Source: a virus
Lineage: Duplodnaviria; Caudoviricetes
DNA: 64,000 nucleotides
Virus record (IMG/VR): IMGVR_UViG_3300014590_000001
Span: 96,001-160,000 of that record
Strand: one strand, 5' to 3'
Position numbers and translations under genes: made by a program
Notes under the pieces: generated by a model
What the model was told of the DNA's origin: nothing
Database searches by the model: none
What the model saw: only the letters and a program-made list of their open reading frames with translations
Shown: positions 1 to 64,000 of the stretch, piece after piece
Layout of the letters: each line of letters opens with the position of its first letter
Position numbering within the stretch: position 1 is the first letter of the stretch

Positions 1-288
1 AAACACGTCATCGCTGTACCAACGATCCTTATCTTCTTTCTGCCAGTATTCATCCGCGAAACGAATCAGGCGATCATCCAGACGCGTGTGACCGAAATTG
101 TACGCCATAAGTTTCTTTGCAATTGTTGCCAGCAAAGAACTTTTACCGCTACCGTTTTCACCAACGAGCACATTGATTTTATCATGGACGAATTCAAACT
201 CTCGATTTGCGAGAATCTCTGAACGTTTATTTTGCCGCTCGTCAACAAAGTGGTGAAGTGAATCACCAACAACAATTTTATTCAGCAT
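1..288 (-). CDS. ABC/AAA-type P-loop ATPase, N-terminal part (runs off the window)
   Basis: Not in the ORF track. Manual translation from ATG 288: MLNKIVVG...KINVLVGENGSGKSSLL, Walker A GENGSGKS; open to base 1. Confidence 0.8.
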   Translation of the reverse strand, partial: MLNKIVVGDSLHHFVDERQNKRSEILANREFEFVHDKINVLVGENGSGKSSLLATIAKKLMAYNFGHTRLDDRLIRFADEYWQKEDKDRWYSDDVF

Positions 289-297
289 CGCTTTTCC

Positions 298-1158
298 TTA
301 CAGGCAAGGATCGCCGCAGTTAGTGCAACCGCCGCCCCAATTGTTTCGGTCTTCATTGTCGCAGCACTTCTCTTCACCCTCTACTTCAATTTGTGAAGAG
401 TTATCACCGCAGCTAACGCAATCGCCCCAAACGGTTCGGTCTTCATTTTCGCAGCACTTCTTTTCACCTTCTACTTCAATCTGCGCAGAGGTATCGCCGC
501 ACATAATACACTTGCCCTTGTAGTCAAGACTCATGCTTTCGCAGCATTTATCTTCTTCCACGTTACCGCAGTTCTCACACTTGCTGTCAAACGTCACACA
601 CGGATCGGCGCAGCATTCATTACCTGTACGCAAATCCACTTTCACATAATGGCGCTTGTAGTTCACCGGAATTTCATCAACCGTTTCTGCGATGTTTTTC
701 GCAACTACTTCGTTGCCAAACTGACGCGCCAGTTCTTTGTGTTCCGGATCGATAAACTGAATCTTCACGCCCGTCTTGCCGTAGTTAGGAGCAAATCCAG
801 TAACGTAAATTGGAAACGCCTGTTTGTCGTGCGTGAGGAAATAGAATTCACGCTGATACTTTACAATCTTTACGCAGCCATTAACATCGCGTCCGTGGAG
901 AATACCGTTACGATTTGAAACAATGCGACGAGCGCGGCGATACTGGTGACGTTCGTACCAACGTTTTTGATCTTGTTCCGCAACAAACTCTGCGTGTGCT
1001 GGCTGCAAGTGTGGGTTGAATTTACGAGCGTGACGCGCCAGATCTTTAAATTCAGGTTCACGGGAAATTTCGAATGCCCCAATGCCAGCCAGATTTAAAA
1101 GACGCACATAAATATCTTTATCAAGCACAACAACTTTATCGTTCAGATTCTTCTTCAT
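298..1158 (-). CDS. Hypothetical protein with four C-terminal Cys-rich CC-x10/11-CxxCG repeats
   Basis: Start re-assigned to MKKNLND (AAGGA upstream); repeats visible in translation. Confidence 0.8.
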   Translation of the reverse strand: MKKNLNDKVVVLDKDIYVRLLNLAGIGAFEISREPEFKDLARHARKFNPHLQPAHAEFVAEQDQKRWYERHQYRRARRIVSNRNGILHGRDVNGCVKIVKYQREFYFLTHDKQAFPIYVTGFAPNYGKTGVKIQFIDPEHKELARQFGNEVVAKNIAETVDEIPVNYKRHYVKVDLRTGNECCADPCVTFDSKCENCGNVEEDKCCESMSLDYKGKCIMCGDTSAQIEVEGEKKCCENEDRTVWGDCVSCGDNSSQIEVEGEEKCCDNEDRNNWGGGCTNCGDPCL

Positions 1159-1264
1159 CTTCGTATCCTTCGTTATCGTCAATTTCTTTGCAGTGCTCGC
1201 AGTTGCGCATATAAACAGGCTTGCCGCATTCAGAGCAATAGGTATTAGAACAGGAGCCGCACAT
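1136..1264 (-). CDS. 42-aa Cys-rich mini-protein
   Basis: Manual translation MCGSCSNTYCSECGKPVYMRNCEHCKEIDDNEGYEDEEESER; three CxxC; ATG just after the upstream stop. Confidence 0.65.
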   Translation of the reverse strand: MCGSCSNTYCSECGKPVYMRNCEHCKEIDDNEGYEDEEESER

Positions 1265-1265
1265 A

Positions 1266-1502
1266 TCAATCCTTTTGAATTAAATATCGAGACAGGCGAT
1301 CACCGGATGAACATTTATATAAATATTTTTTGTAGGGTTCGCTTTCCATAATAACAGCGCCAATGATGATTGTATCGCGGTCTACAAGATACTCACCCGT
1401 CGTCTTGCAGTTGTATTGAACCAACTGTTCCTGAGAATAATTCATATCGCTCGGTTGGTCACAACCTGCCAACAGTAACACAAGAAACAGAAACTTTTTC
1501 AT
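1266..1502 (-). CDS. Small lipoprotein
   Basis: Signal peptide with lipobox LLLAG-C. Confidence 0.8.
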   Translation of the reverse strand: MKKFLFLVLLLAGCDQPSDMNYSQEQLVQYNCKTTGEYLVDRDTIIIGAVIMESEPYKKYLYKCSSGDRLSRYLIQKD

Positions 1503-1672
1503 CGACGTTTCACCACAATATAATAAGCCAACATCAGGAAAGCGAACACGCAGGTATTCGCCGCCGTAGCTTTAAAAACGTTGTCGGAAACTTCAAGCAC
1601 TAATGCACCGATTCCGAAAGCGATCCAGTATGCTGGAATACAGAATACCAGAAACAGTAGAAATTTTACCAT
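1499..1672 (-). CDS. 57-aa two-helix membrane protein
   Basis: Manual translation MVKFLLFLVFCIPAYWIAFGIGALVL...FAFLMLAYYIVVKRR; ATGA overlap with the next gene. Confidence 0.7.
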   Translation of the reverse strand: MVKFLLFLVFCIPAYWIAFGIGALVLEVSDNVFKATAANTCVFAFLMLAYYIVVKRR

Positions 1673-2250
1673 TTGAATTTGCTCAACAAACGAGTACCAG
1701 AAATTTCATACACGGCATTCGGCAAATCTTTGTGGGACACACCAATATAACTTTGAGTACGCTCTTTCACCCACTGATCGAACGGCATATATTTTTCTAC
1801 GCGTGTGCAACTGCCGTCACCGGATTTATGGAACCAGAATTCCCAATATCCGTTTTCGTCTTCGGAGTAAAGCAGGAAGTCATCATAGTGGTGCATCTGT
1901 ACTTTATCAAAATGAGTGCGCGATACTAACAGCAGTTCTTCAATATATTTTACTGCGCCGCGATAGTGATCGTCAGTGTCACAACCTTCCGATTCCAACA
2001 GCGCTCTTGCTTCCGGAGTAACAAAGCGACTTTCCAGAAGTAGATCGTTTACTTCGAAACAGTCAGTCACGTCCTGCAAAATACTCAGGCCATAGTAAGG
2101 CAAAAGAAATGCGCGTGAATTTTCCGCTTCTGCGACTTCGATAAATTCTTGCAGTGTGCCGACGTGAACACTTTCAACGCACGAGTTCATCGGGATGCCG
2201 CCGAAAGTTTGAAACGCTTCTTTGAAACTTGAAATTTCGTTGAGTTCCAT
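1666..2250 (-). CDS. Hypothetical protein
   Basis: ORF with GGAGG RBS. Confidence 0.75.
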   Translation of the reverse strand: MELNEISSFKEAFQTFGGIPMNSCVESVHVGTLQEFIEVAEAENSRAFLLPYYGLSILQDVTDCFEVNDLLLESRFVTPEARALLESEGCDTDDHYRGAVKYIEELLLVSRTHFDKVQMHHYDDFLLYSEDENGYWEFWFHKSGDGSCTRVEKYMPFDQWVKERTQSYIGVSHKDLPNAVYEISGTRLLSKFKW

Positions 2251-2261
2251 TTTTCCTCCAG

Positions 2262-2299
2262 AAAGTAAAATAGGCCACCGACGGATGCCAGTAGCCTAT
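2262..2299 (-). terminator. Intrinsic terminator
   Basis: TAGGCTACTGG...GTCGGTGGCCTA followed by TTTTACTTT on the minus strand. Confidence 0.65.
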
Positions 2300-2303
2300 C
2301 TAT

Positions 2304-2313
2304 TATTTACAGT
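2304..2313 (-). promoter_or_regulatory. CTGTAAATA motif (candidate late/phage-sigma promoter), overlapping a stop codon
   Basis: ACTGTAAATA; same 10-mer at 7742, 9946, 16327, 34894, 34939 and 40871. Confidence 0.55.
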
Positions 2314-2780
2314 TTTTTGTAGCGGCTTCTCAGAGTCTCTCTGTAGCTGGATATACTCTGGCTTGCCTCACGATCCCTGTCATCCCTGCGCAGAGGCTGG
2401 ACGTGTACCCGCACGTAACGCAGAGCATCAACCATTTGCGGAAATTCACTCAGCCAAGTTTCGGCAGTTTGAAGTTCCTGAAAATAGCGATACTCTCTGT
2501 CCAAACGTTCCTTATCTTCTTTGTTCAGACAGGCGCGAGCAATATGCCCGATTCCACGTCGAAACTTTCGAAGTACAAAACGAATGAAACGAAAAGCCAC
2601 GTTTGGCGGGAACGGTTCGAGCGCATTGTGAACCTGACTGTAAACATGCTTGTCGCAATATTTACAGCGCCACTCACTACGCGCAAAGTTTGCTTCATCA
2701 CCATGAATAGTTCGGAACAAAGTGTAGTCATGTTCCTCGCACATCAAAGTTTTGAAAACATGCTTGATGAACTTGATCAT
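2307..2780 (-). CDS. Hypothetical protein with Zn-binding-like CxxH/CxxC motifs
   Basis: CEEH...WRCKYCDKH. Confidence 0.7.
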   Translation of the reverse strand: MIKFIKHVFKTLMCEEHDYTLFRTIHGDEANFARSEWRCKYCDKHVYSQVHNALEPFPPNVAFRFIRFVLRKFRRGIGHIARACLNKEDKERLDREYRYFQELQTAETWLSEFPQMVDALRYVRVHVQPLRRDDRDREASQSISSYRETLRSRYKKL

Positions 2781-3184
2781 TCAATCACCATCAAACCCTG
2801 ATTGATACTGACTGTAGGAACAGCAGCGCTCGTTACAATCGCACCGTAAGAGTTATCAGAGCGAACGTAAATGATCGTGCCTGGGAAGATCGCCATATCA
2901 TGCCCGTCGATATTTGCATTCAACACCAGATAATCGAATCCGTGAATGATCGAGAATGGAAGACCGTTAGGAAACATTTTAGGCAACACATGTTTCTCTA
3001 AACGCTCTTTCAGATCGTTGTAGCGATGATCCGGTTCGCCATCAGCAGGAGCATCGGCAACATCCAGCGCAGCGATACTGAAGAATTGATCCGACTCTGG
3101 CCCGTTGGCGAGCATTTCGTTGAAGTTGAATTTAACTGCGCCAACAACGTAGCTATTATTTTTTCCGGTTCCGAAACCTGTCAT
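2777..3184 (-). CDS. Hypothetical protein
   Basis: ORF tightly packed with its neighbours. Confidence 0.7.
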   Translation of the reverse strand: MTGFGTGKNNSYVVGAVKFNFNEMLANGPESDQFFSIAALDVADAPADGEPDHRYNDLKERLEKHVLPKMFPNGLPFSIIHGFDYLVLNANIDGHDMAIFPGTIIYVRSDNSYGAIVTSAAVPTVSINQGLMVIE

Positions 3185-3187
3185 GAT

Positions 3188-3556
3188 TTATCCCAAAATA
3201 GAAATGCGATAATCGCGCCCAAACAAATCGCCCTGCGAAGGAGTCCACGGGAACACTTTGTTTTGCGTTGTTTTGATAACAGCAAATGGCGCGAAAGTTC
3301 CATCGGCAGCCGCGTTGTTATCAGCCATGCGGAAATACGGATTTTGCGGATCGGCATCTTTAGAATCGTTTGGATGCGGAGCATATGGAACCAATACGCG
3401 AACATATTGATCGGCACCGTTCCAACCTTCACGATCCAGAATCAAAGTTTGGCCAGGCTGCAATCCTTCAACATTAGATTGAAGAAGAGTTGACCATGCT
3501 TTTCCGAAATCCATTCCTTCTAAGATTACTTTTTTGTTCATTTGTTTCTCCATCAA
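3188..3556 (-). CDS. DUF2829 / Tad2-like (Thoeris anti-defence) family protein
   Basis: MDFGKA...REGWNG...PWTPSQGDLFGRDY matches the family pattern MxFGxA...RxGWNG...WxPSQxDxxAxDW. Confidence 0.75.
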   Translation of the reverse strand: MMEKQMNKKVILEGMDFGKAWSTLLQSNVEGLQPGQTLILDREGWNGADQYVRVLVPYAPHPNDSKDADPQNPYFRMADNNAAADGTFAPFAVIKTTQNKVFPWTPSQGDLFGRDYRISILG

Positions 3557-4203
3557 TTATTGGATTTTTCTTTTCCATAAAAAGCATCCCAACCGCCGAC
3601 AGGTTCAATGAAAACCCCGTCCACACGATCAATGGAATGGCGTAACCAACGCTCGTTGATTTCGTTGTAGCCTTTGGTGTCGCGATATTCATCTACCGTG
3701 ATATTAATATCGTACATGATCTTTCCTGCGACATACGCAACGCCCCAAATAAGAACAGGGATTGCAGCAGGATTATACTCACCAATAACATCCTGTAGAT
3801 CAAACGTAACCGTGTCACCGATTTGATGTGCCGCGTGTGGCAACTCTGGCATACTTTCTTTCATCGGATTACTTACCAATGAATTTTCATGCGCCTTGAG
3901 AATCTTTTCGCTTACGCCAATCATCGGACGCAAACTATGGAAACAATACTCAGGGTTTTCTTTTGTGCCAAAGTTAACTGCAATTGCCACCGTGTAGTTG
4001 ATGCCGTCCGGAGTAAAATCAATTCCTTCAATACGTCCGAGCGGAAGATCACCAAACACGTCAAGCGTTAACTGCGCATGTTCACCGATTGCAAACGCAC
4101 TCGAATAATTTACATGCTCTTTGCGCAAGCCTAGTTCTGCAATTGCTTCAGGCGTTGCGTTGTTAACTGCATTATTTACGGCGTTTAGGGTTTTGCTTTT
4201 CAT
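3553..4203 (-). CDS. Hypothetical protein with two tandem beta-rich (SH3/Tudor-like) repeats
   Basis: FAIGEHA...INYTVAI and HQIGDTV...IMYDINI. Confidence 0.7.
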   Translation of the reverse strand: MKSKTLNAVNNAVNNATPEAIAELGLRKEHVNYSSAFAIGEHAQLTLDVFGDLPLGRIEGIDFTPDGINYTVAIAVNFGTKENPEYCFHSLRPMIGVSEKILKAHENSLVSNPMKESMPELPHAAHQIGDTVTFDLQDVIGEYNPAAIPVLIWGVAYVAGKIMYDINITVDEYRDTKGYNEINERWLRHSIDRVDGVFIEPVGGWDAFYGKEKSNN

Positions 4204-4263
4204 GGTACATTCCTCAGTTGGAATTAGGCTAACGAACTTATGAACGTTAGCACTATTGGTAAA

Positions 4264-4524
4264 TTAAATTGGGTTTTGCATAACCCATAGTTTGCAGCGA
4301 GAAACAATTTCCGCTGCAACGTTACGATCCACGTCAGCATCCATCAGAGCATTTTCAATATCTGAAATTGTCTGAAAATCCCAACGAAGATTTTTACGTG
4401 CGGTGCTAATGAACTCAGGCCAATTGATTGGAGTTTGGTTTTGCACAATGACGCGATCAACAACTACGTCGAGAGGCAGACCATGAGTGGCCTTTAATTC
4501 GAAAGCTGTTTTGCCAGAAAACAT
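4264..4524 (-). CDS. Small protein resembling the alanyl-tRNA synthetase helical subdomain
   Basis: FSGKTAFELKATHGLPLDVV resembles the AlaRS motif GxxAFxLYDTYGFPxDL. Confidence 0.65.
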   Translation of the reverse strand: MFSGKTAFELKATHGLPLDVVVDRVIVQNQTPINWPEFISTARKNLRWDFQTISDIENALMDADVDRNVAAEIVSRCKLWVMQNPI

Positions 4525-4533
4525 TTTGTCTCC

Positions 4534-5250
4534 TTAGCGTTTGTTTCGACTTTGATTCATCAAATCATCGTCGATCATTTTAACGCGCTTACCAAACTCA
4601 CGAATGATATAACGCGGCAGATAGGTGTAAATCAAACTGTTCAGACCGCGAGTAGATCCCAGCATCGCGTAATAAGAACAGTCGCCGTTAATCCTACGCA
4701 GTTCTTCGTAAAGATTTCCGGAAGCTGGAATGAACGGCGCTGGCCCGACAGGAAGGAAAACTAATCTTTCCTCCCACATAAATTTATCGAGGCTACACAT
4801 CCACGAATACGCTTCAGCTTGCAACGCACAACGATAAATTTCGCAGTGCATATTCAGCGTGTATCCGGAATGGCTGTTACGGAAATCAGGTTTCGGGAAT
4901 TCCGTTGGCAACTGGTACGACAGATTGTGAGGCAGACCGATATGAACACCGTCTTTACCTAAACTCTGTTCGACATGCTCAACGAAGTTTTTGATCCACC
5001 GAATGCGTTGCTTCAGTTCAGGGTAATCATGTTTCGCGCCGACAAGGAACATATCATCGTTAGCCAGTTCGAGAATCGCATGTTTCGCATCAGCAAAATT
5101 GCGATACACTTCGATCTCGTCTTCGATATTCGTATCGTAAGGCATACGAATCAAATCTTTCATGCGCGACATGCGTTGCAAATTTTGGAGATACCACAAC
5201 ACGTAATGCAACTGATTCAGTTCGAAATTATGAGCGTGGCCTCTACGCAT
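4534..5250 (-). CDS. Hypothetical protein
   Basis: 238-aa ORF in operon. Confidence 0.7.
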   Translation of the reverse strand: MRRGHAHNFELNQLHYVLWYLQNLQRMSRMKDLIRMPYDTNIEDEIEVYRNFADAKHAILELANDDMFLVGAKHDYPELKQRIRWIKNFVEHVEQSLGKDGVHIGLPHNLSYQLPTEFPKPDFRNSHSGYTLNMHCEIYRCALQAEAYSWMCSLDKFMWEERLVFLPVGPAPFIPASGNLYEELRRINGDCSYYAMLGSTRGLNSLIYTYLPRYIIREFGKRVKMIDDDLMNQSRNKR

Positions 5251-5869
5251 TATTCACTCCGTATGCTTCGCGCAAATGATTCATTGCGTCAGTTTGAATT
5301 TGGAAGTAATGATCTTTTGCACGTTGCGTAAAATCAAACGACAGCGTTTCAGGCATATCTGAACAAAGAGAGTTTCGTTTAATACCCTCCATTTCCAGAC
5401 AGCCGATTTTGTGCAGCAACATTAAAGGCGCGTCTTGGAAAACACGCTCGTAGGCAGCACCGTTCTCATAGATAACGAGAAGGCTTGAGCTGTTATTCAT
5501 ACGGCGAGCGTCATCGTCCGTCATTTTCCATCCGGCAGCAATGCGGATTTCTTCTGGATTATCTTTCAACAATTCCGGAAGAAAGTTTCTATTCAGATCG
5601 CGAATGAGATCGCGCATAGAATATGAATTGCGGAGCAGACCCCATTTGTCGTCGATATCGACAGGCATATTTATGCCAGTAGCCCACGCAATAAAACCAC
5701 GCTGAATCAGTTCCATAAACTGATACTTAATCTGACTGTTCAGTTTAGCGAAGGTAACACCAAACTTATCTGCGCTAAACGTCATTCCTCTCTCAACAGC
5801 CTGATCGCTTAGTTTTGCAATAAGAACGGTTATGTCATATGAGACTTGCTGTGCAATCGAAATTGTCAT
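5243..5869 (-). CDS. Hypothetical protein
   Basis: 208-aa ORF with ATGA overlap. Confidence 0.7.
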   Translation of the reverse strand: MTISIAQQVSYDITVLIAKLSDQAVERGMTFSADKFGVTFAKLNSQIKYQFMELIQRGFIAWATGINMPVDIDDKWGLLRNSYSMRDLIRDLNRNFLPELLKDNPEEIRIAAGWKMTDDDARRMNNSSSLLVIYENGAAYERVFQDAPLMLLHKIGCLEMEGIKRNSLCSDMPETLSFDFTQRAKDHYFQIQTDAMNHLREAYGVNNA

Positions 5870-6225
5870 TTCATTATACCGATTGAGCGATTGGCTTCCA
5901 GCAATTCTAGCGCCACGATTGTGTGGGCTTGCTGCGAACCGAAACGCAGAGTAAGAAGTTTAATGCGCGTCTGTACAAACAGATTCTGGATACGCAAAAA
6001 TTCTTCCAGAATTGCTTCGTCAGAATTTCCATGAGGCGCACACGCCAACTGACCACGAGCAGAATGCTCAATGCCGTGTCGTTGTTGTTCGCGACAAAGT
6101 GCGCCATATTCTGCATCGAAACGATTTGCCATAGCGTACATAGCATCGACCAGTTTCACACTTTTGGAACCCAACAGATCGGCATTGTTTTGCGGGAAAC
6201 GAACTTCAGCCATTTTGTTTTCCAT
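5866..6225 (-). CDS. Hypothetical protein
   Basis: ORF in operon. Confidence 0.65.
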   Translation of the reverse strand: MENKMAEVRFPQNNADLLGSKSVKLVDAMYAMANRFDAEYGALCREQQRHGIEHSARGQLACAPHGNSDEAILEEFLRIQNLFVQTRIKLLTLRFGSQQAHTIVALELLEANRSIGIMK

Positions 6226-6940
6226 AACGTGCGTTCAGTTCTTTGACGATACGAACTACCGGACTGTAGAAACTGTCACGCATTTCCTGTCCGAAAGTAA
6301 TACCGCCGTCCTGTTTGTGTTTGAACGAAACCGTATTGTTTAGAATCGACCAGTAGAAAGCATCACGCCAGTACGGTGCAGACATTTGAGTACCGTCTTT
6401 AAAGATGGTAAGCAGTTCAGCATGAGGTGGATCGTTTGGCATGTTGTGGTTGAAGATACAACGCGCAATAGCACACTTGAGGATTCGTTCATCTTCGTTT
6501 TGTGCAAAGAACTCGTCCAGTTGTGCGTTAATGGATTCAAACGCGCTTGCACTATTCAGCTTGCGCATTTCATCGTTGTCTACGATAGGCTGAATGTAAT
6601 CGTATTGATTTTCCAGCACACGAATAGAAAACTCCGCGTCGAAGTGAACAGCCATCATCGCCATACTTGCCAGCGCTTCGTACCCGTAGTCAGACGTGCG
6701 ATCCATAAAGCGGCGCGGATAGGTGATCTGCATTTTGCTTTCGACCAGCGCCATCGGGAAGCCGCGAGTTTCAGTTTCTTTGCGCAGGATAGTGAACAGG
6801 TTTTCAATTTTCTGGACAGCAGAATGTACCAACAACTCAACCGGAGTTTTGATATCAACCGAAAAAGTTTGGGCTTCTTCGAGTGCTTCCATATCATTTG
6901 CAATACGGCAGTTGGTCATACCGCGATTTAATTGTTCCAT
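6206..6940 (-). CDS. Hypothetical protein
   Basis: 244-aa ORF. Confidence 0.7.
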   Translation of the reverse strand: MEQLNRGMTNCRIANDMEALEEAQTFSVDIKTPVELLVHSAVQKIENLFTILRKETETRGFPMALVESKMQITYPRRFMDRTSDYGYEALASMAMMAVHFDAEFSIRVLENQYDYIQPIVDNDEMRKLNSASAFESINAQLDEFFAQNEDERILKCAIARCIFNHNMPNDPPHAELLTIFKDGTQMSAPYWRDAFYWSILNNTVSFKHKQDGGITFGQEMRDSFYSPVVRIVKELNARYGKQNG

Positions 6941-6942
6941 TT

Positions 6943-7110
6943 TTATTTTGCCTTACGATAGTAGTAAACAGCGATCAGCGCAATGAGCGCCGCACTTACA
7001 GCAGGATAGCTTACGATAACTTTGAAGGTTAACGATACAACACCAGCGATAACGCCGATGAATACTGCGAGAAGAATACAAAAGAAAGTTGTGATACCTA
7101 CGTGGTTCAT
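6943..7110 (-). CDS. 55-aa two-helix membrane protein
   Basis: Manual translation MNHVGITTFFCILLAVFIGVIAGVVSLTFKVIVSYPAVSAALIALIAVYYYRKAK exactly fills the gap. Confidence 0.7.
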   Translation of the reverse strand: MNHVGITTFFCILLAVFIGVIAGVVSLTFKVIVSYPAVSAALIALIAVYYYRKAK

Positions 7111-7386
7111 TTAATTCACGCCTGATTGAATTGCTGCGTTAACGATATCCGCGAATTCTTCTGCGTCTTCGCGATCACCGACGATATAAACTTCGGTTCC
7201 CAAACCTTTAATGGTCGGGTACATATCCGAGACATAATGCTTCACGATCAGATGTTTTGTATCTGGCGTGTTTTCGTCAATCGTCTGCTTTATTTTCTTT
7301 TTAAGTGCAGCGAGATTTTCCGCATTATTGTTTTGTTCCAGCTTCTCAACTAAAGCCAGAATGTCATTCAGCTTCTTATTCGGCAT
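7111..7386 (-). CDS. Hypothetical protein
   Basis: Start re-assigned to MPNKKL. Confidence 0.65.
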   Translation of the reverse strand: MPNKKLNDILALVEKLEQNNNAENLAALKKKIKQTIDENTPDTKHLIVKHYVSDMYPTIKGLGTEVYIVGDREDAEEFADIVNAAIQSGVN

Positions 7387-7702
7387 CGACAACTTCTCCC
7401 ATTGCCAGAGTACCATTCAGACGGTCAATGCAGATCGCGACGTGGTTACGTTTCTCAATGAACGCACCAAACTGAATGAAGAAATCAAAAGTTGGATCTT
7501 TAACGGTTTCCAGAATCTCTACCGGAATATCACCGTTGTTCAGATACACGTCAACCGTGAGTGGATGATCAAGGTTCAGCATTTCGATCAACATTTCTTC
7601 ATTCAGCAGCGAGATAACACGTTCCATAACTTTGACGCTTGCTGCCTGTGAGAAATCGTAGACAACTGGTTTTGCCGTGCGTAAGTCATTAACTGTAATC
7701 AT
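7376..7702 (-). CDS. Hypothetical protein
   Basis: GGAG RBS before ATG 7702. Confidence 0.65.
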   Translation of the reverse strand: MITVNDLRTAKPVVYDFSQAASVKVMERVISLLNEEMLIEMLNLDHPLTVDVYLNNGDIPVEILETVKDPTFDFFIQFGAFIEKRNHVAICIDRLNGTLAMGEVVDAE

Positions 7703-7712
7703 AAGTTTCTCC

Positions 7713-7742
7713 AAAAGAAAAGGGATGCACTACACATCCCTT
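7713..7742 (-). terminator. Intrinsic terminator
   Basis: AAGGGATG...CATCCCTT followed by TTCTTTT. Confidence 0.7.
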
Positions 7743-7753
7743 ATTTACAGTTA

Positions 7754-8767
7754 TTAGAATTCTGAATAGTCGATCCAATCTGCGCAGTCGGCAACAGCAA
7801 ACACATCAATGTCGTCGATGGTAAGCATCATCATATCGTGTTCGTGTTTGAAGACAGGCACAAACGAATCAGTACCGTAAAGATACAACGCCAGATCGCG
7901 AGACAGATTAACATAACCGCCGTTGCCGTCTGCGCGAACGTTCACAATATCCAGCCCGTCATGGTGAGTAGACGGCGCAACGAATGCCGCAACCAAATCA
8001 AAGTTTGGAAGTTGCGAACGATGCGGTGCCAGAATTTCATTGAACTTTGTTGCGAGCATTTGCAGAGTGATATTGCCACTGATTTCAGGCAACACGATTT
8101 CCAGACCGCTCTGAGTCGTGTGAATGTTCAGTTCCAGTTTGTGACCAGCAGCTTCCGCAGCGAGATACGCAGATACCAAAGAGTTTGGACGATAAAACTC
8201 ACTGAGATTTACGCCAGCGCATTCAACCTGAATTCCGGTACGAGTGAATACGTGATTCACGTTTGGAATCATGTTGAACTTTTCTTTCAGTTCGTTATAG
8301 ATCGGAGTGATGATTGATTGCGCCTGTTCGCGCAACTCGTAAAACTTATCACGCGCTTCGAGGTTCCATTTGCGATCACTAACCAGCACAACTGTATCAG
8401 GAGTTGTGAAGACTTCAATATCGTCATGCAGATCCAGCATGTTGCGAAGAATTTGATCAGGAAAAGGCAGGACGAGAGCAACCGAATATGCTTTCTGTGC
8501 GTCAGATCCTCCTACAACTAACGTGATACGGCGATCCTGTTTTTCCAGCAGCACATCTAAAACTTCTTTGCATACTGCCGTCATTGGATCGGTTTCCGGA
8601 TTCGCTTCTTTCCACTGGCGAGAGGAATAGATTTCAGGCAGATAAATTTCAGGTTCGTGAATACGATTCACCTGTTCATCAGTCGGCTGATCTTCTCTGC
8701 GCTTCTGTTCGTGCCAGTTTGCCATCTTCTTTTTCAATTCGTTTGGAATATTCATTTTACCGTCCAC
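7754..8767 (-). CDS. Hypothetical protein
   Basis: 337-aa ORF. Confidence 0.75.
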   Translation of the reverse strand: MDGKMNIPNELKKKMANWHEQKRREDQPTDEQVNRIHEPEIYLPEIYSSRQWKEANPETDPMTAVCKEVLDVLLEKQDRRITLVVGGSDAQKAYSVALVLPFPDQILRNMLDLHDDIEVFTTPDTVVLVSDRKWNLEARDKFYELREQAQSIITPIYNELKEKFNMIPNVNHVFTRTGIQVECAGVNLSEFYRPNSLVSAYLAAEAAGHKLELNIHTTQSGLEIVLPEISGNITLQMLATKFNEILAPHRSQLPNFDLVAAFVAPSTHHDGLDIVNVRADGNGGYVNLSRDLALYLYGTDSFVPVFKHEHDMMMLTIDDIDVFAVADCADWIDYSEF

Positions 8768-9213
8768 TTGAATGCTGAAGTTTTCTTATCTACTTCACCT
8801 AAGAAGGAATCCCAATGCGGCTTTTCCTGAACTTCAAATAACGCCGCTGTATTGTAATTGATTTCGTGCTCTGCCAGCCCCAAATAATAATCACGCAACC
8901 AGATAAATGCCAACATCAGAGATTTCCAGACTTCACTTTCCGTCGGATAAATTCTGGTGCGCATTTCTTTGCCACCGTGGAAATCCATTAGAACGCGAAC
9001 AGCATTGACGTGTTTTTTATTTTCATCAATCACTTCAGTTTCGCGAGCGTAGATACTAAACATTTGGCGAATATCTACGGCAAGAGATTGCACACTGTTC
9101 GAAGTTGAAATAACTCGAATATGACCGTTGTAACTGTGCCATCCGTACTTGCGCAGAAACTCTTCAACGACATGCGGATCGGTGCTGCCGTTCAGTTCGA
9201 TTTTATTTTCCAT
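8752..9213 (-). CDS. Hypothetical protein
   Basis: Start re-assigned to MENKIEL. Confidence 0.65.
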   Translation of the reverse strand: MENKIELNGSTDPHVVEEFLRKYGWHSYNGHIRVISTSNSVQSLAVDIRQMFSIYARETEVIDENKKHVNAVRVLMDFHGGKEMRTRIYPTESEVWKSLMLAFIWLRDYYLGLAEHEINYNTAALFEVQEKPHWDSFLGEVDKKTSAFKWTVK

Positions 9214-9901
9214 ATGCTTCATCCAAATGAGAACGAGAGATAAGAAGGTGTCCGAACTTGCGCAGTTGTTCCTGCATATCGAGATATTCGAACATGGCAA
9301 AAACTTTATAGGCCGGATTGGTCAGCGGAATATTTTTGCTATACAGAATGCCCCAATATTCACGAACATAGTTATCCACTACATCCACGTAGAACGGAAG
9401 AATTTTCTGATCATCCTCGCGTACAGGCATATCAGAAAACGTTACGTCAGGGCAACCGGAAATTTCTGCGCGACGTTTCATGCGATGCAGTATCATAGGA
9501 ATAAAATGATTCTTCATCCAGAAGCCGAGCATATCAGAAGAAGTTTCACCACGCGCAAAGCTACCGCAATTTTGCTGCGCTTTATATAACTTGTTCATGC
9601 CAAAAATTTCTGCGAATGATTTCTGGCGCATTTTGCCAATCGAGTTAATAAACTCAGGATCGGAAGGTTCGACAAAACTAAACAGCACATCGCCCGGACA
9701 AACAACAACGCTTTCTTTTGCGTCAATGAATCCGTGGCTGTGATACTTCTCGTTGCATTGTGGGCAAACATCCGTACCTTTATATTTCGGGTGACGGAAG
9801 TAGCGAACAACAGTACCTTCTCTTTCAGGGGATTCGTTCGGAAAGTCGCCATTGGCAAACCATTGAACATAGGTAGTGAGTCGTAACTCGCGTTGAGACA
9901 T
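9203..9901 (-). CDS. Phage protein with N-terminal Zn-binding domain
   Basis: EGTVVRYFRHP...CPQC...HSHGFID...VVCPGD. Confidence 0.7.
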   Translation of the reverse strand: MSQRELRLTTYVQWFANGDFPNESPEREGTVVRYFRHPKYKGTDVCPQCNEKYHSHGFIDAKESVVVCPGDVLFSFVEPSDPEFINSIGKMRQKSFAEIFGMNKLYKAQQNCGSFARGETSSDMLGFWMKNHFIPMILHRMKRRAEISGCPDVTFSDMPVREDDQKILPFYVDVVDNYVREYWGILYSKNIPLTNPAYKVFAMFEYLDMQEQLRKFGHLLISRSHLDEAYGK

Positions 9902-9948
9902 ATTGAAACTCCTGTAGTTTTGAAGGGGAAATTACCTTCCCCTTATAT

Positions 9949-10344
9949 TTACAGTTTTCCAATATTAATAGAAGTGTCTTTGACGTGGGGCAGTTTCACA
10001 ATACCGAGATTGGTCTTTTGCAAAACTGTTTGCGGCAGGAGAATTCTTTTTGGAAACTTCTGAAGTACCTTTCGCCAATACGGTTTCGAGATACATTCAA
10101 ACTTCAGAAACTCTATTCCTTGCTGTTCCTGGTATTCAAACAAAACTTCCAATAGTCCGTATGAAAGTTTGTGGCCGCGCATTCGTTCAGGCACATAAAT
10201 ATATTCGAGTACCGGAATACGATCCACTGTTATCTTGATATAAGGAATATCCTCTTTCTCAATAACAGCGGATTCTTGCGCAGGGAATCCCTTCAAAGTT
10301 AGAAAGGTTCCGGAGTAATCTTCCGAAATATTTCCTTTAAGCAT
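9949..10344 (-). CDS. GNAT-family acetyltransferase-like protein
   Basis: LEYIYVPERMRGHKLSYGLL resembles GNAT motif A (VxxxxRGxG). Confidence 0.6.
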   Translation of the reverse strand: MLKGNISEDYSGTFLTLKGFPAQESAVIEKEDIPYIKITVDRIPVLEYIYVPERMRGHKLSYGLLEVLFEYQEQQGIEFLKFECISKPYWRKVLQKFPKRILLPQTVLQKTNLGIVKLPHVKDTSINIGKL

Positions 10345-10666
10345 TGTACAGATACCTTTCTTGCCAAGACGATTTGATGTGTGCTTTATTTACTGTACGA
10401 CGCTCAAGACGAACAATAATCTTTCGCCCTAAGATGCCTACAGATTCAATTTTAATATCACCGTTCGCGTCAAAGACACGCAGCTCTAAAGACGGACGAA
10501 ACATCTGCTTCATTTCCACGGCGCTAAACTCAATCGTGATTTCGTTCTGGCCAGGAATGATTGGTTCGTCGCGCAAATAGTTTCTGTAATCGTAGAAACC
10601 TTTATCCGGAGGCGACATGTTTGCGCCAAAATATCTGAATGGTTGGAACATAGCTACCTCTCGCAA
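10337..10666 (-). CDS. Hypothetical protein
   Basis: ORF in operon; true start possibly 10651. Confidence 0.6.
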   Translation of the reverse strand: MREVAMFQPFRYFGANMSPPDKGFYDYRNYLRDEPIIPGQNEITIEFSAVEMKQMFRPSLELRVFDANGDIKIESVGILGRKIIVRLERRTVNKAHIKSSWQERYLYNA

Positions 10667-10701
10667 ATAATCATCCCTAATAAATTAGCGAGAGGCAAAG
10701 T

Positions 10702-11358
10702 TTATGCTACGCGGCGAATCATTTCGTTCAGTGCTGCCACAACTTCTTCAGCAGGAACATTCGCTTTCAGCATTTCCGACAGTTCGCTTACTTGCGATAC
10801 GCACAACGATTTGCTGGCGTGTTCGAAACCGTCAGCGTTGATCAGCAGACGCAAACACATAGCGCCTGTCTGTACCGCCTCTTCACTGATTTTAACTTTC
10901 AAGTCTTCACGGTCTTCCGGATCTTGCTGATAGTCCAGCGCCGCCTGAAGAGTTTCACCAGCTTCTTCACCGAGAATACCCGCAGCATACACCGCGTCTT
11001 TATTCCAGTTAGGATGTTTCGCTTCGGCTTTAACCAATTCGTTATAGAAGCCGTGCATGTGTTTGGCACAATCCAGATCGTGTTGCGGAGTATCGCCAAG
11101 ATTGAACCAACGTCCGGTGCTGATATAGCGAACAAGTTCGAACGGATCGAAAATCTGGAGTTTCTGACAACGGATTTTTGCGGTAATGCCGTCAGTGTGT
11201 TCGATATAAAAAGGCGAGTGTGTTGCGACAGTGAAAAGATCCATTGCCACAAGAGAACCGACAGCCGGATAAAAGTTTTCAGACAGTTCAATCAGGCCAG
11301 TGCCTACGGATTGTTTGTCCTGCTTCAGATCGATCAGTTTAAACGGATATGCGAACAT
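10702..11358 (-). CDS. MazG-like all-alpha NTP pyrophosphohydrolase domain protein
   Basis: ILGEEAGETLQA...ISEEAVQTGAMCLR (EExxE...ExxQ/D pattern). Confidence 0.65.
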   Translation of the reverse strand: MFAYPFKLIDLKQDKQSVGTGLIELSENFYPAVGSLVAMDLFTVATHSPFYIEHTDGITAKIRCQKLQIFDPFELVRYISTGRWFNLGDTPQHDLDCAKHMHGFYNELVKAEAKHPNWNKDAVYAAGILGEEAGETLQAALDYQQDPEDREDLKVKISEEAVQTGAMCLRLLINADGFEHASKSLCVSQVSELSEMLKANVPAEEVVAALNEMIRRVA

Positions 11359-11367
11359 TGTTTTGCC

Positions 11368-12099
11368 TTATACTGGAATGGAGTTAACGAGCGTAAGATA
11401 TTCCGCATTAATATCGCGATAGATAGCGTAATAGCCGTCGCGAGTAGGACACGCAATATCGTAGGAGAAATGCTGCGACACATTGATAGCATAAATGTAG
11501 CCGTAGAAAGCAGGTTCATCGCCGTTATCAATTTTGATTGCATCACCGATTTGGAAATTGTTGTACTCAAATTCCATAGCGCCACTAATCATCAGGCTAG
11601 TGATCATAATGCTATGTTGAGTCGGACGCATATCAGTGATTTGTTCACCGAAGAAAGTTTTAGGCCAGCGAATTTCTTTCGGGCATGGCGCAAGTTCTTC
11701 AGCTTCAGAATTTTGCTCAACAACAGTCAGTCGAGTTGTCGGCTGTTTGACTTCTTCCGGATCAACAATCTCCTCTTCGTCGTAAACGTTATCCGGATGG
11801 CGCAGACTTGAGCTAGGGATCATTTTCATTACGGACATTACGCCGCTGTTACCAACAGGGATAGCGATATCGTAACTCACGAATGAACTAAAGCGCACAC
11901 CGATAACAGTTGCGTCAACGAAATGGGAAATATCTTTGTCACTCTGACAGATACCTAAAACAACAGGCTGACCAATTTTGTGTTTGTAGAGTGAGTTGTG
12001 ATCAGCTTGTTTCGCGTCTTCGCAGAATTGAATACGCACGTCGCGAATATTGTCGCGGTGGATTGCTGCAAAGTCAAACCAGTTACGCATGATAGGCAT
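11368..12099 (-). CDS. Hypothetical protein with two tandem beta-rich repeats (probable paralogue of 3553..4203)
   Basis: HKIGQPV...VSYDIAIP and FQIGDAI...FSYDIACP. Confidence 0.7.
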   Translation of the reverse strand: MPIMRNWFDFAAIHRDNIRDVRIQFCEDAKQADHNSLYKHKIGQPVVLGICQSDKDISHFVDATVIGVRFSSFVSYDIAIPVGNSGVMSVMKMIPSSSLRHPDNVYDEEEIVDPEEVKQPTTRLTVVEQNSEAEELAPCPKEIRWPKTFFGEQITDMRPTQHSIMITSLMISGAMEFEYNNFQIGDAIKIDNGDEPAFYGYIYAINVSQHFSYDIACPTRDGYYAIYRDINAEYLTLVNSIPV

Positions 12100-12113
12100 A
12101 GAATGTTCCTACG

Positions 12114-12136
12114 AAAAAGGCGACCGAAGCCGCCTT
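12114..12136 (-). terminator. Intrinsic terminator
   Basis: GGCGGC-TTCG-GTCGCC-TTTTT (UUCG loop). Confidence 0.85.
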
Positions 12137-12142
12137 AATAGT

Positions 12143-13237
12143 TTATTTAGTGACGCGGCCTTTAACAGCAGGAAGAGGATTGTAATCTTCCATAGTGAAA
12201 TATTCAGCCGTGATATTTTCCAGAAGTTCTTCCGGAGTCATTGAAAAGATCTTGTCGTCGATACGCAGAATTGGATACTGCATCGGCTCGCCAGTTTTAC
12301 GAACTTTTTCTACCAGCGTCAGGAATTGATCGTATTGTTTGTTCAGCGCTTCCCAATGATGATCGTAAACGTGCGTGTTCGTTGTGTCGAAAGTAATGCT
12401 GCCAATATTCAGGCCGCAATATTTCGCGAACAGATGGAACATCGCAGTGTATCCCGCGACGTTGAACGGGAATCCGAGCAGCGTATCTGATGAACGCAGG
12501 AATACACTCAGGTGCAAACTTTCTTCGAACGATTCACCGTGCGCGTAACGCATGATCGTTTGCTCGTACATAGTGGACGGCAGAACGTTGAATTCGAAAC
12601 CAGTGTGACACGGAGGCAGACCTTGCATGTTCACGTATGCCGGATTGAAAGCCTGAACACGAATGCGACGAGAGCGCGAACGATCTTTAATATCGTGCAG
12701 CGCATTCAGAAGTTGATCAACGTGACCTTCAACCAACATGCGACCGTCTGCCAGTTCAGTAGCTTTACCGCCGCGCTCAACCATGCGCATCATTTCTAAC
12801 GTGTTGCGAGTTTGTTCGGCAACGGTTTTGCAATCTTCGGTACGCGGGAAGATTTTAATGTCAGGCCAACGTCGCCACATAGCGCCGTAAATCGGGCCAC
12901 ACTCGCCATCTTCGTCTGCCCATTCATCCCAAATCTTACTGTTAAGAGAATTGATATTTGTTTCGCCGCGCATGAACCAACAGGTTTCATCTACAGCAGC
13001 AACCCAATTCTTTTTAGCAGACAGTGGCAGAGGAAACGCCGCAGCAGTATTCGCCAGTTGCATTACGCAGCCGGGAACAGTTTGCCAGCGATCTTCTGTA
13101 CGTTTCGGATCTTGTACCGGACGACCTTCTTCGCGAATCAAATCAACACGACCCATATACAAGCAATCGTAATTGTCCAGCGCGTAGGCGTTGAAGTCTT
13201 GCTCACGGCGCAGATCCAGTTGTGGATATTTACTCAT
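12143..13237 (-). CDS. thyA: Thymidylate synthase
   Basis: GPIYG, RSRR, catalytic LPPCH, RSSDxxLGxPFN (dUMP-specifying Asn), HVY. Confidence 0.95.
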   Translation of the reverse strand: MSKYPQLDLRREQDFNAYALDNYDCLYMGRVDLIREEGRPVQDPKRTEDRWQTVPGCVMQLANTAAAFPLPLSAKKNWVAAVDETCWFMRGETNINSLNSKIWDEWADEDGECGPIYGAMWRRWPDIKIFPRTEDCKTVAEQTRNTLEMMRMVERGGKATELADGRMLVEGHVDQLLNALHDIKDRSRSRRIRVQAFNPAYVNMQGLPPCHTGFEFNVLPSTMYEQTIMRYAHGESFEESLHLSVFLRSSDTLLGFPFNVAGYTAMFHLFAKYCGLNIGSITFDTTNTHVYDHHWEALNKQYDQFLTLVEKVRKTGEPMQYPILRIDDKIFSMTPEELLENITAEYFTMEDYNPLPAVKGRVTK

Positions 13238-14108
13238 TGGTTCCCTTATCTTCTTCGATGGTAACACGGCTCAGAGCGCACTTCTCAAACTTGTATTGTT
13301 CACCGATATAAATACCGTCAGTGGTTCCAAATACAAGCGTGGTTAAAATTCCGAAGCAGTCGAAAACAACTTCGTCGCCCTGAATAGAATTTACAGTTAA
13401 TGTATCGCCAGAGAAAATCTTCTTATCCATAAGTGCCTGAAGATTTCGCGCACTCAAAATAAGATAGTCAACAGGCGCTCGATCAAAGTTTCGTTGCAGC
13501 AAGAAATTGGTGCGGAAATGGTGCAGCGTGATTGTATGCAGATTGCCTTTCTCGTCGTGATAGTTCACATACGGGCACGGCTGATCTTTATTGGTTACGC
13601 TATCAACTACAGCAAACGAAATTTCTTGTTCGTATTCCATGTGACCTACCGCATTAAATTTTCCAGTAGGTACAGAGAATTCGTGATACCACTTCGAACC
13701 GACAGCAGGGAAATCAATTTTGTTTGCGGCGTAAGCAGCCAACGCGACCAAACGATCCAAAGGAGTTTCAGACGCATTAGATTCATTGTCACGCATTTTG
13801 AACTTGCGAATAAACTCATGCGCCGGACGTGAGTAAATTGCGTATCCGTTAGCCGTCATATAGGTGACAGTAAGAGGCCACTCAATTCCATGAGCGTAAG
13901 AGTTTGACACAACCTGAATGGTATAAAACTTTTCGTTCTTGTAGTGTTGCCAGATAGTGCCTGGAATTAAACGTCCTTCGCGGAACATTTCGCGAGCGAT
14001 TCGTTCGTACTTGCGATTGAGATATTTTTCGCGCAGCAAATAGACCAGCAACAGCGCCATGCAGACTTTGATGAAATAGAAAATAGCTTCGCCAACAGTT
14101 ACAATCAT
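13230..14108 (-). CDS. Membrane-anchored DUF1653-like domain protein
   Basis: N-terminal TM helix; GTIWQHYK...VTY...YSRPAHEFIRKF plus a second degenerate copy. Confidence 0.6.
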   Translation of the reverse strand: MIVTVGEAIFYFIKVCMALLLVYLLREKYLNRKYERIAREMFREGRLIPGTIWQHYKNEKFYTIQVVSNSYAHGIEWPLTVTYMTANGYAIYSRPAHEFIRKFKMRDNESNASETPLDRLVALAAYAANKIDFPAVGSKWYHEFSVPTGKFNAVGHMEYEQEISFAVVDSVTNKDQPCPYVNYHDEKGNLHTITLHHFRTNFLLQRNFDRAPVDYLILSARNLQALMDKKIFSGDTLTVNSIQGDEVVFDCFGILTTLVFGTTDGIYIGEQYKFEKCALSRVTIEEDKGTNE

Positions 14109-14110
14109 TT

Positions 14111-14560
14111 TTATTCTTCCGGATCAGTAGTCGCGTTTTGAATCGCGTTTTTAATTATTTCGTGAAGATCTTTCAGCGCCGTGTTATTTCCTTTTACGGA
14201 AAGTTGGTGGCGGAAATGCTCACGAACCACATACAAAGTTTCCAGCATTAATTTGCTCCCAGCCATCAGGCGAGCGTTTGCAATATCGGCATCCTTTTCT
14301 TTTGAATGATCGTCACACTCAGAAGAACTTTTGCCGACCAAGAAACGCTTCCCACCTTCGACAGTATAAATCGAATTGCCTTTATGCTGCCAATGGCCAG
14401 GAGAAATATCAAGTGACTCAATTGGAACGAGTTTACGCAGCTTAGGAACTTTGAACGCAACCATTTCCGTGTACTTGAATTTTTCGTTGTTGCAATCGCA
14501 GGATGAAACCATACCGTGATAGATGTGTTCGCAGTTCTTGCATTGATAAAGACGTTCCAT
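14111..14560 (-). CDS. Hypothetical protein with N-terminal Cys cluster
   Basis: YQCKNC...CDC; SPGHW...ANARLMA pattern common in phage proteins. Confidence 0.7.
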   Translation of the reverse strand: MERLYQCKNCEHIYHGMVSSCDCNNEKFKYTEMVAFKVPKLRKLVPIESLDISPGHWQHKGNSIYTVEGGKRFLVGKSSSECDDHSKEKDADIANARLMAGSKLMLETLYVVREHFRHQLSVKGNNTALKDLHEIIKNAIQNATTDPEE

Positions 14561-14569
14561 ACCATTTCC

Positions 14570-15346
14570 TTAACAGATAGTTTGAGTCATTCGTTTTTCG
14601 GACGCGTTGATATAATCCACAACTTCTTTTTCCGGAATATGAATCAACGTAAAACCTTCAGCTTCCAGCAGATGATCAGTAATGCGATAACTGCGAGAGA
14701 AAACAATAGTGCGAATATCGCTGTTCAGGCGCAGGAAGTTCAGACAATCAGGACACGGTGAATCCGTGATATACATTGTGTCGAATCGAACATCTTCGCA
14801 CACGCACATATTTTTGATCGCGTTTACTTCAGCGTGAACAACATCCGGAGAAGACAGAGTGCAAAGATTATCTTCACACGTATTCTCGTAACCGACTGGA
14901 GTACCATTAACGCCGCTACTTAAAATAACAGGCGGTTGATTTGGAGTGCGACGAACGATCAATGCAGCACATGCGCGACGGCGAGATTTTGAAACGTTAG
15001 CCAGCATAAACGCCGCAGATAAAAACGGATAGTGTTGGATACGATCCGCAATTGGAATAGTTCCAAAGTGTCCGTTCAGTTCCAGATGAATCACACACTC
15101 GGCAAAAGTATCGTGAGCGAAAACAGGAATACCTTCAAGCTCAGGATTCAACAGGCGACCGCCACCATCAAGGCGCATAACTACAGGCATGATCATACTG
15201 CCGTTATGCTTTACCTGTTCCAAAGTATCAAACACAACGCTGTCTTGATCGTGCTGATTAGTCCAGAAATGCAGAGTGCGGATCAGACTTTTGTTTTTGA
15301 TCGTTGCCGGACGAATAACCAAAAACGCTTTAACTTTCGATTCCAT
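14570..15346 (-). CDS. dCMP deaminase with N-terminal extension
   Basis: SGVNGTP, HAEVNAI and SPCPDC zinc-deaminase motifs; start MESKVK. Confidence 0.9.
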   Translation of the reverse strand: MESKVKAFLVIRPATIKNKSLIRTLHFWTNQHDQDSVVFDTLEQVKHNGSMIMPVVMRLDGGGRLLNPELEGIPVFAHDTFAECVIHLELNGHFGTIPIADRIQHYPFLSAAFMLANVSKSRRRACAALIVRRTPNQPPVILSSGVNGTPVGYENTCEDNLCTLSSPDVVHAEVNAIKNMCVCEDVRFDTMYITDSPCPDCLNFLRLNSDIRTIVFSRSYRITDHLLEAEGFTLIHIPEKEVVDYINASEKRMTQTIC

Positions 15347-15665
15347 TTTCTTTCCTGTAATGAACAATGAGTGCTCGCATAACAGCGGTTGTGTGATCGG
15401 TTCCGAAACCTTCGCAACCAGATAAAGTTTTTGCACGATACGATGCAGTATGCAGACGCTCAACACTGATTTCATGAACGAGCATCAGACGCATAATGTT
15501 ATGCCCTTCGTAAACGTTCGGCATCATCGACATGAATTGAACAGTGCCGTCAGCATCGATCCATTCTTCAGTCTCTTCACCAGCGCACCAACCTTCGCGC
15601 ATAGTCCACCCACGAGCAATCAGGTATTGAGTCTGAAGTTCTTGCCGCTCGTCGCAGGTACTCAC
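15330..15665 (-). CDS. NinX/DUF2591-like phage protein
   Basis: C-terminal GTDHTTAVMRALI pattern; tentative. Confidence 0.5.
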   Translation of the reverse strand: MSTCDERQELQTQYLIARGWTMREGWCAGEETEEWIDADGTVQFMSMMPNVYEGHNIMRLMLVHEISVERLHTASYRAKTLSGCEGFGTDHTTAVMRALIVHYRKENGIES

Positions 15666-16267
15666 CAGAAAAGAATTCGTGCAGTTGCGAAACTGAAATT
15701 CTCGCCCGGAGCCATAATGATTGGCGCACGTAATGACGGAGGCAAATCTTGTTTCAGTAATTGCGCACGAACTTTCGGAGTCACGTAATACTGATCCGCG
15801 ATGTTCACCAGAACGCCAAAGTGATTGCCGTAACGCCTTTGCGTGTTGTCGATATCTGAAACATTCCAGTACGGAGAGAACAGTTTGTTACCACCGTTTT
15901 CTTCAACTTCCAGCAGCGTGAGGCGCAGACGTTCTTCGAAACGCGAATGACCTTCAATCCATTTGCTGTAGAAGTATTCGAACGTTTGCTGAATCTCACT
16001 AAGGATCGTTTCGTAGTCACGCCCACGATTAAAGAAACTATCTGCGCGGTACGGTTTGCAGAAGTGCAGGTTGTACATCATCAGCAGATCAATATCGCTG
16101 GGGCCAATCGAACCAGTATAGAAAACTTTCTCGAAGAAGTTTTGCTTATCCAGACGCGCACCGATATAACGCATACGCAGATAGGCCAGAAAGTTTGTTT
16201 CCATTCCAGCATCAAAATGGAAGTGATCGAAATCGTCAACAGTGAGAACAGGCAGTTTCTTTTCCAT
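15662..16267 (-). CDS. Hypothetical protein
   Basis: 201-aa ORF. Confidence 0.7.
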   Translation of the reverse strand: MEKKLPVLTVDDFDHFHFDAGMETNFLAYLRMRYIGARLDKQNFFEKVFYTGSIGPSDIDLLMMYNLHFCKPYRADSFFNRGRDYETILSEIQQTFEYFYSKWIEGHSRFEERLRLTLLEVEENGGNKLFSPYWNVSDIDNTQRRYGNHFGVLVNIADQYYVTPKVRAQLLKQDLPPSLRAPIIMAPGENFSFATARILFW

Positions 16268-16289
16268 AAAGTTTTTCCTACAGACGTGA

Positions 16290-16311
16290 GAAAGGCGAGT
16301 TTCCTCGCCTT
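16290..16311 (-). terminator. Hairpin terminator
   Basis: AAGGCGAG-GAAA-CTCGCCTT-T. Confidence 0.6.
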
Positions 16312-16329
16312 GTATGAGTTACTTTATAT

Positions 16330-16590
16330 TTACAGTTTTTTGATTTGTACCATACGTACAATCAGACCCTGCAATTTAGCTTGTTTGGCACACGCTTCCG
16401 AAACATCTTTCCAGCCGTCTTTACCGTCCATCAGTGCGACCTGATAGCGAGTTTCGAAACTTTCAGGATTTTCAGTAGTAACCCAAACTTTTTTATCCAG
16501 AAACGCTTGAGGAAGTTCGTCCGGAATTCCAACCCAAACACCCGCGCCCATGAGAGTGGTTACGAATGGCCCAGCCACATTTTGAGTCAT
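16330..16590 (-). CDS. Hypothetical protein
   Basis: Start re-assigned to MTQNVAG (GAGG RBS). Confidence 0.65.
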   Translation of the reverse strand: MTQNVAGPFVTTLMGAGVWVGIPDELPQAFLDKKVWVTTENPESFETRYQVALMDGKDGWKDVSEACAKQAKLQGLIVRMVQIKKL

Positions 16591-16600
16591 GAAACTTTCC

Positions 16601-16795
16601 TCAGATAATACAGCCGCCACCTTCGCAGTTGTTGGAAGGTTCGAACGCCTCACCGCCGCCGTCACGTTTCGCTTCAATCGCAGCTTCATCGATCTCTAAC
16701 GAATCGAAAAAGTTTTGCTCGTCGAATGGATCGGATGGATTATTGTTTTTAGGGAAAGCGCTTCCCTGCGCAAGAATATCGTCAACCTTACTCAT
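16601..16795 (-). CDS. Small acidic protein ending in an NrdA-like CxxxxC tail
   Basis: ...EPSNNCEGGGCII-stop; AAGGA RBS. Confidence 0.7.
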   Translation of the reverse strand: MSKVDDILAQGSAFPKNNNPSDPFDEQNFFDSLEIDEAAIEAKRDGGGEAFEPSNNCEGGGCII

Positions 16796-17516
16796 TGTCA
16801 TTCCTTACAGCACGTAAATGATTTGCCGCAGTATTTGTACGCGACGGTTTGCCTAACAAATAAATCGAACCTGCGCCCGTCATAACAACTACACCGCCAT
16901 CTTCAGCAAGTGCAGCAGGATAGCGATAGATGATCGGTGCGTCATTGAAACGCGTAATCATACTACCTACCATCGTACCGTTTTCTTCGCGAAGATATTT
17001 TTCGGTATATTCGAACGCAGTTTGCAGAAGCGGATGAAGATTTGGCATCCCAGGAAATGCGAGACAACGAGATTGCAGTTCTTCGTCGTACTCTTCTTTC
17101 ACCAAAACTTCTGCGCAGTACATGGCGATATTAGTATCAACCAAACGGCGAGCGCATTGAATCAAAACAATTTCTTCGTGAAGATTCACACCAAACTCAA
17201 ACGCCTCAACAATCTGTTCTTTCGTGAGAATGTCTTTGTATCGGTGAAAAACTTCTGTCAGAAGATCCATGCTCAGTCCGGCGATAACAATATTCACCAG
17301 ATGATTTGAAGAAGGAATGCCTACGTGATACGTGCGCCAAACATCATTGAGCAGATCGAGATCTTCGTCTTTGAGCAGCAGAGCATTGCGAACAGCCTTA
17401 CCCTGAATGTCCAGAAACATCGGACTAGCGCCAGTGCGAACTTGTTCACCTTCCCATTTCGCATACGCTTCGAATCTTCCCAAACTTTTGGCAGAGATAG
17501 CACTGAAGTTTTCCAT
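16788..17516 (-). CDS. Hypothetical protein
   Basis: About 242-aa ORF. Confidence 0.7.
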   Translation of the reverse strand: MENFSAISAKSLGRFEAYAKWEGEQVRTGASPMFLDIQGKAVRNALLLKDEDLDLLNDVWRTYHVGIPSSNHLVNIVIAGLSMDLLTEVFHRYKDILTKEQIVEAFEFGVNLHEEIVLIQCARRLVDTNIAMYCAEVLVKEEYDEELQSRCLAFPGMPNLHPLLQTAFEYTEKYLREENGTMVGSMITRFNDAPIIYRYPAALAEDGGVVVMTGAGSIYLLGKPSRTNTAANHLRAVRNDNE

Positions 17517-17523
17517 AATCACC

Positions 17524-17667
17524 TTACTTGATAAAAACGTTTACTGCGAGATTGGTCAGCAGAAGCGCATTGACCGCCAAACTTACATAAACAATTCCAC
17601 GCAACGTAATGCTACGCTGAACAGTTTCAATGAAGTCTTTGTCGCAATGCTTGATGAAACTAATCAT
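17524..17667 (-). CDS. 47-aa protein with C-terminal membrane helix
   Basis: Manual translation MISFIKHCDKDFIETVQRSITLRGIVYVSLAVNALLLTNLAVNVFIK; GGAG RBS. Confidence 0.6.
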   Translation of the reverse strand: MISFIKHCDKDFIETVQRSITLRGIVYVSLAVNALLLTNLAVNVFIK

Positions 17668-17678
17668 GCTTTACTCCA

Positions 17679-18527
17679 CTAATAGTTAGTCACGATGATT
17701 TCTTTCGTACCGTGAGAATCGCGATGGGAATTAGCCAAACAGTAATGCTTGTCTATCTTATGAACCTTTACATCTTTTTTGTTTTTCTTCAGCCAGCTAA
17801 TCAGCAACTGGTTTTTGAAGTGGCGATGTTCGGTTACGTTGCTCAACATCCAACGCACATTGCGCTTAGTAAGGCCAGCCAGATTATTCAGCAAACGCTG
17901 TTCATCTTCTTCGCCGTACTTCGCATAAGTGTTAGCGCCGGAAGCCAGATAAGGTGGATCGAAATAGAAGAACGTTTTCTTATCCAGTTGTTTTCGATTG
18001 TGGAGTTCGTGAATCACTTCGGTATAACTTCCGCAGTGGAATTGCACGTTGTCCATCAGTTCGAAAAACTTCGTGAGTTCAGCTTCAACTTCATCGAAAC
18101 GATTCAGTAATCCACGATCACCAAACGGGGTATTGAAATGACCGTCAAGATTAAAGCGAAGAAGATTGCTATAAGCATGACGCTGAAGAATATAAAACAG
18201 AAGCGGATCATTTTTCGCATTCGCATACTTTTTAAAATCCTCAAACTGTTTTGCATTGCTGTTAGTCAGCGCCCATTTCGTTACCGTGCTTTTAATACGG
18301 CGCATCAGTTTCTTCGGATCGTTTTGTGCAAGGTGCTTAACGATTTCGAATACCTGTTCGTGACGCTCGATATACAGGCGCGATTTGAACGGCATGTTTG
18401 CAACCACAACAGCACTGCCGCCAAACGCGTCAATCATTCGTGTGCAGCCAGTAGGAAGCAAACTTTGAATAACAGGAAGTAACTCTCGTTTGTTTCCTTG
18501 AAACTTAATTGGACTCGCGTGAATCAT
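17679..18527 (-). CDS. dam: DNA adenine methyltransferase (T4 Dam-like)
   Basis: DAFGGS (motif I), YFDPPY (motif IV), SNLLRFNxxGxFNTPFG recognition hairpin, WMLSN, EIIVTNY. Confidence 0.9.
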   Translation of the reverse strand: MIHASPIKFQGNKRELLPVIQSLLPTGCTRMIDAFGGSAVVVANMPFKSRLYIERHEQVFEIVKHLAQNDPKKLMRRIKSTVTKWALTNSNAKQFEDFKKYANAKNDPLLFYILQRHAYSNLLRFNLDGHFNTPFGDRGLLNRFDEVEAELTKFFELMDNVQFHCGSYTEVIHELHNRKQLDKKTFFYFDPPYLASGANTYAKYGEEDEQRLLNNLAGLTKRNVRWMLSNVTEHRHFKNQLLISWLKKNKKDVKVHKIDKHYCLANSHRDSHGTKEIIVTNY

Positions 18528-18535
18528 ACGTTTTC

Positions 18536-18841
18536 CTAACTGAAATAAATACGACAGCCGCAGTTCGGGCACTCAGGTTCCTTTACGCGTAACCGTTTTG
18601 TTTTTGTAAGCGGCGCAGAATAAATATCGTAAGCAGACAGGCAGCGATAACACAAAACAATCTTTGGAACCACTGTCTGAATTTTAATGAACTTCACAGG
18701 AAGAGGAACAATGACATGCAGGTTAAGAATATTGTTTTCAATATCCTCTACCGTGTTGTTGGTTTCATCGCAAATAACTTTCGGTTTTCCACCGTAAGCA
18801 GTCTCTACATTTGCAAGAAATTCTTTTTGTTGTGGATTCAT
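18536..18841 (-). CDS. Zinc-ribbon protein
   Basis: CYRC...CPNCG; start MNPQQ. Confidence 0.65.
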   Translation of the reverse strand: MNPQQKEFLANVETAYGGKPKVICDETNNTVEDIENNILNLHVIVPLPVKFIKIQTVVPKIVLCYRCLSAYDIYSAPLTKTKRLRVKEPECPNCGCRIYFS

Positions 18842-18845
18842 TCTG

Positions 18846-19356
18846 TCACCTGAATTTATTGACCAACTCACGCAATTCGTCTTGAGACAATTCATCAAGA
18901 TCCTTTGACGTGCATCCGTATCGAAAAGTATTTGCGAATTCTTCACCAGCTTTATCGTCATCGCCTACGCAAACAAAACGCAGATTGAGAGCGGTTAATT
19001 GTTGTCGAAGTTGTTCGCTAACATCGCTACCGAGAACAGACCACGCATTAGCGCCAACACTATGCAACGCACATGCTTTGAAAACTGATTCAGTTAAGAA
19101 TACGGTCGTCCCGTTTAGGTATAATTTCCGTTCCCCACACCAACTGTTTGCCACCAAACACGCGAGTGAAATAGCGGCACTCTTTCGGGTTACGATCTTT
19201 CTTTGGTGCGTCCGGAGTGTATACCTGAACGCCTCGCATAGCGCGGTCAAAACTAAATAGAGGAACAGTCATCTGGTTCGGTGAAAGCCACGCGAAATGC
19301 TTCTCTGGATTCCAGTGCCTGTTTGTTAGATGCTGCAACAGCGTTGTTTCTTTCAT
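18846..19356 (-). pseudogene. Toprim-domain primase split by a +1 frameshift near 19114-19116
   Basis: N-half (19090..19356) and C-half with VFLTESVFKA and VGDDDKAG lie in different frames; removing one A from CCT-AAA-C gives a continuous 169-aa protein. Confidence 0.75.
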
Positions 19357-19573
19357 AAAACTTTCCTTCTGAATATTCAGAGAATTGCTTTACGAACAAT
19401 GATTCCGAAAGTACCCAAGTTTTAAACGCAGGGTAATCTTTCGTTGCCTCCAGATTCTCGTAAACGATCATCGACAGAGAACAATCTTGTCCGTGTGAAG
19501 CAATCTCTTTAACACGAAACGGAATTCCACTAGGGGAACAATAAACAAAATTCTCTATAATGTCGCTAATCAT
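19253..19573 (-). CDS. DUF1653-like small protein
   Basis: FRVKEIASHGQDC..MIVYENL...WV...FVKQF; AGAGG RBS at MISDII. Confidence 0.6.
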   Translation of the reverse strand: MISDIIENFVYCSPSGIPFRVKEIASHGQDCSLSMIVYENLEATKDYPAFKTWVLSESLFVKQFSEYSEGKFYERNNAVAASNKQALESREAFRVAFTEPDDCSSI

Positions 19574-19625
19574 ATTTCCTCTATAAAAAGGGCAGATAAG
19601 TATCCACCCTTTTAAAATAGTATTA

Positions 19626-20267
19626 TCAAACTTCAGCCGCGTCGATACCGTTGAAGCGAGGACGATACTCACCTTTAGGAGTTCGATTACGCTTTGGTTT
19701 CTTTTCGGCTTCACGATCCTCTTCGGACGGTGCGCGGAATACAGGCTTGTCGTTAAAGACCAGACAGATTGAGGCAGCGTTATCTGCAAGCAGAATGCGC
19801 AGTCCTTCAATGTCGCCATTGCTTACGTGTTCACGAATTTCTTTTCGTAAAGCACACACGCCAGATTGCGCGTTGTTCATAAGATCGCGTACAGAGAAGT
19901 AGCTTGTGTTTGAGCGGATGATAGAATACTCACCACGATCCAAAACAGCTATGCGTTTCATTTGCAGAAGTTTCAGCGCCCACTCTACGCCGTGCGTATG
20001 AATAGCACATGCGATATAGAACGGTGAAATGTGAGTAAGGAAACCGATCTCAATTGCGTTAAGAGAGCGGAAACCGAATCGCCCAACTTGAGTCCAGCAG
20101 AATTCAAAAAATTGCTTTGTGAAGGAATCCAATTCTTCTTTCGAGTGAGAGAGAATTCTTGTCTTACCATGAGACAGAACTTCCGCAATGAGTTCGTCAG
20201 TAGGACGACGCACATCAGAAAGATCCATACCAAAAATAAGAGATTCGATTTGGTTTTTATTGAACAT
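19626..20267 (-). CDS. Hypothetical protein
   Basis: 213-aa ORF. Confidence 0.7.
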   Translation of the reverse strand: MFNKNQIESLIFGMDLSDVRRPTDELIAEVLSHGKTRILSHSKEELDSFTKQFFEFCWTQVGRFGFRSLNAIEIGFLTHISPFYIACAIHTHGVEWALKLLQMKRIAVLDRGEYSIIRSNTSYFSVRDLMNNAQSGVCALRKEIREHVSNGDIEGLRILLADNAASICLVFNDKPVFRAPSEEDREAEKKPKRNRTPKGEYRPRFNGIDAAEV

Positions 20268-20271
20268 AGGT

Positions 20272-20574
20272 TTATTCCATCACCGCGAGGTATGAACCGC
20301 GATGGAAAGAGACTGATTTCATTCCGAGCGTAACGCGCCGTATAGAGGCGGCACACTCAGGAGCCAGATTACGGAAAGAACAAAAGTATTCAACGCGATA
20401 AGTTCCTTCAGACGTTTGAGCAATTAAGCAGACGTTCTTTTGCAACTCTTCGATTGCTATTGTGTCGGCAAGTTCGACAGTAATATAACCGTCGTTCGTA
20501 TCCCACACAATGTTTTCAATTGCATCATCGAGAACAGTTTCACCTATCGCGATTAGTTCGATAGTTCTAATCAT
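20272..20574 (-). CDS. Hypothetical protein
   Basis: ATGA overlap with the upstream gene. Confidence 0.65.
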   Translation of the reverse strand: MIRTIELIAIGETVLDDAIENIVWDTNDGYITVELADTIAIEELQKNVCLIAQTSEGTYRVEYFCSFRNLAPECAASIRRVTLGMKSVSFHRGSYLAVME

Positions 20575-21155
20575 TGGGTGCCTCGCACGAAATTCGTGTC
20601 GTAGTCCGGAGGCAAGTAAGCCAGAATATTAATGCGATGTTTTTCACACACGGCATCCAAAACATTCTGTACACACTGCCACTCAACACCGCCGAGGCCG
20701 CCATAGAAACGTTGCACCGCAATCTGTCTATCCGGATCAATCTTCATGCGACGAAGAGTTTTGATCAGATGATCGAAAGAAGCACTAAGGAATTTTTCAC
20801 TGAAACGATTTACAGGTTCCGAACTTTGGTTGTCTCCAGATCGACCTAAACCGTAACCAGACGAAATATACATGTTAGCAATAAGTAACTGTCCATGCGA
20901 GCGTTTCCAAATTTTCGAAACGGACGAGGTGCCAAGTAATTCCGGATCTGGTTTTACTTTATTCATTTCTTCGGCAAGTGACGGGAACAAGGCTTTCAGT
21001 CGTCGTTGAATGGGGCTGTTATATGAAGCGCGAGCGTTGCATTCAATTGCGAGAACTTTAAACTTCCCACCGAGGAAATCTTGAATAAGCGGTTTATCAT
21101 GAATCTGAATTACACGAAAGTCTTTCGGTGTGTAGCCAATTGCAGATAAATCCAT
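20571..21155 (-). CDS. Divergent macrodomain (Poa1p/DarG-like) protein
   Basis: IECN...LKALFP...LGT...IANMY...IAVQRFYGGLGGVEW follows the macrodomain layout. Confidence 0.65.
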   Translation of the reverse strand: MDLSAIGYTPKDFRVIQIHDKPLIQDFLGGKFKVLAIECNARASYNSPIQRRLKALFPSLAEEMNKVKPDPELLGTSSVSKIWKRSHGQLLIANMYISSGYGLGRSGDNQSSEPVNRFSEKFLSASFDHLIKTLRRMKIDPDRQIAVQRFYGGLGGVEWQCVQNVLDAVCEKHRINILAYLPPDYDTNFVRGTQ

Positions 21156-21170
21156 AGTAAGTTTCCAAAA

Positions 21171-22208
21171 CTAGATATCAAAAATTCGTTTGAACTTGAG
21201 GCGTTTCTTTATGTCTTTGATTGCTTTCATATCCGGTTCCTTTGGAGTAAAGGCCGAAAGTGTTTTAGGCAACGTCGGAACATTCAGATCAATCGTGACA
21301 AGTTCTTTCTGCAAGTCCATATCCATAATCGGATATTGACCGACCAACGCTTTCTTCCATCGAGCATTGGATTTAATTTTCGGCGCAGCGGCAATTAGCT
21401 TTTCAAGACTGCCATACTCATTCAGCAGTTTTAACGCCGTGCCATCACTTACCCCAGGCAGCCCAGGAACGTTGTCGGCAGTATCGCCGCACATCGCAAG
21501 GAAATCAGGAATAAGATGAACAGGCACACCGAAATGTTCATGCACGTTTTTATGCGTGTATCGTTTTTCCGGTGCGTTTGCTTGCGCAGCCATAATAACG
21601 CGAATCAATTTGTTCACGACGAGTTGCAGAATATCTTTATCACGCGTGTAGATATCGACAAAATTCTTTACGCCGAAACGATACGCGAGAGTTCCGATAA
21701 TATCATCAGCCTCGTAAGGAGATTTACGTCGCGCCCATAGACCATACGCCTCTAAGATTTCCTGCGCCAAATCCATTTGAATTGGCAGGTCAGCAGTCTT
21801 AGTGCGGTCACGGTTCCCTTTATATGCACTGCTTTTCTGAAAGACACTTTTAATTACGTCCGGCGTTTGTTCGGCATTCCAGTTTTGGATTGCGCGATAG
21901 CGCCACGTACTGTTAGAGCGACCGTCAAAACAAAAAGCAGCGTAAGCACCTTTTGGATCTTTCTTTATTTGCGTCAGCATAGCTTCAATCATATTCATGA
22001 AGATATAAACTGCGCCCGTAGGAGTTCCGTCCGGTGCGGTTAATTTCCGTGGCTGATTCTGCGAAACAAAATAGGCGCGGCATAACCAATTGCTTGCATC
22101 GAAAACATGCAGCGTTGGTTTGTTCCTGAATTCAACAACAGGAGCAGCTACCGATCCTTTTTGTTTGGGAGCGCTATCTTCAGAAACGGAGTTGAACGAT
22201 CTACTCAC
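21171..22208 (-). CDS. 5'-3' exonuclease / flap endonuclease (PolI N-terminal-like)
   Basis: VFDASN..RAYF, FDG, YKGNR, YEADDIIGT, TRDKD, GDTADNVPGLPGV. Confidence 0.95.
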   Translation of the reverse strand: MSRSFNSVSEDSAPKQKGSVAAPVVEFRNKPTLHVFDASNWLCRAYFVSQNQPRKLTAPDGTPTGAVYIFMNMIEAMLTQIKKDPKGAYAAFCFDGRSNSTWRYRAIQNWNAEQTPDVIKSVFQKSSAYKGNRDRTKTADLPIQMDLAQEILEAYGLWARRKSPYEADDIIGTLAYRFGVKNFVDIYTRDKDILQLVVNKLIRVIMAAQANAPEKRYTHKNVHEHFGVPVHLIPDFLAMCGDTADNVPGLPGVSDGTALKLLNEYGSLEKLIAAAPKIKSNARWKKALVGQYPIMDMDLQKELVTIDLNVPTLPKTLSAFTPKEPDMKAIKDIKKRLKFKRIFDI

Positions 22209-22666
22209 TGTTCCTCCATAACAACTAAAGATTCTTCGAACCTGTCTCCGCGTTCTTTTAGTGCTTTATGAAAGTTCAGGCCGCCTACGTACAAATCAAT
22301 TACAGAGCCGTGAGACTGCGACAATTCATGAAGACAAGACACGCCACGATAAAACAATGGCGACAAAGGTTCGAATGGTGCCTTGCGAACGAATAAATGG
22401 AATATGCGCCCACTAGCGATAAGATCGTTTGGTAATTCGATTGAGAAATTTATACAGCGAAATTTCTTTCGGAAAAGCATAGGGAAGTATTTTGCGAGAG
22501 GCGTCTTTTCGCTTGAAACAGTTACTATTTGGCAAGCGTCCGGAGCTACATTGAGAAGCAGTTTCAGCATTCCCTTTTTATCGAGATCTACTAAAGCTGA
22601 GTCGAAAGGTGGTAGTCTTTCCGGCACACTGTAACAGAGTCGATGCCTTTCACTATTGGAATTCAT
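22205..22666 (-). CDS. Hypothetical protein
   Basis: GGAGG RBS. Confidence 0.65.
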   Translation of the reverse strand: MNSNSERHRLCYSVPERLPPFDSALVDLDKKGMLKLLLNVAPDACQIVTVSSEKTPLAKYFPMLFRKKFRCINFSIELPNDLIASGRIFHLFVRKAPFEPLSPLFYRGVSCLHELSQSHGSVIDLYVGGLNFHKALKERGDRFEESLVVMEEQ

Positions 22667-22712
22667 TTAGAATTTCCTCCGAAAGAATTGGGGCAGTTAC
22701 GCCCCAACCTTT

Positions 22713-23087
22713 TTATTCGAAATCGTCTTCGCTTAATTCTTCGTCGTCTTCATCCTCGTCATCAAAATCGCCTAACGATGCCTGAACAACTGCCAGATCA
22801 CCGACGACAATAACACTGGTAACGATGAAACATTCAGCCAGAGGGAAGTTATTATCTTCCAGCAGAGTGATAGCATCAGCGTAAACCAGATCAACTTCTT
22901 CTTCGTTCTTCGCGTCTTTAACGGTCAGACCGGAAGCAGAATCAGATTCGAATTTTTCATTCAGAATTTGTTCCGCTTGTGTAGCACCTTCAACCAGCGA
23001 TGGAACATCGTCATCCGAAGGGATAACAACGAAAACAAAACCGGAAGTTTTGGCAGCCACAACACGATGCGGGAATAAATCACTCAC
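22713..23087 (-). CDS. Small acidic protein
   Basis: D/E-rich tail; AGGAG RBS, GTG start. Confidence 0.7.
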   Translation of the reverse strand: MSDLFPHRVVAAKTSGFVFVVIPSDDDVPSLVEGATQAEQILNEKFESDSASGLTVKDAKNEEEVDLVYADAITLLEDNNFPLAECFIVTSVIVVGDLAVVQASLGDFDDEDEDDEELSEDDFE

Positions 23088-23400
23088 TTGCTTTCTCCTT
23101 ATAGAAATATTTAGGTGCAGCGCAAATGTTTTCTACGTCTACACCTTCACTATTTACACTATTTCGAATCTGTACCATCAGACCAAATGCCCACGCCATA
23201 ACATCAATAGGCGAAGTCAGATCGTCAATGATTTCCAGATGCGAGTCTGTATCGTCGATTGTCCCGAATACCAAACAACATGCAAGCGTTGTACGTTCGG
23301 CATTAACGGAGACTGCCAGCCCATAGTTCGTAAAGACCGGATGTTGATAACAGACTCGCGTTTCAGTTCCGAGGATTTTACCTTCGAAAGTGAACTTCAT
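23080..23400 (-). CDS. Hypothetical protein
   Basis: TAATG coupling to the portal stop. Confidence 0.65.
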   Translation of the reverse strand: MKFTFEGKILGTETRVCYQHPVFTNYGLAVSVNAERTTLACCLVFGTIDDTDSHLEIIDDLTSPIDVMAWAFGLMVQIRNSVNSEGVDVENICAAPKYFYKEKASE

Positions 23401-25325
23401 TAGAACAAGCCCCCACGCTTTAACGCTCGCATTTCATAAGCAGTTGGTTGTCGCGAAACTGCGCCTGTATCAAGAGGCATAGTTTTATTCTGTTCGTAGT
23501 TTTGAACAGCTTTATAAATCGCGTCATTCGCTTTATGATTTGCTCGTGCCTGACGGAAAACATGTTTCTTCTTACCAGTTTTTCCAATCTCGTAAATTTC
23601 AGATTGTTCTCCGAAATCACGTCCTTTCAATCCTGGCCGACGAGCGCCGCCGAGTACAGCAGATTGAGATCCCAAAAGATTTGGAATACCAAGTGCCTGT
23701 TCAAGACCGCGACCAGTAGACAGACTTTTTGACACGGAAGAGAAACTATCCCCACCGCCGCCAGCGTCGTCTGCAATCTGGTACTGCTTGTCGATTTCTT
23801 GCTGACGCTTTTTGTATGCCAGCAGCTTGTGACGCAACGCGAGATCTTCATCCTGATCCATCAACAACTGATCAAAGTTGAATCCACCTGCCGCAGCAAT
23901 ACTACGCAGCGGAACAGGTACACCGAGTTCAGTCATTGCGCGTAAGTTTTCCATCATTGAGCTATCAATATCAGGACGCAATTGTTTCGACCAATGCACG
24001 TTAGGAATAAACAGTTTGCTACCGTCATTCAATCGGTACATGATTTCATTCAGACTGCCATCCATCAGGCCAGATTTTTTCATGATCTTGCCGTTCTTAC
24101 CAACAGCGTAACCGTTCATCAAACTAATGAGCGGGAAAACTTTCTCGTAGAAAATCTTACGAGTTGCAAAGTCACGGAATGCGCGGAGAGATTCGATGAA
24201 TACCGTTAGGCCAGTTGCCGCACTATCATAGTTCGCTTCACCGGAAAGTAATGCTTCAGAAATTCCGAGCAAGCGCATTTTGAACGATGCAGTCTGATCC
24301 CAAATATCGGTAATCTTCCAGAAGTCACCGCCCTGACGGAATTCACTAATGTTCACGCCTAAACGCGTTGTGATGATAGAACCGATTGGGTCACTATCCG
24401 CATTCAGAAGTAAGTCAGTGATGAAGTCCATTTCTTCTTGTGACGGTTCCCACTGATCGCCATCGCCTAACTGCGCGTGAAGGATACCACGCTGACGGCG
24501 ACCGGATTCAATGAGTGTGCCACGATAAAGGTTTTTCTCGATTAACCAGATAGGCAGCATACGACGAAACGCACTCACACCTTCACCATAAGTAAAAGTT
24601 TTGCGCGGAATATAAATCGTGCCAACCGGATCGAGTTCAACCAAACTTTCGTTCAGCATTTTATCAACGAAACCCGCACCTAATTCTTTGCGGATTGCAT
24701 CAACACGTTTGCTGTCTTTGGAGAATGCGCGTTTCACATCTTGCGGAACACGTAACTCAAAGATTGGGTCTTGTGACATTAACGGGAACGGAGTCGCTTC
24801 GATGTTATCGTAGCGGTGAGTCATCATATCAATGAACTTTTTTCGTTCCTTGTTGTAAAGCATACTGCCGCAGAACGCACCAGTTACCAACAGATCGGTT
24901 GTGATGTTTGGCATACTGGCAGACAGTGAAAGGCGCTCGTTCACCTCGTAATAAGGATCAAGCACACTATCTTTCGCGCCGCTAAAACTCACATCGGAGA
25001 ATGGCAGCGTACTGAATAAATCAACGTAACTGCCGCCGATTGGATCGAAGAAATAAATATCGCGGTACACGTTAAAGAGTTGGCGATCATCAGCTTCATA
25101 ATCCATACCCTCCAACATTGGTGACAAGTCGATATCAAGTGGAACGCCGCCCACCTGAATATTCCCGCCGCTTGTGCCGCCACCGGAAGAAACAGACTGA
25201 ACCGATTTTTTGGCTTGTGCTGTTTCTTTCGCATCAGATCCTAAAGGGCGTTTAGCTTTTGCAGCGGGTGCGGAACCTTTATTGATTTTCGGTTCACGCA
25301 CTTCGCGACCAAGTTTAATAGCCAT
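23400..25325 (-). CDS. Putative portal protein
   Basis: 641 aa, two genes downstream of terminase; YRDIYFFDPIGGSYVD resembles a portal N-terminal helix motif. Confidence 0.7.
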   Translation of the reverse strand: MAIKLGREVREPKINKGSAPAAKAKRPLGSDAKETAQAKKSVQSVSSGGGTSGGNIQVGGVPLDIDLSPMLEGMDYEADDRQLFNVYRDIYFFDPIGGSYVDLFSTLPFSDVSFSGAKDSVLDPYYEVNERLSLSASMPNITTDLLVTGAFCGSMLYNKERKKFIDMMTHRYDNIEATPFPLMSQDPIFELRVPQDVKRAFSKDSKRVDAIRKELGAGFVDKMLNESLVELDPVGTIYIPRKTFTYGEGVSAFRRMLPIWLIEKNLYRGTLIESGRRQRGILHAQLGDGDQWEPSQEEMDFITDLLLNADSDPIGSIITTRLGVNISEFRQGGDFWKITDIWDQTASFKMRLLGISEALLSGEANYDSAATGLTVFIESLRAFRDFATRKIFYEKVFPLISLMNGYAVGKNGKIMKKSGLMDGSLNEIMYRLNDGSKLFIPNVHWSKQLRPDIDSSMMENLRAMTELGVPVPLRSIAAAGGFNFDQLLMDQDEDLALRHKLLAYKKRQQEIDKQYQIADDAGGGGDSFSSVSKSLSTGRGLEQALGIPNLLGSQSAVLGGARRPGLKGRDFGEQSEIYEIGKTGKKKHVFRQARANHKANDAIYKAVQNYEQNKTMPLDTGAVSRQPTAYEMRALKRGGLF

Positions 25326-25337
25326 TAGAATTCCCCG

Positions 25338-25559
25338 TTATTCAGGCAGCGCCATGCTTACCCTGCAATTTGTGCAGAAGCGCACTGGTTCACCTGAAAG
25401 AAGTTTTGATTCAACCGTAGCTGAAGAACATTTCGGACACACCATAGGATCGGTAATGTTGAAAGCCGAAACAGACTTCACCTCTTCTTTATTTACAGAT
25501 GAAGTGGACGAAACTTTGGTATCTTCTAAAACGGGATTGAAAAATCTTTTCGTGGTCAT
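25338..25559 (-). CDS. Small zinc-ribbon protein
   Basis: CPKC...FCTNC; AGGAG RBS at MTTKRF. Confidence 0.7.
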   Translation of the reverse strand: MTTKRFFNPVLEDTKVSSTSSVNKEEVKSVSAFNITDPMVCPKCSSATVESKLLSGEPVRFCTNCRVSMALPE

Positions 25560-25623
25560 TACTTCTCTCCTTTGGAATAGGACGAGTGGGAACAATGTTC
25601 CCACCGTATACATCCAAATTACT

Positions 25624-28437
25624 TTATTTTTGTCCTATTCTACGCGTCCTCACTGAACCAATCGACAAGCCTGAACCGATAGAAGACGAAGCACTGCCTG
25701 TATTCTTACGGCCTTTGGTCATACCCAAACGAGAAGGATCGCGGTTAACGTGAACTGCCTCGCGGATAGTCAATTCTTCCTCATAGTTGCCACACTCGAA
25801 ACCGTAAACCATCAGCGCCATTGCTCGCCAACTATCATCCGTTGCGCCCATGTTTTTAATAACACTGCGTCCGGTATCCTGTACGGTTTGAATCTGCATA
25901 ATAAGGTGTTCAGTCGGTTTGTTTTCGAAGCAATACGGATATTGTTCGCCGTCATAAAGAAGCGTGTCACCGATTTTTTCTGCATGTTGCATTCGCGGTA
26001 AACTAATGCGTGGAATTTCTGACTCCAACATTGTTTTAACTGTCCAAAGATCGCTGTACTTCAGACTGTATTTATCCGCAGCTTCAATGCCACCTTTTAA
26101 TTTGGCATCTTGCAGAAGTTTGATTGAGTTCCATTGGTCAGCCAGCAAAACTTTTACGTTTCGTTTGTGACACAACGGAATAAGAAGTTCATCAAATATC
26201 AGTGTGTAGTTCAGAGGAATCCCAGGCAACGGAATAATCTCTGCAATACAATCCACGCTAATAATTCCCGCAGCATTTCGGGAACCAACAACCATCGCGA
26301 AACTGTTATTACTGAAACCAGCATCGAGCGCCATAATACTAGGCTGAGTTGTTGTAGCGGCTTTCAACAATGTACCGTAACGTTGTTTGGAACCGTCTTT
26401 GTGTCGCACAATCTTGTGAGAGTATACGCACATGTTTCGGCCTTTCTCTCGAATCGCTTTGGAAACGAAAACAGGCTGAGTGATAAACGGATTCGCAGAC
26501 AACGGGGCTTCTGCCCCATAGTCACGCGCAGCGCCAACAGGATCGCGTCGGAATGCTTCTTCCAAGAACGCACTGTTACGCGGCATCGTTGGGTTCATCT
26601 TCCACGTAGGCGCATGAATGCCGAGAAGTTTTGAACTGCCGACACTACTTCGCATTAGCTCGTTGATTTTGTCACGCGCATGAACAGGACTACTAACGTT
26701 AAACATGTATCCAGTAAATGCGCGATCATAACCCGCAGCAATAAGTTTATTTTCTGCCGCACGAACAGTAGCAAGAGATCGATCAAGTGCGCCGTAAACC
26801 ATACCAGCACTTACTTTAACTTTCTTACTGTCTGCATCGTTATCAAAGTATGCGATTTCATCGAGTGCGCCGAAGATACGTGTACGACCACGCAAGATAC
26901 GACCGTCTGGGCCAGCAGGATAAACAATCAAGTTACGGTGTCCGTATAACACAAACGTGTCACGAATCTTCATTACTTCGATACCGTATTTTCTTTCTTG
27001 TCGCCTGATAACTTCGTGATATTTTTGGAACCACGGACTATCAGATATCATGTTGAAGTACGGTGTCCACAAAGTATCTTTCGCTTGTGATTGCGTCAGC
27101 GCTACGAAAGTTCCGTGAAGAATTGTCGTGTTACTGATTCCAAGAATACCAGTGGGAGACTGCGACTTTAAGATGATATGTGTGAGATACGTGGAACACA
27201 TTGCAACAACGATTGACTTACCGCTGTTATGGTTGAGCAAGCCACCTGCAACGAATTGCGGCATCCCTTCCATAACCAAGTCATACGTTATTTGATCTTC
27301 CGTGTCTTCAATGCTTTCAATTTTTATAAACAGAGACTTTGAGACAACTGGAATATCAAGGTCAAATATAACAGAATACTCATTGCCAACATTTCTGACA
27401 ACAGGCAGATAGCCAGCGTTAAGAAGGATAGACCAAGCCATTTGAGCCATCGACTCGCTGGCGGTATACACATATTTATTTTCATTAGATATCGAGTTAC
27501 GTCGTAAGTATTCCAGCGCAGCATCGCGTGTAGCAAGGCCAGCTTCTTCAATCGTCATAGGCAACGTGACTTTCTTGCCCCAAACATTCGTACCTACGCA
27601 AAGTTGGACGTGATCATCCGTGGTCAGTTTTTTAACGCGCTTGAATCCAGTTTCCGTTCGCAGAGGATGATCGGGAGTTGCATCAATGTGCATTCCGTTT
27701 TGCAGCGTTACGCGTTTTGTTGTTCCGTTCGTACTAACGTAAAGCTGTTTGATCTTCTCTAACTTATTTCCTGTACTCGCTTTCATATTGCTGAGGCGAG
27801 GAACATGGAACCCAGGAGTATCGTGACCAATAAACATATGACTAATAGGCAACAGGCCGCGCTCTGTAATAACAGGAGTGCTTGCGCCTACACAACGTTG
27901 TCCTGCGTTTACTGCAAGTTCGTTGTAGAAGTTCATTTCTTTATTGTGCATCAATTCGCTACGACGCGCTTCGCACTTTGGACAGGCACCATGCTCAAGA
28001 AGAACAAGGTGCTTTTTAATTCCTGCCAAACCTTCTTGCGGTTCGTGCGCTTCAGTTGGCAACCAATCCAGATCGCTACAGCGAGGACAGATTTCACCAA
28101 ACAAACGCAAGCCAATTAATGCCTGTTCAAGATACGGCGATTGCTTCAGGAAGTTGGGGGAAGTAACCCACTCCAAAAAGTTTTTCGCTTGTGGACACGC
28201 GCTATCATCGAATTTTAAATCTCGTGGCACTAGCGATTTATCTTTCAACGCCGTGTCTACGAGATCAACGATATTTACTTCACCTTCATTGAGAAAAGAA
28301 ACATCCGCTGTTTTCTTATCTTCGACGAAAGTTAAATCCTCGCCATCTTCATCTTCGTTATCGTTCAACAAAGTTTCGAAAGCTAAAATGCGCTTCGGTT
28401 TTAATTGAAGCGCAGGTGGTTTAGGTTTCTTTGCCAT
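25624..28437 (-). CDS. terL: Terminase large subunit (intein-containing)
   Basis: Walker A GQR/SGKS (split), LRGRT, Walker B GALDE, nuclease motifs ALDAG and DDSW; N-terminal CxxC pairs. Confidence 0.9.
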   Translation of the reverse strand: MAKKPKPPALQLKPKRILAFETLLNDNEDEDGEDLTFVEDKKTADVSFLNEGEVNIVDLVDTALKDKSLVPRDLKFDDSACPQAKNFLEWVTSPNFLKQSPYLEQALIGLRLFGEICPRCSDLDWLPTEAHEPQEGLAGIKKHLVLLEHGACPKCEARRSELMHNKEMNFYNELAVNAGQRCVGASTPVITERGLLPISHMFIGHDTPGFHVPRLSNMKASTGNKLEKIKQLYVSTNGTTKRVTLQNGMHIDATPDHPLRTETGFKRVKKLTTDDHVQLCVGTNVWGKKVTLPMTIEEAGLATRDAALEYLRRNSISNENKYVYTASESMAQMAWSILLNAGYLPVVRNVGNEYSVIFDLDIPVVSKSLFIKIESIEDTEDQITYDLVMEGMPQFVAGGLLNHNSGKSIVVAMCSTYLTHIILKSQSPTGILGISNTTILHGTFVALTQSQAKDTLWTPYFNMISDSPWFQKYHEVIRRQERKYGIEVMKIRDTFVLYGHRNLIVYPAGPDGRILRGRTRIFGALDEIAYFDNDADSKKVKVSAGMVYGALDRSLATVRAAENKLIAAGYDRAFTGYMFNVSSPVHARDKINELMRSSVGSSKLLGIHAPTWKMNPTMPRNSAFLEEAFRRDPVGAARDYGAEAPLSANPFITQPVFVSKAIREKGRNMCVYSHKIVRHKDGSKQRYGTLLKAATTTQPSIMALDAGFSNNSFAMVVGSRNAAGIISVDCIAEIIPLPGIPLNYTLIFDELLIPLCHKRNVKVLLADQWNSIKLLQDAKLKGGIEAADKYSLKYSDLWTVKTMLESEIPRISLPRMQHAEKIGDTLLYDGEQYPYCFENKPTEHLIMQIQTVQDTGRSVIKNMGATDDSWRAMALMVYGFECGNYEEELTIREAVHVNRDPSRLGMTKGRKNTGSASSSIGSGLSIGSVRTRRIGQK
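27226..27894 (-). mobile_element. Intein (223 aa) with eroded homing-endonuclease remnant
   Basis: Starts C-VGASTPV (Cys182), block B TPDHPL, block F YDLVM, ends HN followed by Ser+1. Confidence 0.92.
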
Positions 28438-29170
28438 TACGTTGTGAGAGTCCTCTCGCGGTTCCTAACAACGGCATCTGACCATTCGCGATAATTCCGT
28501 CATGTCCATTCATCAGACGACGTAGCAGATTACTTTTCTGCGCACCGGAGCGTTCAGATCGAACACCGTCGAACGATTTGATCAACCAATCTTTCAATAC
28601 ATCCGCACGGACGTTATCAGGAATGTTGTCGCACGTTTTCATAGTCTCGCTGATCATATCAGCAAGGGTGACACTTCCGATATAACCGAGAAGTTCATCG
28701 TCGATTTCAATATCGGTTTTAAGAATGTCACGCACAACTGCTTCGGACTCACCTGCGGCAATATCATAACCGAGAAGCAACGGAATAGAACGGCGCAAGA
28801 ATAAACTGCGGAACGTGTCTGCCTTTTCTTCTACGTTGTCGATGATATCGGTTACTTGATCGTCTGAAACTTCGATGACGTTTTCCGAACTAATGCCATC
28901 TTTGTTGGAGCGATTTCTGATTCGGTGGAGTTCAGGTCGGATAAGCAAACGGTTTTCCGTTTTCTGGATTGCGTCGGCTGTTTCATCGAGATCGATTTCG
29001 TCGTCTGTTCCATAATCAACATCCAAATTGTGAATCTTGTGAATCCCACGTTCTTTTCTGACAGGCGATATTGTGTTGCTCATATCGCCCAACATCCAAC
29101 TTTCTTCCACTTGCTTGATGGAGTTATCGCAAGGGAATGACCAGCGAGGAACCATTTCTTCTGATTCCAT
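28421..29170 (-). CDS. Hypothetical protein (positional candidate for terminase small subunit)
   Basis: Overlaps the terL start; own start codon uncertain. Confidence 0.55.
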   Translation of the reverse strand: MESEEMVPRWSFPCDNSIKQVEESWMLGDMSNTISPVRKERGIHKIHNLDVDYGTDDEIDLDETADAIQKTENRLLIRPELHRIRNRSNKDGISSENVIEVSDDQVTDIIDNVEEKADTFRSLFLRRSIPLLLGYDIAAGESEAVVRDILKTDIEIDDELLGYIGSVTLADMISETMKTCDNIPDNVRADVLKDWLIKSFDGVRSERSGAQKSNLLRRLMNGHDGIIANGQMPLLGTARGLSQRNGKET

Positions 29171-29192
29171 TATGCCGTAAGGAGATTCATAT

Positions 29193-30668
29193 TTACTCAA
29201 GAACTTTCTTCCGCTTTTTCTTCTTCGACGTGCCTTTGTCTTCGTCACCTTCGAAAGCAGAATTAACAATCATACTTGCGCGACGATTAGGTTTCAGATC
29301 TGCGAGTTCCATCGGCTCACGTTTCTTCTTCCCAAATTTACCGCCACCTTTTCTGAATTGTTCTTTGTTATCTTCCGGAGACAACTCGCGAACTTCGCCG
29401 TCGCCGTCCAGTACCTGCATCTGTTTGAAGTTTTCTTTGAGCGGCATTTCAAACAGTTCACCGTCACGCGCTTTCGTTACCTGAATCGGCAGCACACCAG
29501 TTTCACGTACTTCCGGATCTGAGTAGTTCCAGATCCAAACAACGTCGGCGTGTTCCTGCATTGCGCGTGAATAACGAATCTTACCTGTCTCGCTATCAAG
29601 CTGAACCAGAATGATAATCAGTTTGCCGCTTTGTTGTGTCTGTACTTTCGCACGACGCACAACACTGCCTAAGTTCTTCCACTGATCACCATCATCAACA
29701 CCTTCCAACAGACCTACGTAATCCAACACGGTTACTTCTGCGTTGTATGCCGTCGCCATATACAGCACATCGTCAATCGACATGCCGCGATCCGGAGAAA
29801 CAAAACTGTTACGGCCTTTATTTTTACGCATTTGTTTGTCGTAAAGTTTTGCGGCCTTAAAGACTTGTTTCTTTTCTTTGGTTGAAAGTTTGTTCTGCTT
29901 AATCTTCCAGAATTCAACGCCGGAGATCATCGCAAGCATACGGTTCATTTCCTGTTCCTCTGTCATTTCAAGAGTTATCTTGAGACAGTGGATACCGTTT
30001 GCCCGTGACATTCGATCTGCGAGGTTCATACTGAAAACAGATTTACCGCCTGACGTAGACGCGCCGAGAATTACAACGCCCGTTGTTGGTAAACCTGCGT
30101 TCTTATCGTCATACGCTTTGTATCCTGTCTTATACAGAATTTCAGCAGGTGAGTTAAGAACTTTCTTCGCGAGTTTTAACGCGTTCGATTTCTTTCCACC
30201 GAAAGAGTGAACACGTTCGTTTGACGATCCACCTTTCGCCTGATTCAGTTTGTCGGCAAGCGTGAGCAGATAAGTATCTTCATCAAACTCTTCTTCGTCA
30301 CCTTCCAAATCTTTTGCGATACTGCGCCCAACCTGCATGATCGTTCTACGCTTACGATAACGCATTAACGGTTCGAGAATACGCTCAAAACCTTTCATGC
30401 TTTTCGCTGGCGCTTCTTCACTGCTTCGAAGTTCGTCGCGATAGTCGGCGTTCAGGTTCGGATCTTCCAGCAGGTCTTCCCAATCAAGCACCATCGCGCG
30501 GGATTCAAGCAAACGCGATATTCGTTTGTACGCTTTCTTTGTTACTTCGGAGCTGAACATATCCGGAGACAAACGACCGAGCATACTTACGCGATGGGCT
30601 TTTTTAATATCCGGACTAGTGACTGTCCGGAGCGCTTTAATCTCTAATGCCAGTGAGAAAAGTTCCAT
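29193..30668 (-). CDS. dnaB: Replicative DNA helicase, DnaB/SF4 family
   Basis: GASTSGGKS, TLEM, VLDYVGL, LVQL, HAD, KARDG. Confidence 0.92.
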   Translation of the reverse strand: MELFSLALEIKALRTVTSPDIKKAHRVSMLGRLSPDMFSSEVTKKAYKRISRLLESRAMVLDWEDLLEDPNLNADYRDELRSSEEAPAKSMKGFERILEPLMRYRKRRTIMQVGRSIAKDLEGDEEEFDEDTYLLTLADKLNQAKGGSSNERVHSFGGKKSNALKLAKKVLNSPAEILYKTGYKAYDDKNAGLPTTGVVILGASTSGGKSVFSMNLADRMSRANGIHCLKITLEMTEEQEMNRMLAMISGVEFWKIKQNKLSTKEKKQVFKAAKLYDKQMRKNKGRNSFVSPDRGMSIDDVLYMATAYNAEVTVLDYVGLLEGVDDGDQWKNLGSVVRRAKVQTQQSGKLIIILVQLDSETGKIRYSRAMQEHADVVWIWNYSDPEVRETGVLPIQVTKARDGELFEMPLKENFKQMQVLDGDGEVRELSPEDNKEQFRKGGGKFGKKKREPMELADLKPNRRASMIVNSAFEGDEDKGTSKKKKRKKVLE

Positions 30669-30676
30669 ATCAATTC

Positions 30677-31060
30677 CTACATCATTCGAATTACATGCGG
30701 ATATTTTTCTTCTACTTCAGCCAACCATTCCGCAATATTGTTTTCGCGAGCAGGACGCACTAAGCGATTTTTCTTTTCACGATCCATGAACATATCAACG
30801 GCACGAAATGCGAACGGGCTTTTGAGCACCGCAACAGCCGCCTGAATATCGTCACGATTATATGCGTACTTAATATTGATATCGTGAACGAGGCGACTGA
30901 GTTGCATCACGTTTGATTTTTGAATTGTTTGGTAAACCACATAACAGAGCGCACGTTTATATTCCGGATCTAACGTGCGAGGGAACAAAGAGAAAGCAGA
31001 TTTTTCAAGTTCGGAATCAATGCAGCTATACATTTGTACCTCATGCAATCTGTAACGCAC
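30677..31060 (-). CDS. Hypothetical protein
   Basis: 127-aa ORF in operon. Confidence 0.7.
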   Translation of the reverse strand: MRYRLHEVQMYSCIDSELEKSAFSLFPRTLDPEYKRALCYVVYQTIQKSNVMQLSRLVHDINIKYAYNRDDIQAAVAVLKSPFAFRAVDMFMDREKKNRLVRPARENNIAEWLAEVEEKYPHVIRMM

Positions 31061-32174
31061 TGCGCAGAGAGTTAAGGCCAGCTTCTACTGCCTCCACGGA
31101 AACGTCCAGCCACTTCGCCAGCACCTTGCGCACAGTTGCGATTGGTTTTGCGACAAGCCATTCTGTTCCGTTACTCAAGCGTTTGCCAAGTAAATTGTTT
31201 TGCGACAGATATTCTGAGAATCCATGATCTTCGCGTCCGAGAACAACACTGTAAAGTTTACCGCGCTTCTTGTCGCCGTTCTTATCCAACAGGCGATCAA
31301 TAGCAATTCGAGTTTCCAGTTGTTCAACAGGAGTTGTTGATGGTTCTGCGAGATCTTCGTAAGTACGTTCGTTATCAGAATCGCCCAAACCGATATTCTG
31401 GTTGAGTTGGTTGTCTGACATAACGATCAGTTCGAATCCATCCCCTGACTTCTGCATACGCTTGCGCTTGTCAGCAGAGTAGAAGTGGTTCATGTTATTA
31501 ATTATATTTTCCAGCGAGCGGCGCAGATAATTCAATTGATGTTGGAAACTGTACGCGTTCGGCAGACTTGAGTAATAACTCACGATCAGTTTGCACGTTA
31601 CATCACACACCAGATCCTGAGCAGGAATGTTGTGCGACTTCATAACCCAACGTAATTGTTTCTTCACGCGCCCTGCAATGTTCTTATTCAACACCGCAGT
31701 CAGTTCGTTAATCTGAGCCATGCGCGTTGCAAGTTCGTGGTGATTGACTTGCTTTGCACACAACGTTTTGTGTTTTGCTTTCGCAGTCTTCAGCAGCATT
31801 TTACGGCAGCGAATATCTGCAAGCATCAGCTTCCAAATCTGAATTGCATCAGAGCGGAGCACACCGAATTTTTTATACGAGAGGACGACACCCTTGAGAT
31901 CATCTTTCTTCGCGAGGCAAATCGAAAGAGCGTAAAAACGAATGTTCGTGACAAAACGACAAATCGAACCAACGTCCAGACGGAAATCAGCAGCAGAAAA
32001 ATCAAACTCTTTGAAGTCAACATACTTCTGTAAGATCGAATGGTAGTCTGCAATAGATTTAAATCCACACGCGAGGTAGCGCACAGTTGCGGCATACACT
32101 ACGCGGAAAGCAGCGGAATTCCGTTTGAGTAGAAGTTTGGTTTCAATATATTTTGACAAAGAATTGCGTTTCAC
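31041..32174 (-). CDS. Putative phage RNA polymerase sigma-factor-like protein
   Basis: Region-2-like AQDLVCDVTCKL...NYLRRSLENIINN and region-4-like HTH LAKWLDVSVEAVEAGLNSLRSAL; GGAG RBS with GTG start at 32174. Confidence 0.55.
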   Translation of the reverse strand: MKRNSLSKYIETKLLLKRNSAAFRVVYAATVRYLACGFKSIADYHSILQKYVDFKEFDFSAADFRLDVGSICRFVTNIRFYALSICLAKKDDLKGVVLSYKKFGVLRSDAIQIWKLMLADIRCRKMLLKTAKAKHKTLCAKQVNHHELATRMAQINELTAVLNKNIAGRVKKQLRWVMKSHNIPAQDLVCDVTCKLIVSYYSSLPNAYSFQHQLNYLRRSLENIINNMNHFYSADKRKRMQKSGDGFELIVMSDNQLNQNIGLGDSDNERTYEDLAEPSTTPVEQLETRIAIDRLLDKNGDKKRGKLYSVVLGREDHGFSEYLSQNNLLGKRLSNGTEWLVAKPIATVRKVLAKWLDVSVEAVEAGLNSLRSALQIA

Positions 32175-32250
32175 TAAAAACTCCGAATTGTTGTACACAG
32201 TAGTTTGAAATAAAATCAAATAGAACAAAACTGAAAAATGTCTTTCTTGA

Positions 32251-33147
32251 TTACATGTCGCCCATTTCAATCGGCCCACGCATCTTAGGTTTCTTCTTCA
32301 CTTTAGCTTTCGGTTTTACTTTCTTACTTTTGTGAGCAGGTTTCTGGTATTGGTCTTCGCCAAGTTCCAGAGCGCCGTCTTCATCTTCGGAGAATGCCCC
32401 TAACAATCCTCCGTTGTCGATCATACTCACAAGGTCTACTAACGTGTTCGAGCGGCGTTTCTTCTTACCACCTTTGCCCTTCACGATATCATCCATGTTC
32501 GGTACAGTGAATCCATCCAGAAGAGTTGGAACTTTAAACTTCACATCTTCTTCAGGCAGGTAACGCTTGCTTGTCGGAATCTCGCGTTCCGGATCGTTGA
32601 TACGTCCTTCGGCTTTCATCTTTTTCGACAGCGATTTGAATTCTGATTTCGAATACAGCGACGGGCCAGCCAATCCAGTGTTCGGATAAGTCAGCACGAT
32701 GTTTCCGGTTTCAGAAATCAAACGAACTTCTTTGTCATCCATATCCAGAATACGCGCAGCCATAAAGTTGTTCATGTAGTTACGCGATTCTCGACCACGA
32801 TAACGAACGAACACAGGTTGCCCCATCTTCACGCCTTGCTTACGGGTACGGCTTTCTGACAACAACATGCCAGCAATAATGCGCAGATCTTTTTCTTCCA
32901 TTCCGCCAAACAACTGGAACAGCGCAACCAAACCATCACCGCCTGTTTCCATCAATTCTTTCAAATCGTAAGTGTTCGTGCGGAAGTGCTTACACATTTT
33001 ACTATCTTCGAGTTTACCTAAACTTTCACAGGGCTTAGTCGAAGCTGGAATTAAAACGTCACGAGTGAGGCCGCGGCAATCACCACAAGTTACGGTTGTT
33101 TTTACCAGTTCTTTCAGATCCACGGTGCGAAGATTTTTCTTGCTCAT
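32251..33147 (-). CDS. Hypothetical protein with N-terminal Cys cluster and Lys-rich tail
   Basis: CGDC...C...C; KSKKVKPKAKVKKKPK. Confidence 0.75.
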   Translation of the reverse strand: MSKKNLRTVDLKELVKTTVTCGDCRGLTRDVLIPASTKPCESLGKLEDSKMCKHFRTNTYDLKELMETGGDGLVALFQLFGGMEEKDLRIIAGMLLSESRTRKQGVKMGQPVFVRYRGRESRNYMNNFMAARILDMDDKEVRLISETGNIVLTYPNTGLAGPSLYSKSEFKSLSKKMKAEGRINDPEREIPTSKRYLPEEDVKFKVPTLLDGFTVPNMDDIVKGKGGKKKRRSNTLVDLVSMIDNGGLLGAFSEDEDGALELGEDQYQKPAHKSKKVKPKAKVKKKPKMRGPIEMGDM

Positions 33148-33622
33148 TATTTTTCAAGCCTTTTCTGATCAGAGTATATTCAATACAAAAGCGAAGAACT
33201 TGCGACATAGAAGTTATGCCCGGCGAGTCACGCTTTAGCAATTCAAGGGCGTATCTTGTTTCTGCATCTACTGTAATGCTAGGAAGCAATATTGTTTTTT
33301 GTGATGGATCTATTTGAGGAACTAACATTGCGTTAACTAAAATACCTAGCCACACTTCTGCATTACGTTCCGCGTTCGGGTCATCCCAAAATTCACCTAC
33401 GGGTTGTTTTCTCTTTCCGTTTAATCTGCTAACGGTCGCACTAGCTTTCGCATGTAGCGCCGTATGGCAATTTCCATCTAACGGAATCTGGAGACTGTCC
33501 TTGCCTCCGAGCGACTGAGGAATCGTATGGTGCCAGTGTATCGCTTTCGTGAACAAACCACAAATGCAACACCGGATTAATCCGTTACGTTCTTCAGCAA
33601 ACAATTTATTTTCAGCGGCCAT
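33080..33622 (-). CDS. HNH endonuclease with C-terminal ribbon-helix-helix-like segment
   Basis: CCICG...HWHHTIPQSLGG...GNCHTALH; SITVDAETRYALELLK...SMSQVLRFCI. Confidence 0.75.
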   Translation of the reverse strand: MAAENKLFAEERNGLIRCCICGLFTKAIHWHHTIPQSLGGKDSLQIPLDGNCHTALHAKASATVSRLNGKRKQPVGEFWDDPNAERNAEVWLGILVNAMLVPQIDPSQKTILLPSITVDAETRYALELLKRDSPGITSMSQVLRFCIEYTLIRKGLKNNEQEKSSHRGSERTGKNNRNLW

Positions 33623-34835
33623 TTGACCACGGAAGGAACCACGTTTCCAATTTGGTATCCCCGTTCGTAAGTTTTAAAAGCATTTTGATTGTGGGCTTAG
33701 GCATCAGCCACAACGCGTACACATCGCTATCTGCCATAACGCCTGTCATGGGTTTCGTTGTGAACAATCCGTAGTCTGAACTTGCTTTCGCGTTGAGGCT
33801 TTCCAGAATCGGAGCCGCATAGTTCAGGATACTGATTTCCGTTGTGTTCTGGATTTGCCGTTGCACACGCGCCGTTGAATTGTGACTCTTAACGCGCTCG
33901 TTAAGTTCATCAATTTTTGCACTCAATTCAGAAATATTCTTTTCTGTTTTTGTAATGCGTTTCTCAATCGCTTTCTTGAGGTGTACGCTTGAAACTCCTT
34001 CCAGATTAATTTGCATTGCCCGTAGCTCACGGCGTTCAGAGTTCCGACGCTTTTGCAGATCGGTTCGCTCTTTGTTTACGCCGCCACTCTTAAAACGTTT
34101 CGCGGTGTCTTCAGAATTCTCCAGCGCATCGCTCATGCGGAAAAACATTACAAGCTGTTCTTCCAGTACCATTCCGAGATCGGATGAAGGTGCTGAATGA
34201 AGTCCAGCGTTGTGAACTTTAAATCCAAGCGCAGCGAGATTATCCGGATTCATCGCAAACGATCCGAACCGCGCCATGACAGGCAGAGCGACTAAATGCA
34301 GAGCGCCATTTAGTTTCTTTGGAACCTTGTGCGAGTGTGTTGCAAACATCTGGTCTAACAGTCGGGAAGTTTTTGACGAGGCCGCACGTTCACGCGCTTC
34401 ACGTCGAGAGATTGCACGGTCTTCCGGATCGCTGTTCTCGTCTTCAGGCAAATACGTCAACGCTTTGGTGGCGTCTTTGCGAATGCCTTTTAAGTTTTCC
34501 AGTACAGAGGAAATCTTACGGAGAAATACCGGACGCTGAATAGATTTGTCTTCCAGCATCGTAGCCAGCGATACGCAAGTTGTAAGTGCAGCAGTGAAAC
34601 CGCTCTTACATTCGAGCACATCAGGATAGGATTTATAGACGCTGCTACGCAATTCCTTAATCGTCTTCGCTGAGTCTGTATCGGCTTCGCGGAGCGCACC
34701 AACAACATCAGAGCGTTTGAGTAAGGAACCGTTTTTGATCAGTTGTAATGCTTCAATAACTTCATCAATACGGTTGCGCAGAGCAACAACAGGAGAGTTC
34801 ATTATAACCTCGTTTTCGAGAGTGAGAGCCATCAT
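33612..34835 (-). CDS. Hypothetical coiled-coil protein
   Basis: About 407-aa ORF with a heptad-rich segment; start uncertain. Confidence 0.7.
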   Translation of the reverse strand: MMALTLENEVIMNSPVVALRNRIDEVIEALQLIKNGSLLKRSDVVGALREADTDSAKTIKELRSSVYKSYPDVLECKSGFTAALTTCVSLATMLEDKSIQRPVFLRKISSVLENLKGIRKDATKALTYLPEDENSDPEDRAISRREARERAASSKTSRLLDQMFATHSHKVPKKLNGALHLVALPVMARFGSFAMNPDNLAALGFKVHNAGLHSAPSSDLGMVLEEQLVMFFRMSDALENSEDTAKRFKSGGVNKERTDLQKRRNSERRELRAMQINLEGVSSVHLKKAIEKRITKTEKNISELSAKIDELNERVKSHNSTARVQRQIQNTTEISILNYAAPILESLNAKASSDYGLFTTKPMTGVMADSDVYALWLMPKPTIKMLLKLTNGDTKLETWFLPWSNGR

Positions 34836-34863
34836 CGACTCTAAGTGCTTTCGCACAGAAAAG

Positions 34864-34948
34864 GAAATCTGTATACAGTTACCAATTACTATATATTTAC
34901 AGTATTAGGAATATTCCGAGTATACAGATTTCAATTAGTATTTACAGT
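34864..34948. promoter_or_regulatory. AT-rich element with 13-bp inverted repeat and two CTGTAAATA motifs
   Basis: GAAATCTGTATAC (34864-34876) / GTATACAGATTTC (34920-34932); TATTTACAGT at 34894 and 34939. Confidence 0.6.
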
Positions 34949-36612
34949 TTTCCGTAGCCAAGATTTGGCTTGTTGGCATCCGGATTTTTCAAATATTTCT
35001 GGACGCGATCCAGAGTATCTTTCGCCGCATATTTCCCAGGCGATTTCAACCCTTTCTGCCAGCCAGCAATATCTGCTTTCAGCGCTTTGATTTTCGTTAC
35101 CAGATCGGCACGTTCCAGCGTTGCCAGTTTACGCACCTGACGATCCAGAATAATCTTCGCATCTTCAACAGGCAACTTGATCGCTTTCGCCAGTGCTGCA
35201 TCCGGTTCCTTTGAAGCGAGAACTTTAGGCAGCGCTTTCAGAAGTTTGTCTTTGTTGTCTACCGCGTACAAATAAACTTCCTGCAAATGAAGTTCTTTCT
35301 GAGCACGTTCGATCAACCAATCCAACATTCTGATTTCGAGTTTCTTGCGATACGTTACCCACGCTTTGAAATACGAAAGATAGTCGAGATATTTAAAGCT
35401 GTTCGGTTTCCCATCGTGACGAACGGTTACGCCGAGAATGTACGAAACTGATTTGGTTGTCAGCTTCTGAACTTCCTGCGCAATCTCGTAGAAACGATCT
35501 TCGTCTACACCACGACCGACAACAACTTCAACAGCACAGCCATACGTGCCAGCGTCTTTGTTACGCTCGCCGCCGTTACTATGCGCCTGAGATACGCCCT
35601 GAATGACTGCGAACTTCTCAATCATTTTGGCAACACCATCTTCAGACGCGAAACCTAACGGCACGAAAGTTTGCACAACGATCAGTTTGCGTTTCCAATC
35701 GAGCAACATTTGCGGTTCGTAAGTTACCTTGCCGCGACCTGTACGCATCAGACCTAACATTTCAGCGTTGCTTGTAATGTTCTTACAACCAAACTCATGC
35801 TGAATAACTAACGTCTTCGCCAGTTTCTTGTGATCGTATTCCTCGCCGTTCAGCATATCGATCACAACTTTCGCTACGCTCGCAAAAGTAAACGTTGGGT
35901 TTCCGCACTTCACGCCATAAGCAGGAGCAGGAACCGTTCCGTTCAACAGCATATAAGGTAACAGCGCCGGAAGATACAGCGGCAGTTTGAGATCGTTTGA
36001 GAAGTTATTCACCATCGGCACAACTTGCAGATAGTTTTTATCGAGCAAGAATTGCTGAGTGAACTTACTCATTTTCGCTTCGGTGTAACGCATCGCAGCG
36101 TGACTATCCGTAGGCGTACCCCAATTGCCTTGACCGTCTACAGCAGGAGGAACCGTGTTCGCTACCGTTACCATCGCATCATAGCAAGCCTGATCGCCGT
36201 GCGGGTGATATTTACCGAGAGCGTCACCAACAACACGCGCTGATTTTTTGTGACCACCAGACGGACTCAAATTCAAATCCGACATTGCCCAAATGATCGA
36301 ACGGTGAACAGGCTTCAGACCATCACGGAAATCTGGAATCGCACGTTCTTCAACTACGTAACTACCGTAAATGAAAAGTGCGTTCTCCGTGTGTTCTGCC
36401 AAACCTTGATCGCGAACGTTTGCCATGTTCTGACCAGCAAGCGGATAACGGCTTTCAACCATTGCGCCTTTCGCTTTGATATCGACCTTTTTCTTTTTCG
36501 CGATCTTCACATCGGCAAGTTCAACACCAGCTTTTTTCTTTGCGACAGCTTTTGTTTTCGGTTTCACTTTTTCTTTCGTGACAACCTTTGCAACTTTCTT
36601 TGGCTTAATCAT
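34942..36612 (-). CDS. gyrA: Type IIA topoisomerase subunit A (GyrA/ParC-like, no C-terminal pinwheel domain)
   Basis: [37 protein letters not shown] (catalytic Tyr). Confidence 0.93.
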
Positions 36613-38675
36613 TCTGCGTCATCCGCTAATATTTCGTTCAGGCCGAGCAGACGGCGACGATAAACTGCGTCCTCTGCAACAACACCACGGAAGAAACGTT
36701 CTTGTTCAACATTCGCAAATGGGTTAATGCGAATCAGACGGCGAGTGTTTGGATCGAATGCAATCGCACGTAGCACATCAGGGTTAACTTCTCCCCATCC
36801 TTTCGCACGAACGATTTCGCTATTCTTCACAGCAGCCGGAGCAATAGCGCGACATTCTTCAAACGTCATACCGCCATAGTGTTTGCCTTTGTGCATCACG
36901 TTATACAGCGGCGCATCAACAACCCACACACGACCTTCCTTCATCAGATCCGGAAGCAGACGATAAATCACAGCGAGGAACAATGTCACGATATGACTAC
37001 CATCCGGATCGGCATCCATCAGGAACAACAGATTTCCGATACGCAATTTTTCCGTACTGAGAATTGGATTCTCCGCTTTTGGATCTAACGTTTTTAAATC
37101 TGCGCCGATACTAATCAGCAAACCCTGAACCTGTTTGTGTGTCAGCACTTTTGCCAGTGCAGCTTTCAAACCGTTGAGAGGTTTACCGCCAGCTTTCATG
37201 ATCTCTTGATAAGAAGGATCACGCGCATTCTTACCAGTACCACCTGCGGAGTCACCTTCCACCACAACCAGTTCGCGCTCATGCGGTTTACAGCGTGGCG
37301 CAGCTTCGAGGAATGACGGCAGAGAGTTACCAGCAACTTTCTTTTTCGTGTCTGCCATTGAACGAATAACAGCGCTCAATTCATCACGGCCTTTCATCAT
37401 CGCTTCTGCGCGTTTGATGATTTTCTTCGCGAGAGTTTTATTCTTGTTGAAGAATTCAGTCAGCGGTTTTTCTACAATCGCCTGAACTTCTTTTTCAACG
37501 CGGCTCGCAAGTTTATCTTTTACCTGCGACGTATATTGTGCGCCGTGCATACGCCAATCGAACAGACCAACAGCGCCCACCAGCAAATCGCTTGCCGTAA
37601 ACGTCTTGCCGCCTTTCTTCGGCTTCGGCATGTGCGGCTTCAGTGCGGCTTCGAGAGCGCTACGGAAACCAGTTACGTGCCAGCCATGATCCAGCGTAGG
37701 CGATGTGTTAACGAACGTGCGCAGCAAATCGGTATCAGGATAATCAGCCCAACTGATCGCCAGAGAAACGTAATCGGTTTTCAGTTCGAACGGCTTGCCG
37801 TCCAAAACTAATTCACGTTCTTCTGCAATACGTTTGATAACATCGCTCATTGTTTTCTTGTTCAGATAAACAGTGCGCTTGCCTTTCTTATCTTTGATAT
37901 GCGTGAAGCGAATCTCTAATCCTGGGTTCAGGTCAGACATTGCTTGCAGCCAATCGCGAGTACGCGCAACATTAAGTTTCGCGTGAACGTAATCCTTCGG
38001 AAGTTTTTTACCACGACGCGCATCGACACTCACAACAGTTTGGTCAAGCGTCCACGCAACAATCGTTCCGTATTTTTTGGCAGGATCTTGCAGCGTCTTC
38101 ATAACGTCTGCATCGACTTCCCAATTCTTAATCGGCGTAACGCATTCGCCTTTAGAATATTCCATGCCCTTCGTTTTCTTTTCGAAGTTAGACCACACAC
38201 GAATTCTTTCTGACACGGCGTTAACAGCAGTAACACCAACACCGTGAGTACCAGCAGAAGTTTTGTATGCGGAGTTATCAAACTTGCCACCAGCGTGAAC
38301 ACGCGTAAATGCGGAAGTCATGATCGCTTCGGAAGATCCATCGTAAATCTTTTTAACGGTTGTCGGAATACCGCCAGCGCCATCAGCGACGATATAAATA
38401 TCTTTGTCTTCGTTGAAAACAACTTCGATTAATTTATTTCGTCCTGCTACTGCTTCGTCGTATGCGTTGTCTGCAACTTCTTTAACAGCGCGATACGCCA
38501 TATCTTCGCCCGGCTCGCCAAGATACATGCCTGGGTTTTTACGCAGACCTTCCATTGCTGAAAGTGCGGTGAATCCGTCTTGAGCATTTTTCTTGCTCTT
38601 AACTTCTTTCGCTACAGCTTTCGCAACAGGTTTTACTTTTGCTACTGCTTTGAGTTTTGCGGCAGGTTTTGCCAT
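36609..38675 (-). CDS. gyrB: Type IIA topoisomerase subunit B (GyrB/ParE-like)
   Basis: [52 protein letters not shown]. Confidence 0.95.
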
Positions 38676-38733
38676 GATGCTTCTCCTAACGTGTTCCCTC
38701 ACACGTCAATTAGACCCCATATCCAGCCAGCAT

Positions 38734-38789
38734 ATTCTAATACAAAAGTATTAGATAAGCCATCGACATTTTGGACACAGATTTGCAGA
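38734..38789 (-). promoter_or_regulatory. Box-type promoter 1 (upstream of gyrB)
   Basis: TCTGCAAATCTGTGTCCAAAA-N6-TGGCTT-N17-TAGAAT. Confidence 0.8.
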
Positions 38790-38829
38790 GTTGGTCAAAT
38801 TTTAACCAGTGCAGCTTAGTTGACTATAA

Positions 38830-39171
38830 TCAGTCTTGAATCACCGTAGCGTCAATCAGAGTGCGGTAGCTGGCCTCGTCTACCTCGTTAACGTCGATAG
38901 GGAACGCAGCAGGATTATCAGAGTCACACCACGCCTGAATATCAGAAACGAATTCACCGTACTTGATCATTTCAACGCCATCCATTTCAGACAGCAGTTT
39001 GATTTCGTGAGCGTTGCGAGAATCAATTACGCTCGTGCGAATTGAACGAATGGTATGATCGAAAAAGCAGATTGCGAACTTAGTATTTGAAATTCTAATA
39101 GCGCGAAAAATTTCTTTGCTGAGTTGCGTTGCTTCTTCTTCGTGTTTCTTAAAACGTTCGTGAAGATTCAT
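38830..39171 (-). CDS. Hypothetical protein
   Basis: 113-aa ORF. Confidence 0.7.
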   Translation of the reverse strand: MNLHERFKKHEEEATQLSKEIFRAIRISNTKFAICFFDHTIRSIRTSVIDSRNAHEIKLLSEMDGVEMIKYGEFVSDIQAWCDSDNPAAFPIDVNEVDEASYRTLIDATVIQD

Positions 39172-39205
39172 TTAGGAACCTGAGTGAGAATTTGGACTAG
39201 AAACG

Positions 39206-39239
39206 AAAAACGGGCTAGAGATATTAATCCCTAACCCGT
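39206..39239 (-). terminator. Intrinsic terminator
   Basis: ACGGGTTAGGG...TCTAGCCCG-TTTTT. Confidence 0.75.
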
Positions 39240-39277
39240 AAAAGTTAATCAGCGTTTGGGAACTTCGAAACTAGTTC

Positions 39278-39808
39278 TTAGTTGTCCAGTTCGAATTCAA
39301 AGTCGCCTTTGCCTTTTTTCTTGGACTTTTTATCGCCCTTCACTTTCTTGTCAGCTTTCGCTGGCTTGTCAGCTTTTGCTTTCTTACCAGCTTTCGCAGG
39401 TTTTTCTTCAGCGGCTTTCTTGCCAGCTTTTTTGTCAGCCTTAGCTGGCTTTTCAGCTTTCTCTGCTTTGGCTTTCTTACCAGCCTTAGCAGGTTTTTCT
39501 TCAGCAGCTTTCGCTTTCTTACCAGCTTTCGCAGGTTTTTCTTCAGCAGCTTTTTTGCCTTTAGCCGGAGCAGCTTTGTCAGCCTTAGCAGCTTTTGCTT
39601 TCGGTTCAGCTTTTGCTTTAGCGGCTTTAGCCGGAGCAGCTTCGCCGTTGTTTTGCAGAGCTTCTACCTGAGCGGCCAGAGAAGCGCGACGTTCAGCCAG
39701 CTTAGACTGTTCACCGGAGATCTGTTCAGCAGTTTTGCCGAGATTCTTTTCAGATTTTTCAATCGCGCGGATTTCTTTGTTCAGAGCGGAGATAACTTTC
39801 TTAGACAT
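39278..39808 (-). CDS. Histone H1-like Lys/Ala/Pro-rich protein with N-terminal coiled coil
   Basis: Repeated KAAEEKPAKAGKKAKA units; GAGG RBS at MSKKVIS. Confidence 0.8.
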   Translation of the reverse strand: MSKKVISALNKEIRAIEKSEKNLGKTAEQISGEQSKLAERRASLAAQVEALQNNGEAAPAKAAKAKAEPKAKAAKADKAAPAKGKKAAEEKPAKAGKKAKAAEEKPAKAGKKAKAEKAEKPAKADKKAGKKAAEEKPAKAGKKAKADKPAKADKKVKGDKKSKKKGKGDFEFELDN

Positions 39809-39984
39809 AATAACCTCTATCAAAATAAATGTTCGTTGTGGAAAAACAGAAATCGTTTCTGCGTAGAAGTACATTAGCATGTTCAATGTACTTCTCGCAA
39901 TTTTTCTTCAAAGATTTTCGAAGAATTTTTTGGCCTGAGCTTAGTCCTAAAACCTATCAGGCCGCGCCACCGTCAGATGATTAC

Positions 39985-40812
39985 TTATTCGTCGTCTTCG
40001 TCTTCGTCTTCATCGTCGAAGTCTTCGTCTTCGTCATCTTCGTCTTCTTCGTCGTCACCAGCGAAGTGCGCTTCCAGAGCTTCGCGCAGTTCGTCTTCGT
40101 CTTTCTTTTTAGCCTGAGCTTTGGTGAACACGCCTTCTTCGATTGCTAAAGCGCGAAGTTCTTTTTCGTCGAGGTCGTCGAGATCTTGTTCATCTTCGTC
40201 CTCGTCGTCTTCATCTTCGTCTTCATCATCTTCATCGTCGCCGTCTTCGTCGTCTTCGTCGTCCGAGTCTTCATCATCCTCGTCTTCGTCGTCTTCGTCT
40301 TCGTCGTCACCATCTTCGTCGTCTTCGTCTTCGTCATCCTCTTCATCATCGGAATCGTCGTCAGAATCGTCGTCAGAATCGTCGTCGCCGTCTTCATCTT
40401 CGTCGTCTTCGTCTTCTTCATCTTCGTCATCAGAAGAGACACCCATCGCTTCGTTCAGCAGTTCGCGAAGTTCGTCTTCGTCCATGCTGCCAGCTTTTTT
40501 CTTGGTAGCAGCTTTAGACTTCACTGCGGCTTCACGCAGAGTTTCTTCGTCTGCGTCAGAAATATCGATCGCTTCTTCTTCTTCAATCGCTTCCACGATT
40601 TGAGCAGCGGTCACTTTCGCTTTTTTCTTACCAGCTTTAGCTTTCGGTTCAGCCTTAGCAGCTTTACCGCCTTTACCTTTAGCGGCAACAGTCAGACCAG
40701 CTTCAGCCAGCAGTTCGGCAACTTCGGAATCAGCAGATGCTTCAACCAGAATGCCAGCCATCTTAGCCAGAACTTCCATCGCTACGTTAGAGGTCTTTTT
40801 AGCTTTTGCCAT
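39985..40812 (-). CDS. Hyper-acidic protein with two 37-aa helical (HEH/Rho-N-like) repeats
   Basis: About 80-residue D/E tract flanked by DxxDxDEx(E/T)LR...DEDELRExL repeats. Confidence 0.85.
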   Translation of the reverse strand: MAKAKKTSNVAMEVLAKMAGILVEASADSEVAELLAEAGLTVAAKGKGGKAAKAEPKAKAGKKKAKVTAAQIVEAIEEEEAIDISDADEETLREAAVKSKAATKKKAGSMDEDELRELLNEAMGVSSDDEDEEDEDDEDEDGDDDSDDDSDDDSDDEEDDEDEDDEDGDDEDEDDEDEDDEDSDDEDDEDGDDEDDEDEDEDDEDEDEQDLDDLDEKELRALAIEEGVFTKAQAKKKDEDELREALEAHFAGDDEEDEDDEDEDFDDEDEDEDDE

Positions 40813-40870
40813 GATACTTTATTTCCTTTAGAAGAATGTTTAGTATTGAAACATCGTTATGTTCAATTAC

Positions 40871-41009
40871 TATTTACAGTATTTAAGAGAAAGTGTTTTC
40901 AAGCAACGCCACCGAAATTTATCAGCGGCGTTTCGACATTAACTGTTTACAGTTTTCTGTCTGACATAATCCGTTTACAGATTACGCCTCACGATATTAC
41001 TTTACAGAT
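40871..41009 (-). promoter_or_regulatory. Cluster of four CTGTAAA motifs around an 11-bp hairpin
   Basis: TTTACAG-containing sites at about 40871, 40944, 40972 and 41000; hairpin 40905-40932. Confidence 0.55.
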
Positions 41010-41026
41010 TTGCCTACGAAACTGGA

Positions 41027-41608
41027 TTAGAAGTTTTCGTCAGACTTTTTCTTTTTCTTGCCAGCTTTATCAGCTTTGCCGCCTTTGGAAGATTTCTCTT
41101 CCTTGCCGCCAGATTTTTTCTTTTCGGTCGCAACCGGAGTGCCGTACTTACGTGCAGCAACCGCCTCGTCAACAACCGCACGAACGTCGTAACCAGCAAC
41201 AGTGGTGTTAACGCGAGTGACTTCGCCAGTTTGAATATCGGTGCCGATAATCACGTCGTCTTTAACTTTTACAGTTTGACCACGGATGATCTGGACAGGC
41301 ATGTATGCGTCAACCAGCAGTTGACCCATTTCACCAGCTTCACCGATGAAGGTGATGATTTGCGATTTGGTGAAAGTGGTTACAACTTGTTTGGAAGAAC
41401 CAGCGCCTTTCTTGTGGCGAATCGTAACGCTACCATCGGAAGTAACGTCGATGATGAAACCTGAAACTTCGTGAGCGCCACGAGCAGAGATTTCAATATC
41501 GTGCGCCAGATCGCTTTGCTTGGATTTAACGCGAGCAATAGCGCCAGCTTTCTTTGCAATACGGTCGATACGTTTTGGAGCCAGTGCGGTGCTTTTAGAT
41601 TTGGACAT
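41027..41608 (-). CDS. Beta-rich hypothetical protein with basic termini
   Basis: GGAG RBS; KKKKKSDENF C-terminus. Confidence 0.8.
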   Translation of the reverse strand: MSKSKSTALAPKRIDRIAKKAGAIARVKSKQSDLAHDIEISARGAHEVSGFIIDVTSDGSVTIRHKKGAGSSKQVVTTFTKSQIITFIGEAGEMGQLLVDAYMPVQIIRGQTVKVKDDVIIGTDIQTGEVTRVNTTVAGYDVRAVVDEAVAARKYGTPVATEKKKSGGKEEKSSKGGKADKAGKKKKKSDENF

Positions 41609-41627
41609 TTCGAAACTCCAGTTTCAC

Positions 41628-42392
41628 TTACTTCATTTGTTCAAGGATAAATTCGACAACGGCATTTGCAGCGGCATCGAACAGTTCGGTATTAGACACT
41701 AAATCAATTAGTGACTTCGAATATTCTGTCACATTTTCATGGAACGTCTTCCATGAGACAGGAGATTCTTGCATATCGGAAATGACGTAGCGGATTGCCT
41801 CCCATTCCCAACAGTGCCTCAATTCTGACTGAACGTAAGCCCGAATGTTTTCACGTACTACCTGTTTTTCCTTTACAGATAATTCGATAAACATATTAGG
41901 CCAGCGCCCATCGAAACGATTTCGGAAAGTTTTATCAAATGCTTTCGCAGCATGAGACTGACGATTGGTGCTTAGTGTCGTGGCAGCGAGATAAACAACG
42001 ACAGTATGCAAACGAGATAGCGCTTTAATCAGCACATCCTCAACCAATCTTTCCGCAGGTGTTTCCGGAACATCCAGAATCTGTCTCTGAAGTTCAGCAA
42101 TCTGCCTATTAAGATTATCGACTTCAGAAGAATAAGTTTGAGAAATCGACTCAATCTTATGCAGAGCTTCGGCAGCATTCTTATTTGCTTGCTCTACCAC
42201 ATTACTATTTTTCAGTTGGAGGTCAGAAAAGTTTCTCTCCAAAACAGCCAACTGTATTTGCAACCTACCAACTTCCAACAAACGCTCATTATGCAGACGT
42301 TCGGTAATAGACAGTTGAGTTGTTTTTGTTTCGATTTCCTGTCTCGAAACGAACAATGCAGCATTAAGAGCATCGAGTTGTGAATCAGACAT
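41628..42392 (-). CDS. Coiled-coil hypothetical protein
   Basis: Start MSDSQLD, GAGG RBS. Confidence 0.7.
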   Translation of the reverse strand: MSDSQLDALNAALFVSRQEIETKTTQLSITERLHNERLLEVGRLQIQLAVLERNFSDLQLKNSNVVEQANKNAAEALHKIESISQTYSSEVDNLNRQIAELQRQILDVPETPAERLVEDVLIKALSRLHTVVVYLAATTLSTNRQSHAAKAFDKTFRNRFDGRWPNMFIELSVKEKQVVRENIRAYVQSELRHCWEWEAIRYVISDMQESPVSWKTFHENVTEYSKSLIDLVSNTELFDAAANAVVEFILEQMK

Positions 42393-42444
42393 TATCAATC
42401 CTCGTAAGTGGCGCAGGATATTCCCCACGCCACTTATTTACAGA

Positions 42445-45378
42445 TTACTCTTCGGATTCGTCTTCGTCTTCGTCAGCAACAATACCGCTAACATCAGACA
42501 GCAGAAGAGTCAGGTCGCCGCCGTTCGCAAACGCAGCGTCAGCAACGCCAGAGGACAGCAGAATCAGCGGCAGGTTAGTTGTGCCGAGAGACATTGCAGC
42601 TTCCATCAGATCGTCAGCTTCGTTTACACGCTGAACATCGTTCGTGGTGTAAGACGCAACTTCGATTTCGTCGCTTGCCATATCGCTAACAGATTTCACA
42701 ACGTTACGCAGCGCTTCGTCGGAAACCAGAGAACCAGCATTCAGCGTGAAACCAACGTAAACTTTCATATCGGTTTCGCCAATGTGGGAAACAACACGAT
42801 TGTATGCGCTAGTAACCAGAGCAGAAACTTTCTTCTTATCCAGACCCCAAATGCAAGGCAGTGCGATGTTCAGCACAACCGTATTCAGCACAGTGCTTTC
42901 AGTGTCCACTGTTACCGGACGAACAGAAACGTGTGCGTTGTACAGTGACGCCATCGGAACATGATCACCGATCAGTTCAGACAGATATTCTTCTGACAGA
43001 TCATCTTCGTCAATTTCGTCTTCGTCGTCGATGAAGTCACCAAGAACCAGACCGTGTTCGTAAGGATCTTGACCTGCTTCCAGACGGCCTTCATACAGCA
43101 GCGCGTCCAGTTGGCTACGCATAGTGTTGCCGAGTTTTTCGGAATAAGTTTCAACGTTGAAAGTTGAACGCTCAGACATGAACGGCAGCGCAGCAGAGCC
43201 GGACAGCAGATCGGTCGCTACAGTCAGAGGCAGATACATCGCACCTTCAACTTCGTCAGTCAGGTTGAACGGTACGCGGTAGTTAACACCGGATTGATCC
43301 GCGAGTTCTTCAGAAATATTTTCGAAGGTATCGCGATCAGTCAGGGTGAAGTTAACCAGCAGCGTTTGTTCTTGACGAACGCGCAGGAAAGTTCCGAGAT
43401 CGTTAGATGAACTTTCTTCAACGAAATTTTCGTCGTTTTGTTCTTCGGCTTCTTCCGCGTCGATATCATCGTTTTCCGCGTCGGCTTCTTCTTCCGCGTC
43501 GATATCCGCGTTTTCCGCGTCGGCTTCTTCGTCGTCTTCCAGATCTTCGGCTTCGTCTTCGTCATCAGCGACGTAGCCGTTTTCCAGACGATACTGTTCG
43601 AATTGTTTCAGCACGGCAACTTTGCCGTCGTTTTCGATTTCTTCACCAGCAGCTTCAAGCGCCGCTACACGTTGATCGTGAGACAGTTCGCCACCTTCAA
43701 ACTGGAACAGTTCGGTGTAGTCAACCGGATTAACTTCGTAACCAACGAATGACGGGAAGTGCGCCGCAACGGTTTCGTTTTCACCGAGTTCACGAACCAG
43801 TTGTTCGAATTCTTCAACGTCAGCGAATTCAGTTTCAGCCAGAGCATTCAGGATCAGTTCCAGAATGTCAGTTGCAGACTGCTTTTTGAAAGTAGTCAGG
43901 CCGAAACTTGCAGAGCGAGCGATAACGCGAACGGCATCGCGATTCAGTTCACCTTCGCCAACTTCAGCGGCAACCAGAGAAGCAAATTCAGAAACCGGAT
44001 CGAAGGTAGCGTCTTCGTCTTCGCCATCTTCGTCGTCCTGATCTTCATCGTCCTGATCTTCGTCGTCCTGATCTTCATCAGCGTCTTCAGAATCGTCTTC
44101 GTCTTCCGAATCTTCTTCAGAATCTTCTTCAGGAACGTCGTCGTTTACTTCTTCCGACTCAGCGTGGATGTAAGTCGCCAGCGCTTCGTTGCCGCCGAGT
44201 TTTTCGTTTGCTGCGATCAGGAACGCAAACAGTTCGTTGTATTCAAACGCACCAACCAGATCCAGCAGTTTGGTTGTCAGAGTTTCTTCGGTGTCAGAGG
44301 TAAACACTTTACCGCCAGCAACGAACACCAGTTTTTTCAGGCCAGCGCGATCCAGATTTGCATTCAGAAGAATACCAGCCAGAGTTTCGGCAGCGTCGAA
44401 TTCTTCTTCGTCGTCACCTTCTTCGGTTTCTTCTTCGCTTTCTTCCGCGTCGTCTTCAGTTTCCAGATCGTTTTCTTCTTCGCTTTCCGCAGCAGCTTCG
44501 CCAGCACCTTCGAGGAAGTCAGCACGTTCGCTTTGATACGCCAGTGCGATCTCTTCATCAGGCATTGCGCCGAGGTCATAGCCGATTGCGATCAGCGCTT
44601 CCGCTTTCTCTTCGATAGAAACAGAAGACTGATTTTCACGTTTGAAAACATCAAGAGCATTGCCCACTTTATTCCCCTTAATAGGATTGATCAGGAAGTT
44701 CACGCGAGATACTTCCGAGCGAACTACAAAACTTAATGCAGCACCTTCCAGCAGAACGACTTCAGCTTTGGTTTCGTTCCAGTTGATTACAGGCGCGTTG
44801 ATTTGGTCAACGTTAGCTTTCAGAGCAGGAACGAAATTCGCTTCGTTACGCTCGATTGCTTCCAGTTGGTCACGCAGAGAATTCACAACACCGTGTGAAC
44901 TACTTTCTGAAGTTACTGCGATTGCGTGTACGCCGAAACGAGAGGCATATGACGCTAACGTAGTATTATCATTTGCAGCTTTCTCTGCGACTTTAAACAA
45001 CGCTTCCGAAATAAGTTTCTGGAGGCGCTCTACGTTACCATTTACAGTATAACGCAGAATCATTGCCGCACTATCTTTCAGTTTCACGCGCTCGTCGATG
45101 GACGCGGCAGCGCCACCACGCGTACCAAGCACTTCCAGAACAGCGGCATCGTTGCCAGCGATAGCCAGAAGGTCAGTCAGACGGTTAAGCGCTTTGCCCT
45201 GCGCAACGGTTTGGGTAACGTTGCCGTTATTTTCGGCGCGGTAAATCTGATTACCATTTACAGTAGGGCACAGCAAAACAACAACAGTGCTTTTGGTTCC
45301 AGAAGAACCCTGATTCAGATTCTGCGCAGTCAGATTTGCATTGTGCGCGGCAGTTCCGAATTGTTGAGTTGAAGTCAT
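42445..45378 (-). CDS. Large acidic multi-domain protein (977 aa)
   Basis: Several D/E tracts, DEDQD and AENxDIDAEE repeats, short helical modules between them. Confidence 0.85.
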   Translation of the reverse strand: MTSTQQFGTAAHNANLTAQNLNQGSSGTKSTVVVLLCPTVNGNQIYRAENNGNVTQTVAQGKALNRLTDLLAIAGNDAAVLEVLGTRGGAAASIDERVKLKDSAAMILRYTVNGNVERLQKLISEALFKVAEKAANDNTTLASYASRFGVHAIAVTSESSSHGVVNSLRDQLEAIERNEANFVPALKANVDQINAPVINWNETKAEVVLLEGAALSFVVRSEVSRVNFLINPIKGNKVGNALDVFKRENQSSVSIEEKAEALIAIGYDLGAMPDEEIALAYQSERADFLEGAGEAAAESEEENDLETEDDAEESEEETEEGDDEEEFDAAETLAGILLNANLDRAGLKKLVFVAGGKVFTSDTEETLTTKLLDLVGAFEYNELFAFLIAANEKLGGNEALATYIHAESEEVNDDVPEEDSEEDSEDEDDSEDADEDQDDEDQDDEDQDDEDGEDEDATFDPVSEFASLVAAEVGEGELNRDAVRVIARSASFGLTTFKKQSATDILELILNALAETEFADVEEFEQLVRELGENETVAAHFPSFVGYEVNPVDYTELFQFEGGELSHDQRVAALEAAGEEIENDGKVAVLKQFEQYRLENGYVADDEDEAEDLEDDEEADAENADIDAEEEADAENDDIDAEEAEEQNDENFVEESSSNDLGTFLRVRQEQTLLVNFTLTDRDTFENISEELADQSGVNYRVPFNLTDEVEGAMYLPLTVATDLLSGSAALPFMSERSTFNVETYSEKLGNTMRSQLDALLYEGRLEAGQDPYEHGLVLGDFIDDEDEIDEDDLSEEYLSELIGDHVPMASLYNAHVSVRPVTVDTESTVLNTVVLNIALPCIWGLDKKKVSALVTSAYNRVVSHIGETDMKVYVGFTLNAGSLVSDEALRNVVKSVSDMASDEIEVASYTTNDVQRVNEADDLMEAAMSLGTTNLPLILLSSGVADAAFANGGDLTLLLSDVSGIVADEDEDESEE

Positions 45379-46649
45379 GATTTTTTCTCCATATCAATTT
45401 GCCAGCTACGACGATTCGATTTTTCAATAAACTGAATTCGACGAGACATTATGTTTGGACTTTCAACCAGTGCGGTTGTGAATCCCCAAGCGTTAAGCGA
45501 ACGAGCCAGAGCTTCAGGCTTCGTGCTAGTCATTGTGCGAAGTTTGCGACTCACACCTATCACAGCCAGATCCAGTGCAAAGAATTTTGCAGAACTTACA
45601 GGGCCGTTTTCGACCAACGCATCAACACATTCAGATTCTTGTTCACGAATCTGACGTTCGATTTTACGACGTTCCGCAAAATAACGTTTTGCAGTGCGTA
45701 GTGTGTTGCGCTCGCTATTGGTAAGCACTTCCTTCAGCGAAAGTTTCTCAACAGTCGATTTGTGTTGCGCTTGCAACTCAGGATCAACCTGTAAAGATTT
45801 TCTCAACTGAAGTAATTCTTTCGAACAGTATTGTTCGTACTGGTCAATAAGAATTTCGTACTCGTCAGAACCCAAATCCTGCATATGTTTAAGTTGCACT
45901 TCAGGATCTTTCTTAGGCCAGTACAGTGTTCCGAAAACTAACACGTATTGACCGTGAGTGCGCAGCGAGTATGCCGATAAACTTTTCGGCGTACCTACAA
46001 ACTCTTTCCGCATCACAGAGGTTGAAATCGGAATCGGGAATCCAGAATCTGAAAACACATAACCGTCTACCAGATTGAATTTCGATCCGTGATAATCAGC
46101 CAGCGAATAAACCATAACGGCGGCGCGACCTTCAGGCACTGCCATCGGTTTACCTTTTACCGCTTTACCTTTGGCGATGAATTTCTGCATCGTCAAAAGT
46201 TGTTCCGTGTACGGCGCACAGTACATGTACTCATGATCGTCCATCGAAAAAGCGTAGTTGGCAATGTACTGCTTAATCATTTTGCCGATATACTTAATCG
46301 CGACTTTCTGATCTTCTGCCTGTTCAAAGTGTTCGATGAACTCAGCAACTTGTTTATGCTTAGGAACACCTAAGCCCAAGTGAAACAGAATTGAAAGTTG
46401 TTCCAGAAGAATTCCGCGTTGACCGCGACGAAGATTGCGATACAGCCGCATCACCGTACTAGCACGAATGCGAGGATACAAAACATCTACGTGCTGTTCA
46501 CGCGCACCGTATTTCGTGCGAACGTGACGAACAGAACAAACGCTTTTGGAACTCTCCATATACTTCGGAGCAATCTCAACCAATTTCCAACCAGCAAGTT
46601 TTAATAGCTTTTGACGATCTTCAAACGTCAGTAGGTGCCCTAAAAACAT
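45375..46649 (-). CDS. Hypothetical protein
   Basis: 424-aa ORF with ATGA overlap. Confidence 0.75.
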   Translation of the reverse strand: MFLGHLLTFEDRQKLLKLAGWKLVEIAPKYMESSKSVCSVRHVRTKYGAREQHVDVLYPRIRASTVMRLYRNLRRGQRGILLEQLSILFHLGLGVPKHKQVAEFIEHFEQAEDQKVAIKYIGKMIKQYIANYAFSMDDHEYMYCAPYTEQLLTMQKFIAKGKAVKGKPMAVPEGRAAVMVYSLADYHGSKFNLVDGYVFSDSGFPIPISTSVMRKEFVGTPKSLSAYSLRTHGQYVLVFGTLYWPKKDPEVQLKHMQDLGSDEYEILIDQYEQYCSKELLQLRKSLQVDPELQAQHKSTVEKLSLKEVLTNSERNTLRTAKRYFAERRKIERQIREQESECVDALVENGPVSSAKFFALDLAVIGVSRKLRTMTSTKPEALARSLNAWGFTTALVESPNIMSRRIQFIEKSNRRSWQIDMEKKS

Positions 46650-47100
46650 ATTTATTCCTCAAATCGGCATCTGCAACTAAATCCTTATTACCATTTGCAG
46701 AAACCATTTCGAATAACGCATCAACAGTAGAGCGAGCTTCCACGCTCTGTAGATGTTCCCACGGCAGCACAACAACTGTCTCGCCGTTTAACTCAACCCC
46801 TTGCTGCGAAGGCAAAGGAAGCAAAGACAGAGGTTTCCCATTATCTTTACAGTATTTATTGAGCTTCTGCGTTATTTCTCGTAACAGCTTGTGATTCTTT
46901 TCTGAAACAACTTCCGGATCAACAACGCTCGTAATGTGCCAGTAGTTTGCAACATTGAAGAACGTTAGTTGAGTCACCATCGTTACGCTATCGCCAACAG
47001 ACGAAAGGTAGTAGGCAACAAGTTGTTCCATTTCCGCGCTTTCGTTTGGAGGAACATGTTTCGAGCGCGGAATACGTTTAACTGAAGATTTCTTTTTCAT
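46621..47100 (-). CDS. Hypothetical protein
   Basis: Start MKKKSS, ATGA overlap. Confidence 0.7.
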   Translation of the reverse strand: MKKKSSVKRIPRSKHVPPNESAEMEQLVAYYLSSVGDSVTMVTQLTFFNVANYWHITSVVDPEVVSEKNHKLLREITQKLNKYCKDNGKPLSLLPLPSQQGVELNGETVVVLPWEHLQSVEARSTVDALFEMVSANGNKDLVADADLRNKYVFRAPTDV

Positions 47101-47477
47101 GATTTGTCGTCCGGCATGGAATATGATTTCCAGATCTGGTTCACTAGTTCCAACCAATCGGCTTCAGAAATATCAGTTCCATAAAGTTCTTTATAGGCCG
47201 ACCAGAAACCGGGGCCGGGAATTTTGTCACCATACTTGCGCGAGATATAAAGCGCCGCTACTGGAGGGCGTCCAGCAGCAGCATCAATCTTCATTGTCTC
47301 ATACAGAACATTCCAGATTAAATCTGCTTGTTCCTGTTTTAAGCGCGTGAATTGCATCCCGTAAATCGCGGGAGAGAGATCGTTGAAAAACAAGTGGATG
47401 TTTTGTGTGGCAGCCAGAACTAATCTGCTATAGACCTGGCCGACAACCGCACGAACAAGAACATTTGTGTTTTCCAT
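47097..47477 (-). CDS. Small winged-helix-like protein (PPxxALx...PGxGF type)
   Basis: GRPPVAALYISRK...IPGPGFW. Confidence 0.6.
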   Translation of the reverse strand: MENTNVLVRAVVGQVYSRLVLAATQNIHLFFNDLSPAIYGMQFTRLKQEQADLIWNVLYETMKIDAAAGRPPVAALYISRKYGDKIPGPGFWSAYKELYGTDISEADWLELVNQIWKSYSMPDDKS

Positions 47478-48424
47478 TATTCACCGCCAGAAACTTTCTG
47501 CGCCTTACGGTTTTTGTGAACCAGTTCGAATTCACCGTTACCAAAGAAGCGATCAACAACAAGCGGAATAATCTCTTCCGGAATTGTCGGAGACAGCGCA
47601 GCGATAACCGCCTTGATCTGCGTTTTGTTCAGAACGATTTTGCCACTCTCCACAAATTTCTTCATGTGGCGCGGCATACTTTGTTCAGCAGCGAGCGAAT
47701 TATAATGCGCTTTGAGTGCATTAATCGCTTTGCGTACTTTCGGCACACCGTATTTTTCAACGATAGCGCTTGCAGTGTCCGGCAGATCTTTCACAGTGAC
47801 GTTCAGACTATTAGAAAGAATTTGGTTGAATTCTTTCCATGTGCGCGGATTGGTGATTGCGGCTTGCATCGCGCCAAACAATTGTTCGGCAGTTTCAAAC
47901 TGGCGATCAACCGGAGTTGATTTAGGCATTGTCACACGTTTCGGAACAGGTTTAATCTTTTTCTGTTCGTCAGTTTTCGGCTTGACGTTGCCATTTGCTT
48001 TCGCAGTTTTAACTTTCGTAGGTTTGGCTTTATCGCCGTTCACCTTCACAGGCTTATCAGATTTGATTTTGCCAGTTTTAACAGAGCGCGGTTTGATCAC
48101 TTTTGCCGGAGCGGTTGAGCGTTTCCATTCAGTGAAAGCCGGAGGCGTTTCAACCACTTCGCCTTTCTTAATCCGGCGCATCACATCGCGAGAATGAATG
48201 TGAATGTAACCATCCATTTTAACGATACGTTCAGGCGCAATATCTTTCAGAGCATCACGCGGCAATTCAACCAGAACTTTACCGCGACGAACCAGCGTAG
48301 CTGGATCAACAGTGCGAGAACTTCCATCAATGCTGTAACCTTTTGCGTTAACGCCGATAATACGAGAAGTTTTATCGTCAGCAGTGCGCAGAACAACGTT
48401 AACCAGATTTGCATTAGTAGTCAT
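47477..48424 (-). CDS. Basic protein, N-domain paralogous to 48497..50128
   Basis: Lys/Pro-rich linker; N-terminal 55 aa align with the neighbouring gene product. Confidence 0.8.
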   Translation of the reverse strand: MTTNANLVNVVLRTADDKTSRIIGVNAKGYSIDGSSRTVDPATLVRRGKVLVELPRDALKDIAPERIVKMDGYIHIHSRDVMRRIKKGEVVETPPAFTEWKRSTAPAKVIKPRSVKTGKIKSDKPVKVNGDKAKPTKVKTAKANGNVKPKTDEQKKIKPVPKRVTMPKSTPVDRQFETAEQLFGAMQAAITNPRTWKEFNQILSNSLNVTVKDLPDTASAIVEKYGVPKVRKAINALKAHYNSLAAEQSMPRHMKKFVESGKIVLNKTQIKAVIAALSPTIPEEIIPLVVDRFFGNGEFELVHKNRKAQKVSGGE

Positions 48425-48496
48425 GACAAAATACCTTTTATAAAATTGGGAGAGTTTGGAGCGCGGCGTAATTACCGCGCCAATCGAATTTATTTA

Positions 48497-50128
48497 TTAG
48501 CCTTTAGCCAGCAGAGCGCGGAGTTTTTTCTCGCTCATGTTTTCGGCGGCGCGAACTTTCGCAAGACCTTTCTGAACTACGATATCGCGCAGTTCGTCTT
48601 CGTCCAGATCTTCGTAATCGTCGTCTTCGCCTTCTTCAAAATCTTCGTCTTCTTCGTTGCTGTCTTCGCCGTCTTCGTCAGAAACAACTGGTGAGTATTC
48701 TGACAGGCCGGAAATATCTTCGTTGCTAAACGCTACAACTTCTTTACCGCCTTCTTCAATCACCAGCAGATCCGCGTCTTCATCCATGCCGACATAAATC
48801 AGAGTGTCTTCGCCGTCTGTCAGTTTCAGACCAGCAACCAGCGCAGATTCAGGAACGCCCCACAGTTCGGACAGCATGGACAGGTTTTCTTCTGTCACTT
48901 CTGAATCACGTCCGGCTAACTGCTTTTTAGTCAGCGAAACATATTCGTATTCTTCGCCGTCTTCGTCTTCACCGTCTTCAGAATCGTCATCGGAATCTTC
49001 GCCGTCTTCTGAATCGTCTTCATCCTCTTCGTCCTCTTCGGACTCTTCTTCTTCCTCTTCCTCTTCTTCCTCGTCTTCATCTTCATCTTCATCTTCAGCA
49101 ACCAATTCATAGTGGCTCAAAGATCCGGTGGAGATAGTGCGGAATTTTTCGGTTTCGGTGTTGAACAGTACAGCTTTGTTGTTATCGTCAACGCTTGCGC
49201 CGCAGAAAACAAACTGACCATCTTCACCTTCGCGAACCAGCAGAGTGCCAGCAGTCATATCGCTCGCATCAACGCCGAGGTGTTCAGAGATTGCAGCCGC
49301 CAGTTTTTTACCGACAGTTTTACCAACACGCGATTTGATTTTCTTCGCCAGTTCCGGAGAAATTTCATAACCGCCGTTGATTTCTTCAGGCTCAGGCTGC
49401 GCCAGTGCGTATTTGAAATTCATCGTTACGCGAATGTCGCCACCAGTGCGATCAAACTCAGTCGAGTAACCAACTTCGAATGCGTTTTGAATCGCCGCGT
49501 TGTTTTCGTCAAACTTCGCGAGAGAAGAATCTTTCGCGACTGCCATCAGACGTTCAGTAATAACTTTCGCCAACGGTTCGCCAACTTCAGACAGTGACAC
49601 GGTGCCTTTCGGTTTGATACCAAAGTCGCTCATTTCAACGCCAGCGTTTTTAGCGCCACGACGTTTAACAGTGCGACCAGTTGTTTCTTCTACATCAACA
49701 TCCGCAGCTTTGCGGCGAACTTTAGAAGGTTTCTCTTCAACGTCTTCAACGTCTTCAGCAGGTTTGCGACCGGAAGTTTTGCGGCCAGTAGTTTTAGCTG
49801 GCTTGTCTTCAGCAGGTTTGCGACCGGAAGTTTTCTTGCCAGTTGCTTTAGCAGGTTTTTCTAAGAAAGCGTCAGTGCCAACTTTTTTCTGCATCGCTTT
49901 GTCGGAAAATTCAACGTAGCCGTTTCCGGTGTCGTTCAGTTCACGCAGAGACACGTTAGGGATTTCGTAAAACATCGCGCCCTTTTTCGCAACCTGCTTG
50001 CTGTTCACACGAACAGAGCGGTCTGCAACTTTGTAGCCAGTAGCTACAGCAGCGGTGATTTTAGTTTTGGTGCCGTCCAGCAGAACAATTGATTTACCGA
50101 TCAGAGCTTTGTTAGTTGCGATTGCCAT
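48497..50128 (-). CDS. Bipolar protein: basic N-half, acidic C-half, internal duplication, terminal helical repeat
   Basis: KTSGRKPAED repeats, E/D tracts, C-terminal DYEDLDEDELR...LRALL. Confidence 0.85.
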   Translation of the reverse strand: MAIATNKALIGKSIVLLDGTKTKITAAVATGYKVADRSVRVNSKQVAKKGAMFYEIPNVSLRELNDTGNGYVEFSDKAMQKKVGTDAFLEKPAKATGKKTSGRKPAEDKPAKTTGRKTSGRKPAEDVEDVEEKPSKVRRKAADVDVEETTGRTVKRRGAKNAGVEMSDFGIKPKGTVSLSEVGEPLAKVITERLMAVAKDSSLAKFDENNAAIQNAFEVGYSTEFDRTGGDIRVTMNFKYALAQPEPEEINGGYEISPELAKKIKSRVGKTVGKKLAAAISEHLGVDASDMTAGTLLVREGEDGQFVFCGASVDDNNKAVLFNTETEKFRTISTGSLSHYELVAEDEDEDEDEEEEEEEEEESEEDEEDEDDSEDGEDSDDDSEDGEDEDGEEYEYVSLTKKQLAGRDSEVTEENLSMLSELWGVPESALVAGLKLTDGEDTLIYVGMDEDADLLVIEEGGKEVVAFSNEDISGLSEYSPVVSDEDGEDSNEEDEDFEEGEDDDYEDLDEDELRDIVVQKGLAKVRAAENMSEKKLRALLAKG

Positions 50129-50193
50129 GATTATTTCTCCTAAGAAATAGTAGTTGAGGCTTTTAAGTTCGGCACTGCGCCGAGTGAGATTAA

Positions 50194-50249
50194 ATAGTGC
50201 ATGAAACTCTCAGAAGTTTCAATCAACATTTTAGACACTATTTTGCAGA
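50194..50249 (-). promoter_or_regulatory. Box-type promoter 2
   Basis: TCTGCAAAATAGTGTCTAAAA-N6-TTGAAA-N17-CACTAT. Confidence 0.75.
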
Positions 50250-50272
50250 GTTCCCAAAGGTGGAGACTTTGC

Positions 50273-50355
50273 AAAAAAGTGTGGGCATCCATTCCCACAT
50301 AAAGGTTCCAAACAAACTACTTGATACTTGAGGGTTCAGAGCGTTGCCGCCCTGT
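50273..50355 (-). ncRNA. Candidate small RNA, about 83 nt
   Basis: Own box promoter; 5' GCAA-tetraloop hairpin; 3' TGTGGG/CCCACA hairpin with CTTTTTT; no enclosed ORF. Confidence 0.6.
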
Positions 50356-50361
50356 CCTTAT

Positions 50362-50417
50362 ATTCTAGCTGAACGGAGCGGCAAATGCTATCGGTATTTT
50401 GGACACTTATTTGCAGA
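50362..50417 (-). promoter_or_regulatory. Box-type promoter 3 (drives the candidate sRNA)
   Basis: TCTGCAAATAAGTGTCCAAAA-N6-TAGCAT-N17-TAGAAT. Confidence 0.8.
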
Positions 50418-50427
50418 CTTTGAAACT

Positions 50428-50976
50428 TCAGCCCTTGCGAGATTTCGCTTCAGGCATCTGCTTTTTAGGTGGAACCGTATATTTCGATTTCTTAGGTTCC
50501 TTGAATTTCTTCATGCCGTGGCGTGTGCCGTGGATTTTGTTAAAACGATACGTTGCATCCGCAATAAAGCAACGCTTCGAGAAACTGTCTTTTTTAGGCA
50601 GAACCGAATCATCGACAATGCCAAGCGCTTTTACTTCAGCGAGCAGATCTTTAAACTCAGGGAAGAAACCGCACTGGTTATTCATGATCTCGTCAGTTTT
50701 GAAAGGATCGATTTCAACATAACGAATCATGTGAAGCATTTCTTTATTCACACCAGTGACCGCCGAAACTTGTTTTTGAACAATGTCAGACGATTTGGAT
50801 AAATCAGCCAGCGCAGCAAATTCTTTTTCGGTCAGGCCGATTGTTTTCAGAATCGCTTTCTTGCTGTCCTTGTCGCTATGTTCGCTCAGGAATAATTCGA
50901 ATGCTTTTGACAAAGCAACAGAGAGCAGAGCGGCTTGTGATTGGGTTGAGGCTTCGGTGAACTTCATTGTAGTCAT
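50428..50976 (-). CDS. Hypothetical protein with basic C-tail
   Basis: 182-aa ORF directly downstream of promoter 4. Confidence 0.75.
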   Translation of the reverse strand: MTTMKFTEASTQSQAALLSVALSKAFELFLSEHSDKDSKKAILKTIGLTEKEFAALADLSKSSDIVQKQVSAVTGVNKEMLHMIRYVEIDPFKTDEIMNNQCGFFPEFKDLLAEVKALGIVDDSVLPKKDSFSKRCFIADATYRFNKIHGTRHGMKKFKEPKKSKYTVPPKKQMPEAKSRKG

Positions 50977-51014
50977 CCTTTGTAAGTCTAAGCGGTATTG
51001 CTTAGTGAGTCTTT

Positions 51015-51070
51015 ATAGTATGAAAGTTTCGTGTCCAAAACAACCTGTATTTTGGACACTGTTTTGCAGA
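51015..51070 (-). promoter_or_regulatory. Box-type promoter 4 with an inverted extra half-box
   Basis: TCTGCAAAACAGTGTCCAAAA-N6-TTGTTT-N17-TACTAT; second GTGTCCAAAA on the + strand at 51031-51040. Confidence 0.8.
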
Positions 51071-51076
51071 CTTGCT

Positions 51077-51442
51077 TTATACAAGGCCGTCCAGTTTTCT
51101 GTCTAACTCTGCCTGAATCTTTTTGTGTCGTTCACGCTCGCCCAGCATACGGAAGAAAACGAATGTTCCCCACAGCCAGAATGTGAGCGGCAGAGGCACA
51201 ACGATCAGAATCCAGAAAGGCAGCAAAAGCAGCCACGCGAAAAACTGCGCGATTGTCATGTGCCAGCTTAATTCGCAAATCTTTTCCCACAGCGATTTAA
51301 AGCATTTGCCGATTCCATCCGCGACCAACGCCCAACAATCCAAAAGACTAGGCTTGTACGATCCAGCGCGAACCACGCCGTAGGGATTGTGGAAAAACTG
51401 ATAAATGGTTGCGCTATTTTTTACTTCTTCAATTGTTGGCAT
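51077..51442 (-). CDS. Membrane protein
   Basis: Long hydrophobic stretch FFAWLLLLPFWILIVVPLPLTFWLWGTFVFF. Confidence 0.7.
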   Translation of the reverse strand: MPTIEEVKNSATIYQFFHNPYGVVRAGSYKPSLLDCWALVADGIGKCFKSLWEKICELSWHMTIAQFFAWLLLLPFWILIVVPLPLTFWLWGTFVFFRMLGERERHKKIQAELDRKLDGLV

Positions 51443-51819
51443 CAGAATCTCGCCTCCCCTAAAACAATTGAGCCGTCATCAATTTTCGCTTCTCGAATTT
51501 TATCTCCGCGATCCGGCAGACGAACGATGTAGGTTGCATGTTTCCATCCGCGATGTGAGTTAACAGGCTCAGTTGTGCGGTACATAATAAGAGGATGAAG
51601 ATCGTCAGAATGAAACGAATTGTAATCTGCAACGAATTTTAATTGTGCCTCTTCGCTAAAATTCGTTTCGCCCACAAAAGCCATCGCACGAATCAAATCA
51701 ATTCGAACAACGCCGCCAGCTTTGCTGGGTTTAGTTTTGAGTGCGAACGTCTGATATTTCTTACGACGATCTTGTGGATGCAGATTGTGATTTTCAACCA
51801 GCGAATCAATGTAGCCCAT
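51442..51819 (-). CDS. Hypothetical protein
   Basis: Start MGYIDS, GAGG RBS. Confidence 0.7.
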   Translation of the reverse strand: MGYIDSLVENHNLHPQDRRKKYQTFALKTKPSKAGGVVRIDLIRAMAFVGETNFSEEAQLKFVADYNSFHSDDLHPLIMYRTTEPVNSHRGWKHATYIVRLPDRGDKIREAKIDDGSIVLGEARF

Positions 51820-51820
51820 T

Positions 51821-52054
51821 TTATTTTCCTCTTCCGTAGCCGCCGATTGCCTCTTGCACAGCAATATGTTTAAGAATGCGATGATGTAGAGCTTCGCGTG
51901 AACTCCCCTCAAAATCGCTAGGGATAACATTTGCAGCAACCATTATTTCTTTGAGTTGTTGCGTGGATAAATGCGCGAACTCTTCAGCAACATTTTCCAT
52001 AGAAGGATTGTTGCGTAACTTGCTACTGATTTGCATTGCCATGTTGTTTCTCAC
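51821..52054 (-). CDS. Small hypothetical protein
   Basis: Fills the gap in the operon; LSTQQLKEIM...SREAL helical pattern. Confidence 0.65.
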   Translation of the reverse strand: MRNNMAMQISSKLRNNPSMENVAEEFAHLSTQQLKEIMVAANVIPSDFEGSSREALHHRILKHIAVQEAIGGYGRGK

Positions 52055-52416
52055 TCTTCGTCAGGTTCGTCTTCAGGTTCAGCGCCTACCATCATATCAA
52101 GTTCTTCTATGGATAAATCAAGAGAACTTTCAACGCGACGAGCAGAAAGACGTACCCAATTTCTCGTCTGACTGATAAGCAACAATGCGTACTGGCCGCA
52201 GTCAACAGGGAAGATTAAATATCCACGTTGCCGCAAATGGAATTCCAATTCTTGAAGAACACTCGGTTCGATATAGCTGTTTCTATATCCAAACAGTCCA
52301 GCTACAACGTTGCCCGTAATAATGATACGAGTTATCGTTTTGTTCTTTTCTTCTGCATATGATTTCATGTTAAGAACAAGCAGGGCAGCGACAGCTTCAG
52401 CAGTACGGAATTTCAT
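52051..52416 (-). CDS. Hypothetical protein
   Basis: GGAG RBS. Confidence 0.7.
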   Translation of the reverse strand: MKFRTAEAVAALLVLNMKSYAEEKNKTITRIIITGNVVAGLFGYRNSYIEPSVLQELEFHLRQRGYLIFPVDCGQYALLLISQTRNWVRLSARRVESSLDLSIEELDMMVGAEPEDEPDEE

Positions 52417-52436
52417 AAAATTTTCTCCAGAAAGTT

Positions 52437-52463
52437 AAAAAGGGCAGCACCGAAGTGCCACCC
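52437..52463 (-). terminator. Intrinsic terminator
   Basis: GGGTGGCAC-TTCG-GTGCTGCCC-TTTTT. Confidence 0.88.
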
Positions 52464-52471
52464 GAATTTAT

Positions 52472-53248
52472 TTACGCTTGCTCAGATTTGAAAGCATGTA
52501 CAGCAACCATCATCGAGTCGATGTTAGAAAATTCTGCATCGGAAACTTTGATTTTGTTTGCGATTGCGAAATCTTGAAGTTGCTCAAGATTCCAACCCTG
52601 CATTGCTTTCGCAGCCTTGCGAACGTTTTCTGGACGACCATCATATTCATGGTCAATGTCACGATCATCAACTACTGTTTGATCTTCGTCTTCGTCTTCG
52701 TCCTCACCCCCAAAACCATGTTCAATCAGTTTTTCCGTTGCAGGACTAATCTGGTAGTCATCACTACCTCTGGTGCGACCGATACGAGCACGGACAACTT
52801 TCGTTTTCGTATCAGGCAGACGAATGAACAGACAGTCAGGAGAATCCCAATCAACGAACACCCACGAACCGTAAACGTCAGCAATATCCAAACCGGATAA
52901 TGTGTCGTTGATCAGATCATGCAATCGCGATACGCGAGTGTTTTTCAAAGTGCGTGACATAATCAAATTGATTTCACGCATACTAACTTTGATGATGTTT
53001 TGATCGGAGCCTTCGAGATTATTCTCTTTGGCTATCCGCCATTTCTCTAAAACCGAAACAACAAAACTATTCAAACGGTCTGCATCTGTAATGCGCGCAG
53101 AAATCACTGCTTCAGAATTCTTTGCGCGAACAGAAGCGGGAGCGCCTTTTGCTTTAGCGAGTTTCTTTGCACCAGCTTTAGTTGCATCCGCGTTCTTTTT
53201 AGCACGACCAGCTTCGATTTGTTTTGCGATCACTTTAGGATTAGGCAT
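52472..53248 (-). CDS. Hypothetical protein, paralogue of 54358..55179
   Basis: Start MPNPK (AAGGA RBS); shared core domain. Confidence 0.8.
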   Translation of the reverse strand: MPNPKVIAKQIEAGRAKKNADATKAGAKKLAKAKGAPASVRAKNSEAVISARITDADRLNSFVVSVLEKWRIAKENNLEGSDQNIIKVSMREINLIMSRTLKNTRVSRLHDLINDTLSGLDIADVYGSWVFVDWDSPDCLFIRLPDTKTKVVRARIGRTRGSDDYQISPATEKLIEHGFGGEDEDEDEDQTVVDDRDIDHEYDGRPENVRKAAKAMQGWNLEQLQDFAIANKIKVSDAEFSNIDSMMVAVHAFKSEQA

Positions 53249-53340
53249 TTTGTAGTTCCTTTGGGATTTACGTTGAAAGCATGTAAGGTGAAAACCCCGT
53301 AAATCCTTACACGCTTGTTGAGGCAAGTGCCTCGGTCTTT

Positions 53341-53396
53341 ATTGTCTCAAAATAACGAGGCGATAGCCACCGATATTTTGGACACTGTTTTGCAGA
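53341..53396 (-). promoter_or_regulatory. Box-type promoter 5
   Basis: TCTGCAAAACAGTGTCCAAAA-N6-TGGCTA-N17-GACAAT (TGn extended -10). Confidence 0.75.
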
Positions 53397-53434
53397 CTTG
53401 CTAGGTCTTGTTATGCGTCTTCTGAAAGGCACAT

Positions 53435-53503
53435 AAAAAGACGGCTTGATTCATCACCTCCGTCCGTGGAGGCATTCGTTGGGGAAATCCAGAATCAAGC
53501 CGT
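53435..53503. ncRNA. Candidate three-way-junction structured element
   Basis: Perfect 12-bp closing stem ACGGCTTGATTC/GAATCAAGCCGT enclosing two hairpins. Confidence 0.45.
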
Positions 53504-53543
53504 GAGCAAGTTAGCTCTAATAGTTGCACAACCTTTCTAAAAC

Positions 53544-54335
53544 TTATTCCTCGTCTTCTTCTTCACCTTCTTCGACGAGATCTTCAATGATGTTATCGCC
53601 ATCGAATTCGTCAGTGAAAACTTCTTCTTCATCTTCGAAATCGAAATCTTCTTCGTCGTCTGCATCCAGTTCGAGAGACAATGAAGAGTCAACGCGATCT
53701 TTATTTTCCATGTAGGCGATTGCTTCACGCGCCATTGAAGTGAAACACATATCAGGATTCACTTTCAGTTCGTGCAGCATGAATTTGTCTTGCCACTCTG
53801 CGCGATTCTTTTCAACGATTTCGTCAACGTGATCTTCCAGTTCCTCCCCGCCGCGAATTGGCAGTTCGAGGAATTTCATTACGTGGCGCACTTCGCGAAT
53901 CGGAGACTCGCACAACATTTCATAGAGCGATTGACGTTCAATGCTGTCACGCGCTTCAATCAAAAACGCTTGCAGTTTTTCGCTGTTACGTACTGCAACG
54001 CGCTTGACCGCTTTCTTTGTAGGCACAAGTTTATCGTGCAAAGAAATCAGCGGAACTTCGGCGTATGCGTTTCCGATTTCGAGAATCGTACACATATCGA
54101 CAAAACTTTCTGCGTCCTGCATTGGATCGATTTTCACAACGCTGCGCATCACGACTTGCGAATCCAATTCGCTACCATCAGAGTAGATGATAGAAACAGG
54201 TAAGGCGCTTCCGTAGATCTTCGCAATTGCTTGCGACAGCAGAAGGCCAGGAACGTGCGGGGCAATTAACTTTCCGTTCAGCAGGAAAGAATAAGTGATA
54301 CCACAGAAACCGGTTTTACGTTGAATAGTTAACAT
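53544..54335 (-). CDS. Hypothetical protein with acidic C-tail
   Basis: 263-aa ORF. Confidence 0.8.
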   Translation of the reverse strand: MLTIQRKTGFCGITYSFLLNGKLIAPHVPGLLLSQAIAKIYGSALPVSIIYSDGSELDSQVVMRSVVKIDPMQDAESFVDMCTILEIGNAYAEVPLISLHDKLVPTKKAVKRVAVRNSEKLQAFLIEARDSIERQSLYEMLCESPIREVRHVMKFLELPIRGGEELEDHVDEIVEKNRAEWQDKFMLHELKVNPDMCFTSMAREAIAYMENKDRVDSSLSLELDADDEEDFDFEDEEEVFTDEFDGDNIIEDLVEEGEEEDEE

Positions 54336-54357
54336 AGCAAGATACCTACCTTTAAGT

Positions 54358-55179
54358 TTATTTTGATTGAGCGATCAGGAATTCTAACAGAGCAGCATCT
54401 GGATTGTTTCTAGCTTTAAGCGTTATGCCCATATTGTCAGCAGCATCGCGAACGCTTTCAAAATCCAGCAAATCCAAAAGTTCATTAACTGCTTGTTGCG
54501 TAGTTCCTTCTAGCTCGCCAATATTCAGAGTTGTTGCGAGTTCGTTCAACACTTCAAGATCTTGAGAGAGTAAAACGAACTTCAATTGTTGGTAAGTCCC
54601 CGAAGTTTGTCGCCGTTCTTCAGGAGTAAGGCTATCAACTTCAGCAATACGTTTGCGTGTATTGCGAAGTGAGTCAGGAGCTTTCTGTACATCAGCAGGA
54701 GAAAATTCTTCCTGCAACTTATTTTCAGTTTTAACAGGATTGGCTTTAGGTTTTGCCTCTTTAACTGGTTTCTCTTTCTTCGGCTTTTCTTCCGGTTCAG
54801 CGAAATCAGTTTCACCCAATTCAACCAACTTGCCTGTATAACCATTTTTAGAATAGACAATACCAACTACGCTTGTTGCAGAATGCGGCAATTCAATCAA
54901 AGTAAAATCAGGTGCATCATGTTTCACCAGCGCCCAATCTCCGTGAATAGCGCGGAAATTAAAATCGCCAATAACTTTTTCTACCAGTTGCGGAAGTTTA
55001 CGACGAGGCGTGTTTTCCAAAACTTTGTGAAGATCCGCAACAGAAAACTTAATGTAGTTGTCGTTAAACAACTCGCCCTTTTCGTACAGTCCACGGCGAA
55101 CAGCTTCGTTAGCTTCGAAGATACTTACCAGTGCCGCACGTACACCATCAAAATCACTCTGACTTGTTACAGCAGACAT
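54358..55179 (-). CDS. Hypothetical protein, paralogue of 52472..53248
   Basis: GAGG RBS; shared core domain. Confidence 0.8.
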   Translation of the reverse strand: MSAVTSQSDFDGVRAALVSIFEANEAVRRGLYEKGELFNDNYIKFSVADLHKVLENTPRRKLPQLVEKVIGDFNFRAIHGDWALVKHDAPDFTLIELPHSATSVVGIVYSKNGYTGKLVELGETDFAEPEEKPKKEKPVKEAKPKANPVKTENKLQEEFSPADVQKAPDSLRNTRKRIAEVDSLTPEERRQTSGTYQQLKFVLLSQDLEVLNELATTLNIGELEGTTQQAVNELLDLLDFESVRDAADNMGITLKARNNPDAALLEFLIAQSK

Positions 55180-55189
55180 TTCATTTACC

Positions 55190-55597
55190 TCAACTTAAAA
55201 TTTGTTGCAGCGACAGCACCGGAATTTCCGGAATGAAGATAAAGATTTTTTGCTCAGGAATATCGGATTTGAGTACCGCATGTTTTTTCATGTACTCAGT
55301 TCCATCCGCTACCATCCAACCGCCGAACCAGTTCGCGAATTCAGGCGAGGCTAACACGCGATTAATGCAGTTGGTTGTTTCCGCTTCATCCCATTGATGA
55401 TCCACCATCGCGCCATCACCGAAAACAATGCGAACATCGTTTGCATTAGCGTAGAAGTCGATCATCGGAACGTGAAACGCGATAGCGCCATTGCGTTGCA
55501 TATGTTGATCGACTTGCGAGAAAACTTCTTCGACTTTGCGAGCAGCCGCATATAACGCCAACTTGCCAGTAAACTTATCCAAGTCTAAAACTTTCAT
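55190..55597 (-). CDS. Hypothetical protein
   Basis: 135-aa ORF. Confidence 0.7.
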   Translation of the reverse strand: MKVLDLDKFTGKLALYAAARKVEEVFSQVDQHMQRNGAIAFHVPMIDFYANANDVRIVFGDGAMVDHQWDEAETTNCINRVLASPEFANWFGGWMVADGTEYMKKHAVLKSDIPEQKIFIFIPEIPVLSLQQILS

Positions 55598-55770
55598 TGT
55601 GCAGTTACCTTGTATCGAACGACGGTGCGGGTGGATGTTTCTACGTGCGCCTTTGTGAAGTGAATGCCGCGCATACGTGCAGCAAATTCAAAGTCACCTA
55701 AATCAATTCCAGTAGGAAAAACGATCTTGCCCTTACGCTGTAACTCTGCAAGTTTTTCCGAAATGCTCAT
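55594..55770 (-). CDS. 58-aa hypothetical protein
   Basis: Manual translation MSISEKLAELQRKGKIVFPTG...RYKVTAQ; ATGA overlaps at both ends. Confidence 0.7.
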   Translation of the reverse strand: MSISEKLAELQRKGKIVFPTGIDLGDFEFAARMRGIHFTKAHVETSTRTVVRYKVTAQ

Positions 55771-56372
55771 GCGTATGCCTTTTTAAACTTTGGTGTAGCG
55801 AAAGACCATAATGCTTTGCGTACATAATAAAGGAGAGAATGCTGAACACTGAAAACGTCTACAGTGAACGTTTCAGTTTTCATACCATAACGAACGTCAG
55901 CCCATACGATTGCGCTCACGATATCTTCGAGCATCCACTCAGTAGTGAACGATGGATGAATTGAACGCTCTAAGAAAATGCGACCTGCTTTTGAAATGCC
56001 GGACAGAATATTTTCGCCGTCGTGTGTTAAGCGAACTCCATCAGCGAAATCAAAACCGCCTGGGACAAAAAACGGAATCCATTTTCCGGTCAACGAAATC
56101 TTGAACGGTGAAATAATGGATTTCAAAAACGAGTGAGATTTTTTCAGATACTCACGAACGAAATGCAAACGCATATTTGCATTGTCGATATTTTCGTAAC
56201 CTTCAATTTCAACCGGAACTTTAATCATCGTCCACTTGTGTTTGTACAAGTCGAGATTGTGTTTGTAGCTGGACAGACGCAAATCGAATGAATGCCCGAT
56301 TGCACGATCCAGTACAGCGTCTTGCAGTTCAATCAGGTTGTTTAAGTCGGCTACGGTTTTGAGAGCGAACAT
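55767..56372 (-). CDS. Hypothetical protein
   Basis: AGGAG RBS; first gene after promoter 6. Confidence 0.75.
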   Translation of the reverse strand: MFALKTVADLNNLIELQDAVLDRAIGHSFDLRLSSYKHNLDLYKHKWTMIKVPVEIEGYENIDNANMRLHFVREYLKKSHSFLKSIISPFKISLTGKWIPFFVPGGFDFADGVRLTHDGENILSGISKAGRIFLERSIHPSFTTEWMLEDIVSAIVWADVRYGMKTETFTVDVFSVQHSLLYYVRKALWSFATPKFKKAYA

Positions 56373-56426
56373 ATAGAACTCCTTTGCAGTCTATATAAAA
56401 GTTTAGGTTAGGTACGGCTTACCCTT

Positions 56427-56482
56427 AGTTTACAGAATAAGCCGTTTTGTTGCCAGCGGTATTTTGGACACTTATTTGTCGA
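56427..56482 (-). promoter_or_regulatory. Box-type promoter 6 (upstream half degenerate, overlaps a stop codon)
   Basis: TCGACAAATAAGTGTCCAAAA-N6-TGGCAA-N17-TAAACT. Confidence 0.75.
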
Positions 56483-57092
56483 GATCTACGATAGTGACCC
56501 GCTTCATTCCTTCGGGCGCGATAACCTTGCCATCGTTTGTAGTCACTGAATATTGCTCGATATGAACGCCCTTATTAAGTTGCGTCTTCAGAGCTTCAAG
56601 GAACATCGCTTTACGCGCCTGAAGTTTCGCGAGCCGTTCTTCAGCACCATCCCATTTCGCTTTGCCGAGTTGGTGAATACCGCGCTCAATGTTTTCCATG
56701 TGACGCGTGAACAGATGATATTCAATGTAACGATCAGCAGCGATGATTTCATCCACTGTTTCGTTTTGATAATACGCATTCAGGAAATTCAACATGCCGT
56801 CAGCGCTATCATCCATTTGACCGTAAGAGGCATTCGGGAATTGATTACGTCCTTCCAATCCGTTCCAGTTGAAAAGGAATCCGTCATACTTCAGTTCTTT
56901 ATTTTCTGACGTATCCCAATGGCAAGGAACTTTTTCATGATGCACACAAGTTGCTTCAATAAAAGTTACATCCAGAATTTCTGCGTCGAGATCGGTTGTT
57001 GGAAACGCGTGTGCCTTTTCAATCGGATTGCCGTTGTTATATTTGTGCTGGAAAGCGAAGAAGACGTATTTTTTATTCAGTTCGAAGCGCAT
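56472..57092 (-). CDS. Hypothetical protein
   Basis: 206-aa ORF. Confidence 0.75.
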   Translation of the reverse strand: MRFELNKKYVFFAFQHKYNNGNPIEKAHAFPTTDLDAEILDVTFIEATCVHHEKVPCHWDTSENKELKYDGFLFNWNGLEGRNQFPNASYGQMDDSADGMLNFLNAYYQNETVDEIIAADRYIEYHLFTRHMENIERGIHQLGKAKWDGAEERLAKLQARKAMFLEALKTQLNKGVHIEQYSVTTNDGKVIAPEGMKRVTIVDLDK

Positions 57093-57115
57093 GATTATTT
57101 TCCGTATCAGAGAAT

Positions 57116-57517
57116 TTATTTAGACCATTTGAAATCGACGAGAGCATTGCGGATAATCTTGCTGCGCAATTCCGCTTGCGCTTTTCGGCAATACGCTTTC
57201 CAAAGTTTGTCTTTTACTTTGGAGTAATCCGACGGGCCATCGTTAGATGAAACCATGTTGTCTTTCGCCAAATAAACCAGATTGGCAAGCAGACGTTTAA
57301 TGGAGCGGTCTAATGTGGCTTTGATTTTCAAATTGCCTTTGTCGCTAACGCGAACAACCACACGCAACAACTTTTCTTTCTCAATAGGCAGCGAGAAGGT
57401 GTACGGCGTAGAATCTACTTTCACCATCACCCTAGTTTCAATGTCAGCCTGACTAAGATTCAACAGGCTAGTGAGAGTGCGTTGCAGAAGAACATCATAA
57501 ATTGATTTCTTACTCAT
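57116..57517 (-). CDS. Hypothetical protein
   Basis: 133-aa ORF. Confidence 0.7.
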   Translation of the reverse strand: MSKKSIYDVLLQRTLTSLLNLSQADIETRVMVKVDSTPYTFSLPIEKEKLLRVVVRVSDKGNLKIKATLDRSIKRLLANLVYLAKDNMVSSNDGPSDYSKVKDKLWKAYCRKAQAELRSKIIRNALVDFKWSK

Positions 57518-57523
57518 GATCGC

Positions 57524-57730
57524 TTATACCTTTGTTACTTTAGGATTGATGTTGAAATGCTTCTGAACATACAGAGCACCTTTACCTGCGGCGACGTTAA
57601 ATTCCATTGTCTGCCCTTCGTCTTCGAAAGGATGAATACCGAGCGGCAGTTCGGTTGTGACAATCACTTTATCACAACCATTGCCTGTCAAAACTTCAAC
57701 GCGTTTCACACGCAGATTGATTGTTTCCAT
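57524..57730 (-). CDS. Small hypothetical protein
   Basis: Start METINL, GGAGG RBS. Confidence 0.7.
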   Translation of the reverse strand: METINLRVKRVEVLTGNGCDKVIVTTELPLGIHPFEDEGQTMEFNVAAGKGALYVQKHFNINPKVTKV

Positions 57731-57731
57731 T

Positions 57732-58184
57732 TTACACCTCCACGCTTGCAATGCCGATGAAGAAATCTTCGTAAGGCAGAATTAAAAAGTTAACGACACT
57801 CAGAAGTTTTGTGTCGGGCAATCTGAACGACTGTACAAAACAATCTTCAGGATTCGTTTGCGTATAACGCACAAACAATTCGTTCAGCAGGAATTTGTAA
57901 TCGTCGTCAGCAGGTGAAAACTTCTCACCATCGTAACCGAGCATTTCCAGCAGCACGGAAGTTTGTACACGATGACCGCCTTTCGAAATCACATACACAA
58001 ATGAGATCGGAAGAATTGATTTATTGGTGCCGTGTGACTCGTTGTAGCGCTGAACCGCCTCACTCTCTACTTGCTTAAAGAATGGTTCAGTGCTTTGCCA
58101 AAGTCTATTCTGAAACAAAACCGGACGAGTGCGAAATTCTACACCACTCAATACAAGCAATCCACTTTTCGGATCGAAGTTCAT
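57732..58184 (-). CDS. Hypothetical protein
   Basis: 150-aa ORF. Confidence 0.7.
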   Translation of the reverse strand: MNFDPKSGLLVLSGVEFRTRPVLFQNRLWQSTEPFFKQVESEAVQRYNESHGTNKSILPISFVYVISKGGHRVQTSVLLEMLGYDGEKFSPADDDYKFLLNELFVRYTQTNPEDCFVQSFRLPDTKLLSVVNFLILPYEDFFIGIASVEV

Positions 58185-58708
58185 TTTATGTCCTTAGCCA
58201 TATCAGGCCAATGGGATTTATTTATGCGAGCGCGAATTGTGCGAAAGAAGTTTCCTTCAATGTAACCGCTAAACGGTTCGGCTCGTAACTCGTTTCTTAC
58301 GTGATACGATTCAATGGCAAGCATCACTTTCTCAGGATTCACCATGTCCTTCGCCGCCGCATAAATGATTTCACGAGAATTGATTTCCAGTTCAAACGTG
58401 ATTCTGCTATTGCGCACACCGATCACGAAAGGATCAATGCTTTGCGAAATAACCGGAACAACTAAAACCAATTCCCCTTTCCGATAACGAGCAGCGGAAG
58501 TAACAATCTTTTGTGCGTAAGGTTCCAGTGAGCGAAAGTACGCATTAAGAACATCAGCATCTTTAAAGTGTTTAGGAACCGGAAGACGAAACACGCGATA
58601 GTTTAGCTCGTAGTGGAGCAGCGAACCGCGCTGAATGTCGTTGTTCAGAATGTTGTTCTGAATTTCAGCAAGAGTCATTACGTCAGAGATAGCGGCGATT
58701 GGGAACAT
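58181..58708 (-). CDS. Hypothetical protein
   Basis: 175-aa ORF. Confidence 0.7.
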   Translation of the reverse strand: MFPIAAISDVMTLAEIQNNILNNDIQRGSLLHYELNYRVFRLPVPKHFKDADVLNAYFRSLEPYAQKIVTSAARYRKGELVLVVPVISQSIDPFVIGVRNSRITFELEINSREIIYAAAKDMVNPEKVMLAIESYHVRNELRAEPFSGYIEGNFFRTIRARINKSHWPDMAKDIK

Positions 58709-58719
58709 TAGTTTCTGTC

Positions 58720-59418
58720 CTAGTAGCGTTTAATTGAATTTATGTAATCCAACATTTCAAGTTTATGTTGAATCACGTAACGTTCGAACATTCTCTTTGC
58801 CTGTTCGGTACAGAATACCAGAGAGCGGAGAAAGTCGATTCGGTCATACACGAAATTGATAAGACGATGATCGTCAAATGCGTACTGCGGGAAAACTGAA
58901 ACGAGTTCACCGCGCAGACCTTCAACAATCGTTACAGCACGGCCAGGCATAACGCCCCACAAAATATCCGCATCACGTAAAACTTTTTCGTACACGGTTT
59001 GCGGCACACGGTCTTCAGTGTATGGGAATTGCGTAATCAGAATCAGCTTTTCAATTTCTTTTTCCAGACGTTTAAAATCGGGATTAGAATCGGATTGCCA
59101 AATCCAGTCATGCAGAGCAGAGATCGCGTTTTGAATATTAACATCATCGCTGAATTCCCCTAACGTGTGATCCATATCGTGAATCAACGCAGCAGCCAGC
59201 AAGGAGAAAATTTCGTCATGACTCTCTTTTGCAGATTCCGGAAGAAGATCCAAACACAACAACGCCACCCCATCCATGTGCATTGTTGTGTGGTAAAGCA
59301 TAGTTGTATTCTTCACTGAATTGTTTTGCGCGATCCACTCACGATATTGTGTTAGACCATACTGATTGCAAATTTCATTCAGACGAGAATCAAACTCAAC
59401 GCTAGTGAGCAGTGCCAT
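58720..59418 (-). CDS. HD-superfamily phosphohydrolase (PDE-like motif spacing)
   Basis: YHTTMH...AALIHDMDHTLG...LRDAD; start MALLTS. Confidence 0.8.
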   Translation of the reverse strand: MALLTSVEFDSRLNEICNQYGLTQYREWIAQNNSVKNTTMLYHTTMHMDGVALLCLDLLPESAKESHDEIFSLLAAALIHDMDHTLGEFSDDVNIQNAISALHDWIWQSDSNPDFKRLEKEIEKLILITQFPYTEDRVPQTVYEKVLRDADILWGVMPGRAVTIVEGLRGELVSVFPQYAFDDHRLINFVYDRIDFLRSLVFCTEQAKRMFERYVIQHKLEMLDYINSIKRY

Positions 59419-59429
59419 AATTTTTTTCC

Positions 59430-59951
59430 TTACGCAGCGGCAGGAAAAAAGGATCGCCATACTGTTAAGATAGACGTACCGTTTTTCCTGCGAGTACGAA
59501 CAATGAGAGGAATGCCGGTGTAGAAACCGTGTATCATTGCAACACGTATTTCTTCTAAAGAAATTCGCGGTGAGCGATCTTGATAACCGAAGTATAACTC
59601 GTCCGGCGAGCTAACATGCTCAGGCACACGCTCTACAAAAGTAGAAAGCATTGCAGCGAATTTTTCTTCTATCTCCACTCTACCATTTTCATGAGCGAAG
59701 ATTTCTTCGCGAGCAGTTTCAGTGTGTGCAACCGGAACGATCAACGGGATTGCTTTTTCTGGACGCTTATTAGCGTACTCTTCATACAGCGGAGTGACAA
59801 ACGGATAGTTGCGAGAAACGCATTCGCAAAATTCGTATATCATCGACTCTGGAGCGCTTGGAACAATAAGCGTGAGTAAAGCAAATTCCTGCGAAGGAGC
59901 GAAAGGCTTTAACAGTTCGGTCTGGAAATCAAGTAAAGCGTTTACGTTCAT
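59430..59951 (-). CDS. Hypothetical protein
   Basis: GAGG RBS. Confidence 0.7.
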   Translation of the reverse strand: MNVNALLDFQTELLKPFAPSQEFALLTLIVPSAPESMIYEFCECVSRNYPFVTPLYEEYANKRPEKAIPLIVPVAHTETAREEIFAHENGRVEIEEKFAAMLSTFVERVPEHVSSPDELYFGYQDRSPRISLEEIRVAMIHGFYTGIPLIVRTRRKNGTSILTVWRSFFPAAA

Positions 59952-59961
59952 AGTGTATACC

Positions 59962-60255
59962 TCAGTAATGTTTTAGGCCGCGTACAACTTCTCCCGCGAG
60001 ATTGATTAAGCGAACAATATGCAATGCGTCTTTTTCATAACGCGGTTTATATGCAACACTGTATTCGATGACTTCTTGAATTAATTTCAGTGCAACATTT
60101 TTGCGCCTGTTCATTAACTCCCGATAAGCAGCGCAACTTTTATCGGTGAGGACAGAGACAATATCATTTGGGCGCTTTGCGCGTTCAAGTTCGAGCTTGA
60201 AAGCAATGAAGTCGAGAGCCAGTTTACGAGCTTTCTCTTGAGTTCTAATGGTCAT
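59962..60255 (-). CDS. Hypothetical protein
   Basis: First gene after promoter 7. Confidence 0.7.
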   Translation of the reverse strand: MTIRTQEKARKLALDFIAFKLELERAKRPNDIVSVLTDKSCAAYRELMNRRKNVALKLIQEVIEYSVAYKPRYEKDALHIVRLINLAGEVVRGLKHY

Positions 60256-60299
60256 GGTCGATTACCTGTGCAAATGAGTGTATGTGTTTCCCTTCGCCT

Positions 60300-60355
60300 A
60301 GTTTACCTAAGCGAAACGGCAAATGCCATCACTATTTTGGACACCAATTTGCAGA
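60300..60355 (-). promoter_or_regulatory. Box-type promoter 7
   Basis: TCTGCAAATTGGTGTCCAAAA-N6-TGGCAT-N17-TAAACT. Confidence 0.8.
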
Positions 60356-60376
60356 GTTTAACAGTTCATGGAAGCC

Positions 60377-60411
60377 AAAAAGGGAACCTGAAGTGTCCGA
60401 CAGGTTCCCTT
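60377..60411 (-). terminator. Intrinsic terminator
   Basis: AAGGGAACCTG...CAGGTTCCCTT-TTT. Confidence 0.8.
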
Positions 60412-60416
60412 GAGTT

Positions 60417-60992
60417 TTAAACTACGCGATGGTACTGCTTCATAACTTTAGCGTAATACTGCGGAGATCTAACGCCGCGCTTATAAGCATACTTGCCCAC
60501 GTTGTAAGAATGCACGATGCACCTAACATTGTTTCGACAAGTCTTCTTTAAGTCGGCAAGAATTTCCGCTGCCTTATCCACATTCTTTCGATAGTTCATC
60601 ATATCGCTTTTGGTTGTCGCATGATATCGAGGAATAACCTGACACATACCAACAGCACCACGATTGACGACACGTTTTCGTAAATGAGATTCGGATACAC
60701 ATACCGAAACCAGAAGTTTTGCATCTATGCCGTGTTTTTTAGCGGCGCTATCAAACACGAAACCAAGATCATCAGGTTGTGGTAGATGTGCGTACAACTT
60801 CTGCAAACGCACCGTAGCTTTTTTCTGCGGTTTTGCTTGCGTGAGTTTTACTCCCGTATTGCTTTGCTGTGATGAAACTGAAGCGTTCGCTTTGAGCGAA
60901 AATGAGATTGCTACAGCAAGGATCAGTCCCATGCAAATTTTTGCAAGGGAACCTCTTTTGATCACCTCGATGGTTTGAAGGTTGGAATTCAT
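60417..60992 (-). CDS. Lytic transglycosylase (SLT family) with N-terminal signal/anchor
   Basis: Catalytic ES (VSESH), GAVGMCQV, SYNVG. Confidence 0.88.
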   Translation of the reverse strand: MNSNLQTIEVIKRGSLAKICMGLILAVAISFSLKANASVSSQQSNTGVKLTQAKPQKKATVRLQKLYAHLPQPDDLGFVFDSAAKKHGIDAKLLVSVCVSESHLRKRVVNRGAVGMCQVIPRYHATTKSDMMNYRKNVDKAAEILADLKKTCRNNVRCIVHSYNVGKYAYKRGVRSPQYYAKVMKQYHRVV

Positions 60993-61032
60993 TGTTTGGA
61001 AAATCTCCTAGAGTAATTGCTGCTAGGTCAAG

Positions 61033-61302
61033 TTAAAGTAACAGACCGTATAAGTTTTTATATTTTACTAAGCCCCTCCTATTTCGTATTAGGCAATCGT
61101 AGTTGAAAGGATCGATCCACAAAACTTGCCAGCCGTTTGTCTCATACATATAAAGACGACCGAGAAAGAATCTCTCACTGCGCATTTTGCGTAATGCTTT
61201 TTCACAATGATGTTTGAAATACTTTTCGTTTTCTTCAAACTCATACGTCGCCAGATATTTTAAAACGGCGCGTAAATTCTTTAACGGCGTTTCGCGTTTC
61301 AT
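61033..61302 (-). CDS. Hypothetical protein
   Basis: 89-aa ORF. Confidence 0.6.
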   Translation of the reverse strand: MKRETPLKNLRAVLKYLATYEFEENEKYFKHHCEKALRKMRSERFFLGRLYMYETNGWQVLWIDPFNYDCLIRNRRGLVKYKNLYGLLL

Positions 61303-61323
61303 GAATCAATCCATTATTGAAAA

Positions 61324-61845
61324 TTACTTGTTGGCTTTGTTCGTGCTGCCGAAACCACCTTCACCACGAACCGTTTCAGACAATTCTGAAACGATGTTTG
61401 GAAGCAGACGACCAGTACGCACAAACAGTAATTGTCCGAGCGCCTCGCCGCGTGGAATTTTCAAACTGCGTTTGCAGTCTTCCCACTCTTCAGGTTTAGT
61501 TTTATGAGGCTGCAATCCTCCTTCATGGAGCCAAGCAGCCGCCATCCATGTGCCGCGATAATCGGGGTCAATCAGGCCGAGAGTGTTCGCCAGCGCCAGC
61601 CCAAACTTCGAACCGTAGCCGGAGCGAGGCATCAGCACACACGCGAAGTCAGCAGGGAATTCAGCTTTGAAACCGAGATCGATCAGTTGAGTTTTCTCAG
61701 TGATGATCAAATCGGTCTGCGCGAAAACATCCAGCGCCGCACTAAGCGGTGTACCGTATGCAGGAGGAATAAAGTTTTTCAATTCCGGATTAGGCAGAAT
61801 GTCGAAAGTTGTTGCCATCGGAGCAGGAGTGAAAATTTGTTCCAT
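61324..61845 (-). CDS. dut: Trimeric dUTPase
   Basis: SAALDV, PRSG, GLIDPDYRG, GQL, RGEGGFGST. Confidence 0.95.
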   Translation of the reverse strand: MEQIFTPAPMATTFDILPNPELKNFIPPAYGTPLSAALDVFAQTDLIITEKTQLIDLGFKAEFPADFACVLMPRSGYGSKFGLALANTLGLIDPDYRGTWMAAAWLHEGGLQPHKTKPEEWEDCKRSLKIPRGEALGQLLFVRTGRLLPNIVSELSETVRGEGGFGSTNKANK

Positions 61846-61846
61846 T

Positions 61847-62191
61847 TTAAATTTTACCTTCAGTGATATTGATATTGATTGAAACGTTGAACGGGAACAT
61901 TACAGGTTCAGAATCCATAATGTTCTTTCCCAAATAAAGATGGATAACATGATCGCCATTACCGAGCGAAGTTGCGAACCACTTCATGACCTTTAAAACT
62001 TTCTCGTAGCTGTCCGTGATTCCTACGTCAGTGCCTTTACTTCCGCTGCCGAGTGACGCATAGAAAGTTTTGCCAGCTTTAAGCTGTTCCAGTTTATTCA
62101 AAGGAACTTTCTTGCGAGGTACTGGCTTTTTCTTTTTCGGGATTTGCTGCAACTGCGGATCTTTAAACGAATGCTTCTTCGTGATCTTCAT
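61847..62191 (-). CDS. Basic hypothetical protein
   Basis: Lys-rich N-terminus; GAGG RBS. Confidence 0.7.
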   Translation of the reverse strand: MKITKKHSFKDPQLQQIPKKKKPVPRKKVPLNKLEQLKAGKTFYASLGSGSKGTDVGITDSYEKVLKVMKWFATSLGNGDHVIHLYLGKNIMDSEPVMFPFNVSININITEGKI

Positions 62192-62200
62192 ACGCCGTCC

Positions 62201-62647
62201 TCAGTCAGCGTGAGAATACTGACACTCAGTTGCGGAAACGATTTTGCCGTCGTGCGTACCTTCCAGAATTTTGAACAGCGTGAGAGGGCCACGATCAAAC
62301 AAACAAATACCGCGCAGCTTTTTCGAAGTGTCGTAGTGGAAAATAATATCGACAAATTTTCCTTCGAAGCAGTGCTTGCTTGTCACGTTTTCCATGAATC
62401 CAAATTCCTGCGGATAGTGCTCACGACTAACAGTGTCGTAATAGTGACACACGTTATCAGGAAAATGATCAGCGTTCAGTTCCACGATTTCACGATTGGG
62501 AAACTCTGCGTCACTGCGAACAACAGTTCCTTTCAAAGTAACAATGTTACCTTCATGCAGTTTAACGTGGACTTCAGTTTCTTTTCCCAAACGATCTTCT
62601 TTTTGAGCAGGGAACAGATCATGATTAATTGTTGCGACAACACCCAT
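62201..62647 (-). CDS. Hypothetical protein with an internally duplicated beta-domain
   Basis: LGKETEVHV...LKGTVVR versus EGKFVDIIF...LRGICL...ATECQY. Confidence 0.7.
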   Translation of the reverse strand: MGVVATINHDLFPAQKEDRLGKETEVHVKLHEGNIVTLKGTVVRSDAEFPNREIVELNADHFPDNVCHYYDTVSREHYPQEFGFMENVTSKHCFEGKFVDIIFHYDTSKKLRGICLFDRGPLTLFKILEGTHDGKIVSATECQYSHAD

Positions 62648-62704
62648 TTCAAATCTCCTTAGAAACAAGAATGGCGCAGCAAATGCCACGCCTATATATT
62701 TGGT

Positions 62705-62998
62705 TTACAGATTGACGATACAAGTTTCATCGTCGATTGGAAATCCACGCTCGTCAGTTTTTCCAGAGCGGCGTGACAGATGAAAATACAGATCGTTTTC
62801 TTTCGGGCCTGTTTGAATCGACGTGCATTTGTCCGTAAACTGCGTAGTCACATGCGAGATAGAAATATCTTCCAGAATTAAACGCTGGCTCAATTCTGTC
62901 AGAGTTACAAGACCGTGCGCATACAGAGTTAAAGACTCAAGCGCAGATTTGTTCAGTTCCAGTTTACGCGGTGCAGTATCGGTCGGTTCGTATGACAT
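62705..62998 (-). CDS. Hypothetical protein
   Basis: 97-aa ORF. Confidence 0.65.
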   Translation of the reverse strand: MSYEPTDTAPRKLELNKSALESLTLYAHGLVTLTELSQRLILEDISISHVTTQFTDKCTSIQTGPKENDLYFHLSRRSGKTDERGFPIDDETCIVNL

Positions 62999-63010
62999 TT
63001 TCGTTTTGCC

Positions 63011-63307
63011 TTATAAAGATTTCAGAAGTTCAAAATCTGATTCATCCATCAGATCGCGGAAAGAAGGAACGTTCGTATTCGCAGAACGTCCAATGCGATG
63101 TAACCGGATAGCAGCGCCGACACCGTCATCAACAGCGACAGCAGGATCAACGCCACGCATAATCTTGCTTACGATTTCCTCACGCAGAGGAAACATTGCG
63201 GAAGATTCCATTCCTTCCGCGTGGAAGCGCATTAAAATTTCTGTCTGCATCGCGGCATGAGCTTTCACCATAGCGTCCAGCGCTTTCTTACGATTCATCT
63301 TTGCCAC
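63011..63307 (-). CDS. Hypothetical protein
   Basis: 98-aa ORF, GTG start. Confidence 0.65.
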   Translation of the reverse strand: MAKMNRKKALDAMVKAHAAMQTEILMRFHAEGMESSAMFPLREEIVSKIMRGVDPAVAVDDGVGAAIRLHRIGRSANTNVPSFRDLMDESDFELLKSL

Positions 63308-63310
63308 AAC

Positions 63311-63796
63311 TTAATTCCCCATAACCTGATTGTGCAGCGCAGTCAGAGTATCCAACAGCGCTTTTTGTGAGTTGTAATTGTTCATGAGATTGTTTTCGAA
63401 TGCGCCAATCTCAAACGCGTTTTCGTCAGTGCTTACGAAATCGTAACGCGTGGTTGTTCCGTTTGGCAGAACATACGTTACGGTAACGCCGTACTCTTCT
63501 TTCGTGATAGTAGTCTTCACGGCGTTTTCTGACAGAGAACAAATGAGAGGCCACATTGGGCGAGTCTCATATGTTGTTTCACTCACGCTAAAATCGAGAT
63601 CGGCAGTTTGCAGAAAATCATAACCAGCATAAGTTTTCTGACAACGTGCATCCACTGATTTAGTCAGCGCCAAATCTTTAGTGATGATTCGCGGCGTGAC
63701 TTCTGCGAGAGCGGCAGGGCTTGATGAAACACTAGCATTCGCTTGCTGTACCGATGCAAACAGAATTGCAGATAACACAATGCTAGATACCTTCAT
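63311..63796 (-). CDS. Secreted/periplasmic hypothetical protein
   Basis: Sec signal MKVSSIVLSAILFASVQQANA; AGGAG RBS. Confidence 0.75.
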   Translation of the reverse strand: MKVSSIVLSAILFASVQQANASVSSSPAALAEVTPRIITKDLALTKSVDARCQKTYAGYDFLQTADLDFSVSETTYETRPMWPLICSLSENAVKTTITKEEYGVTVTYVLPNGTTTRYDFVSTDENAFEIGAFENNLMNNYNSQKALLDTLTALHNQVMGN

Positions 63797-63799
63797 GAC

Positions 63800-64000
63800 T
63801 TACTCCTTTTTAGATTGAACAGTTGTGTAAACTACGCGCTCAGAAAATTCGTTGATAACGTTCCAATCCGTTTGATCACCGCTTTTCATTTTGAGCTGAT
63901 TGGCAACTTCGATTGCTTGTTCTACTTTTGGATATGATGCAATTTCGTTTGGTCTTCCGATTTCTGCCATGAACACGCCGGAGTAACCTTCTCCTTTGTA
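63800..64000 (-). CDS. C-terminal part of a hypothetical protein entering from the right edge
   Basis: Open frame YKGEGYSG...TVQSKKE-stop. Confidence 0.6.
   Translation of the reverse strand, partial: YKGEGYSGVFMAEIGRPNEIASYPKVEQAIEVANQLKMKSGDQTDWNVINEFSERVVYTTVQSKKE

What the first reader, a model, noticed from the sequence alone, without database searches (positions are those of the whole stretch)
16601..16795. Free-standing mimic of the ribonucleotide-reductase C-terminal redox tail
Seen: a 64-aa acidic, probably disordered protein ending ...EPSNNCEGGGCII-COOH. Known: E. coli NrdA ends ...DDGCESGACKI, and that CxxxxC pair shuttles electrons from thioredoxin/glutaredoxin to the active site. 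No RNR gene is in this window, but thyA and dCMP deaminase are within 4 kb. Inference: a trans-acting redox shuttle that boosts RNR turnover, or a decoy that captures thioredoxin/glutaredoxin or inhibits host RNR.
Basis: partly seen in the sequence, partly recalled or inferred. Interest (0 to 1): 0.72.

Follow-up and report, generated by a model that had tools for sequence, protein, structure and literature searches.

The report
Phage copy of reductase redox tail
A giant phage that has no ribonucleotide reductase of its own encodes a tiny disordered acidic protein whose last 15 residues copy the flexible cysteine tail of the host's reductase. Similar stand-alone tails occur in many unrelated reductase-less phages, which suggests an undescribed way for viruses to tap or block the host's supply of DNA building blocks.

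Summary
Window 16601-16795 (-) encodes a 64-aa acidic (pI 4.05), largely disordered protein ending in NNCEGGGCII.

- **Family:** its relatives form 34 clusters, all from jumbo phages of Enterobacterales wherever a source is named. Every match lies at the extreme C-terminus. Both Cys are invariant, and the consensus end is GGGEVvEaSneCEGGACKI.
- **Likeness to NrdA:** a profile-profile comparison with 41 class Ia NrdA tails gives P = 1.2e-8. None of 300 column-permuted controls reaches the real score.
- **Specificity:** in 301 bacterial genomes the motif CExG[AG]CKI-stop occurs at most once per genome, at the nrdA 3' end wherever I cross-checked. In IMG/VR, 47 of 70 ORFs ending this way are small non-RNR proteins of several unrelated families.
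- **Genome content:** the phage has no NrdA, NrdB, NrdD, thioredoxin or glutaredoxin. None of about 28 (near-)complete tail-bearing phage genomes has an RNR alpha subunit.
- **Interpretation:** the likely target is therefore the host thioredoxin/glutaredoxin-to-NrdA electron relay. Whether the protein feeds the relay or blocks it cannot be settled by computation.
- **Status:** no description was found in Pfam, PHROGs, NCBIfam or the searched literature.

The parts
16601..16795 (-). Gene for the 64-aa acidic disordered protein (stop codon 16601-16603): MSKVDD...GGGEAFEPSNNCEGGGCII
   Evidence: homologues
16604..16648 (-). Last 15 residues (AFEPSNNCEGGGCII): the NrdA-tail-like module. Cys57 is at 16625-16627 and Cys62 at 16610-16612
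   Evidence: hhalign against NrdA tails P 1.2e-8, 0/300 nulls; both Cys invariant
16649..16660 (-). Near-invariant GGGE (residues 46-49), a glycine hinge before the tail. It possibly corresponds to RDGAED of NrdA; that correspondence is weak and inferred
   Evidence: invariant or nearly invariant columns in A2; NrdA TRDGA.D
16661..16732 (-). Acidic-hydrophobic middle motif (DPFDEQNFFDSLEIDE) plus a short helix (DEAAIEAKR, residues 37-45), conserved as F-D-x-x-x-L-x-x-L-D-x-D...RVExM in the family
   Evidence: alignments; helix 37-45 in the AF2 model
16769..16795 (-). N-terminal motif MSKVDDILA, shared by distant members and retained inside some fused forms
   Evidence: helix 4-9
16802..16806 (-). 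AAGGA Shine-Dalgarno, 6 nt upstream of the ATG at 16795. The start overlaps the stop of the upstream gene (translational coupling)
   Evidence: read directly from the sequence
16788..17522 (-). Upstream 244-aa ORF of unknown function, 69% identical to Dickeya phage JA13_019. It is not related to the upstream or fused partners in other lineages
16330..16590 (-). Downstream 86-aa ORF of unknown function. Its ATG lies 10 nt after the stop of the tail gene and it has its own GAGGAAAG Shine-Dalgarno
14570..15475 (-). dCMP deaminase homologue (301 aa, long N-terminal extension), in the same co-directional gene run
   Evidence: PF00383 E 7.5e-11
12143..13267 (-). Thymidylate-synthase-family protein (374 aa), in the same co-directional gene run
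   Evidence: PF00303 E 3.8e-56

Best explanation
The gene encodes an intrinsically disordered acidic protein whose C-terminus is a functional copy of the flexible C-terminal redox tail of the host class Ia ribonucleotide reductase alpha subunit (NrdA). In NrdA this double-cysteine tail is reduced by thioredoxin or glutaredoxin, then swings into the active site and re-reduces the catalytic disulfide. The phage has no RNR, thioredoxin or glutaredoxin, so the free tail most likely plugs into the host relay. I infer that host Trx/Grx reduce it as a surrogate substrate and that it delivers electrons in trans to the oxidised NrdA active site. This would sustain or raise dNTP output from the only RNR available to the phage. 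Shown here: the mimicry, its conservation, its specificity to NrdA, and the absence of phage RNR and redoxins. Inferred: binding to Trx/Grx and NrdA, and the direction of the effect (stimulation rather than inhibition).
For: - **Conserved tail:** 34 clusters, every match ending at the protein's last residue. Both Cys are invariant, and their spacing varies x4/x3/x2 as in natural RNR tails.
- **Profile match to NrdA tails:** P 1.2e-8, with 0 of 300 permuted nulls reaching it. Some NrdA tails read ..TTVVEAEDDGCEGGACKI, against the phage GGGEVVEASDECEGGACKI.
- **Only genome-wide hit is nrdA:** the family profile searched six-frame against 5 whole Enterobacteriaceae genomes hits only the last 11 codons of nrdA.
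- **Motif specificity:** CExG[AG]CKI-stop occurs once in 76 of 301 bacterial genomes and never twice. The reversed control gives 0 hits, and the position is the nrdA 3' end where cross-checked.
- **No phage RNR or redoxins:** the own genome lacks PF02867, PF00268, PF13597, PF00085 and PF00462. Thirteen further GenBank jumbo phages carrying the gene lack RNR alpha. So do 25 IMG/VR records with similar small tail ORFs, 14 of them at least 90% complete. None of 27 records has NrdD or thioredoxin.
- **Full dithiol retained:** keeping both the attacking and the resolving Cys fits a complete dithiol/disulfide cycle better than a dead-end blocker (inference).
- **Gene context:** the gene lies in a nucleotide-metabolism and replication run with dCMP deaminase and ThyA, here and in Dickeya JA13, AD1 and Erwinia Yoloswag.
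- **Known mechanism of the native tail:** PMC9669993 and PMC11903788.
Against: - No experiment has been done, and no complex model could be built with the tools on hand.
- The native tail is tethered at high local concentration. It is unclear that a free tail would add flux.
- In B. subtilis RNR, tail binding and substrate binding in the active site are mutually exclusive (PMC11903788), so an abundant free tail could just as well inhibit.
- A C-terminal fragment of a fungal RNR large subunit is toxic in trans and forms a complex with Rnr1 (PMC3618301).
- A few related families carry an NrdB-tail-like DFDDF(D/E)L motif. If that motif bound the beta-tail cleft it would block the enzyme.
- The other conserved motifs (N-terminal, middle helix) have no assigned partner.
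- The RNR-absence association lacks a size-matched control. Lineages are not independent, and the overall base rate known here is only 'at least 10% of phage records'.
Confidence: 0.4

Rival explanations
1. Inhibitor or decoy. The free tail competes with the NrdA tail for the active-site pocket or for Trx/Grx. In some relatives it may also occupy the NrdB-tail cleft. This would throttle host dNTP synthesis, in the manner of yeast Sml1 or the Neurospora UN-24 C-terminal fragment, while the phage lives on nucleotides recycled from host DNA via dCMP deaminase and ThyA.
For: The mimicry evidence is the same as for the best explanation. Tail and substrate binding are mutually exclusive (PMC11903788). 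An RNR large-subunit C-terminal fragment acts in trans on Rnr1 and is toxic (PMC3618301). NrdB-tail-like motifs occur in some related small proteins: L172 SLDFDDFEL and L175 VSDFDDFDL (shuffle p <= 0.001), L196 QNELDDFDI (p 0.0015). A tail-mimicking inhibitor would also harm a phage-encoded class I RNR, which would equally explain why carriers lack RNR. dCMP deaminase and ThyA suit salvage of host dNMPs.
Against: An RNR-less 257-kb phage would be cutting off its only de novo dNTP source. Both Cys are invariant, whereas a trap would work better without the resolving Cys. The NrdB-like motif is absent from the window's own protein (p 0.80) and is not general: hhalign score 9.6 with 79 of 300 nulls reaching it, and a permuted-PSSM null of 407 in 3000. 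As a plain Trx/Grx substrate it would be reduced once and then be inert.
Confidence: 0.3
2. The tail is a portable redoxin-docking or electron-relay tag used for something other than RNR. It might recruit host Trx/Grx to phage proteins (the varied N-terminal domains or upstream partners), or supply electrons to another acceptor.
For: The module is fused to, or translationally coupled with, at least 7 unrelated N-terminal or upstream proteins. These include the PF13876 N4 gp49/Sf6 gp66 domain in roughly 70-kb N4-like contigs.
Against: Many members are bare peptides of 41-64 aa with no domain. The one fused N-domain I inspected by eye (P0013 against P0014) has no conserved Cys that could serve as acceptor (read). 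The tail matches NrdA specifically rather than other Trx substrates. No oxidoreductase-like acceptor was detected next to it.
Confidence: 0.15
3. Ribosomally made peptide natural-product precursor (lanthipeptide-like): an acidic FxLD-type leader followed by a Cys-containing core that a maturase modifies.
For: ESM Atlas feature search ranks a cluster auto-named 'putative FxLD family lantipeptide' second, at 0.83, which is below the tool's 0.9 level. The protein is short and acidic, with F-D-x-D-like motifs and C-terminal cysteines. One radical SAM gene lies elsewhere in the genome.
Against: The C-terminal 'core' is the most conserved part and the 'leader' the least, the reverse of the usual precursor pattern. 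Ser/Thr is not conserved before the Cys pair. There is no NCBIfam precursor hit and no LanC in the genome. The radical SAM gene is about 55 kb away and has no SPASM hit. There is no conserved neighbouring enzyme. The motif is otherwise exclusive to NrdA.
Confidence: 0.05
4. Functionless remnant: the 3' end of an nrdA gene left behind when the phage lineage lost its RNR.
For: Carriers lack RNR. The tail may well have originated by capture of an nrdA 3' end.
Against: The tail is conserved across 34 clusters at below 50% identity, with invariant Cys, its own start and Shine-Dalgarno, and two further conserved motifs. There is no trace of NrdA sequence upstream of the last ~15 residues; the YYxNT motif is absent. 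The tail recurs on unrelated small proteins in unrelated phages.
Confidence: 0.03

Closest known systems
C-terminal redox tail of class Ia RNR alpha subunit (E. coli NrdA C754/C759, ...DDGCESGACKI)
   Same: It lies at the extreme C-terminus, is disordered and is preceded by acidic residues. It has a double-Cys motif with the same residues (CE[SG]G[AG]C[K/x]I), and the same natural variants occur in both sets: CEGGACKI, CEGGGCKI, CEGGCKI.
   Different: It is not attached to an RNR catalytic barrel. It is encoded as a stand-alone 41-94-aa protein or on unrelated N-terminal domains, by phages that have no RNR. It carries extra conserved motifs (MSKVDDILA, FDxxxLxxLDxD, RVExMRxGGGE) that are absent from NrdA.
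Yeast Sml1 (and Spd1/Dif1/Hug1): small disordered RNR regulators
   Same: Both are small intrinsically disordered proteins acting on the large RNR subunit.
   Different: No sequence relationship was found. Sml1 does not copy the Cys pair, is cellular and checkpoint-regulated, and is not viral. The direction of action of the phage protein is unknown.
Neurospora UN-24 PA incompatibility domain (135-aa C-terminal fragment of the RNR large subunit)
   Same: It is a C-terminal piece of an RNR large subunit that acts in trans on a full-length RNR large subunit (PMC3618301).
   Different: It is a eukaryotic allorecognition system with a larger fragment that forms a non-reducible complex and causes cell death. 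It is not a natural stand-alone gene of a virus.
Synthetic R2 C-terminal peptide inhibitors of RNR, and the NrdB C-terminal tail
   Same: Both use a short acidic-hydrophobic peptide that mimics a subunit tail. A few related phage proteins contain DFDDF(D/E)L, close to gammaproteobacterial NrdB ends such as SDEFDDFDL.
   Different: The likeness is not significant for the window's protein or for the family as a whole. In the phage proteins the motif is internal rather than C-terminal.

Membership tests
Class I RNR alpha C-terminal redox tail (as a motif class) | Two cysteines 2-4 residues apart within the last ~10 residues of the protein | tested here: met
   C57 and C62 of 64. Both are invariant in 41 distinct family members, with spacing x4, x3 or x2.
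Class I RNR alpha C-terminal redox tail (as a motif class) | Sequence match to gammaproteobacterial NrdA tails beyond the Cys pair (acidic run, CE[SG]G[AG]CKI) | tested here: met
   hhalign Prob 95.6, P 1.2e-8, 15 columns, 0 of 300 permuted nulls. The only six-frame hit in 5 host-type genomes is the nrdA end.
Class I RNR alpha C-terminal redox tail (as a motif class) | Disordered, flexible segment | tested here: met
   AF2 mean pLDDT 60 and pTM 0.20; no secondary structure after residue 45.
Ribonucleotide reductase alpha subunit (NrdA protein family) | Catalytic ten-stranded barrel (PF02867) N-terminal to the tail | tested here: not met
   No Pfam hit on the protein. There is no PF02867 anywhere in the 256,657-bp genome. 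The PDB profile search finds no RNR.
Class I RNR alpha C-terminal redox tail (as a motif class) | Is reduced by Trx/Grx and reduces the NrdA active-site disulfide | not testable with these tools
   This requires enzymology.
Sml1-like disordered RNR inhibitors | Binds the large subunit and blocks regeneration by its C-terminal tail | not testable with these tools
   No complex prediction or assay was available. No sequence similarity was detected by any search.
Lanthipeptide / RiPP precursor | Conserved leader, variable core, conserved Ser/Thr plus Cys in the core, and a cognate maturase gene | tested here: not met
   The core is the most conserved part and Ser/Thr is not conserved. There is no NCBIfam hit, no LanC and no conserved neighbour.
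NrdB C-terminal tail mimic | Match to [DE][DE][LF]x[DG]F[DEQ]L of NrdB ends | tested here: not met
   Window protein: best PSSM score -1.6, shuffle p 0.80. Family hhalign score 9.6, with 79 of 300 nulls reaching it. Met only in a few related families.

The most novel reading that the evidence does not exclude
RNR-less phages of many lineages (jumbo phages, N4-like phages, 40-50-kb phages) share a previously unrecognised class of small disordered effectors. These effectors are built from copies of the flexible tails of the host class Ia RNR: always the NrdA redox tail, and in some families also an NrdB-like alpha-binding motif. They dock on host NrdA and/or its redoxins and reprogramme host dNTP synthesis. 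This would make them the first viral regulators that work by impersonating an enzyme's own mobile electron-shuttle arm.
Probability: 0.45. Interest if true: 0.85.

Novelty: new variant of a known kind. Interest (0 to 1): 0.78.

Why it matters
RNR is the only de novo source of DNA precursors, and phages are known either to bring their own RNR or to depend on the host's. A stand-alone, virus-encoded copy of the enzyme's mobile redox arm would be a new way of taking over or shutting down a central host enzyme.

If confirmed, the system would offer three things:
- A natural trans-acting probe of the least understood half of the class I RNR cycle, namely tail docking and re-reduction.
- A possible explanation of how RNR-less jumbo phages secure nucleotides.
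- A peptide scaffold aimed at bacterial class Ia RNR or at its redoxin partners.

The family is currently annotated only as 'hypothetical protein' and is absent from Pfam, PHROGs and NCBIfam.

Tried and rejected
- **Tail for a tail-less phage NrdA:** rejected. There is no RNR of any class in the genome or in 13 related jumbo phages.
- **Conserved partner protein:** the upstream and fused N-terminal parts fall into at least 7 groups with no BLAST or hhalign link, so there is no fixed partner.
- **My own idea that the N-terminal or middle motifs copy the NrdB C-terminal tail** (SSYL...DDLSNFQL): not supported for this protein or for the family. hhalign score is 9.6 with 79 of 300 nulls reaching it. 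PSSM p for the window protein is 0.80. The permuted-PSSM null over 14 family representatives is 407 in 3000. The match is strong only in a few relatives.
- **Sequence homology to solved structures:** none. A weak RxGGGE(I/V)V match to malate dehydrogenase (E about 1) is chance.
- **RiPP precursor lead from the ESM Atlas (0.83):** not supported.
- **Defence or anti-defence libraries:** nothing found.
- **Promoter and terminator scan:** counts are at the shuffle expectation, so it is uninformative.
- **Near-identical DNA search in the phage collection:** no match; the window's own record appears to be withheld.
- **Single-protein six-frame search of host genomes with P0022:** empty.
- **Host-tracking of tail variants:** not seen. 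The 80 Enterobacteriaceae NrdA ends sampled, Klebsiella among them, all read CESGACKI, whereas Klebsiella phage Miami has CEGGACKI and Salmonella phage SPLA10 has CGDACKI.

Full report
**1. What is there**

Window 16601-16801 (-) is an open frame of 66 codons. The functional start is most likely the second ATG, at 16795, which gives 64 aa.
- An AAGGA Shine-Dalgarno lies 6 nt upstream of this ATG.
- The ATG overlaps the TAA stop of the upstream 244-aa ORF (ATGAGTAA).
- Distant homologues begin with the same MSKVDD.

The product is MSKVDDILAQGSAFPKNNNPSDPFDEQNFFDSLEIDEAAIEAKRDGGGEAFEPSNNCEGGGCII. It has pI 4.05, with 14 acidic and 4 basic residues. AlphaFold2 with a 24-sequence alignment gives mean pLDDT 60 and pTM 0.20. 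The model has only two short helices (residues 4-9 and 37-45) and no structure in the last 19 residues.

The gene sits in a co-directional, tightly packed run on the minus strand. The next ORF starts 10 nt after its stop. The run contains the following, for the window and for the syntenic Dickeya phage JA13:
- a PolI-type 5'-3' exonuclease and a macro-domain protein (by synteny with JA13);
- primase fragments and a Dam methylase;
- a 244-aa unknown ORF, then this gene, then two more unknown ORFs;
- a dCMP deaminase homologue and a thymidylate-synthase-family protein.

The window is positions 96001-160000 of a complete 256,657-bp phage genome with direct terminal repeats.

**2. It is a conserved family, and the tail is its most conserved part**

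tblastn against 50,697 phage records finds it in 47 records with one query and 59 with another. All are jumbo phages (210-294 kb) listed as infecting Erwinia, Dickeya, Klebsiella, Raoultella, Serratia, Salmonella, Yersinia or Proteus. One further record is labelled Stenotrophomonas.

A profile search of 1.84 billion representative proteins finds 34 clusters.
- In every one, the match runs to the last residue of the protein.
- No full-length RNR appears among the hits.
- Aligned, the invariant positions are G47, E49, C57 and C62.
- The consensus is ...RVExM(R/Q)xGGGE(V/I)(V/L)E(A/P)S(N/D)(E/D)CEGG(A/G)CKI-COOH.
- The Cys spacing is mostly four residues, sometimes three (CGDGC, CEGGC) or two (CEGC).

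Two further short motifs recur. One is an N-terminal MSKVDDILA / MSGKDLSxYLxP. The other is an acidic-hydrophobic F-D-x-x-x-L-x-x-L-D-x-D block followed by the short helix.

All members found carry no functional annotation. Pfam, PHROGs, NCBIfam, PADLOC and PDB sequence searches give nothing.

**3. The likeness to the NrdA tail is real and specific**

The E. coli K-12 NrdA end, read from NC_000913.3, is ...YYQNTRDGAEDAQDDLVPSIQDDGCESGACKI. I collected NrdA ends from 80 Enterobacteriaceae and 40 further genomes of the GTDB order Enterobacterales.
- They read TRDGA.D-(variable linker)-(E/D)DD.C(E/A)(S/G)G(A/G)CKI.
- The variants CEGGACKI, CEGGGCKI and CEGGCKI also occur in the phage family.
- Some NrdA tails (..TTVVEAEDDGCEGGACKI) resemble the phage GGGEVVEASDECEGGACKI over 17 residues.

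Four tests support the likeness:
- **Profile-profile alignment.** The phage family (41 sequences) against the NrdA tails (41 sequences) gives probability 95.6%, P = 1.2e-8 and score 39.1 over 15 columns. The C-termini of both alignments are aligned. None of 300 column-permuted NrdA alignments exceeds 19.4.
- **Whole-genome search.** The family profile, searched six-frame against five whole Enterobacteriaceae genomes, has a single hit in each. That hit is the last 11 codons of nrdA (coordinates checked).
- **Bacterial genomes.** The DNA pattern for C-E-x-G-(A/G)-C-K-I-stop occurs in 76 of 301 genomes, exactly once in each, with no hit of the reversed control. Every place that could be cross-checked against the NrdA search is the nrdA 3' end.
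- **Viral contigs.** In 2.9 million IMG/VR contigs, 70 ORFs end in CE(S/G)G(A/G)CKI. Of these, 23 are RNR alpha subunits and 47 are small (41-270 aa) acidic non-RNR proteins.

In cells this ending is therefore diagnostic of NrdA. In phages it is more often found on stand-alone small proteins. The similarity is a short linear motif of about 15 residues, not detectable domain homology; phmmer and hmmsearch against PDB sequences do not retrieve NrdA. Whether the tail arose by capture of an nrdA 3' end or by convergence is open.

**4. The phenomenon is wider than this family**

The 47 small ORFs include the GGGE family and several others with unrelated upstream sequence.
- Bare peptides of about 40-55 aa, for example MIKEDEMDFTLFDGLEVEEPDYEVERFESDEDEGCEGGACKI.
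- A family with ...SDFDDFDLNIDEEALERANAERMAEQ...CEGGACKI.
- A family in 44-49-kb phages.
- Proteins in roughly 70-kb N4-like contigs, where the PF13876 domain (N4 gp49/Sf6 gp66; E 1e-27 to 1e-35) carries ...GFLEDDNCEGGGCKI.

Within the GGGE family, the module is either a free peptide or is fused to at least four unrelated N-terminal domains. These are the SPLA10/P0013 type, the SA002/P0021 type, the Yoloswag gp34/P0032 type and the pEa_SNUABM_54 gp211/P0016 type. The genes immediately upstream are likewise unrelated between lineages. No BLAST or hhalign link exists among 11 groups. The tail module is therefore self-contained and portable, not one half of a fixed two-gene system.

**5. Carriers have no RNR and no redoxins**

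The window's genome has no match to NrdA/NrdE/NrdJ (PF02867), NrdB (PF00268), NrdD (PF13597), thioredoxin (PF00085) or glutaredoxin (PF00462). The positive controls rang in reference genomes.
- Thirteen further complete GenBank jumbo phages with the gene, from about ten lineages, lack PF02867.
- Among 25 IMG/VR records that carry small ORFs ending in CEGG(A/G)CKI, 0 of 25 have PF02867. This includes 0 of the 14 that are at least 90% complete.
- In 27 (near-)complete genomes there is also no NrdD and no thioredoxin.
- For comparison, at least 5000 of 50,697 phage records (10% or more) encode an NrdA homologue. RNR is common in large Enterobacterales phages.

It also shows an apparent anti-correlation between stand-alone tails and phage RNR. 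The caveat is that lineages are not independent and I had no size-matched control set.

**6. How it most likely works**

Established knowledge: class I RNRs use a disordered C-terminal double-cysteine tail to re-reduce the oxidised active-site cysteines. Thioredoxins or glutaredoxins re-reduce the tail (PMC9669993; PMC11903788; abstracts of PMC4078304 and PMC5704485).

The phage protein reproduces the parts that matter for that chemistry: both cysteines, the acidic run, the terminal K/I-I, and flexibility. The phage brings neither RNR nor redoxins. The target is therefore most probably the host Trx/Grx-to-NrdA relay.

I favour, modestly, a productive role. In this reading, host redoxins reduce the free tail, and the tail passes electrons in trans to the NrdA active site. 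That would support the only RNR the phage can use. My reasons are:
- Both the attacking and the resolving cysteine are strictly kept.
- The carriers depend on host RNR.
- The gene lies among dNTP-metabolism genes.

The inhibitory reading is nearly as good:
- Tail and substrate compete for the same pocket in B. subtilis RNR.
- A C-terminal fragment of a fungal RNR large subunit acts in trans on Rnr1 and is toxic (PMC3618301).
- Yeast Sml1 works by competing with the R1 tail (from memory, not read here).
- Some related phage peptides contain DFDDF(D/E)L, close to NrdB ends such as SDEFDDFDL. That motif would block the beta-tail cleft.
- A tail-mimicking inhibitor would also be incompatible with a phage-encoded class I RNR, which explains the anti-correlation equally well.

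All steps beyond the mimicry itself are inference.

**7. Alternatives examined**

- **NrdB-tail mimicry of the N-terminal half.** This was my own idea, prompted by SSYL...EVD...L..F.L in P0022. It is not significant for the family (hhalign score 9.6; 79 of 300 nulls reach it). It is absent from the window's protein (PSSM p 0.80). With a permuted-PSSM null over 14 family representatives it is not general (407 of 3000). It is strong only in a few families. I keep it as a lead for those relatives only.
- **RiPP precursor reading.** It was suggested by a sub-threshold ESM Atlas hit (0.83) and fails on several counts. The supposed core is the conserved part. Ser/Thr is not conserved. No precursor model hits, and no LanC is present. 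The only radical SAM gene is 55 kb away, and there is no conserved neighbouring enzyme.
- **Vestigial nrdA 3' end.** This is excluded as a current state by the deep conservation, the gene's own translation signals and the extra motifs. It may still describe the origin.

**8. Comparison with what is known, and novelty**

The closest known object is the NrdA tail itself, a cis element. The closest known regulators are the disordered yeast RNR inhibitors and synthetic subunit-tail peptides. The closest natural trans-acting fragment is UN-24.

I found no report of virus-encoded stand-alone RNR tails in full-text searches. No family model covers these proteins. I classify the finding as a new variant of a known kind: molecular mimicry of an RNR subunit tail, here as a natural viral gene product. 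It would be more than that if the broad distribution and RNR targeting are confirmed.

The scan's own notes hold the same first-reader finding for this stretch, read in another window.

Noticed in passing
L194:1088-1456, L199:1754-2200, L203:1193-1582 (IMG/VR contigs of about 70 kb): In N4-like-sized phage contigs, the PF13876 domain (N4 gp49 / Sf6 gene 66 family, function unknown) carries the same NrdA-like ending ...GFLEDDNCEGGGCKI. This may be a clue to what that widespread domain does.
   Followed up: partly
L172, L175/L176, L173/L174 (IMG/VR contigs of 55-195 kb): A separate family of about 50-aa peptides combines an N-terminal DFDDF(D/E)L with the NrdA-like CEGGACKI end. The first motif is nearly identical to gammaproteobacterial NrdB C-termini such as SDEFDDFDL. 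These are possible two-tail mimics (shuffle p <= 0.001; permuted-PSSM p about 0.005).
   Followed up: partly
window 14570-15475 (-) and 12143-13267 (-): The dCMP deaminase homologue has a long N-terminal extension of about 150 aa, and the ThyA-family protein is 374 aa with insertions. Together with a Dam methylase (17679-18572), this hints at altered pyrimidine metabolism or DNA modification in this phage.
   Followed up: no
G000:C1 about 167355-168515 (-), outside the window (locus L163:811-1971): A 386-aa radical SAM protein (PF04055, Fer4_12) with no SPASM hit, followed by a 275-aa ORF with no Pfam hit. Function unknown.
   Followed up: partly
L005:3341-4189 (Salmonella phage SPLA10), L008:3689-4129 (Erwinia phage Yoloswag gp34), L160:3129-3620 (Salmonella phage SA002): In these phages the tail module is the C-terminus of a longer protein (282, 146 and 163 aa). 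The N-terminal domains are mutually unrelated and match no Pfam family.
   Followed up: partly
window 18846-19250 (-) and 18536-18961 (-): Primase-like sequence (phrog_17952/849) appears as short separate ORFs, as also annotated in Dickeya phage JA13. The primase is possibly split or degenerate.
   Followed up: no
alignment A2, profile positions 30-48: The RxGGGE(V/I)V stretch gives a weak match (E about 1) to malate dehydrogenases (ERTRKGGGEIV). I judge this to be chance.
   Followed up: yes

What the first reader, a model, noticed from the sequence alone, without database searches (positions are those of the whole stretch)
38734..60355. Phage-specific promoter class: a 21-bp box at an invariant 29 nt upstream of the -10 element (7 copies)
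Seen: the minus-strand motif TCTGCAAA-N3-GTGTCCAAAA begins (plus-strand coordinates) at 38769, 50229, 50397, 51050, 53376, 56462 and 60335, always between genes or at a gene end. In all seven, exactly 29 nt separate it from a -10-like hexamer (TAGAAT, CACTAT, TAGAAT, TACTAT, GACAAT, TAAACT, TAAACT). The layout is box-N6-[-35]-N17-[-10], and the -35 is mostly non-canonical (TGGCnn in four copies, TAGCAT, TTGAAA, TTGTTT). Known: activator sites abutting a weak -35 define middle promoters in T4 (MotA) and Mu (Mor/C). Inference: this is a regulon in which a phage activator or RNAP modifier recruits host sigma70. Its targets are the topoisomerase, genes of the acidic/basic island and an sRNA.
Basis: partly seen in the sequence, partly recalled or inferred. 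Interest (0 to 1): 0.85.

Follow-up and report, generated by a model that had tools for sequence, protein, structure and literature searches.

The report
Boxed promoter class of giant phage
A giant phage starts about eleven of its early or middle operons from ordinary-looking bacterial promoters that all carry the same long upstream tag, and the same tag also sits in front of one accessory gene in likely host bacteria, which hints that an infection-specific protein reads it.

Summary
The window holds 7 copies and the 256.7-kb phage genome holds 11. All lie on one strand within 48 kb. Another window of this scan had already noted the eleven copies (e1-5482083).

Across 48 copies in six phages of four lineages, 46 place a TAnnnT-type hexamer exactly 29 nt after the box. 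These lineages are this phage with JA29 and JA33 (Salmondvirus), Yoloswag, AD1 and fHe-Yen9-02. 85% have T-n-G at the -35 place. Predicted starts lie 38-86 nt before the next gene in 9 of 11 copies. Yoloswag and AD1 add a TGn extended -10. These are sigma70-type promoters.

The box varies by phage lineage (TGTCC, TGGTC, TGG[A/T]C), even between phages that infect the same host strain. No host regulon was found. I therefore favour a phage-encoded reader acting as an activator, but no such protein was identified.

Two things are new.
- Most copies carry a stem-loop around the -10 or at the start of the transcript, as in the PeSL cassettes of T4-type phages.
- The box, with the same layout, precedes one rare gene in Leclercia and Silvania chromosomes. 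It occurs there in two flavours that match two phage lineages.

The parts
38734..38792 (-). Box promoter in front of the type II topoisomerase genes. AAC plus box at 38769-38792, -35 place at 38757-38762 (TGGCTT), -10 at 38734-38739 (TAGAAT), predicted start near 38727.
   Evidence: An orthologous copy lies before the topoisomerase gene in JA29, JA33 and Yoloswag. The topoisomerase alignment starts at residue 41 of the long ORF.
50194..50252 (-). Box promoter (1 mismatch) in front of the acidic 543-aa gene and ten further genes. Box at 50229-50249, -10 at 50194-50199 (CACTAT).
   Evidence: a hairpin at the start of the transcript is conserved in JA29 and JA33.
50362..50420 (-). Box promoter of a short ORF-free unit, in tandem with the promoter at 50229. 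Box at 50397-50417, -10 at 50362-50367 (TAGAAT).
   Evidence: The tandem pair is conserved in JA29, JA33 and Yoloswag.
50272..50355 (-). Predicted small RNA of about 85 nt. It has a GCAA-capped hairpin at its start and ends in a stem followed by six T.
   Evidence: The terminator stem is kept with different letters in JA29 and JA33, and in a larger form in Yoloswag. There is no Rfam match.
51015..51073 (-). Box promoter in front of a 179-aa basic protein gene. Box at 51050-51070, -10 at 51015-51020 (TACTAT).
53341..53399 (-). Box promoter in front of five genes. Box at 53376-53396, -10 at 53341-53346 (GACAAT, preceded by TGa).
   Evidence: the orthologue in JA29 has TAAAAT at the same offset.
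56427..56485 (-). Box promoter (2 mismatches); the box overlaps the last 11 nt of the upstream gene. Box at 56462-56482, -10 at 56427-56432 (TAAACT).
56414..56445 (-). 12-bp stem whose loop holds the -10 hexamer of the 56462 promoter.
   Evidence: Fold z = -4.5. JA29 has an 11-bp stem at the same place with different letters: ACGGCTTA/TAAGCCGT against ACGCCTTT/AAAGGCGT.
60300..60358 (-). Box promoter in front of eight genes. Box at 60335-60355, -10 at 60300-60305 (TAAACT).
   Evidence: a stem overlaps the -10.

Best explanation
The sites are a lineage-specific class of sigma70-type promoters. Each has a weak -35 (T-[T/A]-G), a 17-bp spacer and a TAnnnT -10. These are read by the host RNA polymerase core with host sigma70 or a sigma70-like factor. 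A conserved block of about 33 bp, AAC-TCTGCAAA-N3-GTGTCCAAAA-TAccG, spans about -65 to -37 and abuts the -35. I infer that a phage-encoded sequence-specific protein binds this block on one face of the DNA. Two CAAA(A)T half-sites lie 12 bp apart. The protein would help RNA polymerase bind, so that about eleven operons switch on together. These operons carry host-takeover, anti-defence, nucleotide and DNA-topology genes.

Most copies also carry a stem-loop. It either encloses the -10, where it could stop read-through from the operon upstream, or it forms the first 20-30 nt of the transcript.

Shown: the motif, its geometry, its position before genes, its conservation and its lineage-specific variants.
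For: - Eleven copies occur on one strand, with a clean gap to the background.
- Of 48 copies in six phages, 46 have a spacing of 29 and 2 have 30. The -10 and -35 letters differ between orthologues but keep the consensus and the spacing.
- TGn precedes the -10 in 7 of 10 Yoloswag and 6 of 6 AD1 copies.
- Predicted starts lie 38-86 nt before the next start codon in 9 of 11 copies.
- Stem-loops are more stable than shuffles, with mean z -1.6 in 48 copies. A stem spans the -10 in 27 copies and lies at the start of the transcript in 33. One compensatory pair is documented.
- The box differs by phage lineage, although JA29 and AD1 were isolated on the same strain, Dickeya solani MK10.
- No host regulon was found. 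Matches in three Leclercia and Silvania genomes and in 401 genomes of the order are at control level, apart from one locus.
- That one host locus keeps the box perfectly while its flanks and its protein diverge to 53-64% identity. It occurs in the Salmondvirus and the Alexandravirus flavour.
- The phage has no RNA polymerase of its own according to the literature on its group (PMC7412058).
Against: - No candidate DNA-binding activator was found. Pfam and PHROGs scans of 107 proteins encoded between 126 and 205 kb gave no helix-turn-helix, MotA, Mor or Ogr family. The rest of the genome was not scanned.
- In Yoloswag and AD1 the cores are near-consensus extended -10 promoters, which normally need no activator.
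- I found no separate set of strong sigma70 promoters that could express an activator first.
- The two A-tracts sit near -43 and -56, close to where UP-element subsites lie.
- There are no transcription start data. RNA contigs from metatranscriptomes could not show starts.
Confidence: 0.5

Rival explanations
1. The sites are early promoters read by host RNA polymerase alone. The box acts as a UP-like element contacted by the alpha C-terminal domains. Its high conservation comes from common descent and recombination between copies, as proposed for PeSL cassettes.
For: A-tracts lie at about -45..-42 and -57..-55. Yoloswag and AD1 have near-consensus extended -10 cores. No other strong sigma70 promoters were seen in the genome. 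Downstream genes such as Acb1 anti-CBASS, dUTPase and many small ORFans look like early genes. PeSLs are sigma70 promoters with stem-loops and conserved flanks (PMC2839356).
Against: The invariant positions are GC-containing (TCTGC, GTGTCC) and far better conserved than the -35 and -10. The box changes in concert between phage lineages that share a host strain. Promoters sit at orthologous places in different genera, so their likeness is not recent duplication. The host genomes have only one such site each.
Confidence: 0.17
2. The box is an operator. A phage-encoded repressor made early binds it and shuts off all these promoters together when the next phase starts.
For: The cores are strong enough to work alone in two lineages. 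A single asymmetric site is shared by all promoters of one class. The lineage-specific variants fit a phage-encoded reader.
Against: The site lies upstream of the -35 rather than over the core. Spacing is held to the base in 46 of 48 copies. The weak cores in this phage and the very poor -10 at the host locus (TCATTA, TGATAA, TCATTT) fit dependence on activation better than repression. A host gene gains little from a site for a phage repressor.
Confidence: 0.13
3. The box promoters are read by the phage's own sigma70-like factor (345 aa, genome 193933-194964, outside the window). They would be middle promoters of a sigma cascade, with an extra part of that factor or a partner reading the box.
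For: The gene matches PHROG 17569, 'RNA polymerase sigma factor' (E 3e-140). A profile of its relatives hits region 2 of SigA chains weakly (E 0.01). Its model (pLDDT 80) finds E. coli sigma70 chains first (E 3e-4). The melting-region aromatic residues are kept. A two-part promoter fits a factor that has both region 2 and region 4.
Against: A sigma region 4 cannot reach 29 nt upstream of the -10. The TGn-TAnnnT cores are textbook host sigma70 sites. A second abundant motif, ATCTGTAAA, lies in front of replication genes and of the sigma gene itself, and is an equally good or better candidate for this factor.
Confidence: 0.12
4. A host transcription factor reads the box (for example BaeR, whose published box is TCTNCANAA) and the phage borrows it.
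For: TCTGCAAA(A/T) fits 6-7 of the 7 specified letters of TCTNCANAA (PMC3799227). The box is present and conserved at a host chromosomal locus.
Against: There is one site per host genome, and looser matches are at control level. The TCT part is not conserved in Yoloswag. The variants follow phage lineage, not host. The host gene that carries the box is rare, found in 2 of 301 Enterobacteriaceae sampled.
Confidence: 0.05

Closest known systems
PeSL (promoter-early stem-loop) cassettes of T4-type phages (Arbiol et al. 2010, PMC2839356; Comeau et al. 2014, PMC4122927)
   Same: Both are repeated intergenic cassettes in ORFan-rich regions. Each has a sigma70-like promoter plus a stem-loop lying between the -35 and -10 or over the -10, and conservation that extends beyond the core hexamers.
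   Different: PeSLs have an AT-rich stretch upstream of the -35. Here that place holds a nearly invariant, GC-containing box of 21-26 bp with lineage-specific variants. The stems here vary in sequence, and in many copies they lie in the transcript instead. The phage group is unrelated to T4. Terminator activity and recombination between copies were not tested.
T4 middle promoters (MotA box with AsiA, sigma appropriation)
   Same: A phage-specific box combined with a sigma70 -10 and a poor -35; a regulon of early-to-middle genes.
   Different: The MotA box is centred at -30 and replaces the -35. This box spans about -62 to -42 and leaves a T-n-G -35 place. No MotA or AsiA family was found in the proteins scanned.
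Mu Mor/C-dependent and P2 Ogr / P4 delta-dependent promoters
   Same: Small phage activators bind just upstream of, or overlapping, a weak -35 and contact RNA polymerase. The P4 satellite uses the helper's activator, which is a precedent for a non-phage locus wired to a phage factor.
   Different: Mor and Ogr sites are dyad-symmetric (Ogr: TGT-N12-ACA at -55). This box is asymmetric, with two direct CAAA(A)T half-sites 12 bp apart. No Mor or Ogr family was detected. These site descriptions are from my own knowledge.
T4 early promoters and UP elements
   Same: A-tracts near -42 and -52 to -56 upstream of sigma70 promoters in a lytic phage (my own knowledge).
   Different: UP elements are degenerate and A/T-rich. 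Here the GC-containing letters are the best conserved.

Membership tests
sigma70-type bacterial promoter | -10 hexamer with A at position 2 and T at position 6 (TAnnnT) | tested here: met
   TAnnnT in 79% and nAnnnT in 96% of 48 copies at one offset, against a background of 1.3%.
sigma70-type bacterial promoter | -35 element TTGACA-like, 17 +/- 1 bp upstream of the -10 | tested here: met
   T-n-G at offset 6 in 85% of copies. The spacer is 17 in 46 of 48 and 18 in 2. Only 2-4 of 6 letters match TTGACA in this phage.
sigma70-type bacterial promoter | Transcription starts 5-9 nt after the -10 | not testable with these tools
   Only assembled contigs of RNA runs were available, and they cannot show starts. 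Indirect support: starts would lie 38-86 nt before genes, and hairpins begin 5-10 nt after the hexamer.
T4 MotA-dependent middle promoter | Box centred at -30 replacing the -35; MotA and AsiA encoded by the phage | tested here: not met
   The box ends 29 nt before the -10. No MotA or AsiA family was found among 107 proteins from 126-205 kb. The rest of the genome was not scanned.
Mu Mor/C or P2 Ogr-dependent promoter | Dyad-symmetric activator site upstream of or over the -35 | tested here: not met
   The box has no dyad. It has two direct half-sites 12 bp apart.
UP element | A/T-rich sequence from -60 to -40 read by the alpha C-terminal domains, without a need for specific G/C letters | tested here: inconclusive
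   A-tracts are at the right places, but the invariant letters include TCTGC and GTGTCC, and these vary by phage lineage. Binding was not testable.
PeSL cassette | sigma70-like promoter plus a stem-loop between the -35 and -10 or over the -10, repeated between ORFans | tested here: met
   At least 4 bp span the -10 in 27 of 48 copies. Mean z is -1.6. One compensatory pair is seen in three orthologues.
PeSL cassette | The stem-loop terminates upstream transcription; copies recombine | not tested
   Only the copy at genome position 169425 has a run of T after the stem. Indels between this phage and JA29 were not analysed.
BaeR regulon site | TCTNCANAA box conserved wherever the element works; several sites in the host genome | tested here: not met
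   The TCT part is not conserved in Yoloswag. The host genomes have a single site.

The most novel reading that the evidence does not exclude
The box is the recognition site of a phage-encoded transcription factor, and some Enterobacteriaceae use it as a tripwire. In Leclercia, Silvania and relatives, a rare accessory gene lies between gor and treF. It encodes a 134-aa beta-solenoid protein with pentapeptide-like repeats, and usually sits divergent from a CHAT/caspase-like gene. This gene sits behind the same AAC-box-N6-TTGTTT-N17-hexamer layout but with a crippled -10. It would therefore be silent until an infecting phage of this family supplies its own activator. The host site exists in two flavours that track two phage lineages, which suggests an arms race at the level of promoter specificity.
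Probability: 0.3. Interest if true: 0.85.

Novelty: new variant of a known kind. Interest (0 to 1): 0.62.

Why it matters
Nothing is known about how giant phages of the PaBG/Lu11/Salmondvirus group, which lack their own RNA polymerase, time their gene expression. This motif gives a ready-made regulon of 11 operons here and about 50 promoters in six genomes. Its geometry is precise enough to test directly, using phages that are already in culture (JA29, AD1 on Dickeya solani; Yoloswag on Erwinia).

The combination of promoter and stem-loop extends the PeSL idea beyond T4-type phages. If the host copy proves to be switched on by infection, it would be a defence gene that senses a phage through the phage's own promoter code.

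Tried and rejected
- **RNA evidence.** One run search and one laying of four metatranscriptome runs gave only contigs from relatives 90-99% alike. Their ends did not coincide with predicted starts and cannot show starts, so they do not bear on the question either way.
- **Sigma domains by Pfam.** Sigma70_r2 and Sigma70_r4 found nothing in the genome. The sigma gene was found only through PHROGs, a profile and a fold search.
It has no Pfam family and belongs only to an unnamed PHROG. I found no support for calling it a sigma factor.
- **Omega-repressor-like hit.** The hit in the 315-aa basic protein (window 47480-48424) has E 4e-4 and lies below the cut-off, so it is not used.
- **BaeR box resemblance.** Considered and rejected, as set out under the rival explanations.
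- **Sigma54 reading of TGGC.** The GG-to-GC spacing is wrong. This was judged by eye.
- **Rfam.** No match on the small-RNA unit.
- **Host proteins.** PADLOC, PHROGs and NCBIfam found no family for the two host proteins. The Foldseek search of the 134-aa model gave no significant match; the rows were weak beta-helix hits, including the pentapeptide-type SV2 domain.
- **Literature.** Searches for the phage names with 'promoter', and for the motif strings, found no description of this motif.
- **Alignment of the 56462 orthologue pair.** The aligner put the two stems out of register, so the tool's consensus fold is not informative there.


Full report
**What the window is.** The window is bases 96001-160000 of a 256,657-bp phage record. 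It is about 76-78% identical in DNA to the Dickeya solani jumbo phages JA11, JA13, JA29 and JA33, genus Salmondvirus. The literature places these phages in the PaBG/Lu11 group. That group is described as having a sigma70-like gene, and no RNA polymerase subunits are reported (PMC7412058). My own gene calls give three strand blocks. Almost all genes between 86.8 and 205.5 kb are on the minus strand.

**The observation.** The 21-bp pattern occurs 7 times in the window, always on the minus strand and at the reported places. Shuffles give 0.17 expected. The genome has 11 copies with at most 2 mismatches, all on the minus strand between 134769 and 182254. Nothing else has fewer than 4 mismatches.

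It reads AAc, the box, TAccG, one free base, T, one free base, G. After 17 poorly conserved bases comes tAnaaT. All eleven copies have the hexamer exactly 29 nt after the box.

**Conservation in relatives.**
- JA29 has 10 copies, all on the gene strand and within the 50 kb upstream of its topoisomerase gene.
- JA13 and JA33 have 9-10 copies, Yoloswag at least 10, AD1 at least 6 and Yersinia phage fHe-Yen9-02 two. All are in the same orientation and region.
- Erwinia phage pEa_SNUABM_30 has the AD1-type variant.

In 48 curated copies the spacing is 29 in 46 and 30 in 2. TAnnnT is present at offset 29 in 79% of copies and nAnnnT in 96%, against a 1.3% background. T-n-G is present at offset 6 in 85%.

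Orthologous promoters differ in their hexamers, for example GACAAT here against TAAAAT in JA29, but keep the consensus and the spacing. In Yoloswag and AD1 most copies have TGn directly before near-consensus hexamers such as TATAAT (7 of 10 and 6 of 6). This is the signature of promoters used by a sigma70-type factor.

The predicted starts lie 38-86 nt before the next start codon in 9 of 11 copies. The box follows the upstream stop codon by a few bases, or overlaps it.

**The '29 nt' explained.** The invariant distance is 6 + 6 + 17. The 17-bp spacer is what sigma70 requires. The 6 nt between the box and the -35 place are themselves part of the conserved block. The element is therefore best described as one composite upstream block, about 33 bp long, joined to an otherwise ordinary core.

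**Stem-loops.** The stretch from the -35 place to +32 folds more stably than shuffles, with mean z -1.6 and 15 of 48 copies below -2. There are two forms.

In the first form, seen in 27 of 48 copies, a stem of at least 4 bp encloses or overlaps the -10.
- Examples are the copies at window 56462 (z -4.5) and genome 169425 (z -4.7).
- The stem at 169425 is kept in JA29 and JA33 with one G-C to C-G exchange.
- The stem at 56462 is kept in JA29 with different letters in both arms.

In the second form, seen in 33 of 48 copies, a hairpin of 5-11 bp begins 5-10 nt after the hexamer, at the very start of the predicted transcript. This position supports the predicted start.

The arrangement matches the published PeSL cassettes of T4-type phages. 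Those are strong sigma70-like promoters with a stem-loop between the -35 and -10 or over the -10. They are thought to stop upstream transcription and to act as recombination points (PMC2839356; PMC4122927).

**Who reads the box.** The universal core across lineages is CAAA-N4-TG-nn-CAAAA. The two middle letters and the preceding base differ by lineage: GTGTCC in Salmondvirus, TGGTC in Yoloswag and CTGG(A/T)C in AD1. JA29 and AD1 were isolated on the same strain, D. solani MK10. AD1 shares its variant with Erwinia-infecting relatives. The variant therefore follows the phage, not the host. Because the promoters sit at orthologous places in different genera, a concerted change in all copies points to a co-evolving reader encoded by the phage.

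A host regulon was sought and not found.
- An exact scan of one genome from each of about 185,000 species gave 26 single hits. My own estimate of the chance expectation is about 17.
- Looser matches in three Leclercia and Silvania genomes, and core-pattern matches in 401 genomes of the order, are at control level.

Pfam and PHROGs scans of 107 proteins from 126-205 kb found no classic DNA-binding regulator. They found the following:
- single-strand DNA-binding protein and a UvsX-like recombinase;
- DNA methylases and a UvdE nuclease;
- Tpt1 and LigT-like proteins;
- dUTPase and a transglycosylase;
- a radical SAM protein and Acb1 (anti-CBASS);
- a DksA/TraR zinc-finger protein;
- one sigma factor.

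The sigma gene lies at genome 193933-194964.
- It has a sigma70 region 2 by profile (E 0.01).
- Its model is closest to E. coli sigma70.
- It is preceded by a second abundant motif, ATCTGTAAA. That motif also precedes replication and recombination genes on both strands.

Which promoter class this factor reads is open.

**Timing.** I found no separate set of strong sigma70 promoters in the genome; the best-scoring core is itself a box promoter. Together with the strong cores in Yoloswag and AD1, this keeps an early, activator-free reading alive. It also leaves room for a factor injected with the DNA. Another note of this scan proposes a capsid-targeting tag on many proteins, which I did not test. 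The weak cores in this phage fit activation better.

**The host copy.** Three of the 26 exact hits are one orthologous intergenic site in Leclercia adecarboxylata, a Leclercia MAG and Silvania hatchlandensis.

The site has the full phage layout:
- AAC, then a box identical to the commonest variant in this phage;
- six bases, then TTGTTT;
- 17 bases, then a poor hexamer (TAATTA or TCATTA);
- a hairpin, a ribosome-binding site and the start of a 134-aa gene.

Adding these extra features to the 18-letter match makes chance unlikely, by my estimate of the order of 1 in 1000.

The gene lies between gor and treF. It gives a weak pentapeptide-repeat match (E 4e-5, below the cut-off). Its model is all-beta and repeat-like, with pLDDT 71, and has no significant structural match. 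It is usually divergent from a gene of 236-240 aa whose nearest Atlas clusters are named CHAT or DUF6642. That naming is only a lead.

The 134-aa gene is rare. It was found in 2 of 301 Enterobacteriaceae sampled and in 22 protein clusters in the large collection. It has no relative in 50,697 phage records or in this phage.

Every homologue I fetched carries the box.
- Six have the TGTCC flavour, although the proteins are only 64-99% identical and the flanks differ.
- Three have CTGGATAAAA or AATGGACAAA, which is the AD1 flavour.

The box is therefore under selection in bacteria that have no other copy of it, and it comes in the same two flavours as the phages. This is an inference. A local host regulator is not excluded, although one genome lacks the divergent partner gene. 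The sites also suggest that this phage infects Leclercia-like bacteria. That would fit the seed, plant, insect, food and wastewater runs that hold its sequence. It is a lead, not a finding.

- The 38769 copy precedes the two topoisomerase II genes. The true start of the first gene is about 40 codons inside the long ORF.
- The 50229 copy precedes the acidic 543-aa gene and ten more genes.
- The 50397 copy is followed 168 bp later by the next box. In between are a GCAA-capped hairpin and a stem with six T, and no credible ORF. This gives an RNA of about 85 nt. JA29 and JA33 keep the same layout with a terminator stem of different letters, and Yoloswag keeps a longer version.

**Verdict.** The promoter reading is strongly supported. 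I put the reading that a phage factor recruits host polymerase at about one half; rivals are a UP-like element, a shut-off operator and the phage's own sigma factor. I found no description of this motif in the library searched. It is a new variant of known kinds: activator-type phage promoters and PeSL-like cassettes. The host copy is the unexpected part.

Noticed in passing
L042:5592-6901 (Leclercia adecarboxylata chromosome); also L046, L052, L061-L067: A host accessory locus between gor and treF. A 134-aa beta-solenoid, pentapeptide-like gene sits behind a perfect copy of the phage box and its promoter layout. It is usually divergent from a 236-240-aa gene whose nearest Atlas clusters are named CHAT or DUF6642. 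The box occurs in two flavours that match the Salmondvirus and Alexandravirus phages.
   Followed up: partly
window 62704, 42437, 41872, 41001, 40974, 25492 (minus strand) and about 20 more places in the genome: A second repeated motif, (A)ATCTGTAAA, lies in gene orientation 25-60 nt before start codons on both strands. It often follows terminators and often has TAtAnn 7 nt downstream. It differs by one letter from the first half of the box (TCTGCAAAT), and in JA29 one box promoter has it as its -10 region.
   Followed up: partly
genome 193933-194964 (minus strand, outside the window; L030:13930-14964): A 345-aa sigma70-family factor. Pfam misses it; a PHROG, a profile hit to SigA region 2 and a model closest to E. 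coli sigma70 identify it. ATCTGTAAA lies directly upstream of it.
   Followed up: partly
It has no Pfam family and only an unnamed PHROG, so I found no support for that reading.
   Followed up: partly
L029:6773-7027 (genome 166770-167027, minus strand): An 85-aa DksA/TraR-type zinc-finger protein is encoded inside the box regulon (Pfam E 5e-9). Such proteins act on RNA polymerase through its secondary channel, so it may help reprogramme host transcription.
   Followed up: no
genome 126-205 kb: The minus-strand arm carries Acb1 (anti-CBASS), Tpt1, LigT-like, UvdE, radical SAM, dUTPase, a transglycosylase and a Cas4-like nuclease. I did not place each of these relative to the box promoters.
   Followed up: no
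window 36609-38702 (minus strand): The long ORF of the topoisomerase large subunit starts at a GTG, but all relatives align only from residue 41. The real start is probably about 120 nt further in, leaving a leader behind the 38769 promoter.
   Followed up: no
window 39281-50128: Coding repeats such as GAAGACGAAGAC dominate the genome's repeated words. They come from very acidic proteins (pI 4.1-4.3) that alternate with very basic ones (pI 9.8-10.2).
   Followed up: no
window 46001-64000: Seed and wastewater metatranscriptome runs hold contigs 90-99% identical to this region. Close relatives of the phage are therefore present in those samples.
   Followed up: partly

What the first reader, a model, noticed from the sequence alone, without database searches (positions are those of the whole stretch)
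39278..55179. 16-kb island of histone-like polycations and hyper-acidic scaffolds: candidate phage chromatin or condensate system
Seen: an H1-like K/A/P repeat protein (39278) lies beside a protein with an ~80-residue D/E tract (39985). The island also has a 977-aa acidic multi-module protein (42445), a basic protein (47477), a bipolar basic/acidic protein (48497) and further proteins with acidic tracts (52472, 53544). No enzyme motifs are recognisable, and several genes sit under the two promoter classes. Known: oppositely charged disordered proteins (H1 with prothymosin or nucleoplasmin-type chaperones) form dynamic complexes and coacervates, and acidic phage proteins can be DNA mimics. Inference: a shell-free system that compacts or shields phage DNA and organises replication, or a battery of DNA mimics.
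Basis: partly seen in the sequence, partly recalled or inferred. Interest (0 to 1): 0.8.

Follow-up and report, generated by a model that had tools for sequence, protein, structure and literature searches.

The report
Jumbo-phage charged-protein core module
A family of giant bacterial viruses without a protective nuclear shell keeps a block of ten uncharacterised genes (a histone-H1-like basic protein, very acidic partners, a probable nucleic-acid-binding barrel and an apparently dead DNA ligase) that most likely organises the viral DNA during replication, though nobody has tested this.

Summary
The charged proteins are real, but the 16-kb 'island' is two things. 39278-50128 is a ten-gene core block of Salmondvirus/'Lupandier' jumbo phages, in the same order in 19/19 related loci. 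Its five-gene heart (45375, 42445 C-domain, 41027, 39985, 39278) is kept as far as PaBG, Lu11 and NCTB. 50428-55179 is variable. The scan already reported the 41027-39985-39278 trio in PaBG and an Erwinia phage. New here: (1) 41027 models as two small beta-barrels (weakly Sm/Hfq- and OB-like), and 7 of 74 homologues carry a fused poly-D/E tail, two also an H1-like tail; (2) 45375 models as an NAD-ligase adenylation fold (Z 10.8) lacking the catalytic lysine, so 'no enzyme motifs' is not quite right; (3) repeated two-helix modules link 39985 and 48497. No chimallin or PhuZ was found. The polyacid gene shares its promoter class with SSB, ligase and sigma, and PaBG orthologues are absent from its 14-protein virion list. 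Best reading (0.45): an intracellular DNA-organising/replication scaffold tuned by polyanions. Binding, condensation and shielding are untested.

The parts
39278..39808 (-). H1/AlgP-like polycation, 176 aa: N-terminal coiled-coil-like segment (1-52), K/A/P repeats (54-166), short acidic-aromatic tip
   Evidence: orthologues net +26 to +32 in 19 loci; PaBG gp124, Lu11 gp165, Motura gp329, NCTB 079
39985..40812 (-). Polyanion, 275 aa, net -106: basic/helical N-terminus, two ~42-aa two-helix modules (40435-40572, 40054-40191) around a D/E tract
   Evidence: PaBG gp125 and Lu11 gp164 lack the modules but keep the tract
40870..40952 (-). Tandem class-B promoter-like boxes (CTGTAAA) in front of the polyanion gene
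   Evidence: 2-4 copies in 19/19 relatives and 2 in Lu11, where the record calls them middle/late promoters
41027..41608 (-). Hallmark protein, 193 aa, net +13: two interlocked small beta-barrels (Sm/SH3-like and OB-like) with a conserved basic hairpin (R64 H65 K66 ... K73) and basic tails
   Evidence: 66 profile hits; AF2 pLDDT 83.7; VIA Z 4-5.7; conservation; fusions
41628..42392 (-). Coiled-coil-rich protein, 254 aa, fast-evolving; class-B box at 42443
42445..45378 (-). Acidic multi-module scaffold, 977 aa, net -167: N-domain, duplicated helical module (322-390, 455-530) between D/E tracts, conserved C-domain (652-968) of unknown fold; start overlaps the 45375 stop
   Evidence: internal repeat hhalign 88%, E 3e-6; C-domain to NCTB 076 E 5e-5 and L040 E 1e-3, weak to PaBG gp127 and Lu11 gp162
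45375..46649 (-). Pseudo-ligase, 424 aa, net +17: Sel1-like hairpin, NAD-ligase adenylation fold with a coiled-coil insert, motif-I lysine deleted, no OB/HhH/BRCT domains
   Evidence: AF2 pLDDT 85; VIA Z 10.8, rmsd 3.5, 168 aligned to PR1 split ligase and Z 8.6 to LigA; motif I; Sel1 E 2e-4
46621..47477 (-). Two small neutral core proteins (46621-47100, 47097-47477), unknown
   Evidence: 19/19 loci; 47097 to NCTB 074 E 5e-6
47477..48424 (-). Basic protein, 315 aa, net +28; N-terminal domain paralogous to that of 48497
   Evidence: hhalign 97%, E 5e-11
48497..50128 (-). Bipolar scaffold, 543 aa: beta-rich N-domain, basic linker, duplicated ~90-aa domain separated by a 55-residue D/E tract, C-terminal copy of the 39985 two-helix module (48500-48622)
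   Evidence: repeat 94%, E 1e-7; positional counterparts PaBG gp131, Lu11 gp157, NCTB 073
50228..50420 (-). Two class-A boxes (GTGTC(C/T)AAAAT core, about 25 bp) upstream of 48497; others at 38778, 51059, 53385
   Evidence: in front of this gene only in Salmondvirus-like loci (4/19)
50428..55179 (-). Variable genes under class-A boxes, probably not part of the module; includes paralogues 52472/54358, acid-tailed 53544 and membrane protein 51077
   Evidence: patchy outside Salmondvirus; paralogy E 1e-12; hydropathy
34942..38675 (-). Neighbouring type II topoisomerase subunits, both with K/A-rich N-terminal tails; topoisomerase I-like and DnaB genes follow

Best explanation
The ten-gene block builds an intracellular, shell-free nucleoprotein scaffold for the replicating phage genome. 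Shown: conservation, order, charges, fusions, predicted folds, promoter motifs. Inferred steps: (1) 39278 oligomerises through its N-terminal coiled coil and condenses DNA with K/A/P tails, as AlgP, PhaF or linker histones do; (2) 41027 binds nucleic acid through its basic barrels and works with the D/E tract, to which it is fused in some relatives; (3) 39985 and the tracts of 42445 and 48497 act as protein polyanions that compete with DNA, keeping the assembly fluid, as prothymosin-alpha or polyphosphate do; (4) the pseudo-ligase 45375 is a non-catalytic DNA-binding adaptor that links the scaffold to the replication enzymes, as the inactive ligase domain of poxvirus A20 does. Whether it forms droplets or shields DNA from nucleases is open.
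For: Same order in 19/19 loci with narrow net-charge ranges while sequences diverge to about 30-50%. The five-gene heart stays together after rearrangement away from gyrB in PaBG and Lu11 and at about 22% identity in L040. Fusions of barrel with D/E tail in 7 of 74 homologues, with an H1-like tail in 7, both in 2, and in cultured phage Motura gp335 (Foldseek E 9e-4). Sm/OB-class and ligase-class folds. Class-B boxes shared with SSB, sigma factor, DNA ligase and the topoisomerase I-helicase operon, absent within 200 nt of head genes. No chimallin/PhuZ. PaBG gp124-131 absent from its 14 virion bands (PMC7412058 Table 1). Precedents: PMC11894788 (AlgP, Hfq, polyP), PMC11142717 (A20), PMC13401047 (phage condensate).
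Against: No binding or localisation data exist. The 41027 fold matches are weak (Z under 6). Sm/OB barrels and K/A/P tails bind RNA as well as DNA (PMC12818456). D/E tracts also occur in head-module and other genes of this genome, so composition alone is not specific. The virion list is Coomassie-level and from another phage. The portal gene also has a class-B box.
Confidence: 0.45

Rival explanations
1. An RNA-side module: 41027 is an Hfq-like RNA chaperone with its acidic tail supplied in trans, 39278 binds mRNA leaders as PhaF does, and together they favour phage transcription or translation, perhaps in condensates.
For: Hfq/Sm proteins recur among 41027's fold neighbours (Z 4.3-4.9). PhaF's KPAA tail binds RNA and activates translation (PMC12818456). 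SPO1 Gp27 forms transcription condensates (PMC13401047).
Against: It does not explain the conserved link to a DNA-ligase-derived protein or the position among topoisomerase and helicase genes. SSB/RPA-type OB folds score equally.
Confidence: 0.2
2. A defined replisome or recombination accessory complex, with the pseudo-ligase as processivity adaptor and the acidic tails as ordinary protein-docking tails; no chromatin or condensate.
For: Ligase fold without catalytic lysine parallels poxvirus A20 (PMC11142717); 45375 and 42445 overlap or abut in all relatives.
Against: It does not need an 80-100-residue pure D/E protein or a stand-alone H1-like protein with dedicated tandem promoters.
Confidence: 0.15
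3. Virion-related proteins: prohead scaffolds, internal core proteins or DNA-packaging aids.
For: Acidic-tract proteins flank the major head gene of this genome; portal and terminase genes lie 11-16 kb downstream; processed scaffolds would be missing from virion gels.
Against: No structural-family match, no collagen repeats or membrane segments in the core, not in PaBG virion bands, separate from the head and tail operons.
Confidence: 0.1
4. A battery of DNA mimics or anti-defence proteins.
For: Strong negative charge; the variable 50428-55179 genes look like host-interaction genes under class-A boxes.
Against: Ocr-, Ugi- and Gam-type mimics are folded with patterned surfaces (own knowledge); here charge is in low-complexity tracts. 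Strict conservation across hosts from Dickeya to Pseudomonas is unlike anti-defence genes.
Confidence: 0.06
5. Unrelated genes whose charge bias reflects a lineage-wide tendency to grow low-complexity tracts.
For: Acidic-tract genes alone are not significantly clustered (p=0.15).
Against: Gene fusions, shared modules, conserved net charge and order after rearrangement.
Confidence: 0.04

Closest known systems
Pseudomonas AlgP / PhaF and eukaryotic linker histone H1 tails
   Same: 39278 has a predicted N-terminal coiled coil, a disordered K/A/P repeat tail and an atypical tip, the AlgP layout described in PMC11894788
   Different: No family-level sequence match; no H1 winged-helix domain; phage-encoded next to its own protein polyanion
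H1-prothymosin-alpha; Hfq or AlgP with polyphosphate
   Same: Polycation, polyanion and (weakly) Sm-type barrel in one unit
   Different: The polyanion is a protein with helical modules and can be fused to the barrel; no interaction shown
NAD-dependent DNA ligase adenylation domain (phage PR1 split ligase 9I5I/9HU3; E. coli LigA)
   Same: Fold, Z 10.8 and 8.6; motif-I region aligns
   Different: Catalytic lysine deleted here (kept only in PaBG and NCTB, R or T in others); no OB/HhH/BRCT; Sel1 hairpin and coiled coil added; the phage has a separate intact ligase
Poxvirus A20/A22 processivity factor
   Same: Inactive ligase-derived domain in a viral replication setting (PMC11142717; 8WPF_B Z 6.4)
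   Different: A20 keeps an OB fold; no partner known for 45375; analogy only
Chimalliviridae phage nucleus
   Same: Jumbo phage that must organise a 250-kb genome
   Different: No chimallin, PhuZ or multisubunit RNA polymerase match; this group uses its own sigma factor
SPO1 Gp27 condensates (PMC13401047)
   Same: Precedent for phase separation in phage infection
   Different: Transcription factor-driven; no relationship tested

Membership tests
Chimalliviridae nucleus system | Chimallin shell gene (and usually PhuZ) | tested here: not met
   phiKZ gp54 and gp39 give no tblastn hit and phmmer E above 0.2 against the complete genome; single-sequence queries
Linker histone H1 | K/A/P-rich basic disordered tail | tested here: met
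   residues 54-166 of 39278, net +27
Linker histone H1 | Winged-helix globular domain | tested here: not met
   no Pfam match; the only non-repeat segment is a 52-residue heptad-like helix
AlgP/PhaF-type bacterial H1-like proteins | N-terminal coiled coil plus C-terminal K/A/P repeats | tested here: met
   architecture only (PMC11894788)
AlgP/PhaF-type bacterial H1-like proteins | Sequence homology and DNA/RNA binding | tested here: inconclusive
   no Pfam family above cut-off; binding cannot be tested
Prothymosin / nucleoplasmin-type chaperones | Long D/E tract | tested here: met
   39985
Prothymosin / nucleoplasmin-type chaperones | Nucleoplasmin core fold; binding of a polycation | tested here: inconclusive
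   41027 model lists only small beta-barrels; binding of disordered chains is not testable
Sm/Hfq | Sm fold | tested here: inconclusive
   Hfq Z 4.9, rmsd 2.7, 51 aligned; tied with SH3 and OB folds
Sm/Hfq | Ring oligomer that binds RNA | not tested
NAD-dependent DNA ligase | Adenylation (nucleotidyltransferase) fold | tested here: met
   Z 10.8, rmsd 3.5, 168 aligned; ligases fill the top of three searches
NAD-dependent DNA ligase | Motif I KxDG lysine | tested here: not met
   two-residue deletion in the window clade; R or T in most PaBG-like members
NAD-dependent DNA ligase | OB, HhH and BRCT domains | tested here: not met
   the protein ends with the adenylation fold; a separate partner subunit is not excluded
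HeH fold (SAP/LEM/Rho-N) | Helix-extended loop-helix of about 40 aa matching clan profiles | tested here: inconclusive
   single members hit SAP E 0.0095, Rho_N 0.066, Ish1 0.14, LEM 0.19, all below cut-off; no convincing PDB hit
DNA-mimic proteins (Ocr, Ugi, Gam) | Folded acidic surface that inhibits a DNA-binding enzyme | not testable with these tools
   acidity lies in low-complexity tracts
Virion structural proteins | Presence in purified particles | tested here: inconclusive
   PaBG orthologues not among 14 bands; low sensitivity, different phage

The most novel reading that the evidence does not exclude
This jumbo-phage group builds a shell-free replication compartment: a phage-encoded coacervate of H1-like polycation, protein polyanions and a barrel protein, tied to the replisome by a dead ligase, which compacts the genome and limits access of host nucleases. 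It would be a second route to genome compartmentalisation besides the chimallin nucleus.
Probability: 0.2. Interest if true: 0.88.

Novelty: new variant of a known kind. Interest (0 to 1): 0.62.

Why it matters
How jumbo phages without a chimallin shell organise and protect 200-300 kb of DNA is unanswered. This block gives five to ten named, conserved candidates in cultured phages (JA11, Y3, PaBG, Lu11, Motura), with specific predictions. A phage gene pair that recreates the H1/prothymosin or AlgP/polyphosphate charge logic, and a ligase-derived pseudoenzyme in a phage, would each be new in the papers I could search.

Tried and rejected
Pfam and PHROG scans named no island protein. ESM Atlas gave nothing usable for 41027 or the 42445 C-domain. 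Foldseek against PDB gave no match at E 0.001 or better for either model; the ligase call rests on VIA Z-scores and the consistency of hits. Sequence profiles alone did not detect the ligase relationship (hhalign P 0.035). PDB sequence searches for the 42445 C-domain and its helical repeat were blank. The complex prediction of 45375 with the 42445 C-domain gave no verdict, which is no evidence either way. The two halves of 41027 are not demonstrably a duplication (P 0.022), and the 48497 domains do not match them. The 42445 repeat does not match the 39985 module. I saw two-helix look-alikes by eye in 52472, 51821, 54358 and 53544, but the profile did not recover them. The sigma-70 scan was at chance level. 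Literature searches found no paper on these proteins or on the PR1 ligase; the Y3 virion paper was not available. Plus-strand ORFs over the tracts are antisense shadows.
Full report
Setting. The window lies in a complete 256,657-bp phage genome, about 77% identical over this region to Dickeya phages JA11, JA13, JA29 and JA33 (Salmondvirus). These belong to the 'Lupandier' group with Y3, Yoloswag, NCTB, PaBG and Lu11 (PMC7412058). All genes in question are annotated as hypothetical. phiKZ chimallin and PhuZ find nothing in the genome, so a shell-free life cycle is likely.

Observation. The ORFs, strands and charges are as reported, with corrections. 39278 probably starts at 39808 (176 aa, +27). 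39985 is net -106. 42445 is -167, 47477 is +28 and 48497 is -67. 52472 has only an 8-residue acidic run. Acidic tracts are common in this genome: 12 genes, 4 of them here (scan p=0.15). Acidic and K/A/P-rich genes together cluster at p=0.012 with strict thresholds. GC content is unremarkable.

Boundaries. Ten genes, 48497 to 39278, keep their order in all 19 related viral loci (41628 detected in 18), with tightly held net charges, for example +26 to +32 for 39278 and -84 to -106 for 39985. In the enterobacterial phages and NCTB they precede gyrB/gyrA. In PaBG (gp128-124) and Lu11 (gp161-165) the last five stay together although moved away from gyrB; the same five occur in metagenomic loci L040 and L043. 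Orthology of the 42445 C-domain to the PaBG and Lu11 genes rests on position plus weak profile scores. Genes at 50428-55179 are patchy outside Salmondvirus and are probably a separate, variable region. The scan had already noted the three-gene end of the block in PaBG and in an Erwinia phage; I had found the PaBG/Lu11 conservation before seeing those notes.

41027. A profile search found 66 relatives. The AlphaFold model (pLDDT 83.7) shows two small beta-barrels joined by long strands. One matches Hfq/Sm/SH3 folds and the other OB/SSB folds, all at Z 4-5.7, which gives a class but no family. The conserved residues are basic: R16, K19, K20, R64, K66, K73. Of 74 homologues, 7 carry a fused poly-D/E tail, 7 a K/R/A/P-rich N-terminal tail and 2 both. 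Cultured phage Motura gp335 has this triple layout and is a structural match (E 9e-4). The features that are three genes here are thus one polypeptide elsewhere, the best evidence that they act together.

45375. By eye the PaBG-like members showed ligase motifs. The model (pLDDT 85) returned nucleotidyltransferases at the top of three searches, best the adenylation subunit of the phage PR1 split NAD ligase (Z 10.8, rmsd 3.5, 168 residues) and bacterial LigA (Z 8-8.8). The motif-I lysine is deleted in this clade, replaced by R or T in most PaBG-like members and kept in PaBG and NCTB. There is no OB domain; a Sel1-like hairpin (E 2e-4) and a coiled coil are added. The phage has a separate intact NAD ligase. 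I infer a pseudoenzyme. Poxvirus A20 is a precedent for an inactive ligase domain used as a replication adaptor (PMC11142717).

Acidic scaffolds. A 42-aa two-helix module occurs twice in 39985 and once at the end of 48497, in all enterobacterial relatives and NCTB; only sub-threshold SAP, LEM and Rho-N hits support an HeH fold. 42445 and 48497 each have their own duplicated domain between tracts, and 47477 shares its N-terminal domain with 48497. This is the layout of multivalent scaffolds (inference).

Regulation. Class B (CTGTAAATA, 'middle/late' in the Lu11 record) sits in 2-4 copies before the polyanion gene in 19/19 loci and in Lu11. It also precedes SSB, the sigma factor, DNA ligase, the topoisomerase I-helicase operon and portal, but not the head genes within 200 nt. 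Class A, a 25-bp box followed by sigma-70-like hexamers, occurs 11 times (0.6 expected), all in one 50-kb minus-strand arc, and precedes 48497 and gyrB. Neither is shown to be a promoter.

Virion or not. None of PaBG gp124-131 is among 14 virion bands (PMC7412058; numbering checked). The core has no collagen repeats or membrane segments. This is weak evidence: the gel is insensitive, and acidic proteins do flank the head gene.

Mechanism. The best-supported reading is an intracellular DNA-organising and replication scaffold: polycation and barrel bind DNA, polyanions compete and keep it dynamic, and the pseudo-ligase couples it to replication enzymes (0.45). It would work like AlgP or Hfq with polyphosphate, or H1 with prothymosin (PMC11894788), but it is not a member of those families. 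Rivals: an RNA-side module (0.2; PhaF tails bind RNA, PMC12818456), a plain replisome accessory complex (0.15), virion morphogenesis (0.1), DNA mimics (0.06), coincidence (0.04). Phage condensates have one precedent in SPO1 (PMC13401047).

Verdict. Interest 0.62.

Noticed in passing
window 34942-36612 and 36609-38675: Both type II topoisomerase subunits begin with K/A/P-rich tails (maximum 62% and 57% in 40 aa), resembling the H1-like protein; they could target the enzyme to the same assembly.
   Followed up: no
G000 192649-193866 (L047:1650-2867): The SSB (PHROG 15004) has both strongly acidic and strongly basic blocks (25% D/E, 24% K/R) and a class-B box.
   Followed up: partly
G000 23457-25388 and 27408-27878 (L045): Very acidic proteins (net -115, -32) flank the major head gene; the larger is labelled 'ATPase' in PHROG but its position suggests a head scaffold.
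   Followed up: partly
G000 12373, 161073, 171976, 173303: Further unnamed proteins with long D/E tracts outside the block.
   Followed up: partly
window 38778-86263 (genome arc, minus strand): Class-A 25-bp boxes are followed at a fixed distance by weak -35 and good -10 hexamers, suggesting activator-dependent sigma-70 promoters.
   Followed up: partly
window 52472-53248 and 54358-55179: Paralogues sharing an N-terminal domain of about 100 aa (E 1e-12), also in Yoloswag and fHe-Yen9-02.
   Followed up: partly
L004:19330-19914; L011:27928-29040: Probable mis-annotations: NCTB 079 ('mechanosensitive channel') is the H1-like protein; Lu11 gp158 ('polyphosphate kinase') is an acidic low-complexity protein within the block.
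   Followed up: partly
L010:15802-16680; L011:15534-16316; L012:14537-15343: PaBG gp151 and Lu11 gp142 (acidic tracts) and Motura gp337 (net +41) are further highly charged proteins just upstream of gyrB.
   Followed up: no
window 51077-51442: The only clear transmembrane protein in the stretch; conserved in JA29.
   Followed up: no
window 39282-39671, 40121-40603, 40186-41211, 48804-49112: Plus-strand poly-Ser or Phe/Val ORFs are antisense shadows of the charged tracts and mislead simple gene callers.
   Followed up: yes
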